From: Azolla caroliniana
Lineage: Eukaryota > Plantae > Polypodiophyta
DNA: 64,000 nucleotides
NCBI GenBank assembly: GCA_043228905.1
Contig: JBHGNT010000008.1
Span: forward strand, 13,826,001 to 13,890,000
Reading direction: 5' to 3'
Positions 1 to 64,000 of the stretch are shown in pieces. The position numbers were made by a program, and so were the translations under genes. Numbering within the stretch: position 1 is the stretch's first letter; each line of letters opens with the position of its first letter. The notes below the pieces were generated by a model, which searched no databases, was not told where the DNA came from, and saw only the letters and a list, made by a program, of their open reading frames with translations.

Positions 1-1000
1 ACTTCTTTTATCCCGTCGTTGACACAAGTCTTCATAGAAATGTATTGCCTCATCTCTTTTCCAAAATAAATCATGCATAGCTTCTTTTAATATATCCATT
101 TGAAATTCATCATGCACTCCTAAACACTCCATCATTTGAATAGAAGGAAACAACACATTTGCATGCATCATTGCATCCTCCCCATATACTAAGTGGAAGG
201 GAGTAAAACCTGTGGAAAGCTTATGTGTCATCCTACATGCCCATAGTGCTTTGTTTAACTCTTTATCCCAATTCCGTGGATACAAGTCCACAAGCTTGAA
301 CAATAGCTTCTGTATAGTCCCATTAAAGGACTCCACCAATCCATTACATTGCGGGTGATATGGAGTAGCTCTTTTATGTTCAATCTCCAAATGAGTTACC
401 AAATCTTTAATAAAATTTCCTCTAAATTCAAGACCATTATCTGTAACTAACTCCAAAGGCACACCAAATCTACATACTACTTGTTCAAAAACAAACCTTG
501 CCATTTCTTTGCTTGTTGCAGTACGTGTAGCTTGTGCTTCTGGCCTTCGTGAAACATATTCTACTGTTGACATAATGTATACTTTGCCACTAGTAGAACT
601 AGGTAATGGCCCAATGATATCTAAACCCCACTTAGAGAATATCTTATAGCTAACAATCCTTCCTAGAGGTTCAGGCATTAATCTTCTTTGTTGATATAAT
701 TGACATTCATGACATGATCTACACCAATGTACCACATCCCTACACATGCTTGGCCATGTTACTTGAGTTTGCATGATCTTCCTTTTAGTGTATTCTATTC
801 CAAAATGGCCTCCACATCCTTCCTCATGACACATAGACAAACATTCTTGAATCTCATCATGTCGTAATACACGTATACGTATCCCATCTATATCTTTCAA
901 ATAAAGATCATCATGTATTATCACATACCTTTGTGCACGACGTGTTACGACAAGACACCTATGATATGGGAGCTCTTTTCTAGCCCTTCCTGTCCTTAAA
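1..1000 (-). pseudogene. Gypsy integrase of element A
   Basis: Manual - strand reading gives 'CHEEGCGGHFG', 'WCRSCHECQ', 'KWGLDIIGPLP', 'ELVTDNGLEF', 'TPYHPQCNGLVESFN'. It runs off the window start. Confidence 0.9.
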
Positions 1001-1026
1001 ACATATTCCTCCTCTTCTAGGCTCTC

Positions 1027-1837
1027 TCAACCTTTGTATGATGACATATTTATAACATGCACTCCCACTTCTTGTGCTACTATCTTGCTTGCTAGCTCAA
1101 GAGCCCTTGCATTCTTATCTCTTGGGATATGCTGAAATTGACACTCCACGAACTGGCGTTGCAATTGCATCACTTGTTGGAGAAGGGGACAAAGACTAGC
1201 CTTTTGCACCTTCCACACCCCCCTACACTTGTCTTATAATCAACAATGAATCTCCCTTCACCATCAAACTTCTAATTCCTTTTTCCATGCCTACTTGTAA
1301 GGCATGAATTAAGCTAAGATACTCAGCCTCATTGTGACCATTCGCTTCAATGTGATCACTTCCACTCCATAATTCATGGCATTCTCTATTCACGAAAACA
1401 TATCCAATTCCTGCAATCTTTGTTTTTTGCTTAAAAGCACCATCAAAATATAATATCCCTTCATACTTTTTCAACATTATTTCAGACTCATTGATTGGTT
1501 CGACATGATCATCTATCTCTTTTACACTCTTAGTTGACACAAGCTCCTTATAGGTAAGCAAATCCGTCATCTTAGACCTAGTAGTTTCTTCTTTAATAAA
1601 ATTTACTTCAAATTCTTGTATAATCATTATCCACTGTTTCATACGTGAGTTATCTCTTGGAAATCTTAACATATGAGGGAGCAAAGCACATGAAGTTAAA
1701 ACTATTGTGATTCGTCCTAACAAATACGACTTCCATTTTTGGAGGGAAAACACCAATGCCCATACAAGTTTTTCTTCTTGTGTCCAAGTCTTCTCTACCA
1801 TTGACATCTTCCTACTAATATAATATATTGGATGCAT
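1027..1837 (-). pseudogene. Retrotransposon RNase H followed by additional archaeal-type RNase H (aRH) of element A
   Basis: ORF 1223..1837 has 'PIYYISRK...EKLVWALVFSLQKWKSYLLG' (RH), then 'LYFDGA...NEAEYLSLIHAL...VKGDSLLIIRQV'. ORF 1027..1218 continues with 'FQHIPRDKNARA' after one stop. Confidence 0.88.
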
Positions 1838-2742
1838 ATATGAAGCAATAGGTGCATTAATACTGCACCTACTGCTTCAACACCTACACTCAAACTAACA
1901 TAGAATGGTTGATCCCAATTAGGTGGCATTAGGATGGGTAGAGCACTCAATCTATCTTTTACATCTTCAAAGGCATTTTGCTCCACTCTTCCCCACAAAA
2001 ATGGATCTCTCATTGAGGCTCTTTGTAGTGGTTGAATATACTCTACCAACATTTGAAATGAACATGAAAGATATCGTACCTTTTGTACGAAGCTTAACAA
2101 TTGCTTTGTAGAAGTTAGAGCATCCATCAATAATAAAGATTCTACTTTACTTGGATCAAGGGCAATCCCATTAGCACTAACTTCATGCCCAAGTAGAATA
2201 ATTTTACTATGTGCAATTTTGCACTCATTAGGATTCAATTGACCTCCATCTCCATCTATTTCAGCAAAAATTTGATCAAGCTTTTCTATGTGACTCTTTC
2301 TATCACTATATATTCCTATGTCATCCATAAATGACCTTGCAAATTTTCCAAAGAAAGGACTTAACAACCTATCCATCCATCCTTGAAAAGTTGCATAAGC
2401 ATTAACTAACCCAAAAGGCATCCTAGTGTAACAAAATACACCCCATGGAGTGATGAAACTAGTCAACTTTTGATCTTTGGGTGCAATTTCTATTTGAAAA
2501 TATTCACAAAAACCATCACATATTGAATACCTTTCATGTCCCGCCACTTCATCCAATATTTCATCTTGGAAAGGCATTGGGTAATGATGTCGCATGGTTG
2601 CCACATTTAAAGGTCTGAAATTCACACATACTCTCCACTTGCTATTCTTCTCAGGCACTATGACCACTAGGGATATCCAATCAATATCATCTACACGTCG
2701 AATAAATCCAATAGCCCACAACTTGCTTACCTCTTCCTCCAA
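1795..2742 (-). pseudogene. Reverse transcriptase of element A
   Basis: Motifs 'WRVCVNFRPLN', 'RMPFGLVNA', 'FMDD'. Confidence 0.95.
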
Positions 2743-2768
2743 AATCTCTCTTCTTATATTCCCATCCT

Positions 2769-3869
2769 TCAGAGTTTCTGAGGAATTGACATTGCATTGC
2801 TATGCAACTTTATCTCGTGTAACACAGAATGTGTCCCCCTCATCTGAGTATACTCTGTAGCAAACAACTTAGGATACTTATCAAACAACATGGAAATTTG
2901 GTTTCTCTCTTCTTCAATCAAATTAAGGGATAACATTACCATGAGTTCCTCCTTGGGCACATTGGGCTGACTTTTGATGGGTTCTAACCCAATACCACAT
3001 AGGTTGACTCCTATGAGTAATTTCTCATACTCATCGTCAACCTCATCCTCTTCACTTGAAGAAAAGGATTCCTCATCTGAAAATTCTTCAACATCATCTT
3101 GCCCCTCTTCTTCTAGTCTACCATCTGGGAAATAAAGTAATTGTCCAGTCTTCATATCACACTTCACTCTCTCACCATGAGGCTTATCGGTGAACAATTC
3201 TAATTCCCCACGATGCCAATCTTGTCTCACTTTCATACCCATCAACCATGGTCTTCCTAGTATTAGTGGATAAGCCCTTGGTCTTGATGGCATGATGTGA
3301 AAATCCACCAATACTTGTTGCCCCAACACATACAACTTTACTTACTCTGCTACTCCCACACATTGCACTACTGCATTATTTGCTATATTCGTGTTATATG
3401 CATGTTTTCTATTAATCTTTAATTGTAATCTTCTTGCCGTATCCTCCGTTATGACACATACTTGTGCACCACCATCTACATATGTTGGGGCCACCACTTG
3501 CCCTTGACACCAAACTTCTAGTACTGGCAACAAATCTTTTTCATAACTGTAACATATTCGAGGAATGTCTTGAGTATCTACTCTACTTATAGTATTAGTT
3601 GCCCTTCTACCCTTCTTAGAAATACTCACCATTTTCCTCCACTCTCCACGTAGCTTAGGAAGTAATTCTAAAGCTTGGGCAAAGGTCATTTCCATTTTTC
3701 TTTCTTTCAAGTCATTCAACAAGGAATATGATTCTTGATTTAAACCTAATGGATAATCCTTGATAGCTATCCTCCTCTTTGATTCTAGAGATTTCATTCC
3801 TTGCTTATCCCTATGCTTACTAGGTTCTCCCTCTTGTGATATTGCTCCATCTTTCAACTTATTATGCAA
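2769..3869 (-). pseudogene. Aspartic protease and linker of element A
   Basis: 'YVDGGAQVCVI' and 'LILGRPWL', split by a stop codon. Confidence 0.85.
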
Positions 3870-4063
3870 CCTAGTTCACATTCTTGATCCTCCCTCGTGC
3901 TCCTCTACACGAGCTCTCTTTCCCATTAAAACATCATATGAATCCCCATCTAACATGACCTTCCCACATGTTGTATTTAATGCATCCTTTACATTATCAT
4001 TCTTCTTAAACTCAATCAAATTAATACCTTGAGAATTTACTTGATTTTGTGACCTTTGGTCTT

Positions 4064-4588
4064 CTACTCGTCTTGGAATCGGGCAATACCTCTTCCTTCG
4101 TGCTTAGGATGTGGGCAATTTGGTGAAATATGCCCTCGTTCAAAACAATTATAACACTGCACATTGGGATTTTGCCTCCCAATATCTTTCTTTTGTTGAG
4201 AAACTTGCATAGACCTTGTAAGTTCAACTTGGTTGATACAAAGCTTACTTACTTCATCAGCCATCTTTGCCACTTGTTGTGCAAGATCCATGGCCCCACT
4301 TGTAAAAGACTCTCGCCATGACGACACATCATGACTTTTCTCATGTACCCTGTGAACGTATGATGTCGCACCTTCAATAACTTCATCATCTTCTTTCATG
4401 TCCCTCCCAAGCTTTCTCATCCTCTTTCTCCATTTACTTATTGCCACTTCTTTTGCCCTTTCAAAAGATTCAGGTACCTTATCATCTACCTTCTCTTTAA
4501 TATCCTCAAGCAAGGCCACGATAAATTGGTCGCACTTCATAAAATCGGGTGGAGGTTGACCATTTCCTAATCTCTCCAATCTCCTATA
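4064..4588 (-). pseudogene. Gag C-terminal part of element A with CCHC zinc knuckle
   Basis: 'CYNCFERGHISPNC'. The first codons of the track ORF (4589-4642) belong to the B LTR. Confidence 0.85.
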
Positions 4589-5326
4589 TGATAGGGTGTA
4601 TAAGACAAAGGATTGTCGTACACAATATGAGGGCTTGACCAAACTGATTAGATGGAGTTGTGAATTATAATAGATTATATAGATCTAGGTAACTACGATT
4701 TAGAGAGGAAAACTCAAGAAATTAAGATAAAAGGTAGGGAAGATGAGAAAGAGATAAGAATGTTATAATATTCCACTTCAAGTCAATACAAAGAGGTTAA
4801 ACTCCACCTTGAACTAAAAAACCAAAGACCTTACTTCCAATCACTCAAACCCACTACTAAGACCCTTCCTCTTCCACTAAGACACCTCTTCCCAAGCCTC
4901 CTCCTCCTCTATTAGGATCCTTTCTCTATTATAATTTTCTTCTTCTTCCTCGTTCATGCTATTTTTAGAAGCTTTTTATTTCCTATTTTTAGCTAAGACA
5001 CAACGGCCTTCTAATTGTCATATCTCCCTCATCCGAGCTCGAAATTTAGAGATTTAAAAAGCTATAGATAGATCTCTTTACAAGCTTTATATAGATAGAT
5101 CTCTTGCAACGTGGTTATTGGGTTACAAACGAAAGAGTTATGAATATTCATGTTTTACTGTTTTGATGGCCCGCTTTTTCTCTTTTTACTTTTCTCTATG
5201 TATCTTACTTTTACTTTTGACTTCTTCGTAATATATTGGTTCGTGTTCTTTGCCTCCAAATGTGAATGCCCCATACCTTATATTCTTGTAACGTTCAATG
5301 GCTTGAATTCTAAAAATAGTTTCACA
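4589..5326 (-). repeat. 3' LTR of element B
   Basis: Direct repeat of 7744..8476, abutting the PPT. Confidence 0.96.
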
Positions 5327-5593
5327 TTTAGCCTCCCCCTTGCTTGTTGAGCGAACCATTTATGGTGAGCTTAAGATAAAAAGAAGAAAAAATCTCCTTC
5401 GCCTTATGGTAGGCTATAGACAAAGAAGGAGTATAAATACTAAAAGTATATCAAATTATTGTGTGAGAAAAAACCCCCGTTACGCGGTAGGAAAAAATCT
5501 CACGCTTCTAAACACACACCCACACACACACATTGACAATTGCCATCACCATCTATCTCCTTGTCAACACAAAGAAAGAGGTTATCACAATTA

Positions 5594-6349
5594 TTATGTC
5601 TTTGTCAAGTCTCCAAACACAAGTAGGCCCATGGGATACATAACTCTTGATAGAAGTATGCATTTCAACATATGAATGAATCTTTCAAGCGAGCGAACCT
5701 TTTGCACAAATACCTTCAAAGCTTCAAGACTTGTTGGAATGATCATCTTTTGAATTACGTTGATCTTTGAATCATCCACATCTTCTTGGCACAACACATT
5801 GTCCACACTACCTTGTTTTGCATAAATGACCATTTCATCTACAATCTCATCTTGGAAATGAAGTGAAATTTGATCTCGTTTGGTCGAATCATTCAAGGGT
5901 TTGAAATTGATCTCATTCTTCTCGGGAACCAAAACAATATGTGACACAGACTTCAAATCCTCCATCTTATAATTGAAATTTTCGTGCAACAATGTTTTGA
6001 ACTTTTGTATAACACCCAATCACCTACAGTTAGGGAAAATTGGGATACTTTCCTTGATGTTGATGTGGTATTTGTTGCAAGCTTCTTCTCTTATTCTCAA
6101 ACACTCGATGACCACATCCTCCACTATGCCTGTGCAATTCATCACTCCACCATTGGCTACAACCACCCTTGCTGAAGATGACCTACTAATAGGAATTCCC
6201 ACTTTGTTTATCATAAATTTAGAAATCAAGCTTACCCTAGCACCACTATCAACCAAGGTATCTTTGATGTGAAACCCTTTGATGGAGACCGGAATGGTTG
6301 GACATATGTCCTTTCGATCTTCTACTCGCACGATCCCCACATAATGCAC
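5594..6349 (-). pseudogene. Protease plus internally deleted RT remnant of element B
   Basis: 'LVDSGARVSLI'. The RT N-terminus 'INFKPLN...FQDEIVDEM' is fused to the post-RT 'DSKINVI...FVQKVRSL'. No YxDD, RNase H or integrase. Confidence 0.8.
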
Positions 6350-6773
6350 GGTCTTCCTACTTTGGCGAATACTTGCAAGCCTCCCCCACTCCTTTTGTAA
6401 TGTTGGAGATAATTGGAGAAGTTGCGGTCACGTTATCCTTGGTCCACTTAATATCAACTCATGCTTCAAATTGAAAGCTTCTACACCTTCACCCATAGGA
6501 ATATACTTCATCTTGATCTTCCTTGTAGAGTCTCCTTCTCATTTTCTCCTCTTTCTCATTCTCCTTAGACTTCTTCTTTTGTCTTGAGGCACTAGATTCC
6601 CCTTCAACTTCTTTCTCCTTTTGTGATTCCCTTGTCCTTTTCACAGGAGCTACTTCAAAAGCATTATCACTATCATCAATAAAATTAAGAAGATTCACAT
6701 TATGAGGAATTATAGGAACTTGAGGCATAGGAAGTGTTATGGCTTCGCCTCCTTTGACTCCATTGTTGTTAGG

Positions 6774-7658
6774 TCATTGACCATTCCTTTGCACTTGATA
6801 CATGCCTCTTCCCATGCCTCTTTGTTGTCGATGAGGACATCTTGTTGAGATGTGTCCCTCCTCTTTACAAGAATAACAAATCACACCTTCATGCCCTTGA
6901 GAGCCACCACCATCGGGAATAGTGTTGTGAATTGCTTGGGATTGCCGCAAGTGGGCCATCACTTCATCAAAGTGCTGATTCACCAATGCCATTGTATCTT
7001 GTTCACTCTTCACTTGTTCCACTTCTTGAGATATACTTGTTGTGGTGGTATACACATTTGGAAACACTTGTCCACTATGCACAATTGAAGATGAGGTCTG
7101 AAGATTGGCACAAGGCATCAAGTTTGCACCCAAAGCCATCATTTGGAGAAACCCCATGGAACTCATCATCTTCATTTGTCGATCATAACCTTGACAAACT
7201 TGGAGAAGATCTTGAAAAGTTGTTGGAGGCTTCAAGCTTGCCTCCAAACGGAAATGCATGTCAAGGCCCATCTTGAATCGTTCCATCTTAAACCACTCGT
7301 CTTCAATGCCACCATGAAGATGAATCCACATCGTCCACAAATCCTTGAAATTTCTTTCATATTGTACGAAACCAAAAGGTGATTCCATCTTTAGTCGAAA
7401 AAGCTCCTTCTTTACTTCCGTTGCACTTCGCCGTGGAATGTATCTGGATGGAAACTGGTGTACCAACAATTGATATTCTCTTTGTTCGTTTGGTGGAAGA
7501 GAGTCATACCAATCTCGAGCTCGACCATAGAATGTAGCTACCAACAAGGGCAAATTTTCATTATCGGTGGCGCGTCCAATAGAGATGGCATGATGCTCAA
7601 AGGATGCCAAAAAGGCACCAACATCTTCTGTTCTTTCACCCGAAAATGCGAATTGCAT
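6774..7658 (-). CDS. Gag of element B
   Basis: Open frame from ATG 7658: 'FSGERTEDVGAFL...GRARDWYDSL...CYSCKEEGHISTRC'. Confidence 0.85.
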   Translation of the reverse strand: MQFAFSGERTEDVGAFLASFEHHAISIGRATDNENLPLLVATFYGRARDWYDSLPPNEQREYQLLVHQFPSRYIPRRSATEVKKELFRLKMESPFGFVQYERNFKDLWTMWIHLHGGIEDEWFKMERFKMGLDMHFRLEASLKPPTTFQDLLQVCQGYDRQMKMMSSMGFLQMMALGANLMPCANLQTSSSIVHSGQVFPNVYTTTTSISQEVEQVKSEQDTMALVNQHFDEVMAHLRQSQAIHNTIPDGGGSQGHEGVICYSCKEEGHISTRCPHRQQRGMGRGMYQVQRNGQ

Positions 7659-7743
7659 AGCTAAGTTAATGTAGTATAGTAACATAAAGAAAGGATAAGT
7701 TCTCCCTCCTATACGGAAACGATTGACCCTCGGAATGCCAAAA

Positions 7744-8476
7744 TGATAGGGTTTATAAGACAAGGGATATTTGTACACAATATGGGGGCTTGACCAAACT
7801 GATTAGATGGAGTTGTGAATTATAATAGGTTATATAGATCTAGATAACTACGATTTAGAGAGGAAAACTCAAGAAATTAAGATAAAAGGTAGGGAAGATG
7901 AGAAAGAGATAAGAATGTTATAATATTCCACTTCAAGTCAATACAAAGAGGATAAACTCCACCTTGAACTAAAAAACCAAAGACCTTACTTCCAATCACT
8001 CAAACCCACTACTAAGACCCTTCCTCTTCCACTAAGACACCTCTTTCCAAGCCTCATCCTCCTCTATTAGGATCCTTTCTCTATTATAATTTTCTTCTTC
8101 TTCCTCGTTCACGCTATTTTTAGAAGCTTTTTATTTCCTATTTTTAGCTAAGACACAACAACCTTCTAATCGTCATATCTCCCTCATTCCAGCTCGAAAT
8201 TTAGAGATTTAAAAAGCTATAGAGAGCTCTATTTACATGCTTTCTAACCCATATTTCAACGTGGTTATTGGATTACAAACGAAAGAGTTATGACCATTCA
8301 TGTTTTATTGTTTTTATGGCCCGCTTTTTCTCTTTTTACTTTTCTCTATGTATCTTACTTTTACTTTTGACTTCTTCTTAAGATATTGGTTCGTGTTCTT
8401 TGCCTCCAAATGTGAATGCTCCATACCTTATATTATTGTAATGTTCAATGGCTTGAATTCTAAAAATACTTTCACA
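7744..8476 (-). repeat. 5' LTR of element B
   Basis: Direct repeat of 4589..5326, abutting the PBS-like sequence. Confidence 0.96.
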
Positions 8477-8641
8477 CTATATAAATCTTCAAACCTCCTA
8501 ATAAAATCCCTAATATCCTCTTCATACCCTTGCCTTCCCCTTCTAATGTCAGGAATAGTACTGAGATAGAGAAGAAATTAATAGTACTAAGAGAGGAATA
8601 TTAGTACTAAGAGGAATAGAGGGTGTAGAACACTCGAGAGA

Positions 8642-8646
<5 letters not shown>

Positions 8647-8697
<51 letters not shown>
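8647..8697. repeat. (AG)25 microsatellite inside the C LTR
   Basis: Read directly. Confidence 0.98.
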
Positions 8698-8699
<2 letters not shown>

Positions 8700-9475
8700 G
8701 AGGGAGAGAAAATGATGATGACAACGATATATTATGTGAGGAGAATATACAAGGAAGGCTAGGACGCTTAAGACTGACGTTGAACCGATTTGGTTCGAAA
8801 TAATGCCTTGTGCCTCCTTTTATAGTGTTCTCAGGAGTAGTCTTGAAGGTTCTAGAATGTTCTAGAGAAATCTGGAATATACATTAATTTTCTATAGTAA
8901 AACTTAAATAAAAATAATATCCTATGTATTACAATAGATAGTGTAATGGTCAAGAGCTCGACCCACGTAACGTAATGTAGAGTAATGCGCGGAATATCGC
9001 TCGACCACAACCGAGTAGTAAGAAAAACACTTCTATAGGAAGTAAACACAGAAATGGGAAGTGGAGAGTGCACAAGAAAAATGACACAGGATGTTTATGT
9101 GGAAAACCCTAATAGGGAAAAAACCATGGGAGCCCATAGACTCCGAACTATCACTATGAAGAGAAGGGGTACAATCAAAGACTCGGAGGCAACGACCTCG
9201 AGCTCTATTTCTTCGCACAGTGGCGGTTACATCAAAGTATCGCTCTGTATCTCTCTCTATAACTCCTTCTCACTTTGTCGCTCTCTCTATACAACAGTTA
9301 CGACAACAATAATAACCATACTAAAGAGATTGCCCTAAGTCATATTTATACTTATATGAACTTAGGGCTATTTACAAATATAGCCTCAATGGGCTTACTC
9401 CGAAACATATTTATAGATATGTCTTCTACATCCGGTTCTCACCAGGTCTTCTACATCCGGTTCTCAAGATCCCAT

Positions 9476-11076
9476 CTAGAGGGACCAAAAATCCCAACAA
9501 TCTCCTGCTTCCTCTAGCATGGGATGTTTCGTCAGCCCAATCCGCGTCCGACATGCGTCCAACTTGTCGGGTGTCAGCACTTTGGTCAGCATGTCCGACC
9601 CGTTCTCCTCTGTGTGGATCTTCGTCATCACGAACTCTCGATCTTCAACTCGCTCCCAGATCCAATGGTACCTATGATGGATGTGCTTTGTTCTGGAATG
9701 GTATGTTGCATTCTTTGCAAGGTGGATGACACTTTGACTGTCACAGTAGAGCCGATATTCCTCTCGCCGGATCCCTAGCTCTTTGATGAAGTCCTTCATC
9801 CATAATATTTCCTTGCCGGCTTCCACGGCTACCATGTACTCCGCCTCCGTGGTTGACAACGCAACCGTCTTCTACAGCCTCGACTGCCACGAAACGGCTC
9901 CCCCTACATAGGTCCTGACATATCCAGAAGTTGATCGGCTGGTGTCCACATCAGCTGACATATCCGAATCGGTAAATCCTTCCATGAGAGGTTTACCGGA
10001 GCCAAATCGGAGGCACATACTCAAAGTGCCCTTCAAGTACCGGAGTATCCATTTTACCGCATTCAAGTGCTCTTTTCGGGGTTGGTCATAAACCGACTCA
10101 CCACTCTTCATGCGTATCCAATATCCGGTCAAGTACACACCATTGCGTACATCAAACTTCCGACCGCAGAGGCATATGGAATCTTCATCATATCCGCCTT
10201 CTCTGCCTTTGTCTTCGGGCTTTGCTTACTTGATAATTTGCAATTTGCCGGGAGTGTCGATCCGACCGATTTTGCTTCTGACATGTTAAACTGTTGAAGC
10301 ACCTTTGTCACGTACTTTTCCTGTGACAACCACAATTGCTTGTTCAACTGGTCCCGAATGATGTGCATCCCTAGTATCTGTCTTGCCGGACCCAAGTCCT
10401 TCATTGAGAAGGTTCGGTTAAGGGCCTTCTTCAGCATCCGTATCTTGACTTGGTCTTGTCTGATGATCAACATGTTGTCCACGTACAAGAGCAATATCAG
10501 GAAATCTCCTCCAACAAATTTCTTCACAAACATGCAGTGATCGGCCTGCGTCTTGTGGTACCCTTGTTTGGTCATGAAGGAGTCAAACTTCTGGTACCAT
10601 TGCCGGGTAGCTTGCTGCAGTTCGTATAAGCTCTTCTTCAGCCGGCACACCAGGTGCTCATTCCCTTTCTTCTCAAATCCTTCCGGTTGGTGCATGTAGA
10701 TCTCTTCTTCGAGGTCTCCGTGTAGGAATGCCATCTTGATGTCCAACTGCTCTACCTCGAGGTCCATGCTTGCCGCTATGCCCAATAACATCCGGATGGA
10801 TGTCATCTTTACTACCGGGGCAAAGATCTCATCGAAGTCCACTCCTTTCTTCTGCTGGAAGCCCTTCACCACGATTCGGGCATTATACCTTCGTGGATTT
10901 CCGGCGTCTCCTGGTTTCAGCTTGTACACCCACTTGTTCCGGAGTGCCCTCTTTCCTTTCGGCAACTCCACCAATTCGTATGTGAGGTTCTCATGCAGGG
11001 AGTCCATCTCGTCCTGCATGGCACTCAACCACTTGCGGCTGTGGGTGTCTGTCCTTGCTTCTTCAAAGCTTTCCGG
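9476..11076 (-). pseudogene. Copia RT and RNase H of element D
   Basis: 'ARIVVKGFQQKKGVDFDEIFAPV', 'EQLDIKMAFLHGDL', 'LLYVDNM', 'STTEAEY', 'YCDSQSVIHL'. Confidence 0.95.
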
Positions 11077-12135
11077 TGTCGTGTGAATCTTCTGACACTG
11101 TAAAAAAATAAATAATAAAATAAGTACTTTATATTAGCTTAATGGCATGTTATAAAAAGATGAATGTTTGAGAAGATAGGGAAAATAGAACTATGCTTTA
11201 TCCCACATAGATAGGAAACTTAAGGCTCTAGCTATATAAGCACCTTGAGATCCCTCATTTTTCATTTGTGCTAAGAGCACTTTGGCCACTTTGTCTTGAT
11301 GGATGATGGTGGTTAAGTTCCCAAAAACCGGAACCGGGACGACAAGCAAAACCGGAAACCGGCCGGTAAGCAAAATCGGAACCGGGCCGAAAAGCAAAAT
11401 TGGAACCGGCCGGAAAGCAAAACCGGAACCAGGCCAGTAAGCTAAATCAAAAACCGGCCGGTAAGCAAACTAGAACTGGCGGCAGAGCTGGCGAGGCGAT
11501 GGCAATCGGTGACCGGACGAGGTTGGACGCAAATCGAATGGATAAAAGGATCATGTGGCTAATTAAAGAAAGGTAAAAGAGAGTAAAGTAGAGGCCATGT
11601 GGATGCATGCAACAAAAGTGGAAAAGCATGCAAAGGAAAAAAAGAAGCAAATTGAAGTCCTTCATGGAAAGGGATGGGGGAGAGACAAAAAGAAAAGAAT
11701 CTGAATTCTTGGAGGCTATCGATCACTCATAATTCCAATTTCTCCATACGGGAAAGACGTTATCTCTCAAGTAAACCATAATTTCCTTACGGAAGCCATA
11801 TCTTACTGATAACCCTAAATTTTCCATACGGGAGCAAATTCAACTCATAAAACCATAATCTCTTATCAAAGCCAAGAACCCTAAATCTCTATTGAATCCA
11901 TATCTTAGTTTCTTCTAATCTATTATTCTAGTAATCTCCTTAAGATAAAACTTTGTAATCCCAATCTTGGGATTGATTGTAATTTTTCTTTTCTATTTAT
12001 TAATGAAATTTGTCAATCTTTCTCATTTTCCATTAATTGTTTAACATAAACATACGAATTTGATATCTTCCGGTCGGAGGCCCTGGGGTCTTGCCTCAAA
12101 GTTCACGTATCCTCGTCGTATTTTCGTGACATCTT

Positions 12136-12153
12136 TGGTGAACCCGACGTGAA
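12136..12153 (+). promoter_or_regulatory. Primer binding site, tRNA-Trp
   Basis: TGGTGAACCCGACGTGAA is the complement of the 3' 18 nt of plant cytosolic tRNA-Trp (recalled sequence ...TTCACGTCGGGTTCACCA), 4 nt after the LTR end. Confidence 0.9.
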
Positions 12154-12199
12154 ATAGGCGGCAAGAAGGATCAAATTGAGGATCGAACGATACTTGGAG

Positions 12200-13603
12200 A
12201 TGGCGTCCTCAAGCAATCAAGCAGGAGAGTTCGAAAGGATGATGTTGATCGTCGAACAAATGATGAGATCTCGAGACAACGATGTGAGCGCGGGAAAGGC
12301 CATCGATCGTGTCGTTGAGCTCGAGGGTCAATTTGATGGAAGGAACATTACAAAGTTCCTTGATGCATATAGAAGGGAGATGAATCAAAGGGACGTGTCC
12401 GAAGCAGATCAAATCACAAGTTTCAAGAGAGTGGTCGCCAACAACATCCAAAGACGCATCATCAAGATTCAAGAAGGTAAGACAACATGGTCCGAGTTCG
12501 AGAAAGCGATATTAGCGGAGTTTGCGACTAAAGACTTGACGAGGATGACTCGACATGTCCTCATGAAATGGATAGAGAAGAAAAATAAGAAGATAAGTGT
12601 CTCGAGGGTATACGACGAGTTCGAGCAAATGTTTAGTCGTCTCCCCAACACGGACCAAGTGCTACTTGAGGAGGACAAGACTTTGTACTTCTTGAAAGCC
12701 ATGGACATGAAGGATAGACGAGAATTGGGGACTCTTCTCGAAGATGATACCCAAGCAAATGGACTTGTGGCGGACTGGGTTGCGGTGAAACAAGCATGCA
12801 ACAAGATCGACATGCGTCATCGATGGCTCCATGATATTGACTTGGTAAGACCAAATGTAGAAAAAGCAAAACCATCTAAAGAAGTCGAGACGCCTAAACA
12901 ACGCATCCAACATGAAAAGAAGATTGATGACGACTCGAGGACGATGACAACCATTTCAAAGGAGGTCGAATGTTTTGAAACATGCGTCGTGTTCGAAACA
13001 TCGGATGATGAAGGAGCAAGCCAAATCGAAGCTTGCATCAATGGAGATAAAGAGTACAAGGCTAGTGTAATTGAGGATCTAGCCGCTAAAGATGACATCG
13101 AGGAGGTGACTATGAACAAGATAAATGACCACGACCGGATTTTCTCCACACATGTTCTAGAGACTTGGGCAGATGCGTCGGAAAGCAAACGTGAGACCCA
13201 AGAGACAGAAGGTGGCGGCGAGGAAGTGAAGGTCAAACCTAATACATGCAAAGAAGAAGGAGACGTCAAGCCGAAGAGGGTAGATGACGATGATGAAGAG
13301 ACTCTCCCCACAAAGGTTCTTGAGACTTGGGCATTAACCGATGTAAGACCCAAGAGACAGAAGGTGGCGGTGAGAAAACAAAGATCAACGCCAACACGAA
13401 CAACCATAAGGTGGAAGTGGCAAAGAGTAGCACGACAAAGGCAATGCCAAACTACAAAATTCCTCCACACTCGTTTGAGAGACTTGGGCATTAATCGATG
13501 TAAGACCGAAGTGAAGGACAATGGCGGCGAGGAAGCAAGGGTTAAAGCCAATGTGTGCAACAAGGAAGTAAAGCAAAGCAAAATGACGAAAGTCCATGTG
13601 TGA
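12200..13603 (+). CDS. Gag-like protein with charged, internally repetitive C-terminal half
   Basis: Uninterrupted ORF just after the PBS. The N-terminus 'FDGRNITKFLDAY...TTWSEFEKAILAEF' is gag-like. No pol follows. Confidence 0.75.
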   Translation: MASSSNQAGEFERMMLIVEQMMRSRDNDVSAGKAIDRVVELEGQFDGRNITKFLDAYRREMNQRDVSEADQITSFKRVVANNIQRRIIKIQEGKTTWSEFEKAILAEFATKDLTRMTRHVLMKWIEKKNKKISVSRVYDEFEQMFSRLPNTDQVLLEEDKTLYFLKAMDMKDRRELGTLLEDDTQANGLVADWVAVKQACNKIDMRHRWLHDIDLVRPNVEKAKPSKEVETPKQRIQHEKKIDDDSRTMTTISKEVECFETCVVFETSDDEGASQIEACINGDKEYKASVIEDLAAKDDIEEVTMNKINDHDRIFSTHVLETWADASESKRETQETEGGGEEVKVKPNTCKEEGDVKPKRVDDDDEETLPTKVLETWALTDVRPKRQKVAVRKQRSTPTRTTIRWKWQRVARQRQCQTTKFLHTRLRDLGINRCKTEVKDNGGEEARVKANVCNKEVKQSKMTKVHV

Positions 13604-14630
13604 CAAAGAGGTAAAGCAAAGCATGAAGACAAAAGCAAATGTGTGCGACAAAGAGACCAAGAAAACCTCAAAAAGCAAAGATGTGGGCCAAGTGGACCAA
13701 GCGGATATGAAAGATGTGATCACAAAATCTAACAAGGATAATAGTAGCGTAGAAGTCATGGTCAATTCCAACACAAGAGTATACCAAGAAAGTGGACAAA
13801 GTGGGAAACATGCGGTGTGGTCACTTAAGCACCTAGAGGAGAGCATGGCGCTAAATAATGAATCGCTAAGAGTAGTCAACCATAGTATTTCAATAAGGCT
13901 TTTGAAAGACATGCATGGAACAAGAAAGAATGATAAGAGAAAATTAGATGACCAAGGAGATGGCCGAGATGAAGGTGGCACATGCATAAGGAGTGAAGCA
14001 TTATGCTCAAGAGGAGCAAAGAGAGCCATGACAACCGGTCATGGAAATGCAAAGAGTGAACGTAGAATATGGTGGATCGGATGGCAATGGTGATTCCGGT
14101 ACATCAATAAAAAAGTAAAGTAATCAAAAGTGGAGCCTCACCAAAATTGGCACATACCGGTGGATGTGCAGGTTTGGTGGGGGTGAATGAATCTTCTGAC
14201 ACTATGTAAAAAAATAAATAATAAAATAACTACTTTATATTAGCTTAATGGCATGTTATAGAAAGATGGATGTTTGAGAAGATAGGGAAAATAGAACTAT
14301 GATTTATCTCACATAGATAGGAAACTTAAGGCTCTGGCTATATAAGCACCTTGAGAACCCTTATTTTTCATTTGTACTAAGAACACTTTGGCCACTTTTT
14401 CTTGATGGATGATGGTGGCCAAGTTCCCAAAAATCGGAAACAAGGCTGGTAAGCAAACTGGAATCGGGTGGAAAGCAAACCGGAACCGGCCGGTAAGGAA
14501 ATCGGAACTGGACGGTAAGCAAATCGGAACCGGCCAGTAAGCAAACAAGGACCGGCCGGTAAGCAAATCGGAACCGGCGAAATTGGCAATTGGATGGTGT
14601 TGGGGACCGGGCGGATCCGACAACCGGCGA

Positions 14631-14949
14631 TGAGAACAAGAAAGACTTTGATAAACGACATCGACTTCGCCCGAGGAAAATCGTTGAAGGAGATTGGGTG
14701 CTAGTCTATGACAGTAGCCTAGACAACCAACATAGTACGGCTCGAAAATTTTCACAACGATGGTTTGGACCATATGTGGTGAAGAAAGTGGAAGAAAATG
14801 GAACATATCATTTAGTAGAATTGGATGGTACACCACTTGCCTTGCCAAGTGCCGGTAAAAGAGTCAAGATCTTCAAGAGAAGAGATAGAATAGAAATTGG
14901 ATTTGAAGCTTTTGATGATTCTGTCTTGGGCATCGATGAAAAAGTATAG
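14631..14949 (+). pseudogene. Gypsy integrase C-terminal (GPY/F) tail of the autonomous E-family partner
   Basis: 'GDWVLVYDS...KFSQRWFGPYVVKKVEENGTYHL..LDG'. No chromodomain. Confidence 0.88.
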
Positions 14950-15016
14950 TAAATAAAGGTGGAGCCTCACCGAAATTGGCACATACCGGTGGATGTGCAG
15001 GTTTGGTGGGGGCGAA

Positions 15017-16076
15017 TGTCGTGTGAATCTTCACACACTATATTAAAAAATAATGAAACAATTATTTTAGATTAGATTAGTAGCTTGTTATAGAAATATG
15101 GATGTACTCAAGAGCTTCAAAACACATTTTACTACATACAAAATAGATAACTACATATCAAGTTAGGTGGAGATGAAGCTTGAGAAGATAGGGAAAATAG
15201 AAATTTGAAGTATTCCACATAGATAGGAAACTTAAGATAGGAAACTTAAGATAGGAAACTTAAGGCCCTGGCTATATAAGCATTTTGAGACCCCTCATTT
15301 TCATTTGTGCTAAGCGCACTTTGGCCACTTTGTCTTGATGGATGATGGTGGCTAAGTTCCGAAAAACCGGAAACCGGCCGGTAAGCAAAACCAGAAATCA
15401 GCCGCGAAGCCGGTGAGGCGGCGACAATCGGCGACCAGACGGAACCGGCAACCGGACAAGGCTGGATGCAAACGAACGGATGATAGGATCATGTGGCTAA
15501 TTAAAGTGAAGTGAAGAAAAATAAAGTAAAGGTCATGTGGACGGTCACATGCAACTAAAATAAAAAGCCATGCAACTAAAAATAGATGCAACTAAAAGAA
15601 AAAGCTATGTAACTAAAAGTAGAGGCCATGCAACAAAAAGTGGACATGCAGATGATCAAGGGAGAACTCCATATAAAATTCCATTTTTTTCCCTACACTC
15701 ATGCTCTCTCCATATTATCTTAATTTTTTCTTCTCCTTCTAAGCTCCCTTATCTTATCGAAGCCAAGAACCCTAAATTTCCGGACAGAAGTCATAAACCC
15801 TAATTTTCCCTACGGAAGCCATATAATTTTCCTATCGAATCCGTATCTTAGTTTCTTCTAATCTGTTATTCTAGTAATCTCCATAAGCTAAAACTTTTTG
15901 TAATCCCAATCTTGGGATTGATTGTAATTTTTCTTTTCTATTTATTAATGAAATTTGTCAATCTTTCTCATTTTCCATTAATTGTTTAATATAAGCATAC
16001 GAATTTGATATCTTCCGGTCGGAGGCCCCGGGGTCTTGCCTCAAAGTTCACGTATCCTCGTCGTAATATTGTGACA
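15017..16076 (+). repeat. Full E-family LTR flanked by PPT (left) and Trp PBS (right)
   Basis: TGTCGTGTGAATC...TTGTGACA, with GGTGGGGGCGAA before and TCTT-TGGTGAACCCGACGTGAA after. Confidence 0.93.
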
Positions 16077-16426
16077 TCTTTGGTGAACCCGACGTGAAAC
16101 GAGGCAGTAGGAGGATATCTTACTGATAACCCTAAATTTTCCATACAGAAGCTATTCAACTCATAAAACCATAATCTCTTATCAAAGCCAAGAACCCTAA
16201 ATCTCTATTGAATCCATATCTTAGTTTCTTCTAATCTATTATTCTAGTAATCTCCTTAAGATAAAACTTTGTAATCCCAATCTTGGGATTGATTATAATT
16301 TTTCTTTTCTATTATTAATGAAATTTGTCAATCTTTCTCATTTTCCATTAATTGTTTAATATAAACATATGAATTTGATATTTTCCGGTCGGAGGCCCCG
16401 GTGTCTTGCCTCAAAGTTCACGTATC

Positions 16427-18920
16427 ATCGGTTAGCAACACATACTCTACATTCGGAAATCTTCGGGGGGCTCTTCCCTCCCGGAGAGGATATCTCCATC
16501 CTTGATATATAATTGCTGGTTCCTCCATCTGTTCTTCATCCGAATCCAATTCGGGATCTTGTCCGGTTCTGGTGTCTTCTTCTTCTGGTTCTTCTTCTGC
16601 TTCTTCTTTGGTCGGTTCGGTTTCTTGCCCGTATCCGGCCGGTTCGTCGAGTGTCATCCAGTTACCGACTAACAAACGGTTTTCAAAAGGGTATATCCTT
16701 TTATCCTCAAGCCGGTTTTCAATGGATGATCCGGAGTTCGTTACCTTCTTCTCCGACTCCTAGTCGGCAATGGTCCTGTCTTTCATGAAGACTATGTCCC
16801 AACTCTAGAACACCTTTATGTCGACCATATCCCACACCCAGTAACCAAACTCATCATCGTCGTATCCATGGAATATGCATGGTCGGGACTTCGGATCTAG
16901 CTTTGCTCTCTTGTCCTTCGCCACATGCACGTATGCGAGACACCCGAACACCTTCAGATGCCGGTAAAACACATCCTTACCGGTCGATACTTTTTGTGGT
17001 GAGTCTCTGTCCAAGGGTACTGAGGGTGATCTGTTTATCACATAGGTCGCCATCGTCAACGTGTTAGCCCAAAACGGCTTGGGTAACTTTGCATGTGCCA
17101 ACATGCTCCAGACTCTCTCCATTCTGGTTCGGTTCATCCTTTCGGCCTGCCCGTTTAGTTTTGGCGTCTTCGAGACAATAAACTCAAGCCGGATTCCCTT
17201 TGACCTGTAGTACTCCTTGAACTGCCCCTAGTATTCTCCTCCGTTATCTACTCGAACTGCTTTCAGCTTCCGGCCGGTTTCTCTTTCTACTCTCGCGTGG
17301 ATCTCCTTGAAGACGGATAACACTTGGTCCTTCGTCTTCAACGGTGAGACCCACAGGTTCCGGCTGTGGTCGTCTATGAACGTCACGAAGTACTGCGATC
17401 CAGAATGTGACTTCGTGTTGACTTGACACACATCGGCATGTACTAGCTCTAGTGGTGCATTCCGTCTCATCGGTGGTCTTGACTGGAAGGAGGTGCGGTT
17501 TTGCTTGCCGGCCAGGCAGTCCGTGCGCTTCTCAAGTTGCACGTCCTTCACCGGAATGAGATTGTCTTCGACAAGCCTCTTCATCTCCTTCTCACTCATG
17601 TGACACAGTCTTTTGTACCACAACTCACCGGCAGTGTCGGATGCTACGTTCACTTCTTCCTAGCATATACGGGCATTCATCAAGTACAATGTGTTGACCT
17701 TCCAGGCTCGAGCCACTATTAAGCTCCCTTTGTAGAACTTCATGACACCGTTCTAGATGCTACCTGTGTAGCCTTCATCATCTAGCCGACCGGCTGATAT
17801 CAAGTTCAGTCGAACCTCTGGAACGTGTTAGACATCCTTCAGCACCAACTAGCATCTGATGTCGTCAACAACACATCTCCTATGCCGATAATTCGGCATG
17901 TCCCTTCATTCCCCATCCGGACACAGATGTGCTCACCGGCTGTGTAGGATGAGAAGCATTTCCGGTCCGGGGTAAGGTGGAACGACGCTCCGGAGTGGAC
18001 AACCCACATTGTCTTGTTGACGACAAGGTTCAACTCGCTCTCCTCGGTGATGAGCATTAGTTCTTCTTCACTTGCCGCGATCGCCATCATTCCCTTCTAG
18101 TCCGGGCCTTGCCGATCCGAACCGTTTTGGTCCGGTGACTTCTTCGAATCGGTACTGTCGGTTCCCTTGTCCTTTCGGAAATGCCGACAGTTCTTTTGGA
18201 AGTGCCCCGACTTGCCGCAATAGAAGCAAGTGGGCCTCCCCCTTGACTTTGACCGTGTCCCCGACTTTTGCCGGTTCTAGGGACTCCGATTCCTTTGTCT
18301 TCCGCGTTCCGATTCGGTAAGGAGGGCTTTGGCGTCGGAGATCATCTCCTTGTCTTTCCGATGCGCCTCCTCATCTAGCAAGATCGACTTGACCCTTGCT
18401 AGGGATAGTTGTTTTCCTTCCGACCTGAATTGCCCAACGTGATAACTAACATCTCCCAACTACCTGGGAGGGAACCGAGCAGGAGTAGAGCAAGTAACTC
18501 ATCGGCGAGAGGTACTTCCAATGAGGTTGCTTTGTGTATCAGCCCCTAGAAGGCATTCATGCGCTCAGCCATACTGGAGCCGGTTTGGTACCAGAGCCTC
18601 ACTAGCTTCCGAAATACCGAATCCCGATTAACGACATTCTTGTTTTGGAACATGATGCCGATCTTCTGCCAGAGTTCATGAGCCTTGCTCTCTTCATTGA
18701 AGTTGTTGTATAGGCTCATGTCGATGAAGCACCGGATGTATGCCATCTTCTTCATGTGCATCACCTCCCACACTGTGGCGTCGATCTTATCTGGTCTCTT
18801 GTCCCCGAACTGAACTGGCAACCAAAGATCTTTAACCACCAACATGTCCCTCATCTTCGACTTCCACATTGAGTAGTTGGAGTTGGTGAGATTGAACATG
18901 TTGTCTTAAGATTCTTCCAT
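16427..18920 (-). pseudogene. Copia gag, protease and integrase of element D
   Basis: 'NYSMWKSKMRDML', 'WVVHSGASFH', 'LWYKRLCHM', 'FIDDHSR', 'DNGGEY', 'LKVFGCLAY'. Many stops. Confidence 0.95.
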
Positions 18921-19576
18921 TTTCTGTGTTGCTTGCTCTAATACTAGTTTGTAGAGTAATGCGTGGAATATCACTTGGCCACAACTGAGTAGTAAGAAAA
19001 ACACTTCTATAGGAAATAAACACAGAAATGGGAAGTGGAGAGTGCATAAGAAAAATGACACAGGATGTTTACGTGGAAAACCCTAATAGGGAAAAAACCA
19101 CGGGAGCCCATAGACTCCGAACTATCACTATGAAGTGAAGGGGTACAATCAGAGACTTGGAAGCAATGACCTCGAGCTCTATTTCTTCGCACAATGGTAG
19201 TTACAACAGAGTATCGTTCTGTATCTCTCTCTCTAACTCCCTCTCACTTTGTCGCTCTCTCTATACAACGGTTACAACAACAATAATAACTATACTAAAG
19301 TGATTGCCGTAAGTCATATTTATACTTATATGAACTTAGGGCTATTTACAAATATAGCCTCAATGGGCTTACTTAGAAACATATTTACAGATATGTCTTC
19401 TACATCCAGTTCTCACCGGGTCTTCTATCCGGTTCTCAAGATCCCATCCGGAGGGACCGAAAATCCCAACACATAAGGTCATGGGTTCGAGTCTTGCCAT
19501 ATCATGACACTATCCCCCCTTTAAAACGATGAGTGTCACGAGTCGTTTTGGATTGAGGACCCAGTTTATCTGGATA

Positions 19577-22419
19577 TTAACGATGGAAGTTTTCAAGAAG
19601 AGCACGAACATTGGTCACATTCTCTATTGGTTCCCAAGTACGCTCATTGGGACAATATCCTAGCCAATCGACTAAATAGTAGAGCTTGTTGCGAACAATC
19701 TTGGAATCGAGGATGGCAGCAACCTCGTACTCAGGTCCACCTTCAAGTTCGATGGGGGGTGGAGGTTGTGGAATACGTCCTGGGATGGTGTTGTCTTGAT
19801 GGTGTTGAGAACTATGAAACACCGGATGTTTGCAAAGTTGCGGGGGTAGATCGAGACGAAAAGCGACATCATTAATCTTTCCGATAATACGGAAAGGACC
19901 TAATCTCCGATAATCCAACTTCTCGCATGGGCGAGTAGTCTTGATGTGTCATCGTAGTAGCCATACCCGATCTCCAATGTTAAAATTGGATGGAAGCCGA
20001 TGACGATCCGCGTAAACCTTGTGTGTTTGTTGAGCTTGATGTAGATGAGTAGATAAATCTACTTGTATCTTGCGTAACCACTCCAAACGATCCTCTACGC
20101 AAGGATTTGTGGGTAACTTTGGGGTTTCAAACACACACCACTGGGGGTGACAATCTGTATAAGCATAAAATGGCGTAACTTTAGTCGATGAGTGGACAAA
20201 GTTATTATAGGAAAATTCAGCGAAGTGGAGAATATCCGCCCAGTCATCCTGATGATAGCTTAGAAAGCACCGAAGATACTGCTCCAACGTTTGATTTGTT
20301 CGTTTTGCTTGGCCGTTGGTTTGCGGGTGGTAGCTGGAGGAGAGGTTACAAGTGACCTTCAACATTTTAAAAAGGTGCTTCCAAAATTTCGAGACGAATT
20401 GGGGTACATGGTCGCTGATGATATTATTAGGAAGGTCATGATACCGACATACTTCACGCATGACAATTTCGACGGTTTCTTCATTGGAGATTTCCTTAGT
20501 ACATGGTAGGAAATGAGCCATCGTCATATATCGATCTACTACTGTTAAAATCGCATCGAATCCCTTAGAGACTGGAAGATCTGTGATGAAATCTAGAGCA
20601 ATGGATTGCCACGGTTTGCTTGGAATTGGTAATGGTTCTAAAAAACCATATGGATGATGCCTTGACATTTTTTCTCTACAACATGTATCACAAGTCCAAA
20701 CAAAATCTTCAATAAATTGTTGCATATAGGGCTTCTAAGGTCTTAGTACTACCAAAATGCCTAGTTGTATATGTGTCATGACAGTTTTGAACTACTCAAA
20801 GGTGGCAGGAACCATTAGGAACATACAAGAGTTTCTTAAAGAATAGTAATCCATCATGACATTCGAATTGTTGATATTCTGTACCTGGTTGTTGCGACTA
20901 TGAACAAGATGCTCGCGAGGGATCAATTTGTGCTAGAATGGCTTGGGCGAAAGAATCTGTCTTCAAGTCCTTATGCATGGTATCCATAACGTGGGAATCC
21001 AAGGGCATGCCGAAGACCTATGTTGCTTGTAGTCGTGTTGGTCCCAAGATTACTTACTTTTGGTTATTGAAAGCTGGCTCGCCGGGACGCGGTGCTAGAT
21101 ACGAACATCATGATAATGCATCTGTCTTCCCTTGGTGCTTCCTCGGACGATATGTAATTTTGAAGTCAAACTCGTGAGGAATTGGGCCCACCGAGCTTGA
21201 CGTTGATTTAACACACGAGCACTCTGAAAGTAGGCAAGGTTTTTGTGATCATTGAATACGGTGACTTGATGAGAGGATCCCTCTACAAAATGCCTCCATT
21301 GCGTAAAAGAGTCCACTACTGTTAATAGATCCTCATCATGAATTTCATAGTTGATTTCGGCGACGTCAAACTTGTGTGAGTGGAAAGCCACAAGATGTAG
21401 GTTTTCATCATTACCTTGTTGTGACAGAATGTGACCCAATGTGAAATCCGACGCGTCCGCTTCCATGATGAATGATTTTTCCGGATCAACGTGAGCTAGA
21501 ATAGGAGCCAATGTAAATGCCTTCTTCATGTCCGCTTCTCAAAATTCATGTCCGCTTCTTCAAACCAAACGAATGATTGTCCCTTCTTAGTAAGTTGTGT
21601 GAAAGGCAGAACAAGCTTGGAGTAATCTTGTATAAACTTGCGGTAGAAATTGGCAAAGCCTAAAAAGCATTGCACATCTCGCAACGAATGTAGAGTTTGC
21701 CACTCTACCACTGTTTTGACCTTAGCTAGATCCATGGAGATGCCTTCCGAGGAGATGACATAGCCTAGAAATTCCACCTGGTTGCACCCAAAACTACATT
21801 TTTCCAGCTTTGCATAAAGACCATGTTCTCGAAGTCGTTTTAGTACTAATAGTACATGAGAATCATGTTCTTCTTGGGTCTTTGAATAAACTAGTAGATC
21901 ATCCAAATAGATGATCAAACAAACATCCAAAAGATCTTGGAATATATCATTTTCGATGTGTTGGAAGACTGCTGGCGCATTAGTGAGGCCAAATGGCATG
22001 ACCGTATACTCGAAGTGCCCATATTTCGTACGAAACATGGTGTTCCATTCATCTCCTGGTCGGATCCATATGAGCTTATATGCTCCCCGTAAGTCGATCT
22101 TCGTGAAGAATCTTGCAACATGGATCTGTTCTAAAAGACATGAGATAAGGGGAAGTGCATACCTATTTCTGATGGTGACCTTATTCAAGCCACGGTAATC
22201 TACAACAAGACGAAGTGATCCATCCTTTTTCTTGACGAAGAACATGGGTGCGCCGACTGGAGATTTCGAATGCCGAATGAAACCATTTTTCAAATTTTCC
22301 TCTATATAGGCTCGAAGGACTTCTAGCTCGGTTGGTGACAAATTGTAGATCGGTCCCCATGGTGGCTCTTTTCCCGGTTGTAAATTGATGGGGCAATCAT
22401 ACGGTTGATGGTGAGGAAG
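19577..22419 (-). pseudogene. RT-RH-INT-chromodomain of element C
   Basis: 'LVVDYRGLNK', 'YLDD', 'MEADASDF', 'WQSIALDFITDLP', 'YEVAAILDS...YLVDWLGY..ERTWEP'. Confidence 0.96.
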
Positions 22420-23783
22420 TGTTGTGTGATTCTTTACACACTATGTAAAAAAAAGAAAATAACAATAATAATGAGATATTTATTTTATAGTAGCTTAATG
22501 GCTTGTTATAGAAAGATGAACACCTTCAAGATTTTCCGAATGTATTTTACTACATGTAAAATGGATAACTACATATTAAGTTATGTAACTATGAAGCTTA
22601 AGAGGATGAGGGAATACTAGAATTTTAAGATATCCCACATTGATAGGAAACTTTAGCATCCAACTATATAACTAAATTGAAAACCATTAGTTTTTATCTA
22701 TTTGTTAAGAGCACAAAAGGAATAGTTGAACTTGGGCCACTTTGTCTAGATGGATGGATGTGGCTATGTTGCCAGAACCGGGACCAGACGGCGATGGGAA
22801 CCAGCAATTGGCAACTGGCGATGGTGACGGAACCGGTTACGGAACCAAAACTGGCAACTGGACGGCGATGGAAACTGGAATCAGATGGTAATCGAACCAG
22901 AACCGAATAGTGATCGAACCGGAATCGGACGGTGATCGAACCAGAACCGGACGACGACGGAACCGGTGACCGGAACCGGAACCTGATGGCGATTGAACCG
23001 GAACCGGACGACGACAGAACCGGCGACGGGACTGACGATAGAACCGGAACCAGACTGGACGATTGAGGCCGAACGCAGACTAGACAGATCGGATAGGTGA
23101 CGGTAGAGATGATGCATCAAAGCATGGGCGAAACTTTACGGATTATAGGATCGTGCGGCTGAACTAAAGTAAAGTAAAGTTAAGTAAAGTAAACGTCATG
23201 TGGACGCATGCAACTAAAGGTGAAGGCCATGCATAATGTGAGAGGTCATGAAGAAAAAGAAGTCAAGCTTTATGTAAAGGAAAGGTCATGTGGATGCATG
23301 CAATTGAACTCAAGATTAAAACTAGAGTTCCTCATGCAAGTGTATCTTTGAGTGGGGGAAAAAAGAACTCTAAGCCTAATTACCTTATCAAATCCATCTC
23401 TCATCAAAGCTGAAATCCTAATTATCTTATTGAATCCATCTCTCATCGAAGTGGAAAATCCTAATTATCTTATCGAATTCATCTCTCATCGAAGCCAAAA
23501 ACCCTAATTTTCTAATCAAAGCCAAAAAACCCTAATTTTCTTATCGAAGCCATATCTCCGTTAATCTACTAATCTATTACTCTATTAATCTTTGTGAGCT
23601 AAAACTTTTGGAATCCCAATTTCAGGATAGATTGTAACTTTCTTTTTCTTTGCTAATGAAAATTATCAAACTTTGTCATTTTGATTAATTCTTAAAACGT
23701 AAATGTACGACTCTGGTATCCTCTGGTCGGAGGCCCTAGGGTCCTGCCTCGAGTTCACGTATCTTCGTCGTATTTTTGTGACA
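22420..23783 (+). mobile_element. Solo LTR, E family
   Basis: Termini TGTTGTGTGATTC...TTTTTGTGACA match E LTRs. The host C frame resumes on both sides ('VFDKVQANT' / 'LPHHQPYDCPI'). Right flank is ACGT; the left TSD is damaged. Confidence 0.9.
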
Positions 23784-24186
23784 ACGTATTGGCTTGTACT
23801 TTATCGAACACATAGGCATAATGATGATACTTCTTTGGAAGTTGAACGATCGACTCCTCTTTAGTGGTGTCGAAGGGTTTTACTGATATTGCGAAGAGAA
23901 ATATTTCTTCCTTGCGTCCTTCTTCTCGCAACTGATGTAGCGAAATGGTTGCAATCTTATGAGTAGATCCTCAGGCTTGACGATATTGGATTTCTCTTGT
24001 TCTCCAATCTATGTTTGGGTTATGTAATTTGAACCATGCTAATCCTAAAACAATGGGATGTTTTGGGATACTAATTATATTAAATGATACTACACATGCT
24101 AGATTATCTAGGACAATATTAACGGGCTCTGACTCTTCTATGATATTTCCGGAAGTAATGGGACGACCATCAATGACTACTACAGA

Positions 24187-24506
24187 GGCTCTGTATCTTC
24201 GTCAACTGGCGATTACAACAGAGTATAACTCTGTATCTCGTCTCACTCTATACAACAGTTATATCAACAACAATATGACCACATCTCATCTAAAGTGATT
24301 TCCCTAAGTCATATTTATACTTATATGAACTTAGGGCTATTTACGAATATAGCGTCAATAGGCTTACTCAAAACATATTTACATATATGTCTTCTCTTCT
24401 GGTTCTCACCAGCTCCATCCGATTCGGTTTCCGGATCTCTTCCGGTTCTCACTAGGTTCTCTTCATTCATAACCGGATCCCATCCGGAAGGACCGACTAC
24501 CCAACA
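24187..24506 (-). repeat. Truncated D-family LTR fragment
   Basis: Similar to 9200-9499 ('CATATTTATACTTATATGAACTTAGGGCTATTTAC', end CCCAACA). Fused by deletion to the C protease. Confidence 0.85.
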
Positions 24507-27082
24507 GATGGCAATGAACTTTGTGGAATTGATGGCAATCAAGACGGATATGTTGATAAGCATTGCAGGGTAGTGATAATAACGAAGATGGAAATGGTGA
24601 TGGCATTGAGAATCATTGAGGGGTGGGGGGTGGTGCCTAGAATTGCTCCACCCCCCTCCCAAGGGGGTTCAACGTAAGGGAGGGAGAGAGAAAGAGAGAG
24701 ACGTCGAGAGAGAGAGATTGAGAGAGGGGTGAAAGCACGGGAGTGATAATAACCAGCACGCTCAACCGGATCTGGATTGGCTGAATAAGCCTAAGCCGGA
24801 TCGGTATCCGGATAGTATGCGATAACAACCGGCCGGATTGGGGAGCCGGATTCGAGCGGGAACCAGAAGCCTAGTAGTAGCCTAGACTACTAGGTAATCA
24901 TTGTCTCGTAGTTAGTGTCAGTCGCACATGTGAGCATTGAAGTACCCATCAGTACTTTTGTCAGTCCTTTATGGACTGCTATAAATAGTGATGTTTAGCA
25001 CATTGTATGTACAGAGTTTCTAGAGTTAATTTTTGAATATAGTTTTATGTTCTGCTCTCTCTGTCTCCTCTGTGTTTTAAGCTTTTCCATTAAACCTTCA
25101 TCTCATTTTCTGTTGCTATCTAGTTGAGCCGGTTCTGTCTGACGCTTCCACACATTAACATTCACATGGTATCAGAGCGCAAGGGTTGAGAACCTCTACA
25201 ACTGACATTTGCTTCCGTAGAGGAACTTTAGTACCCGGTAACAACAAATAGAGAGAAGATATGGATAGAGGAATGGCGAGTTCACTTCCAACGGAGAAGC
25301 TCGACTAGAGCAACTACATGTGCTGGTCATATAAAATGCACCAGTACCTACTGGGGTATGGATATTGGAGCTTCGTGGAAGGAACAAATGAAGTAGCATT
25401 GGAGCCGTCATACAAAGACTTCATGGTATGGGAGCAAGGAGCAAGTCGGGTACTGTACGGGCTCGCGTCCGGTGTGTATGATCAAATGCTCAGTTACATC
25501 AAGGATGCAAAGACGCCGAAGAAGGCCTGGGAAAATCTACGGAAGATTTTCGCCGCAAGTACCACAGGTCGTAAGTTGCAGCTCCGGCAAGAGCTAAACA
25601 ACATCCGGCAAAGAGACATGTCGGTTACGGACTACACCACCAAGATAAAGGAGATTTGCGATGCACTCGGGTCCATCAACGTGACGGTGGACGAAGACGA
25701 GATGGTACAAATCTGCCTCGGTGGTCTAGCGCAAAGTTACGGGCCAATCCGGACAATGACCTGCACCCAGGAGAAACCACCATCCTTCTTCGACTTGCAA
25801 TCGATGGTGATGGTCGAAGAAAACCACGTGAGTGGATCAAGGACCACTCAATCGGATGGCCGGATGTTGTACACGGAGATAGATCGGCCCCATGGACGTG
25901 GTGGATGAGGTGGGTCGGCACGCAATGGAGGCGGCCGACAAGAGCAGGACCGAAGGCATAGAGGATGTGCCGACAACAATTCCGGACCCTCCAAAAGCAG
26001 GGGGAGTCAAAGCGGCACCGGGAACAGGCAATGAAAGGACGACACGGAATGTTGGTACTGTGGAAAAAAGGGCCATAGGGAAAGTGAATTTTGAAAGAAG
26101 CGCGCCGATTCGGACAAATCTGGATCTGGGAAAACCGGTTGGGAGAACTGATAAAGCTCGCACACTGCGGAAGGATTGAAAGGATCCGGAATCGGGAAAA
26201 CCGGTAAAGGGCCAGCCTTCGTGATGAAGCACAAGGCTAACTTGATGAAGAAGACTACTTCTGGTACGTTGATTCCAGAGCGTCCAACCACATGACGAGC
26301 CATGAAGAGTGGTTCTCTTTTTTAGAGAAACCAGAACAACTGGGGATTATCGAAACCGGAGACGACACCCCTCACCCAATTGTGCATGTCGGAGAAGTCC
26401 CTTTAAGCCATGTCGGACAAAAGGGGAAGCTGATGAACGTACTACACGTTTCGACTATCACAAAGAACCTGGTGTCAGTTGGACAAATTGTCGACTAGGG
26501 GATGCAGGTGCGGTTTACGCACCTAGGGTGCTTCATCGAGGAAGAGGGCCGGATAATTGCACAAGGGCGTTGAGACGGGAGGATGTTCATCCTCAACACT
26601 AATGATGTCGGCACTGCTATGTTTGCGAAGGGGCAAAAGGTCAAATCGAACATCAACCTATGGCACAAGCGGATCGGCCACGTCAATTATTGGAGGCTTC
26701 AAGACCTGCAATCAAAACAATTCGTTCTCGGTTTGCCGAAATTTAGCGGCCAGAAGGTTGATATTTGTGAAGGCTGGCAACTCGGGAAGCAACACCGGCT
26801 TCTATTCCCCACCGATCGAAATGAGAGCCATAACAAGCTCGATTTAATCCATTCGGATATATGGGGACCAGCACAAAATGTTAGTATTGGCGGGAGTTGG
26901 TATTTCATCTCCTTCATCGACGACTACAACCGACACATGTGGAACTACCTCATCAAGAGGAAGAGCGAAGTCTTCGAGTGTTTCCAGAACCTTCAAAGCT
27001 TGGTTGAACACGAAACGGAGAGGAAAATCAAGTGCCTCCTGTCGGATGGCAGGAAAGAATACTTTTCCAACCAATTCAATAG

Positions 27083-29687
27083 TGTTGGGAGACAGGTCCC
27101 TCCGGATGGAAGAGAGAAGAACAGAGCCTCGGCCGAAACCGGATGAGGAGTACCCGACTACGGAGAGCCGGATGGTGCAGACCCGGTGAGAACCGGATGA
27201 GGAGTACCAGGCTATGGAGAGCCGGATGGTGCAGACCCGGTGAGAACCGGATGAGGAGTACCCGGCTACGGAGAGTCGGATGGTGCAGACCCGGTGAGAA
27301 GTGCTCACCGGATGAAGAGACATATTCGTAAATATATTTATGAGAGTCCATCATGGCTATATTTGTAAATAGCCGAAAAGTCATATTAAGTATAAATATG
27401 ACTTAGGGCAAACTCTATATATATAGTTGTTGTCATTCTTGTTGGTGCAAGAAAAGAGAGAGCGTGTAACTGTGTACAGAGGGAGAGAGAGAGAAAGAGG
27501 TCGTTGCCTCTGTTGTAACCGCCGCCTGTGGTGAGGATCGTGAGCACGAGGTCGTTGCCTCCGTGAACTCACTGTTGTACATTCTAACATAGCGATAGTT
27601 TGCAGCCTGTGGGCTGCCGTGGTTTTTCCCTTAGTTTGGGTTTTCCACATTAAACATCCTGTGTACATTTTCCTCTCCTTTGTGTCGTGTGTTTTCCGTT
27701 TCCCGTTTTCTGTGTATGATTCTAAGCTCGGTTGTGGCCGAGCGTTGTGTATAAGGAGCGTTTGAGTTCTCGTCAAGTTATATCAGAGCGAAACGACACA
27801 GAAAATGGACGAATCGTTTGGCGGCATGTTCAAGCTCACCGGCTCTAACTATTCAGTGTGGAAGTCGAAGATGAAGGACATGCTCGTGGTTAAAGATCTT
27901 TGGTTACCGGTTCAGTTCGGGGACAAGAGACCAGACAAGATTGACACCACAATATGGGAGGTGATGCACATGAAGACAACGGCGTACATACGGTGCTTCA
28001 TCGACATAAGCCTATACAACAACTTCAATGAAGAGAGCAAGGCTCATGAGCTCTGGGAGAAGATCGGCGTTATGTTTCAAAACAAAAATGCTGTTAATCA
28101 GGTTTCGGTATTCCGGAAGCTAGTAAGACTCCGGTACCAAAATGGATCCAACATGGCGGAGCACATGAATGTCTTCCAGGGGCTGATACACCAGGCAACG
28201 TCATTGGAAGTACCTCTCGCCGACGAGGTACTAGCGCTACTCCTGCTCGGTTCCCTCCCGGATAGCTGGGAGACGTTGGTTGTCACTTTGGGCAACGCCG
28301 GGCTGGAAGGAAAGCGGTTATCCCTAGCAAGAGTAAAGTCGAGCTTGCTAGATGAGGAGGCGTGTGGGAAAGATAAAGATACGAGCTCCGACTTCAAAGC
28401 GCTCCTTACCAAATCGGAACGCGGAAGACATAGAAACTGTAGTCCCTAGAACCGGGAGAAGTCGGGGACAAAATCAAAGTCAAGGGGGAGGCCTACTTAC
28501 TTCTATTGCGGCAAGCTGGGACACTTCCAAAAGAATTGTCGGCATTTCCGAAAAGACAAGGAAACCGACGGTACCGATTCGAAGCGGACCCCGGACCGGA
28601 ACGGTAAAGACTGGAGGGGGCCGGACCGGAAGGGAACGACGGCAATCGCGGCAAGTGAAGAGGAGTGGATGCTCATTACCGAGGAGAGTGAGATAAACCT
28701 TGCCGGCGACGAGATGACTTGGGTGGTAGACTCCGGAGCGTCGTTCCACCTTACCCTGGACCGTAAATGCTTCTCATTCTACTCAGCCGGTGATCACGAC
28801 TATGTCCGGATGGGGAATGAAGGTACATGACGAATTGTCGGCATAGGAGACGTGTGGTTGACAACACCAACCGGATGCAAGTTGTTGCTGAAGGATGTCT
28901 GACACGTTCTGGAGGTTTAGGGCAAACTCTCTATATATAGGGCAAACTCTCTATATATAGTTGTTGTCATTCTTGTTGGTGCAAGGAAGGAGAGAGCGTG
29001 TAACTATGTACAGAGGGAGATAGAGAGAAAAAGGTCGTTGCCTCTGTTGTAACCGCCGCCTGTGGCGAGGATCGTGAGCACGAGGTCGTTGCCTCCGTGA
29101 ACTCACTGTTGTACATTCTAACATAGCGATTGTTTGCAGCCTGTGGGCTGCCGTGGTTTTTCCCTTAGTTTGGATTTCCATGTTAAACATCCTGTGTACA
29201 TTTTCCTCTCCTTTGTGTCGTGTGTTTTCCGTTTTCCGTTTTTTGTGGATGATTCTAAGCTCGGTTGTGGCCAAGCGTTGTGTATAAGGAGCGTTTGAGT
29301 TCCCTTCAAGTGGTATCAGAGCGAAACGACACAGAAAATGGACGAATTGTTTGGCGGCATGTTCAAGCTCACCGGCTCCAACTATTCAGTGTGGAAGTCG
29401 AAGATGAGGGACATGCTCGTGGTTAAAGATCTTTGGGTACCGGTTCAGTTCGGGGACAAGAGACCGGACAAGATTGACGCCACAATATGGGAGGTGATGC
29501 ACATGAAGACAACGACGTACATACGGTGCTTCATCAACATGAGCTTATACAACAACTTCAATGAAGAGAGCAAGGCTCATGAGCTCTGGGAGAAGATCAG
29601 CGTTATGTTTCAAAACAAAAATGCTGTTAATCAGGTTTTGGTATTCCGGAAGCTAGTAAGACTCCGGTACCAAGATGGCTCCAGCAT
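27083..29687 (+). mobile_element. D-family Copia 5' fragments in tandem (LTR-PBS-gag-PR, then half LTR-PBS-gag start)
   Basis: LTR 27083..27775; degenerate PBS 27778-27790; gag from 27805. Second block 28917..29687 with PBS 29311-29322 and gag from 29338. Gag is very similar to D (18546..18899). Confidence 0.9.
27137..27299 (+). repeat. 3 x 54-bp tandem repeat in U3 of the D-family LTR
   Basis: Units start at 27137, 27191 and 27245 (AACCGGATGAGGAGTACC...CCGGTGAG). Confidence 0.97.
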
Positions 29688-32600
29688 CCAAAACCGGATC
29701 GGTGACAAGGTGTCAGCACATGAGCTGTATTTCGGGCGAAAGCCGAATTTGAGACATCTTCGGATATTCGGTAGCATAGGATATGTGCATGTACTGGATG
29801 AGAAGCGGAGGAAGCTGGATCTGAAGTCGGAGAAGTGCATTCTAGTCGGTTACTCACAAGAGCAAAAGGGGTATAAGTGCTATAATCCCTGGACTAAGCA
29901 GGTCTGAGTAAGCCGAGATGTCGAGTTTGATGAGACAACATCATGGTACTCCTTACCGACTCCAACTCCCGACGAAGACCCGATTCCGGAAGATGAGGCT
30001 AGTGAGCCCGAGGAGGTTCAAGTAGAAGATGAAGTATTTGGCACTCTAGAAGGGAGTCCGATCTCATTCCGGCTAACTGGACCGAATGAGTGGATGAGTC
30101 GGGATGACTAGTTGGATGAGGAACCGGCGAGTAGTGGAGACTCTATCGTGCTCTCCCCGTGCAAGGAATCGAGGAGACGGTTCACACGCAAAGAGAATGG
30201 GAAGAAGAAGATGTCAGAATACGAAACCGAAAACATTGAGTCAGATCGGAGCGAATCCGACTCCGAAAAGGATGAAGACGGATCTTCGGGAACGAAGTCC
30301 GACCTGGCCAAGAAGGGCCCCAAACCGGGTAATACCAAGACTCCGGTCTTCCCGCTTGAAGAACCCTGTTACGCAGTATGGGTAAAATGAGTACATGCAC
30401 ATCATTATGCGTTCATGACTAAGGTGGTGGAAGTGTGTGAGCCGAAGAGCTACGCAGAAGCGGCAAAGGACGCAAATTGGCATGCCGCTATGGAGGAAGA
30501 AATGCGGGCACTAGATGCTAGTGACACATGGGACCTCGTTGACCCTCCTCGACACTGTAAACTAATTGGTTGCAAATGGGTGTACAAGGTAGAGTACAAT
30601 GCCAACGGTTCGGTTAATCGATACAAGGCGCGGTCAGTGGCGAAGGGATACACACAGACCCAGGGAATTGATTACGACGAGACCTTCACCCTGGTAGCGA
30701 AGATGACGATGGTTCGTGTGGTACTGGCTGTTGTTGCGGCAAGGGGGTGGTATCTTCACCAGATGGACGTGAAGAATGTGTTTCTTCAAGGTGAGCTTGA
30801 AGAACAGGTCTATATGATCCAACCTCTTGGTTTCTAGTCGGAATGAACAAGTATGCGGTGTGCCAGCTCAAGAAGTCACTTTACGGTCTGAAACAAGCCC
30901 CTCAAGCTTGGAATGTGAAGATCACGCACTGGTTGCGTAAGATGGGGTTTGTGAGCTCTAAATCTGACTCGTCGTTGTTCATCCGGCAAGGTTCGGACGG
31001 TTCGGTTTGCATCCTACTTTATGTTGATGATTTAGTCATCACCGGACCCAGACTCAATGAAATCGGCCAAGTAAAGTCCCACCTGGGGGACCTTCATTAG
31101 TTTCTCGGGATCGAGGTGATCCAAACCCCCGACGGCATATTGCTCTCACAATGACACTATGTGTTGAATATGCTATACAAGTTCGGTATGATGGAGTGCC
31201 GACCTGTCTCCACACCCCTGGATCGGAACCAGAAGCTTTGTCCCAACTCCGGACCAGCCTACGATGAGAAACGGTTCCGACAAATCATCGGAAGCCTAAT
31301 ATACTTGACAATCACTCGACCCGACCTCAGTTACCCGGTCGGAGTGATCAGCCAATTCATGCAGAAGCCGACTGTCGAGCACCTTCAGTGCACACACCGG
31401 ATACTCTGGTATGTGAGCGGCATGAAGGATCGGGGACTGTTATACCGACACGGTATAGTTGGGAAGCTAGTTGGATATACTGATGCCGACTAGGTTGGTG
31501 ATGCATTGGATTGCCAATCCACCTCCGGTTACATGTTTTATCTGGGTAGCGCGGTTGTTGCATGGAGCAGCAAAAAGTAGTCAACAGTGGCTCTGTCGAG
31601 CATTGAGGCTGAATACCGGGTTGCTACCAATGCCACTTGTGAAGCCATTGGCTTTGGTGATTGCTGCGAGACCTACAGATTGAGGTACCGGCCCCGATCA
31701 TGATCTATTGTGACAACATGAGCAACATTCAGCTCGCCAAGAACCCCGTTTTCTATGCTCGGATGAAGCACATAGAAGTCCACTATCACTTTGTGTGTGA
31801 GTGGGTTTTGAGCGGTGAAGTAGAACTTCAGTATGTTCAGACAGATCAGCAAATTGCCGATATATTCACCAATCTGCTCAGATCAGACAAGTTGCAACAC
31901 TTCACCGAAATGCTTGGTGTTGAGCATCTCTACGTGCTGCACTTGAGGGCGAGAAAAGGAAAGGGAACGGATGGCACCGGACAAGGAGCCGGAGAGGAAT
32001 AAAGAACTGACAAAGGGGGAGACAAGAGGAAAAAGGAAGCCGAGCCGACCAAAGGAGTCGGCACATCTAAAAAGGTCAGACCAAGCAGCAACGATGGTAG
32101 AGTAAAAAAGGATAGAGCCGACCGGAAGAAAATGGCTAAGACCCGGACGTGGTCTGGTGTGGTACCGGAAGACGAGTTGGAGAACACCAACTCAGACAAG
32201 AGATGGAATGAATCGAAGGAAACCGATTCGGTTCAAGATTCAGAGAAGCCGGAAGAACAAAAGGCCAAGCGGACACAGACGCAACAGAAGTCCACGCCAA
32301 CACGAAGGAACCGACGGGTTGACAAGCACCAGAGTCGCAACAACGAGGGAGCTCAAATGGGCCTGTTGAGCAGACAAGCCGACCGAGGAGGTCGAGGTGT
32401 GCAGAACCAGAAGGGTCGCGGAAAACAAGACCGGACCGGACGAGGAGCGTGAGAGAGGCGGAGCAACGCCAAAAGGAGCTGGGTAGAAGAACCGGCTGCC
32501 GTGGACACTAACAGCACGATCCGACCTCAAGTTGAGCTTGAGGGGGAGTGTTGAGCGAGCAAGCTCAACCGGATCTGAATCGGCTGAATAAGCCTGAGCT

Positions 32601-33188
32601 GGATTGGCATCCGGAAGGATGAGCCGGATTGGTATCCAGATGGTATCTGGTAACAACCCGCCGGATCGGGGAGCCAGATTCGAGCGGGAACCGGAAGCCT
32701 AGTAGTAGCCTAGACTACTAGGTAATCATTTTCTCGTAGTTAGTGTTAGTCACACATGTGAGCATTGAAGTACCTGTCAGTACTTCTGCCAGTCCTTTAT
32801 GGACTTCTATAAATAGTGTTGTTTAGCACGTTGTATGTACAGAGTTTCTAGAGTTAATTTTTTAATATAGTTTTATGTTCTGCTCTCTATGTTTTAAGCT
32901 TTTCCAATGAACCTTCATCTCATTTTCTGTTGCTATCCGGTTGAGCCGGTTCTGTCTGACGCTTCCGCACATTAACATTCACAAAAAAACTACGAGTGAT
33001 AACTAGTCATTTTTGCACCATGAATGAAACATTTGAATGTTTTAATTATATAAATGAGCATCATAAATGTGCAACATAAACATGCACCATAAATTATATA
33101 CCAAATTCCTAGGTCCATTATGCATGATCCATTGCCATATCATGTTGGCCATCACTTTGTGACTATTCAAGCTTAGATTACCTATTAA

Positions 33189-33745
33189 GCTCACTCCTCC
33201 ATTTCCGCCATTCTAGACTCAGTTGCCACCATTGTTCGGTCTTGGATTGCTGCCACTGTTTGATCCGACGGAGTTCACTCCTCCATTGCCGTCATTTTAT
33301 ACTCAGTTGCCGCCACTGTTTGGTCCTGGATTGTTGCCACTGTTCAATCTAATGAAGTTCACTCCTCCATTGCCCCCATTCTACACTTAGTTTCCGCCAC
33401 TGTTTGGTCCTGGATTGTTGCCACTGTTCGATCCAACGGAGTTCACTCCATTGCCACCATTCTACACACAGTTGCCACCACTATTCGGTCCTAGATTGCA
33501 ATAACTGTTCGCTCTAACGGAGTTCACTCCTCCATTGTCACCATTGTACTTTCCATTGCTGCCATTGTTTGGTCCTAGATTGCTGCCATTCTACACTTAG
33601 TTGCCACTATTGTTCGGTCTTGGATTGCTGCCACTATTCGATCCAACAGAGTTCACTCCTCCATTATCACCATTATACTCTCAATTGTCAGCACTGTTCG
33701 GTCTTGGATTGTAGTAACTGTTCACTCCCATTGGTAGCCATTGCA
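33189..33745. repeat. ~84-bp tandem repeat, about 6.5 degenerate units
   Basis: GTTCACTCC recurs at 33273, 33357, 33441, 33522 and 33651, with internal TTGC(C/T)GCCA subrepeats. Confidence 0.93.
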
Positions 33746-33852
33746 CCTACATCTTTGTCTGTTAATTATATTGAGTATTGTTATGTATAATCTTGTGTAT
33801 AGTCTTCGTCTGTCAATAACCAGTTTGCATGTGGTTTAGTAATTAGCTACAT

Positions 33853-34719
33853 TGTCGAGGAAATCCTTGCGTGTTCGCGAAATGAAGCGGGACCACCAAG
33901 GTCTTGGACGGGAAGGATTCAATGTTTCTTGTAGCGTCAGCGAGAAAGTATTGATGATAGATTGAGAGGGTATTTAAGAGAGATATAGAGACAAAGATTC
34001 CAATTCTGAGACAGATTGAGAGAGAGAGAGATTGAACCCTTGATTTCAATTTTAAGGGAGAAGATACCTCACGAATAAGATAACTAGTTTTCTTTTTATT
34101 AATTTCTTGATCAGTACATCTTTTTTTTTTATACTCTTTTTCCTCCTATCTTTTATAGATGCCCCCATGCATATAATGCATGCCAGGGTGCAAGACATGC
34201 ATACAATGCATGTAATGCATGCAATGCATGTTTGCCATTTGGTGCTCATGCATTACATGTGATGCATGATGTCCATGTCACTCATCGAAGCTCTCATGTA
34301 TGAGAATTTACATGTGAGGAATAGAATGGAAAATACAACTTCTAAAGAAATGACTTGGCTTAGTGGTAAGTCAATTGTGTTATGTAAGATTGTCCCTCCT
34401 TGTGGGAAGGAGCTGGCCGAAGAGCCGAAACAAGAGTTGGCTGGCCGAAATCGGTCAGGAAGCTGAAACAAGAGTCGATTGGCCGAAATCAACCAAAAAG
34501 CCAAAATGGGGTTCGGTCGAATAGAAGTTCAAACAAATATAGACATATATATATGTGTGTGAGATAAGTTAGTATATATATAGAGGGAGTCGTATTAACT
34601 GCATATATATGTGGGATAACTCATTGAGAAAAAACAGTGACAGAAGCGGGTAAGTCAACCCTTCTCGGTTTTCTCCTTTCCACGTGATTTTCACACCGTT
34701 GCCGAAAATCTTCACGACA
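33853..34719 (-). mobile_element. Solo LTR distantly related to the E family
   Basis: TGTCG...CGACA termini. The - strand 3' end (TTCCCGTCCAAGACCTTGGTGGTCCCGCTTCA...CGACA) aligns with the E LTR end (TTCCGGTCGGAGGCCCTGGGGTCTTGCCTCA...TGACA). 4-bp TSD ACAT/ACGT. Confidence 0.8.
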
Positions 34720-34754
34720 ACGTGTCTATTTTTTGTTTGATTTTGCTAATGAAT

Positions 34755-37700
34755 ATGTCAAGCCAAATTGAAGAGGGTGTTTACCAACAAACCTCATGGA
34801 TCATCAAGATTGGGATGACACTATTATGACACAACAAGCGATATGAAAGTATTGGGTAGGAAAAAAAAGGAAACATCATCAAATGTTGAAGGATACGAAA
34901 GACACATTCACTATAGGTAAGGATAGTATTAGGTGCAATGTAAGTCTAATACCACTTAGAATGGAAGTAATGAGACTACTATCATAGAGAGAAAGGTTGT
35001 AGACTATTTCAATGTTCAGACCAAGCACATCATCAAAGAAGACAAGAAGGTAGTGCTTTATGGAATATTAAATGATTCATCGATAAAGGAGTTAGTTGAT
35101 AGTGATGGTCTTAATGCAAACATAACATATGTACTAGTAAATCATCTCTGTAATAGTTTTGTATCCATGAGCATGTTAGAAGATGATCTTGTCTTAAAAA
35201 GGTCTAGTCTAATGATGTTACTTAATAGTGACGTTGACGATCTTAACATCAGTATGTTATCTAAGGTAATCGGTGTCAGTAGAAAAAGTGTCTACAATAC
35301 AATGAACCAGATTATTTCAAGTGGTGAAGGAACTAGTCTACTAAAGCTGACAACAAGATGTAAGCCAATGTCACCCATAACATCAGAAATCAAGGACATA
35401 CTCACCATATTTTGGACTAATGAGAGTAGGGTTTCACCCAATAAGAAGGATTTATGCAGGAAACGTGTTGGAAGGAGTCAATATGAGGAACATCTCATTT
35501 ATCTTCTTGATGTACCTAAGGTATTTACATTGATCTCACCTTTTGTTTTGATTTTTGACTTATTGTCACAAGTCTATACACTATTGCGATTAAAATCACT
35601 GGGTAATTAGCTACATCAGGGATCAAGCATAGCTAATTAGCGACATATGGTATTGGCCATAGCTAATCTGCTACATTTAGTGTGGGCATAGCTAGTTAGC
35701 AATATCGGGTCTAGATAGCTATGTCTCCTACTTAACTACATAATCAGTTTCGCCAACTTTGTCTCTCACTAGCTACTGGTAATAGCTAGTTAGCTATTAG
35801 CATCAGAATATGACCATAGCTAACTAGCCACAAGTAATAGTTAGCTAGCTATTATCACCTAATTAGCTACCACAATAGCTAATTAACTACATTAGAATAT
35901 GATCATAGCTAATTACCTACTAGAAATAGCTAACTAGCTACTAGTAATAGCTAATAAGCTATTGGTAATAGGTATTTAGCTACTCTTAATGGCTAATGAG
36001 CTATTGGCAATAGCTAACTAGCTATTATCAGCTAATTAGCTACAACAATAGCTAATTAACTACATGAGAATATGATCATAGCTAACTAGCTACTGGAAAT
36101 AGCTAACTAACTATTGGTAATAGCTAATTAACTATTGGTAATAGCTAATTAGCTACTCTTAATAGTTAATTAGCTACTAGCAATAACTAACTAGCTATTA
36201 TAAGCTAATTAGCTACAACCATTGCTAATTAGCATTAGAATATAAACATAGCTAACTAACTATTGGTAATAACTAATTAGCTATTGCATATAGCTAACTA
36301 GCTATTATCAGCTAATTAGCTACCACAAAAGCTAATTAGCTACATCAAAATATGATCATAGATAACTAGCTACTAGAAATAGCTAATTAGCTACATCAAA
36401 ATAGCAAATTAGCTACACAAGAGTATGATCATAGCCAATTAGCTACCACACTATATTGAACTAGCTACATATGGTAGCATCAGAATACTCAGTGTACTCC
36501 CTTTTTATTACGTAGGTAGATTTATTTATTAGGTTTAAGCAAATGCACCCAAATATCAAAGTTCAACTACGAACATTTGAGTCTCTTAAGCCACACTTTG
36601 TGAGACACTTAAGGGATTGATACACATGTTGTTGCATTTACCATGTACAAATGGGTTTTCTCAAGGACTCTGTTAATCTACTACGTCACCATAGCTCCTC
36701 CCTAGAGGATGCAGTCTACACTTGTGAATGCCCAATTTGTCGATCTATCCTGCAAGAGCATTGTAAGTCATCAGAGCATGTTATCTCTTCCATGAGTGGT
36801 CTTTTAGTATTGTGACCGAGAGAATCTGAGGCTATCTTCCACAGATATAAATGTGTCATGGGTTTATGTCAAGATTGTGGACCTAGTAGATTTAGGTGGT
36901 GTACAAAAGAGTTGAGCTCTGTCAAGTTATTTGAGTCTGTGGACACCAATTTCAAATGAAAGGTGTGTAAAAGAAAGGATCTAGTTAGGAAGTCGTTTAA
37001 ACCAAGGCATTTGGCATCTCTATTTGTAGTATCTCTAGAAAAGTTCATTAAACACAACGTCATTTATTCATTGCAGGACCATCAATTTAAGACTTGCATA
37101 TCTGATTTTCCAAATGATGTACTAGTCTTAGTAGTAGATTGCGTAGAGAGTTGTGCATATGAATTGTGCAACACATGTACTCGAATTTTTAAGAGCTAAT
37201 ATGTCAAAGAGTGCAAACTGGTGTTTATTCCTCATAGGTCCGAGATATCAAACGCGTATTCTGGGAAGTGAGGATAGATGAAGTAAATAGGGACCAGACA
37301 TGGGAGTCCCAAGGAATTCCCGAATTGCAATCTCTCCATGTTGTTCGAGGTTATTCTAGGTTGGATGACCATTGTATTGTGGTTAGAGAATTAACTTGTT
37401 TTTGCTTCCATTGTGTGTGGGGAAATTGGAGGTATTGTTTAAATAAAGCATATATTTAGAATTGGGAGTACCATACATTGAATGATAAGGAAGCGGCAGA
37501 TGGAGAAATAGAAAACAATGTTGACTTCACATATCAGGGTTGTGGAGATACTTTGAGTGATGTCATAAATGTTGGGGATAATTTCGTTGTAAATGAAGAA
37601 AAAGGCAATTTAGAGGGTGTTGATTTCTATATATTGAAGTGCACGGTTTGTAAACAATGTGCAACACAAAATGTTGTAGATGCTTGGGGAAATTTTGTAT

Positions 37701-37912
37701 ATGCTGGGACATTCTACATCGAAGGTATTTTTGATGCAAGACTAGATGATTACTATTATGTGTATAGGCTTTTAGAAGACAAACCAATAATGTACATGTA
37801 CTCTCATTTGGTCAGGTGCATCAATGTCCCGATGTTGCAATACAAAAGTTTCTTAGCTTTATACACAATTAGTGCTAATGTGTATGAATGTATTTACAAC
37901 AGTATGCCATAG
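34755..37912 (+). pseudogene. Spliced DDD-type transposase, Sola2-like, catalytic core deleted
   Basis: Exon ...'SRVSPNKKDLCRKR...LLDVPK', GT-AG intron 35521..36515, then 'VDLFIRFK..HPNIKVQLRTFESLKPHFV..RD*YTCCCIYHVQM...CVMGLCQDCG...FIKHN...QFKTCISDFPNDVLVLVVDCVES' (decayed VVDFAEN). After a deletion come 'RELTCFCFHC' and ORF 37478..37912. The family label is from recalled motifs only. Confidence 0.7.
35603..36478. repeat. Array of palindromic TAGCTAATTAGCTA units within the transposase intron
   Basis: Dozens of TAGCTA / TAGCTAA(T/C)TAGCTA units with short variable spacers. Confidence 0.95.
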
Positions 37913-40109
37913 AATTTGTAGCTACAAGGAGATCATACTAGTTTTCTTGTAAAGTGGACAAATTAGTTGTATTGCAAAAAAATAGTTTAATAAAATCGTT
38001 TCGGAGTCTTCTTTCTGTTCTTGTTTCTTAATAAAATCGTATCTCTTAAATGTGTATTGATTGACACTTTTACTATCAGTTTTACTTATTGCAACTTTCA
38101 TTTTTAGTGTCTGTTCAATATGCATAATGATGATTATACTCTTTGGTTCATACATTTTGGCGATGATTTTTTTAATCTCAAGTGAAGCATGTACAAGTTC
38201 AAACAGTTTTCTATTTTGACAACAACCAGCAGCATGAAATCAGAAATCAATGACCTATTTTAAAATTACACAGTAGATAATTTACTAAAACAAGCGATTT
38301 AATTCTTCATTGATTAATTTGTCATCAAATTACATATTTATAATACACCATTGGCAATGTCTGCAAAGCGCCTATAAAAAACTAAGCTCTTGCTGGTCAA
38401 TGGAATTTGTCTACATATGTGATTTGCATAATGAGCTCGGTATGGAGTCCACAACCATGTAGTTAGTTGCAGCTCAATGTTTTCACCAGTTAGTTATTAG
38501 GCATTTCCTCGGGTACAATGAGACATCATTTGCGAAGGTTGTATTAATGCCGGAAATGTTCTGTATCCACAATCAAAGTATTGTCAGCATTATATTCGGG
38601 TCAACTATGCCAAAAATCAGAAAGTCTTTTGAATCTTGCAATATCCTACTGCTCACATCTTTCTCGTGTCCACTAACCCTTGTAATGTTGTGGCCACTTT
38701 GGGAAGAATCTTTCTACACACTTCCACACATCTGAACGTGGTTTTCACTCCAAATAAACAAATCAAAGTATTGCACAAAGATTCACGTCCCTCCTTGGTG
38801 TCATATATCACACACTCATCAGGACTTTATCAAGCTCCAAGATCAAGGCTCTTCTTTCGTCTTCTAATGGTTTAGGTTTCCATTCCTATAACTGAGCCTC
38901 TATTACACCAAGTATTGGTAGTAGATGATCAATTTCAATCTAACCTAGGTTCTGTCGACACAATTGGTGTTCTTTTCCTCTTCAAAGTCCTGGTCGACTA
39001 CTATGTCTTTGGGTCTGGCTTCACCTTATTTTGCTCTTGTGCAGTCATTGAGCCTGGTTTCACACTGTTTTGCTCTTGTATAGTCGATTGTGTCATCGGT
39101 CCTGGCATTACCTCCGTGCATGTAGATACCTTTTTGGTCGATATCAGGCCAAGAGCATCACATGCTGCATCTACCTGCAAAATTAGATCATTTGTGCAAC
39201 ATGCTTGATATACTTGCATGACCAGATCATTTGTGTCAATTGCTACATCTACTTTCAAGGTGCGCCCACTAAACATGCAGCAACAACAGTTTCCACACTG
39301 CCATCGGCCTTAGGAGCAATAGATTCAAACCCTTTAGACTCTACAACATTAGAAAACACCAACATATTCACACTCACAAAAGTAGCTAACAGTCTCACAA
39401 AACAACATAATGAACATGAAATATTCTGCAACAAAATAATAATATTATCTTAATATCCATCATAGAGTTCCATTACATAATGTGGATCAAGAAACAACCA
39501 ACCTGAGGTTTTACTTGTACGAATAGATCATAGGAATACTTCATACTTTTCTAGGAAAAAAGCTATGGTCATATCCCACTAATTAGTAATTCAAGAGCCC
39601 CTTGACCAAGTAATTGGTTTTGTCCCTAATCACGGTCCCTTCTTTAGCCTTTTTCTAGAAGGTTGCCGATTTAGCCTTGCTCCTTTCACCCATTGCGCAA
39701 GTGTGTCCTCCTTCGACAACCTTTCCATCGCCTCAACAACGGTTTGCACGACACTTGCGCTACCTATTCAAGTAGAGTGGGATCGGGTGGGACATCATCA
39801 ACCGTTGGGCATAGTGGGGTTGAATCAAGGTTCTAGGATTCGAAGAAATGTTGCATCAAGTGTTCAAAAACACTATTCTTATGAACCTCAAATTTACATG
39901 TTGGGTCCAATATTTCATGGCTTTTCACAACGTTGCCTAATTTAGTACAATCTTCCAAAATAATAGGGTGGAGATGATTTGAAGGAGATGTGATAGCAGG
40001 ACCCTTACTTTCAGCCACGTTGCCAGATATCTCCTCATCGGTTGCGGCATCATCGGCATTAGACACATCATGCAACCTCCTTAATCCATGAGATTCTACA
40101 ACAACATGT

Positions 40110-41345
40110 CAGCTAATTAGCGGCTTCTCTTTAGCTACTACTTTTTGTAGTTAGGTGTAGTTACTTGTGTTTTTCTACCACCTTAGTTGATAACTAAACA
40201 TTGGCAGTAACTAGACTATAGATACTATTGATACTGCTTAGCTAATTACCTACAATTTAGCTAATTCCCTACCTACTATACTTTAGATTGGCAGGATCTA
40301 ATTAGCTACATCTTAGCTACCACTCTTCATACTACTTAACTAATTAGCTACAATGACATTGTAGCTAATTAGCTGGTACACTATAGATTGGCAGTACCTA
40401 ATAAGCTACTCTACTTCAGTATGGCAGTAGCTAGTTAGCTACCACTCTTGATAGTACTTAGATAATTAGCTCCATTGTAGCTAATTAGTTGCTACACTAT
40501 AGATTGGCAATAGCTAATTAGCCACTCTACTTAAATTTGGCAGTAGCTAATTAGCTACCACTCTTGATATTGCTTAGCTAATTAGCTACTCTACTGAAGT
40601 ATGGCAGTAGCTAATTCTCTACCACGCTTGATACTGCTTAGCTAATTATTAGCTATTATACTATTGATTGGCAGTAACTAATTAGCTACATCTTAGCTAA
40701 TTAGCTACTCTACTTAAGTATGGCAAGAGCTAATTAGCTACCACTCTTGATACTGCTTAGCTAATTAGCTACTACACTATAGATTGGTAGTAGCTAATTA
40801 CCTACATCTTACCTAATTAGCTACTCTACTTAAGTACAATAGGAGCTAATTAGCTACCACTCTTGATACTATTTAGTTATTTAGTTATATTGTAGCTAAT
40901 TAGCTGCTACACTATAGATTGGTAGTAGCTAATTAACTACAACTTAACTAATTAGTTACTCTACTTAAGTATGGCAGGAGCTAATTAGCTTTTACTCTTG
41001 ATATTGCTTAGCTAATTAGCTACAACTACCACGCTTGATACTGCTTAGCTAATCAGCTGCATCTTAGCTAATTAGCTACTCTACTTAAGTATGGCAGTAG
41101 TTATAGCTACCACTCTTGATATTGCTTTGTTAATTACGTACGTTGTAGCTAATTAGCTAAGCAATATCAAGACCACAATAGCTAATTAGCTACCACATTC
41201 TATACTGTTTAGCTAATTAGCGTTTACACTTTATACTGTTTAGCTAATTAGCTACAATAACTACACTACTGAACCATAATAGCTAATTAGCTACCACACT
41301 TTATACGGCTTAGCTAATTAGCTAAGATGTAGCTAATTAGTTACT
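40110..41345. repeat. Second TAGCTAATTAGCTA array within the accessory-gene intron
   Basis: Same core motif, with recurrent spacers such as CCACTCTTGATACTGCT and CTCTACTTAAGTATGGCAG. Confidence 0.95.
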
Positions 41346-44300
41346 ACACAATAGAGACAAGCAACAAATGTACTTGTCTGTTTTCTCCACTCATATTTAG
41401 GGATGGTTGTATTGTAATCCCCCAAACAGATTGCAGTGGTGCGACATGCATATGCAAAACAAGCGATATGGCACGTGTGCTGACATGGTCGTAGGTGTAC
41501 CAACAAAGTAGCAATTTTTTCCTCTACGCCTAAGCCGCAAGCGATGCAACGTGCTTGAACAGTCAATATATCGTTGCCTAGTTCTCCTACATTTGGTAAG
41601 GGAGCAAGAATGGTGAGGTCCAATTCTTGTCTACTCCTTACCATCCCCTCCACAAAATGTAGCTTCTTCTTAAGGCATCTAACTACCTGTTCTTGACGAG
41701 AGTATTATTCCTACAACACAACCGAGAAATTTACCGATTTATTAATCCTTAATGAGGAAGATAGAACAACAATAAACAAGACTCATTAACTTACTTGGAG
41801 GTTCTCCAAATTGTTATCAGCGACAATATTTACACTAAGAAGATCCAGGTTCATTGAAAGAACCTGAATCTTCGTATGGAGTTGTATTTTCCGATGGGGA
41901 TCCAGTGGCCCCTAAGTTTCAAGCTCATGTTGAGAAACCTATTCCAGATAATGCCTCATTGAGCACATTTTCATGTACAAGTTATTTATAACATGTTACA
42001 TACTAGCAAAACAATAGCTACCTGAATCTTATTTCTGATTGTTGTCACTGTCACAGATGAACAATTGGACGACAAAGAGATGGGTAAGTTGATGAGATAG
42101 AGAGATGGAGAAGTTGACGACAATGAGTAAGAATATCTATTCCATGACTGGTGTTGATCTCCTTGATGTTAACAAGGGAGATCAACCCTTTTTATACATA
42201 TAGTGATGCATGATAAGCATCGTCATGCCAAGTCATACATACTATAATATCAAGCATACTGATTCTTGCATGCCAAGTCTTACATACCGAGTCTTACATA
42301 CCACTCTTTATACAAAGGTTTAAAGTCTAAAGTTTGTCTAGGAGAAATATATATATAAGGACCTAAGGCTATCAGAGATGAAAATCATGAACCACATCTG
42401 GGGCATTGAGTAAATTTCTTGCAGCCTCCCATGTGGCCTCAGAAATGGGATAACCTTTCCACAAGACCAGATACTGGAGATTTCGTCGGCTCTTGTGCGA
42501 GTCTAGAATGGTCTCGAATTCATACTCATCCCTGATCGCCAATGCCACAAGGGGTGGCGACTCAATGCTTCTTCCTGGAATTGAGGATGGATGGTAGAGC
42601 TCAAGAAGAGATGCATGGAAGAAATTGTGAATTCGGTAGTGTGATGGAAGAGCAGAACGGAAAGCTATGGGGTTGAATTCGTCAACAATTCGGAACAGAC
42701 CCAATTTTTTGTAATCAAGTTTATTACATAGACGAGTTGTCGGAATATGCCGACGTAATAGCCAGACCATGTTGTGGACTTTAAAACTAGGTGCATCTTG
42801 CCGATGTCGATCAACCTTCTCTTTGTGTCGTTCCTGAGCAATGGAGAGTTCGAGGGATAGGTCATGGTGCACTTCTCTCATCAAACGAGCTCGTTCTTCA
42901 GCAGATGGATTCACAGAACAAGCAGGGATAGCTATGTTAAAGCGTGGGTGATACTCATAGTTTGCGAAGAAGGGTGTTACACTAGTTGATGTGTGGAGAG
43001 TATTGTTGTAGGCGACTCGGCCATTAGAAGAAATTTGATCCAATCATCTTGTTGATACTTATCATACATCGGACATATTGCTCTAGAATCTGATTCACTC
43101 ACTCCGTTTGTCCATCTGTCTCAGGATGGAAGGCTGTCGAAAATTTGGTAGAAGTTCCAAGTGTCTAGAAGAGGCGTTTCCAGAAATGAGACATAAATTG
43201 GGGACCACGATCGGAGATAATGTCATCCAGTAAATCGTGAAGGCGCACAATATTTGTTAATAATAGATAAGTTGTTTCCATCCCTGAAATTGCCTTAGAA
43301 CATGGAATAAAGTGTGCCATCTTTGTAAATCTATCAACTACCACCAATATTGAATTGAATCCATCAATGTCTGGAAGGTCAGTGATAAAGTCTGTCGAGA
43401 TGGAAGCCCATGGCCTATTTGGATTTGGCAAAGGTTGAAGTAGACCACAGGGACGATGATGTACAGCTTTGGCGTGGGCACATGCATCACATGTTTTCAT
43501 GAATTCTTTAACAAGTTTCCAAGGTTGTGGCCACCAATAACTTCTAGATATTAACTCCAAATTGTTTGTAATGCCAAAATGTCTAGCTAGGGCATCATCA
43601 TGGCATTCCCTCACGATACGGATACTACAAGGACCATCTGGGACATACATTAAGTTGTACCAGAAAAGAAAACCATCCCGAAACATAAATTGGTTATGAG
43701 TATTCCGTACCTCACCTTTGGATGAGTTGTTGAGATTCTCCCTAATTTCTTATGCAAATTTGTCGGTGGCAGTATTTGTGGCTATTGCATTCAGTAATGA
43801 TTCATCCACGGCCATATAAGTTGCACAGAGTCAAAATTGATGTGGTTGTAGGAGACAATGTGATTGTTGATTGTAGGCTGCATCACTTGGCCAAATTTTG
43901 AATTCCAAACGTTGAGATAGGGCATCAGCTTTACCACGTTGGACACCAGGACAAAAAAAATTTCAAATTCGGTTCAAAATGCAAGTAGTGGTGAAGTAGA
44001 CAAGGTTCTTGTGATCAGTCACCACCTGGATACGGTGTTAGGTGCCCGCCAAGTAAGGACGCCATTCTTCAAAGGCGGCAATAATGGTAGAGTGTTCTTT
44101 GTCATAAATTGGGTAGTTGATCTCGGGGGCTGTGAACTTCCTAGAATAAAAGGCAACAGGATGAAGGATCCCGTTTTTATCTGATTGAGAGAGAATGGCA
44201 CCGATGGCGAAGTCAGAGGCATCAGTTTCGACTATAAATGGTTTGGTCAAATCTGGATGAAAAAGTACCGGCGTCGAGGTAAAAGATTTCTTTAGTATCT

Positions 44301-47115
44301 CGAATGCTTGTTGGGTTGTTGGAGTCCCGCAAAAAGGGGAATCCTTCCAAGTGAGTGCTATAAGTGGTTATGCTAGTGTAGAGAATCCTTGGATGAATCG
44401 ACGATAGAAGTTGGCAAAACCCAAAAATGATTGTACATCCTTGACCTTGGTGGGGACTTACCACTCTTGAACCATTGCGACTTTCTTCTTTTCCATAGTG
44501 AAGCCATCAGATGAAATGATGTGCCTGAGGAATTCAACTGAGGTTCGATCAAATTCACTTGAAGTTTGGACAAGATAAGTCAGACGTGCTTGGTGTGCTC
44601 TATGTAGTCCTGTCATAATATAAGTATGTCGTCGAGATAGATGACCACAAATTGGTCTAGATATTCTCGGAAGATATCATTCATCATATGTTGAAAAACA
44701 ATAGGAGCGTTTGTGAGACCAAATGGCAATACCATGTATTCAAAATGCCCGTACCTGGTTCGAAATGCCGTTTTCCACTCATCTCTAGGTTTCATATGTA
44801 CCAAGTTGTAGGCGCCTCTGAGATCGATTTTGGAGAATATACGCCCAACCCAAAGTTGGTCGAGGAGTTTGGGGATTAGAGGTAGTGGATGGTGGTTTCG
44901 AATAGTGACTCAATTGAGCCCGCGATATTCAATACATAAGCATAGAGTTCCATCTTTCTTTTTGACAAATAGAGTCTGTGATCCAGCTGGAGATTTTGAG
45001 TGGTGAATGAATCCCTTTGAGATTCTCTTGAATGTATATTTTGAGGGCCTTGAGTTCAGTTTCAGATAACCCATAGATAGGGCCAAAAGGAGGACAAGCA
45101 CCATCTTGCAAGTCAATTGGACAATGGTATGGGCGATATTCAGGCAGGTGATCAACGTTTTTCTTCTCAAATACATAAGAGAAATCATTGTATTTTGATG
45201 GAAAAGAGCTACTACATAGGGTAATGTCTGGAGTGGACATGACGGCCATGTCCTTAGAATTAGACATGGATACAATTTACACCGTATCACTTACCCGAAC
45301 AAGAGTGGAATCTGTTTTCGAGGCCGATGTGGTTGGAACTATCGAGGTTGTTTCTATTGGAGCAATCGTTGACATGGTTCTTGTTGAAGAGGAAATGGGA
45401 GCGACTGCTAACGTGGTCCTCACCGGAGCAGAAATGGGGGTTGCCCTCAAAACATGAGTGCGAGCAACTGTTGACACGGTCCTCATTGGAGCGGAGACTA
45501 GAATCAGAGCAACCATTGATGTGATCCTCACTGGAGCAGAAATGGGAGTTGTCCCAAAACATGAGTGGGAGCAACCGTTGACATGGTCCTCACCAGAGTA
45601 GGCGGCCAAACAAATGGCGGAGCATTGGCTCGAAGAAGAGTGGAAGTAATCCCTTGTGGGCGAGAATTCGAGGTGAAGTTGATGGAGCGAGATCGCCAAT
45701 CGACTATTGGATTGTGAGTCTCGAGCCATGATAACCCCAAGATGATAGGATGTCGAGGTGATGTGATGAGGTTAAAAATGATTTCTTCCTGGTGGGCTCC
45801 TATGTGGAGACTCAAGGGAATTGTTGTATGTGTGATTGCACCAAAAGAGAGCGTTCAACCATCAATCACTTCAACTGGAATCGGGACAATTATTTTGTTG
45901 CTTAGAATGTTGTGTGTCTGTGCAAACATGATGTCAATAAAGCACGACATAGCCCCAGAATCCAACAAAGCTTTTGTCTTTAGAGTGCTAGAGCCAAACT
46001 AAAGAGTGACCGGAAGTGTGAAGCTTGTTGTCAAGGAAGTCGGTTGATTGGGCCCTTGACACAATTGTCGACTTTTGTGGTCCAGATGCACAACCCCTAC
46101 TGCAACTGGAAATTGGAGTTTTCCTGTTGGCAAAAAATGTTAACCACATCCACACGATGTGGTGTTCGATGGGATCCCCTTTTTGGGAAAGAACGGATCA
46201 AATGGGCAGGGCCACCACAATAGACATATAAATTGTTGGCCCGTCGATGTTGTTGTTGCACGTTAGTCAATGGTCGATAGCGAATTCAATCGATCTCCAT
46301 TGGGCAACTACAATCCATGGCGGAGTTTACGATGAAGATGAAGTGGTTGGCCAAGGTGGATGGATCCGGTGAGGACATACCTCTTGCCGGAACTCAAAGA
46401 GACGATTATCGCAGCGCACAGCTTGGGAAATAACCTCATTCAAAGATGTGGTCTCAGGAAAGTTAAGCAAAAGATTTTTTATCTCACCTCATAATCCTCA
46501 ATGGAACTGATTGAGGAGGGCTTGCCCGTACCACTCCACATAAAACGCGAGCTGATGAAAGTCAAATGCATAGATTGATGCCGCACGTTCTCCTTGTTGT
46601 AACACATATAGTTTGTTGAGTGCAGATCGCCGTTTGTCGGTCTCCCCGAAAGTTGCCTAAAATTCGGTCAGAAATGCGTGGAAGTCATTCAAGAGAGACG
46701 AAGAAGTCTCCCCTAGAGAAGCAAACCAGGCTTACGCTTGTCTTGTCAACAACGTGCCAATCCCAACTTGTCGAAAGTCCTCAAAATATCGCCAAGGTTA
46801 AAGACGAATAATAAGGCGGATTTGGTTGATGAAGCCTCTTAATCGTGACCTTGTTCCATCGAATTTTTCTAGCAAGCTGACATTAGGTTCTACAACAGAA
46901 GGGTCAATAATCAGGTGAGGTATAACCGTTGTCGCTGCATGAAGTTCTTGAACAGAGTTTTGTAACTGTGCATTCTCGTGTCAGAGTTGTAGCACCGCTG
47001 TCGTGTGAATCTTCACACACTATGTAAAAAAATAATAATAAATAATGAAATAAGTATTTTATATTAGCTTAATGCCTTGTTATAGAAAGATGGATGTACT
47101 CAAGAGCTTCAAATT

Positions 47116-50100
47116 TGTAAAAAGTAACGTGCGGAAGCAAGTATGAAGACCGAACAGAAGGAAGAAAACTCAGGTTAATGGAGAGCTTGAGCTCACGCAG
47201 TATACGCGGGAGAGACAGAGAGAGTGAGAGAGGAAAACACAAGAGGTATATTCAAAAAATACTCAATCTCTACTCACCACACTCTATACATATCTGTGTT
47301 CAATGAACACTTTTATACAAGTCCTAGAAGGACTGACCGAAGTATTGACAGTACTTCAATGCTCATTAAGAGCTCCTACACTAACTCCCAAATATATTCC
47401 TCACGGAATATCTTTCCTAGCGGCCTCCCGATTTACGCACCGATCCGGCCCTACCTACGCCCCGGTCTGCGTACCGGTTTACGCATTCGGCCTAACCGAT
47501 CGGTCCCAACCGATCCGGCCGATGTTGAGCTTGTCTCTCAACACTCCCCCTCAAGCTCAACTTGAGGCTCTTCGAGATCTTTGGGCTCACAGCTCCGGTT
47601 CCTCCTGGCTTCACACCTCGCTCGCGCTCCACGAACTGTTCGACTCCGCGCGCTTCGACCCTTCCGGTCGGCTTGTCTGCTCATGTGGCCCTTATCAACT
47701 CTTCTACTGTTGCGGTGTTGATGCTTCTCCTGCTGCCTTTTCTTCCGCTTGGGCCTCGGTTGATTCAGCGTATCTGAATCAAACATCCGAACCGACTCGG
47801 CTACCTCCGATCGGTTTTCGCTCTCGTCCGAGTTGGCTGTCTCCAACTTGTCTTCGGTCTTCTCGCCCTCGATGGCATCATCTTCCCCATGCGTGGTTGG
47901 CTTCGGCTCTCTCCTTCGGCTGCTCCCCTTCTGTCCGCTTCCGGACTTTTCCGCGGGTCCGCCCTCGGCTTCTTCAGCCAATCCGAAATCGAACTCGACA
48001 ACCAAGTCAACCGACTCGGTGTCGCGGTCTCCACTCCTTTCCTGCTGCCTTGCTTGGTCGTCCGGGACTGTTCTCCCCCTCAAGTTTGGCACGTCGAGGT
48101 GACGCAATCCGAGCGCACCTGAGAATTGCCGCAACTTGTCCAGACCAAGAGGCTTGGTGAAGATGTCGGCAGTCTGCCGATCAGTCGGAACGTACTGAAG
48201 TTTGACTTCACCGGAAAGGACACGCTCATGGACGAAATGGTAGTGCACCTCAATATGCTTGGTCCGTGCATGGAAAACGGGGTTTTTCGCGAGCTGGATG
48301 CTGCTGAGGTTGTCACAGTAGATTGTGGTCGGATCTGACACCTCCTCTTGCAGGTCCCTAAGCAGTCGTTTCAACCATATGGCTTCGCATGTCGCAACAG
48401 CCGCTCCTCGGTACTCAGCTTCGGTGCTCGACAGTGCAACTGTCGGCTGCTTCTTACTGCTCCATGCGATCGCGGCACTCCCGAGGGAGAACGCGTATCT
48501 GGACATGGATCGGCGATCGGCGGCGTTGCCAGCCTAATCAACATCGGTGTAGCCGACTAACTGCGCGGCTGCACCGGCCCGATATAGCAGTCCCCGGTCC
48601 TTAGTGCCGTTGACATACCGAAGTATGCGTTGCGCACATTGGAGGTGCTCCTCGGTAGGTCGCGCCATCAACTGACTGATGACTCCGACCGGATAACTGA
48701 GGTCGGGTTGGGTGATGGTCAAGTATATGAGGCTTCCGACAATTTGTCGGAACCTCGTCGGGTCACATACCTTTCCCGTATCAGGACGAAGCTTGACGGT
48801 TCTGTCCAGAGGAGTCGAGACGGACTTACAATTGGCCATCCCGAATTTTAAGAGCATACTCAGCACGTAATGACGTTGGCTGATCAGTATGCCTTCGGGG
48901 GTAAGGATCACGTCGATCCCGAGGAAGTAATGAAGGTCCCCTAGATCTTTCATGTTGAACGATGCCGCAAGCTGGATCTTCACGCGGTCGATTTCACCTA
49001 GGTCGGTGCCGGTGATGACCAAGTCATCAACATATAGTAAAATACTAACCAGTCCAAGTCGACCTTTTCGGATGAACAGGGAAGAGTCCGATTTTGACGT
49101 GACGAAGCCCATCCGACGCAGTTGTTGCATGATCTTCGCTTCCAGGCATGCGGGGCTTGCTTCAGTCCGTAAAGGGACTTCTTCAGTCGGGATATTGCCA
49201 AGGAGTTCGTTCCAGAGTGAAATCCGGGGGGCTGTACTATGTGCACTTGTTCCTCAAGGTCACCTTGCAGGAACGCATTCTTTACATCCATCTGATGTAA
49301 GTGCCACCCCTTCACCGCAGCTACTGTGAGCAAAACACGGACGGTCGTCATTTTCGCGACTGGCGCAAACGTCTCATCATAGTCGATGCTGTGTTTCTGC
49401 GTGTAGCCCTTTGCCACTAGCCGAGCCTTGTACTGGTTGACTGAGCCATCGGTCTTGTACTTGACCTTGTACACCCACCTACACCCGATCGGTTTTACCC
49501 CTGTTGGTGCATCAACCAGGTCCCAGGTCTCGTTCTCCGCCAATGCGTGCATCTCTTCCTCCATTGCGGCACACCAATTCGCGTCTTTAGTCGCTTTTGC
49601 CTAGCTCTCCGGCTCACGCACTTCCGCTACACGGGTCATGTACGCATAATGATGTGCCATGTACTTGTTGTATCCAAACCGCAAAACAAGATTCTTCTGG
49701 CGGGTAGATCGGCGTAATCTCACATTAGCCGATGTCGAGGCCTTCTCAGTTGACGCGGACTTCACCTTTAAAGACCCGTCACCGGTTCCCTCGGAGTCGG
49801 ACTCGCGTCGGTCTGACTCGTTCCTATCCGTGCCGGAATCTGACACCTTCTTCTTCCCGTTCTCTTTGCACGTAAGCCGTCTCCTCGACTTCCTGTGCGG
49901 GGAATGCACGACCGAGTCTCCACTACTCGCCGGCTCTTCATTGGACTGATCGTGCCGACTCTGTCGTCCAATCGGTCCACTTAAACGGAGTGAAATCGGA
50001 CTCTCTTCGCAGGTCTCGATTTCGGGCTCATCCGGAGGCATCTCGGCCTCGATGACCTCATCGTCAGAACTCAGATTGGAGTCGGGGGCTGGTACCAGGA

Positions 50101-52785
50101 CGCAGACTCGTCAAACACAACGTCACGGCTAACACGTGCTTGTTTGGTGCGAGGGTTATAGCACTTATAACCCTTCTGCTCGTCTGAGTAACCGACCAAG
50201 ATGCATTTCTCGGCCTTTGCGTCCAGCTTCCTCCTTTTCTCCTTCGGTACATGCACATACGCAATGCTACCGAACACCCTCAAGTGTCGCAAGTTCGGCT
50301 TCGTTCCGAAATATAGCTCGTGCGCCAACACTTTGTCTTCGATCTGGTTCTGGATGTATACTGCGGTCCTTACCGCCTCGGCCCAATAGAACTTGGGTAA
50401 GCTCTTCTCCTCCAGCATTGCTCGTGCCGCTTCCACAACTGACTGATTCTTCCTCTCGGCCACGCCGTTCTGCTCCGGCGTGTATCTACAACTGAATTCG
50501 CGCCGAATTCCCATTTGTTGTAGGTAACCGTTGAATTGACCAGAAAAGTACTCTTTCCCGCCATCCGACCGTAGGCACTTGATCTTTCGTCCCGTTTTCG
50601 TTTCCACGAACCCTTTGAGGTCCCGGAAACAGTCGAAGACTTCACTCTTCCTTTCAATGAGGTAGATCCACGTGTGCCGCGTGTGGTCGTCAATGAAGGA
50701 GACGAAATATCGGCTCTCGCCAAGACTAACGTTTTGTGACGGCCCCCATACATCGGAGTGTATAAGCTCGAGCTTGTTCCGGCACCGGTTTTGCTTGTTG
50801 CGGAAAGAAAGTCGGTGTTGCTTCCCGAGCTGGCAGGATTCACAAATTTGTGCCTTTCGGCCACTAAATTCGGGCAATCCGAACACTACCTGTTTCGATT
50901 GCAGGTCTTGAAGCCGCTGGTAGTTGACGTGGCCTATCCGCTTGTGCCACAAGTCGATGTCCGACTCGGATTTTTGTCCCTTCGCGAACTTTGCGGTGCC
51001 GCCGTCAGTGGAATCGAGGATGAACATCCTCCCGTCTCTGCGCCCTTGCGCAATCACACGGCCTTCTTCCTCAATGAAGCACCCGAGGTGTGTAAACCGA
51101 ACCTCCATCCCTTGGTCGACGATCTGTCCGACTGAGACCAAGTTCTTCGTGATTGTCGGAACGTGTAGTACGTTCATGAGTTTCCCTTTCTGCCCGACAT
51201 GCCTAAGGGGAACTTCTCCGACATTCGCAATCGGATGCGGAGTGTCGTCTCCAGTTGCGACTACTCCGGGTTGTATCGGTTTTTCAAGGTACGAGAACCA
51301 CTCCTTATGGCTCGTCATGTGGTTTGACGCGCTGGAGTCTACGTACCACACCTCGTCCGATCTCGGGGTGGTCCGTTTCATTGAGTTTGCTTTGTGTCTC
51401 ATCACGAAGGTAGACCCTTCTCCGGCTCTCCCGGAGTCTTCGGTGTAGTGCGATTGCTGCCAATTTCCCTTGTCAGTATGTCCGGAGCCATTTCCGGGAC
51501 CGGTTCTCTCCGAATCGGTGCGCTTCTTCCAGCACTCACTTTCCTTGTGGCCTTTCTTGCCACAGTACCAGCACTCCGCGATGGCCTTCCCTTGCCGGTT
51601 CTCATCGCTTTGACTCCCCCTGTTTCCGGAGGGTTCGGAGTTGCTGTCGGCATCACTTCGGTGCCTTCTTTCATTGTGCGCCTACTCGCATCATCCTCCA
51701 CGTCCATGGGGCCTATCTCCCTTCGTGTACAGCATTTTGTTGTCGGTGTGCGTGCTTGTAGACGCACCCGCGTGGTTCTCCTCTACCAGGAGCATTGATT
51801 GTAAGTCGAAAAAGGACAACGTATTCTCCCGGGTACACACAGCCGTTCGGAACGCTCCGAACTTCGACGCCAAACCTCCAAGACAGATCTGGACCATCTC
51901 GCTCTCCTCGATGTTCACCTCTATGGAGGCGAGGGAGTCGCAGATATCCTTGATCTTCGAGGTATAGTCCGCCACCGACAAGTCGCGTTGTCTTCAGATT
52001 TTCCCATGCACCCTTCGGCGTCTTTGCATCTTGAACATAGCTCAATAGCTGTTCACCCACACACGACGCGAAGCAGTATAATACCCTGCTCGCCGATTGC
52101 TCCCACGACGGGAAGTCTCTGTGTGTCGATTCGGGTGCCGCATCATTAGCTCCTTCGACATAACTCCAGTAGTCGTGCCCGAGCAGGTACTGGTGTATCT
52201 TGTAGGACCAAGACGCGTAGTTGGTTCTGTCGAGCTTCTCTGTTAGAAGCGAGCTCGCCATGCCTCTATCCATCGTTCTTCTTGTTCTTCTTCGTCAAGC
52301 TGTGTCAGCTGCAGAGAGGTTCTCAACCCTCGCGCTCTGATACCATGTAAAAAGTAACGTGCGGAAGCAAGTATGAAGACCGAACAGAAGGAAGAAAACT
52401 CAGGTTTAATGGAGAGCTTGAGCTCACACAGTATACGCGGGAGAGATAGAGAGAGTGAGAGAGGAAAACACAAGAGGTATATTCAAAAAATACTCAATCT
52501 CTACTCACCACACTCTATACATATCTGTGTTCAATGAACACTTTTATACAAGTCCTAGAAGGACTGACCGAAGTACTGACAGTACTTCAATGCTCATTAA
52601 GAGCTCCTACACTAACTCCCAAATATATTCCTCACGGAATATCTTTCCTAACGGCCTCCCGGTTTACGCACCGATTCGGCCCTAGGTACGCACCAGTCTG
52701 CGTACCGGTTTACGCATTCGGCCTAACCGATCCGGTCCTCAGCTTCTTCAGCCGATCCGGCCGATGTTGAGCTTGTCTCTCAACA
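47116..52785 (-). mobile_element. Element H: Ty1/Copia related to F, full-length, comparatively young
   Basis: LTRs 47116..47543 and 52346..52785 are highly similar. PBS TGGTATCAGAGCGC 52345-52332; PPT 47544-47553; TSD AAATT/AAAAT. Confidence 0.97.
47538..52273 (-). pseudogene. gag-PR-INT-RT-RH polyprotein of element H (few stops and frameshifts)
   Basis: 'EKLDRTNYASW', 'WYVDSSASNHM', 'LWHKRIGH', 'SDGGKEY', 'QMDVKNAFL', 'LYVDD', 'SSTEAEY'. Confidence 0.96.
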
Positions 52786-53985
52786 AAAATGCATTTTACT
52801 ACATACAAAATGGACAACTACATATCATGTTATGTGAACATGAAGTTTGAGAAGATAGGGAAAATAGAATTATGATTTATCCCACATAGATAGGAAATTT
52901 AAGGTCATGGCTATATAACCACATTGAGATCCCTTATTTTTCATTTGTGCTAAGAGCACTTTGGCCAATTTGTTTAGATGGATGAACGTGGCCAAGTTCC
53001 CAAAAATAGACTGGCAATAAAATGGAACCGACCAGAAAGCAAACCGGAACTGGCCGATAAGCAAATTGGAACCGGTCGGTAAGCAAACTGGAAAGCAAAC
53101 TGGAACAGGTTGGTAAGCAAACCGAAATTGGCTGGTAAGCAAACTGGAACTGGCTGGTAAGTCGGAAACCAAATTGTAACCAGTTGGTAAGCAAAGCGGA
53201 AAGCAAACCGGAACTGGCAATCGGATGTAGTCAGAAACCGGGCGGATTCGGCAACCGGCGACCGAGCGAAGTCGGCAATCGGGTGGAATCGGAGATCGGA
53301 CAGATTGGATGGGCGGCGATCGAGATGGACAGATGATTGGATCATGCGGCAAATTAAAGTAAAGTAAAGAAAACTAAAGTAAAGGCCATGTGGACAATTG
53401 CATGCAACTAAAAGAAAAAGCCATGCAACTAAAAGTAGAGGCCATGCAACTAAAAGTGGGCATGCAAAGTAACATTGACGGCTATGATCAATGGAGAACT
53501 CTATATATATTCCATTTTTTTTCCTACACTGATTCTCTCTCCAATTTTATTTTCTTCTCCTTCTTAGCTCCCTTATCTTATTGAAGCCATAACACTCAAA
53601 AACCCTAAATTTCCCTACAGAAGCCATAACACTCAAAAATCCTAATTTTCCCTACGGAAGCCATAACACTCAAAAACCCTACTTTCCCTACGGAAACCAT
53701 ATCTCTCAAAACCCCTAATTTTTCTTTTCTATTAACTTAGTAAACCTAAACTTCTTAATCCCAATCTTGGGACATATTGTAATTTCTTTTCCTTTGTTAA
53801 TGAAAATTATTAAATTTCTTATTTCCGTTAATTGTTAAAAATATAAAAGCACGAATGTGATATACTCTAGTGGAAGGCCTCGGGGTCCTACCTCAAGTTC
53901 ACATATCCTCGTCGTATTTTCGCGACACCGCCAAAATTTGCTCAAGATTACTAGATGATTCTGATATGATAGTGTATTGAGAAGG

Positions 53986-53996
53986 AAAGAGATCAA
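53986..53996 (-). promoter_or_regulatory. Self-priming PBS of element G
   Basis: On -, TTGATCTCTTT lies 2 nt after the LTR end. It is complementary (one G:U) to AAGGAGATCAA at 54114-54104, about 30 nt downstream of TATAAAAA (54146-54139). No TGG-starting tRNA PBS. Confidence 0.75.
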
Positions 53997-56256
53997 TCTG
54001 TCACAAATGAACAATTAGAAGAAAAGGAGATGGGTAAGTTGATGAGATAGAGAGATGGAGAAGTTGATGACAATGAGTAAGAATATCTATTGCATGATTG
54101 GTGTTGATCTCCTTGATGTTAACAACGGAGATCAACCGTTTTTATACATATAGTGATGCAAGATAAGCATGCTCATGCCAAGTCATACATACTATAATAG
54201 CAACCATACTGATTCTTGCATGTCATGTCTTACATACTGAGTCTTACATACTTAGTCTTACATACCACTCTTTATAGAAAGGTTTAAAGTCTAAACTGTT
54301 TTTCTAGGAGAAATATATATATAAGGACCTAAGGCTCAAATTCGACTCGATGTTCATGACAGTCAACGCCAAAGTGACTTTGCTTTCCATTGGAGCAGTC
54401 AATGTTGCTTTCTCTAAACTAGTCTTTGTTGCCTCCAATGTCTCAAAGGCTTCATGGACAGTTTTCAACATATCGCTAATTAATGTCTCACTTGTGTCAT
54501 CGACATTGGATTTCATTGTGTTTCGGTGGGGTGTATACTTGTGGGTTTGATGGGAGTCGGCAGTTGCATCTTCAGCTACCATGCTCCAGAATCTTGCCAT
54601 CTCTTGTTGCAAGCTCCCCATCTTCCGACATCGTTGTACTGACGCCTCAGCTGGAATAGCCCAAGCTACCCTGTACATCTCAGGGTCTGGTGCTTCCTTC
54701 GTTATTTTGCAATACTCGTATGGAAAAGCTCTATCCAATGCAATGGACAACTCGTTGCTGATTGAGATCTCTTGATGTACTTTCTGGTGGAGCCTCATGT
54801 AGTCGTCATACAGCTCCAGTCGTACATGCTTCAGTTTCACCTTGCCCTTCACTCTAGGCACTTTATAAACTAACAACCAGTCTACATCAGTAATCAATTT
54901 ATTTGTTAGAACAGGGCCAATACCCTCTAGTGACAAACTATATATGTTGTTAAAGTCCTCCTTTGTCTCACATAACTTTGCAAAGTTCAACACTCTAGGA
55001 TATGGAGGAATGAGCCACCTGAAAAACAAATTCAATACATGTTACCTCTACTTTGTTGGGACATGTGTATTTAGAATCATAATTGGTAGGGACGAATACA
55101 AAATAAAAAATTAGGCACATGCCTCAAAATCCTAAATCAAGTTTGGGAGAAGTTTGTAGTCTTGAAATCATAAATGTGAATTGATGCAAAATTTCAACCC
55201 TAAATCTGAAATTTTCAACCGTAATCAGAAATCAATTGCTTAAAGAAATCAGAAACCCTAATAGAAATCAACCGCTTAAAGAAATCAGAAAGACTAATTT
55301 GAAATATGTATGAAATCAACCTTTAATTAGAATTTTTGTCAATCAGAAACACACTTGCTGCTACACTCCGATCTTCGAGACATCCTTGTATGGGACTCCA
55401 ACGACTTCACCCTAATCGTTTTTTATAAAAAGATGATCAAGCAAGACAGTTATAGAAATAAAAAAGGAAAAAGAAAAATAATTTTTAATGCCTGTAATGT
55501 GTAACTGATACATACCTAGACGAGGATCGAAATGGTGATGTGTTGGTGCTTTGAAGGTGCACCAACACATCAGAGTACTCCATCTGTTTGGGAGCTTCGT
55601 CTGCATTTGTGCTTAGAGTACTCCATCTGTTTGGATTTTGAACTCAAACTCAGGATTATTAGGAATTTGTTGACATTCAAGTCGAGTTTAGATGAGGGAA
55701 TTGTTCCCCAAGTTCCACTATATTAGAAACCAAAGTTCAAAATTTTGAGTATTCCCATAAATTACCTATTCACCATAATAAATGACATGTAATAAAGCAA
55801 ACTTTTGAGTAATAAAGCAAAAAAAATTCATAAATGATCCTTATGATTTCCCCACGAAAAATTAGTTAAACAAATAGCTAAATAGCTATGACCATTTTAG
55901 TAGCAATTAGCTGTAATAGTGTTTCCATTCCCATGCTTTTACCCATAAAACTTATTCTTGTTACATTCATTCCCCATAAGGGGGTTAAAAGTTACAAGAG
56001 GGGTAGATACATCAGGGTGCAAATCCCCTTGGCCATTCACACTAATCACTCACTCACACATCTTCTTATCTATCCACTCATACTTACATTCACACTCATA
56101 ATAGTATACATTACACATACATACAACAACATTAAGTTCCTTCACCCTCACTCATTACACTCATCTCTACGTACATCTCGTATGGTAATAGCGGGATCAG
56201 TCTTTTCCAAGAGTGCTTCGTCGGGTCACAAAAGAAACAATCCAGATACAAAATCA

Positions 56257-58130
56257 ATGCCACTCAGACGAAGGAAGCAATCTTACTAGTCTGATTGATG
56301 CTGAATCAGTATTGCAAACTTTAGGAATAAGAGCCGATGATTCGGAGAACTTTTCGGAATTCGAGTCAGGATCGGACAACGAGCGAAGCATCTGGTCTAA
56401 TTATAGATTGAATCACGATACTCTAGAAGAGCGAGAGGAAGATAGTTCCGAGCAAACACCAACACCAAAGTTGGACACTACGATACTGTCTGCACATTTC
56501 TAACAACGTGGGAGGTTTACCATGTTTCCCAACGGCTAACAGAAGCAAAAGTAGAGAGATCAAAAATTGAAGAGTTTGGGTTATCGCTAGAATGAACAAC
56601 TTGGAGATGGCATGCAGATCATAACCCAGGGGGTTTCGCAACATTCCAAGACCTGCGGGATAAGTTGTTGTTGTTGTTCCATTGACAAGGGGCACAAAGA
56701 GAATTAGTTGGAAGATTTTACACCGCCTACCCAACAAGCACATGAAACAATACCACAGTTTATTATCCGATTTCAGAATCTTCACAGCCAATTGACGCGA
56801 GCGCCTTCGGAAGATGATGTCAAAGCAGTATTTGTGGCGGCTCTACGTGAACCACTCTAGACCATGTTGGCAGTTTTGGATTTTCGAACAAGTACAATAG
56901 ATCAGGTAATCGACTAGGTGCTCGACATGGATCGGGCCCAGAATGGTAATCGCATGTCGATGGGAGCCTTACAACGTGCACTCCCAAAGGAGGAGAACCT
57001 TCGGTTCCGTCAGGCAGTCCAATGTACAATGTGCCTAAACCCTGGCCATTCCACCCTGGAATGCACCATGCGGATACAATGTTTGTTGTGCCACTCAAGG
57101 GCACATACTATGGACTAGTGTGAATATACCCTACTGAATCGGCAAGTAGTGCTAGTAAGGCAGATAAAGCCCCCAGAAGAATGAAGGCTAGAAGATGCTT
57201 GTTTCTGAAGAGAGGACCAATACAGATTGGAGGGATGATACTGTCATGATATGGCAAGACTCGAACCCATGACCTTAGGTTATATGGGTCAAGCTCTTGA
57301 CCATTATATCATCTATTGTAATACGTAGGATGTTATTTTCATACATTTTATTATAAGAAATTAATGTATATTCCAGATTTCTATGGAACATTCTAGAAGC
57401 TTCAGGATTACTCCTGAGAACACTATAAAAGAGGGCACTAGGCATTATGTTGAACCAAATTCGTTCAACGCCAGTCTTTAGCCTCATAACCCTTTTGTAC
57501 TTACTCTTCTTATAATATATAATCTGTTATCATCATCTCTCTCTCTCTCTCGTCCTCGCTATCTCTCTCTCCTCTTCTCTCTTCCTCTCTGGGGAGTCTT
57601 ACGCAGTCCCGTCCTCTTAGTACTAATAGCACTTCCCTTCTCTAGTACTAATTCTCTCTCTGTGTAGTACTAATCCTCTCTCTGTTTAGTACTATTCTTG
57701 ATAGATACTAGTAGGATGGCCGAAGGAGGGACCAGTACTCCGGGGACCAATACGATGGAAACTACACTCTAGAATATGACCAGAGAAGAGGAGCGAAATG
57801 AAGGTACCCAGACAAGCAGGGGTACCATAACCAGCGCCACAATCAAAACCACCGACGTGGGAATTACAATTGGAGAAATGAGTGCCAACACATGGAACAA
57901 GAGTACCGCCAAGGGCCTGACACAAGTGAAGCAGTCAGAGTCACAAGTGAAGCAGCCAAAGCTAGAGATGCAACAATAGACTGCGAGTGAAGGAGAGAGG
58001 CTAGAACCACTACACCAAAGCATCCTAAACATACTTGACGAGGAGTAAATGCATGGGTTCGACGTGCAATGCGTTGTCCCACGGGCATGCCATGTGTTGG
58101 CCAAAGAAGAGTATGATCCAGAGGAGGAGG
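56257..58130 (+). pseudogene. Element K: decayed Gypsy-type gag with two zinc knuckles, split by a solo C LTR
   Basis: Manual reading: 'EFGLSLE..WRWH...TFQDLRDKLL..F...ETIPQFIIRF...FVAALREPL', then 'CTMCLNPGHSTLEC' and 'CLLCHSRAHTMD*C'. Possible decayed PBS TGGTAATAGCGG at 56183. Confidence 0.75.
57242..57703 (+). mobile_element. Solo LTR, C family
   Basis: Reverse complement of 8547..8975 + 19477..19509, with perfect TSD GATAC (57237-57241, 57704-57708). Confidence 0.93.
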
Positions 58131-58412
58131 TGTAAACCGGAAAGGTATAAAGCCAAAGGATAATATAATATTATAGATAATTTAGATTAAGGAATTGATG
58201 GATCCAGATCGTTTTAACGATCCGGATCCGCACCGTTCTATAATCGGGTAGCCAGATGACACACCCTTTTGTAACCTTACCAGATGCCTATATAAAGATC
58301 CCAAATTGATGTATACTTTGCGGAAGTAATGAGATGAATATAGTTGATTTTTTATTTTGGTGGTTATCTTGTGTACTTGTTGCTTGTGCTATATATATAT
58401 TATGACCTTACA
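58131..58412 (+). repeat. Probable short LTR
   Basis: TGTAA...TTACA termini, internal CTATATAAA and a purine run before it. No matching TSD and no second copy. Confidence 0.5.
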
Positions 58413-58574
58413 CATGTAATTGGTTGTCGGATATGGTATATGTATTCCAGAATTGTAATCAGATAGTTATATTTATGAGTGATGCATAATAAGTCATCTC
58501 TTTGACCACCCCTTTGGATAAGTATTCCGGGAAGGGATACCTTGTGTTTGTGGCTAAGTCCAACCCATGAGTAA

Positions 58575-59420
58575 AACACCAAAGGAGGCTTGGGATAATT
58601 TGCAAAAAAAAATTGCCGCAAGCACTACGATCAGAAAATTGAAGCTCAAACATGAGTTGAACAATGTCTAACAAAGAGATATGCCGGTGGCCAATTATAC
58701 CTCCAAGATAAACGATATCTGTGACACATTGGGCTCCATCGATGTGATGTTTGATGAAGAAAAAGGGGTCTAGATTTACCTGGGAGGTTTGGCACAAAGG
58801 TTCACATGTCTAAAGTCGGCAAGGGAAGCCCACCGACAAGGAGAGCAAGTGTTGGAGAAAGATGGATGATTCGGACAAAGCTGAATCAAGCAGATCTGAA
58901 ACAAGAAATCAATAGAGATTGCACTACGTCGAGAATTCAGGGCATGCTAGAAATGGCCCTGCATCTGTGATGAAGCACAAAGCCAATCGGATGGGAGTGG
59001 GCACCTCGAAACTAGAAGAGGTGTGGTACGTTGATTCTGGCACGTCCAATCATATGAAGAACCATGAAGAATGGTTCTCCAATCTTGAGAAGCCGAAGCA
59101 TCCTGGAGTTGTCGAGACTAGTGATGACACTGTACACCCAATCCAGCACATTGGTGATGTCCCTCTGAGGCATGTTGGCCAAAGAGGGATAATGAGAAAT
59201 TTCCTGCATCTGCCGATAAACACCAAGAATTTGGTGTTGGTTGAGCAGATAGTCGACCAGGGCATATAGGTGTGTTTTAATCACCACGACTGCGATGAAA
59301 GTGGAATTATTGCATGGGGGTGCAGTGAATGATGTCAGAGCCACAATGCTTGCAAATGGACAAAAGGTCGAGTTGTACATTGACCTCTAGCATAAGTGGA
59401 TTGGCCATGTCAACTTCCCA
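58575..59420 (+). pseudogene. Old F/H-family Copia gag-PR remnant
   Basis: 'TPKEAWDNL', 'NYTSKINDICDTLGSI', 'VWYVDSGTSNHM', 'KNLVLVEQIVDQG'. Confidence 0.88.
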
Positions 59421-61177
59421 AGTGAAAAGATTACGTGCGAAACCTAAAACAGAACACTACCGGATCAGTCAGCCAGCAACAGAGAAAAAGTGGAGATACA
59501 TAGAATGTGGTAGAGATAGAAAGAGCAAAAGACTGAAGAAACTCTATTCAAAATAATATTGTCTATACATACAAATGTGCTTAGAGAGCACTTTTATACA
59601 AGCCTTGACAGTGAACTGACACAACTACTGTCAGTACTTTAATGCTCACATAAGAGCGTCTAACACTAACTCCTAAAGTTATAACTACATATTAAACTAG
59701 GAGCATAGGCCTCTAATGGCCTGCCAACTCCCCACTGATCTGGCTCATCGATCTGGCTTACCACCGATCCGGCTCCCGGCTTATTCAGCTAATCTAGCCC
59801 ATGTTGAGCTTGTTTCTTAACACTCCCCCTCAAGATCAACTTAAGGTTCCTCCTGCTCTGTCGATTCTCTCTTTTAGCTCTTCCTGGCGTCTTCAAGCCT
59901 TGCCCACGCTTCTTGTGTAGTCCAGTCCTGCATTCCACGACCCCTTCAATTCAACACTTCTTGACCCAGCCGGTTCCACTCTCCCCGATCCCTACAGTTG
60001 GCATGTCTGCTTGTTAGGCTCTTCTTAGCTCCCTCCCTATGATGGCTTTGGCACTCGTCGACCTGTTTACTCCTTCGTTTCGGTGTCATCTTCGGCTACC
60101 CTTTCGTGTGCTTGTCCTTCATATGATTCGGCTCTCCCAAATCAAACTTCACGACCAAATCAGTTGCCTCTGATTCATCTTCGGTCTTTCCTTTGACCAC
60201 ATCAACTCATGTCCTGGTCTCGGCCTTCTTCTTTCTGTGAACATTGTCCTTCTTGACTCTACTGCCTCCATCAACTCTTTTGGATGTCTTGACTTCTTTA
60301 GTCGATTCGGCATCTTCTTCAACTTTCTCCATACCTTCAGCTTTAACCAAACGATTACTTTTGATCTCCTCTCCAATTGTTTCACTTATTGTTCGCCCCA
60401 TCAAGTGTGGCACATCAAGATGTTGTAGCTCAAGCATCTTTGAGAAGTTCTACAACTTTTCCAATCCAAGCGCCTTGGTGAAAATGTCGGCAACCTGCTA
60501 ATCGGTGCGGACATACCTGAGTTTGACATCATCGCTCATGACCAACTCATGCACAAAGTGACAATTCAGTTCTATGTGCTTTGTACGAGCATGGAAAAAC
60601 TGGTTCTTGGCCAACTACATGCTACTGATGTTGTCACAATAGATCGGAATCAGAGTGGGAACTTCGACTTGTAGATCCTGCAGTAGTCGCTTGAGCCATA
60701 TAGCCTCACATGTTGCGACAGTGGCTCCTTTATACTCAACGTTGGTGCTTTGATCAGTCCGACTGGATAACTGAGATCCGGCCGGGTGATAGTCAAGTAT
60801 ATCAAGCTTTTCCTACTATCTATTAGAACTGTGTCAGGTTGCATGTCGTTCCGGATTTGGGGCGGATCTTGACATTCATGTCAAGAGGAGTTGCAATGGA
60901 TTTACAATCCTTCATGTCGAATTTGAAGAGCATACTCAAAAGATAGTGTTGTTCACTTATTAGTATGCCCTCTCAGGTGCGGATCACTTTTATCCCAAGG
61001 AAGTAGTGAAGGTCCCCCAAATCCTTCATCTCAAATGCACTTGACAATTGGGACTTGCCTTAGTTGATTTTAGCAAGGTCGGGGCCAATGATGACAAGGT
61101 CGTCCATGTACAAGAATATGCACACCGAACCATTTGGACCTTTCTACATGAACAAGGAAGAGTCGGATTTTGAGACC
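59421..61177 (-). mobile_element. 3' fragment of an F/H-family Copia (3' LTR 59421..59822, RH and partial RT)
   Basis: The LTR resembles the H LTR and is followed by CTCCCCCTCAAG (PPT complement). 'SLIYLTITRPDLSYPVG' and 'SKSDSSLF' on -. Cut by element J. Confidence 0.88.
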
Positions 61178-61493
61178 TGTAAAGAGTTTCGTAGGTGGAA
61201 GCTTGTAAACAACATAGTCATCTCAACCATAGTTAGGTAAAACACAGAGAAAAGTAGAAAATATAGTAAACGAGAGTGAGTGAGTGAGAGAGAGAGAGAG
61301 AGAGAGAGCAAAAGAGAAAAAACTGAAATTCAAAATAATATGCTTTGTGTACATACTGTGGGATATGTTACTCTTTATGTACGTGGAAGTATGTGAGGAC
61401 CTGTCAGTTATGCACAACAGACAACATAGATAGTATGACAGAGAAAAGGTAGATAGACTAGCTATAAGCTTTAATGGAAGCTTTCGTTATTTC

Positions 61494-61529
<36 letters not shown>

Positions 61530-63389
61530 AAGACTCAAGATACAAGAAGTGATCAAGCAACGTGTATTACGACGTTAGGTTAGGGCTTATATACTTAAAC
61601 CCTAACTATTGAACGTGCTCACACTAGTAAGGATACAAAGTGGAAGGAGTCGGCATTTTATGCCAACAAACTCCCTTGTAAAAGGATTACTCTTTCTAAT
61701 TACAATTGTATAGGGTTATCTCCCCCGTAAACCTAGATTACAATTTCAATCTAAAGTTATGGTTACAAGTAAGTCGGCATCTAGTTGAGTCAACAGGGAT
61801 AATCTTGGTATTCTACCTAACCTCCTGCTCTGTGTTCGGCTTTCTTCTACGCAATCACTTGTCGTAGTTCCATCTTTGTCCTTAGTGCTCTGAATCGTTG
61901 ATCTAGGAGATCGGTGATGTTCACTTCGGTGTTGATCTTCTAGACTTCGAGCTTCTTCTTGGTTACAAGTTCCCGTATATGATGATACCACACCTCAATA
62001 TGCTTTGTCTTGCCATGATAGACATGATTATTGATGAGGTGTATTGCGCTTTGTGAGTCCCAGTAGATGGTCAACGTCGGATGGTCGATTCGACTTGTTG
62101 CTGACAAGTTAGCTGACATTTGGTGCAACTAGATTGCTTCCTTCGTTGCCTCTGATGATGCTATGTACTTGGTGTATGTGGGAGACAGAGTCATACACTC
62201 TTTAAGCTTTGACATCCATGATATATCACCGCCACCATAGGTGACGATGTAGCCTGATGTCGACTTTTGATTGTCCGAGTTCCCGACGTAGTCGTAGTCG
62301 GGGTACCCTTTGACTTTGGTTGGATTTACTGATCCGAAAGTTACGTGTGCATCGTTGGTCCCTATTAGGTACTTGAAGATGTGCTTGACGGCCTCCCAAT
62401 GCTTTCGTCATGAGTTTGACATGTATTGGTTGACGACCCCTATAGCATAGACTAGGTCGGGTCGAGTCGCCACCATCGCGTACATGATACTTCCTACATC
62501 CGATGGGTAGGTTATCTTTCCATTAAGCTCTTTCTCCTTGTTTGTCAAAGGAGAGTCTCTATCTGATAGTTAGATTGACGTCAAAAGTGGTGTTGGTGCT
62601 AGCTTCATGTTTGCCATATTGAACCGCTTGAGCACTTTGCGGATGTCGTCGGACTAGGAGTGTCAGAGAGTGTTTGTCTTCCGAATTCGATCTATCCTCA
62701 TGCCCAGTATATGTCAGGCTCATCCAAGTTCCTTCATCGCAAATTTATCGTGAAGACTCTGCTTTAGCTCTGCGATTTTAGTTTGATTGCTCCCTACAAT
62801 CAGCATGTCGTCGACGTATAGGATTAGATAGATCCGGGACTCGTCAGTCAGTTGCCAAGCATATAGACATGGTCGGAATCGGACCGGTTGTAGCCAAGCT
62901 GTCGTTGTAGGAGTCAAACTTCTAGTACTACATCCTCGACACTTGTTTTAAGCCCTAAAGGCTTTTCTTTAGTTGACATATGAGGTGACCTTCCTCCCCT
63001 GTCGCCGTGAAGCCTGCCGGTTGGGACATGTAGATGTCTTCTTCCAGATCTTTGTGTAGGAACGTCATCTTTACGTCCATTTGTTCTAGCTCTAGGTCTT
63101 CTGTCACCACCACCCGGAGTAGAAGTTGAAGGGTGGTCATCTTGACTACTTGAGAAAATATCTCGTCATAGTCGACTCCATGTTCTTTGTTGAACCCCTT
63201 CGCGACAAGCCGAGCTTTGTATTTGGGCTTCTTTGAATCAGATACATATTTGTATCGGCATACGCATTTGCAAGGTAGTAGCTTTCTTCCTGCATTGAGT
63301 CCATCTCGGATTGCATGGCATGTAGCCATGTATCGGCATCCCGTCCAACTATAGCTTCTTCGTATATGCTTGGTTCACCTGCATCTGTG
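61178..63389 (-). mobile_element. Element J: 3' fragment of another Copia (3' LTR 61178..61668, RT-RH)
   Basis: TG...CA LTR followed by AACTCCCTT (PPT complement). 'KARLVAKGF', 'EQMDVKMTFL', 'LILYVDDML', 'YWDSQSAIHL', 'TDAGEPSIYEEA'. Confidence 0.88.
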
Positions 63390-63887
63390 TGAAGAGAAAT
63401 TGTTGCGGAATATAAATCACAATGAAGAAACTACGCGTTGCAATACGAATCACACAAAATGCCAGAAAGACAAGATAAACAAATGTACAGAGATTTACGT
63501 GGAAACCCTAAAACGGGAAAAACCACGGGTGAACAGATTCTTCACTATAGTATAGTGGATATACAATACAGAGAGGAATACAACGCTCTATCGAGTGTAT
63601 CAGCCAGACAGGGCTCTTCGCATCTGCTGTTACACACAGGACTATGGCATGGCTCAAACTTCTCTCTCTCACTCTCTCATGTCCTACAACTACAGTTCTT
63701 ATACAGTTCCACACAGTTAAAGTTTTCCCTAGTTGCATACGTAGCCCTCATGTGGCGCACTCTTAGACTATTTACAATTATAGTCTCCCGATTTGGCTAT
63801 ATACACGATTCCCGTTTCGGCCTCGGCCGAGTCCCTCATCAACTCGGCTCCTCTCTCTCCCCATCCAGAGAGACTTGTTTCCTAACA
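63390..63887 (-). repeat. Solo-type LTR related to the D family
   Basis: Shares 'TACGTGGAAACCCTAA...GGGAAAAACCACGGG' and 'CACTAT' with D LTRs and ends CCTAACA. Start uncertain by a few bp. Host J does not resume on the right. Confidence 0.75.
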
Positions 63888-64000
63888 TCATCATCATTAT
63901 TATTACTATAATAATAATAATCGAATCTTCAAACAATCGACTCACTATTTTCGACTCTTCGACTCTCGGCTTTCCGAACAGTCGGATCTTCCCTATCATC

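What the first reader, a model, noticed from the sequence alone, without database searches (positions are those of the whole stretch)
11073..53931. Trp-primed Gypsy-type family inserts into 4-bp CpG-centred targets
Seen: the four insertions with readable flanks give CCGG (11073-11076, left side only), ACGT (23784-23787, right side; left damaged), ACAT/ACGT (33849-33852 and 34720-34723) and CCGC/CCGC (46995-46998 and 53928-53931). The last is confirmed as 4 bp by restoration of the host reading frame. All are nCGn in an AT-rich background, while other families here show 5-bp TSDs (CTATA, GATAC, AAAAT, GTCAA, CGTAA). Established: 5-bp TSDs with weak sequence preference are the plant norm. Inference: the integrase may target CpG, perhaps methyl-CpG, steering insertions into existing TEs without a chromodomain. 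The sample is only four sites.
Basis: partly seen in the sequence, partly recalled or inferred. Interest (0 to 1): 0.78.

Follow-up and report, generated by a model that had tools for sequence, protein, structure and literature searches.

The report
Phygy-type retrotransposon with CG-centred insertion sites
These retrotransposon copies do insert at 4-base sites with CG in the middle, but this is the signature already published for the moss 'Phygy' lineage, to which they likely belong, and whether the CG must be methylated is untested.

Summary
All four sites are at the stated coordinates. Only one has a perfect pair (CCGC/CCGC), one has a mismatched pair, and two show one side only. Site 3 (33853-34719) is a different LTR family. 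Outside data agree: 4 of 6 metagenome junctions are nCGn and the other 2 are TG/CA, as CpG decay would give. In 4 of 4 public runs the consensus right after the LTR end starts ACGT or CCGG (73 contigs). Neumann et al. 2019 (PMC6317226) list the non-chromovirus lineage Phygy with '4 bp (100%) (NCGN)' and tRNA-Trp priming (81% of 186 elements). The family's Pol has no chromodomain and no extra RNase H. That fits Phygy and excludes TatI, the other 4-bp, Trp-primed lineage. No labelled Phygy sequence was available for a tree. The most likely mechanism is that the integrase reads sequence or shape at a bendable CG step. Methyl-CpG reading is neither supported nor excluded.

The parts
11073..11076 (+). 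Site 1 target, left copy CCGG, inside a Copia RT (host on - strand); right copy lost with the LTR end
11077..12131 (+). 5' LTR (1055 bp, TG...CA) of a gag-only, likely non-autonomous copy
12136..12153 (+). Primer-binding site, 4 nt after the LTR; matched to tRNA-Trp from recall only
   Evidence: same PBS in L015
12158..13603 (+). ORF of 481 aa: Gag N-terminal part (12200-12934, 81% identical to intact Gag-protease P0002) followed by an unrelated low-complexity tail; no pol follows
14188..14630 (+). First part of the 3' LTR (lacks its first 7 bases), preceded by a PPT-like tract at 14167-14187
14632..14946 (+). Integrase C-terminal 105 aa, 93% identical to P0011 residues 1019-1123; ends with a stop and no chromodomain
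14996..16098 (+). PPT (14996-15016), full LTR (15017-16076) and second PBS (16081-16098): an internal LTR of tandem or recombinant type
16108..16430 (+). 3' part of an LTR (96% to 11798-12115), cut off about 16 bases short of its end; the Copia host resumes after it
22420..23783 (+). Solo LTR of the same family (1364 bp) in a Tcn1-type pol; left junction damaged
23784..23787 (+). Site 2 target, right copy ACGT
33849..34723 (-). Site 3: solo LTR of another family (33853-34719, 867 bp) with ACAT / ACGT on either side; likely a sister family
46995..53931 (+). Site 4: solo LTR (46999-53927) with perfect CCGC/CCGC in a chromovirus-type gag, itself interrupted by a Copia element at 47116-52785

Best explanation
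These are LTRs and a defective copy of a Gypsy retrotransposon family that inserts at 4-base sites with a central CG, likely belongs to the known Phygy lineage, and likely chooses those sites through its integrase reading DNA sequence and bendability rather than methylation. Shown here: the CG-centred junctions, the 4-bp duplication at two sites, and a Pol with RT, RNase H and integrase but no chromodomain or extra RNase H. Inferred: a 4-bp staggered cut needs a sharp bend at the central step. CG is a flexible pyrimidine-purine step, and base contacts from the integrase would narrow the choice from any such step to CG. The gag-only copy would be moved in trans by the autonomous family.
For: Window sites. 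Six genomic junctions in five metagenome loci plus L015's 5' LTR: ACGT, CCGA, ACGG, ACGG, TTGT, CCAG, so 4 of 6 are nCGn (P about 2e-4 at a generous 6% background) and 2 of 6 are TG/CA. Loose-end consensus at the LTR end 12131: ACGT (X1, 26 contigs), CCGG (X2, 12), CCGG (X5, 18), CCGG (X8, 17), with 30-letter agreement only 0.38-0.45, i.e. mixed flanks. Published Phygy profile: 4 bp NCGN, tRNA-Trp, no extra domain. Pol P0011, P0144 and P0012 show no RVT_3/RNase_H (aRH) or chromo hit at E<=0.1, while the window's Tat-type element scores RVT_3 at 2.3e-11 as a positive control. RT is 25-27% identical to the window's Tat and Tcn1 RTs and 65-76% to Riccia, Calypogeia and Adiantum proteins. Retroviral 4-bp integrases select central YR steps largely independently of chromatin (PMC4422553 abstract). 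The Drosophila gypsy, ZAM and Idefix groups target TATA, CGCG or ATAT (PMC5408687 passage); that flies have almost no CpG methylation is recalled.
Against: No labelled Phygy sequence was reached (searches list none named Physcomitrium among the rows shown), so membership rests on features, not on a tree. The Trp match of the PBS is recalled: and 64/66 could not confirm it. TSD length is read at only 2 sites. The read-set consensus hides single sites, omits flanks starting with T, and the runs share insertions (3 studies, related organisms). Nothing here measures methylation at the time of insertion. The choice of CG over TA, TG and CA is not explained by bendability alone.
Confidence: 0.72

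Rival explanations
1. The integrase reads 5-methyl-CpG, which would send copies into methylated transposon DNA without a chromodomain.
For: Three of the four window targets lie in identified transposon genes. Three of 10 sites show TG/CA in place of CG, so targets get methylated at some time. Phygy nested in Tcn1 was the commonest repeated nested pair in P. patens (PMC6911290 passage). Phygy is among the families enriched at Apopellia centromeres (PMC12885004 passage).
Against: ACAT/ACGT differ between the two copies of one duplication, so that decay came after insertion. The window is transposon-rich throughout, which gives no control. CG-centred targeting by Gypsy integrases occurs in Drosophila, where CpG methylation is essentially absent (recalled). 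No methyl-binding or chromo domain in Pol.
Confidence: 0.17
2. The family belongs to another 4-bp lineage (TatI, Selgy, or an unnamed sister clade close to fungal Ylt1-like elements), and the NCGN match to Phygy is shared or convergent.
For: TatI is also 4 bp and tRNA-Trp (75% of 4 elements), and Selgy is 4 bp. The Gag-protease carries DUF4100. No tree with references was possible.
Against: TatI has aRH between protease and RT in 100% of elements; none was found in P0002 or P0011. Selgy is tRNA-Ala-primed and about 5 kb. The paper names Phygy as the only lineage with a TSD motif.
Confidence: 0.08
3. Four sites share a central CG by chance or through base composition.
For: Small sample; the window is not CpG-poor (observed/expected 0.76); one of the four sites belongs to another family.
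Against: Product of local CG frequencies is 6e-7; replicated in 6 metagenome junctions and 4 runs; published for 186 elements.
Confidence: 0.01

Closest known systems
Phygy lineage (REXdb non-chromovirus Ty3/gypsy; Neumann et al. 2019, PMC6317226)
   Same: 4-bp TSD with NCGN motif, Trp-type PBS, no chromodomain, no aRH (against 11, 33, 49).
   Different: Defined from Physcomitrella patens alone. Here the window copy is gag-only or solo LTR, and related proteins occur in Riccia, Calypogeia and Adiantum. Not placed by tree.
TatI lineage (Selaginella)
   Same: 4-bp TSD and tRNA-Trp.
   Different: Carries aRH between protease and RT, absent here; no TSD motif reported.
Drosophila errantivirus groups (gypsy, ZAM, Idefix)
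   Same: Gypsy-type integrases with palindromic 4-letter targets TATA, CGCG or ATAT (PMC5408687 passage).
   Different: Animal elements of another clade; the whole 4-mer is fixed, whereas here only the central CG is.
Prototype foamy virus intasome
   Same: Among the best solved matches to the family's integrase (E 9.3e-20, after Ty3 Gag-Pol); sharp bend at a central YR step (PMC4422553).
   Different: Only a weak base preference. The position aligned to its Ala188 is Glu or Asp in 110 of 111 relatives here.

Membership tests
Phygy | Clusters with P. patens Phygy in RT-RH-INT phylogeny | not testable with these tools
   No labelled Phygy sequence among the rows shown. The tree (25 rows) only separates the family from the window's Tat and Tcn1 RTs (97/96, long branches).
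Phygy | 4-bp TSD | tested here: met
   2 of 2 sites with both sides readable (CCGC/CCGC; ACAT/ACGT, the latter another family).
Phygy | NCGN target motif | tested here: met
   4 of 4 window sites on at least one side, 4 of 6 metagenome junctions (2 TG/CA), 4 of 4 run consensuses.
Phygy | tRNA-Trp primer-binding site | tested here: inconclusive
   An 18-nt TGG-starting PBS is conserved at 12136, 16081 and in L015. The match to plant tRNA-Trp is recalled. No tRNA in the window, 0 papers, 0 tRNAs in 120 prokaryote loci.
Phygy | No chromodomain | tested here: met
   No chromo hit in L017 Pol, P0011, P0144, P0012, P0025 or P0110; the integrase ends about 55 aa after the GPY motif.
Phygy | No extra (archaeal) RNase H | tested here: met
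   None in P0002, P0011, P0144, P0012 or P0110. P0025 has a weak RVT_3 hit (E 0.063) overlapping its ordinary RNase H. The positive control at window 1223-1873 scores 2.3e-11.
Phygy | Length 7.7-10 kb with polyprotein filling the interior | not tested
   No intact copy was in hand. Two LTRs of 1.06-1.36 kb plus Gag-protease 732 aa and Pol 1123 aa would sum to about 8 kb, which is an estimate only.
TatI | aRH between protease and RT | tested here: not met
Selgy | tRNA-Ala PBS, about 5 kb | tested here: inconclusive
   PBS identity is recalled as Trp; the estimated size of about 8 kb does not fit.
Tcn1 chromovirus | Chromodomain, 5-bp TSD, self-priming | tested here: not met
   RT is only 27% identical to the window's Tcn1-type RT.

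The most novel reading that the evidence does not exclude
Phygy-lineage integrases are direct readers of methylated CpG: a chromodomain-free route into heterochromatin, kept across mosses, liverworts and ferns, and tied to lineage-specific residues (an acidic residue where retroviral integrases have a small neutral one, and a conserved QHS..RKF loop in the C-terminal domain).
Probability: 0.15. Interest if true: 0.72.

Novelty: new member of a known kind. Interest (0 to 1): 0.17.

Why it matters
As found, it adds one more genome to a published rule: Phygy's NCGN preference is not confined to the species it was described in, if this window is another species. It is modest but not empty. PMC6317226 calls Phygy the only plant LTR lineage with a target motif, and my searches listed no paper on its mechanism; of the 10 papers listed only that one holds 'NCGN'. 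If the integrase proved to need methylated CG, it would be a new heterochromatin-targeting route and a possible methylation-sensing integration tool.

Tried and rejected
No whole genome is held, so no genome-wide TSD logo could be made. Viral contigs: 13 hits of the 16-mer LTR start had no further similarity to the window, and the Gag, Pol and PBS scans gave no relative. The first read-laying over 10900-12300 did not show the LTR-end rows. The ESM Atlas gave only generic RT/RNase H clusters. Earlier findings of the scan: none, by words or by sequence. Checking the PBS against tRNA-Trp failed: 0 papers, and 0 tRNAs in 120 prokaryotic loci, which was the wrong collection for a plant tRNA. PMC7466625 (P. 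patens RLG families) never uses the name Phygy, so I could not map RLG2 or RLG3 to it (passages). PMC2864245 describes fungal Ylt1-like elements but gave no link to this family in the passages read. PMC6839031 was not relevant. Rejected: counting TG/CA decay as evidence for methyl-CpG targeting, since it can occur after insertion; counting site 3 as the same family.

Full report
Observation. Site 1 has CCGG before the LTR at 11077; the far end of that insert stops at 16430, about 16 bases short of the LTR end, so the right copy is gone. Site 2 has ACGT after the LTR end at 23783 and GAAG before its start, so only one side can be read. Site 3 has ACAT and ACGT. Site 4 has CCGC twice, and taking out the insert with four bases returns the host gag to one frame; one or seven bases would too. 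CG occurs at 1.3-4.4% of positions in the host flanks, and the product over the four sites is 6e-7. Two corrections. The window is 43.0% GC with CpG at 0.76 of expectation, so it is not strongly AT-rich. The site-3 LTR has no blastn match to the other four LTRs, which match each other at about 68-96% in pieces; it is another family, likely a sister. Three of the five 5-bp duplications quoted for other families were checked and hold, two with one mismatch.

Anatomy. The insert at 11077 has an LTR, a PBS four bases later, and an ORF whose first part is 81% identical to an intact Gag-protease (P0002) before running into unrelated sequence; no pol follows. Its 3' LTR is split by a block made of an integrase tail, a PPT, a whole LTR and a second PBS (14632-16098). 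Sites 2 and 4 are solo LTRs in chromovirus-type hosts, and site 4 holds a nested Copia. The host is likely a non-seed plant, probably a moss: the named relatives of the Pol come from liverworts and a fern, and Tcn1-type hosts are limited to mosses and club-mosses (PMC6317226 section 9). That is inference.

Independent sites. No genome was held. A scan of metagenome contigs for the LTR start gave 6 loci. They hold six genomic junctions: ACGT (L014), CCGA (L016), ACGG (L018), TTGT (L019), CCAG (L017) and ACGG (L015); three further junctions were PPT or PBS and were left out. Four of 6 are nCGn (P about 2e-4 at 6% background), and the other 2 are what CpG deamination would leave. None shows both sides, so they do not test length. 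Laying four public runs on the LTR end gave loose-end consensuses at 12131 that start ACGT, CCGG, CCGG and CCGG, from 26, 12, 18 and 17 contigs, with agreement over 30 letters of only 0.38-0.45. Limits: single sites are not shown, flanks that begin with T fall in other rows, and the runs come from 3 studies of related organisms.

Identity. L017 carries the family's pol (its tail matches window 14633-15410 at 86%), and P0011 is a full 1123-aa Pol 93% identical to it. Pfam finds RT, RNase H, H2C2 and rve, but no chromodomain and no extra RNase H; the window's own Tat-type element scores for that domain at 2.3e-11. In a 25-row RT tree the 23 family rows, including Riccia, Calypogeia and Adiantum proteins, stand apart from the window's Tat and Tcn1 RTs (97/96; both outgroups are long branches).

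What is known. Neumann et al. [quoted passage not shown] The table gives Phygy: 186 elements, '4 bp (100%) (NCGN)', tRNA-Trp 81%, no extra domain. It gives TatI: 4 bp, Trp 75%, aRH 100%, and Selgy: 4 bp, Ala 90%. TatI's aRH lies between protease and RT and is absent here. The per-element table and REXdb sequences were not among the supplements held as text ('Phygy' occurs in 2 of 5 small files), so I could not place the family by tree or compare PBS letters; the Trp assignment is recalled, and searches did not confirm it. Jedlicka et al. (PMC6911290, passages) report GC-centred 4-bp TSDs and Phygy nested in Tcn1 in P. patens, as at sites 2 and 4. Phygy is also annotated in the liverwort Apopellia (PMC12885004, passages).

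Mechanism. Shown: central CG, 4-bp duplication at two sites, no chromodomain. From the literature: integrases that cut 4 bases apart favour a flexible pyrimidine-purine step at the centre, largely regardless of chromatin (PMC4422553, abstract and passages), and Drosophila Gypsy groups use TATA, CGCG or ATAT (PMC5408687, passages). Inferred: this integrase bends the target at CG and adds base contacts that exclude the other flexible steps. A lead: the position that HMMER aligns with foamy-virus Ala188 is Glu or Asp in 110 of the 111 relatives covering it (119 of 120 proteins aligned), where retroviruses have small neutral residues. That residue contacts bases outside the duplication in foamy virus, so it need not be what reads the CG. 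Methyl-CpG reading is untested. TG/CA decay at 3 of 10 sites shows methylation at some time, but at site 3 it followed insertion. Transposon hosts are the default in this window.

Verdict. A real feature, already described for the lineage it most likely belongs to (membership about 0.9 on features). Interest 0.17. The open question is whether the CG must be methylated, which I put at about 0.15; searches listed no test of it.

Noticed in passing
window 14632-16098: Integrase tail, PPT, whole LTR and PBS in a row inside another LTR: looks like the shared internal LTR of a tandem element or a recombination product (tandems sharing an LTR are described in PMC11899658, passages).
   Followed up: partly
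window 12158-14093; L015 2339-4240: A recurring gag-only derivative with a long charged tail and no pol. P0001, P0003, P0004 and P0009 look like the same type, and L015 has a different Gag N-terminus fused to the same tail.
   Followed up: partly
P0011 residues 878-882 and 1051-1058: Integrase motif D-R-G-E-L with an acidic residue at the foamy-virus Ala188 position (110 of 111), and a conserved QHS..RKF loop before the GPY motif.
   Followed up: partly
window 12120 (loose ends): All four runs hold a sister family with a different LTR but the same last bases and PBS region; its LTR end resembles the end of the site-3 LTR by eye.
   Followed up: no
window 1223-4000 (- strand): Tat-type Gypsy element with an extra RNase H after the ordinary one, the arrangement PMC6317226 gives for angiosperm Ogre/Retand, here in a likely non-seed plant.
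   Followed up: partly
window 35765-36468 and 40202-41355: Two degenerate tandem arrays rich in TAGCTA in opposite orientation, around transposase-like ORFs at 34960 and 37460; possibly the subterminal repeats of a DNA transposon.
   Followed up: no
L017 4020-7007: A long proline/glutamate-rich, coiled-coil-like ORF pair next to the LTR; its start resembles an ORF in L014, so likely another repeat's extra ORF.
   Followed up: no
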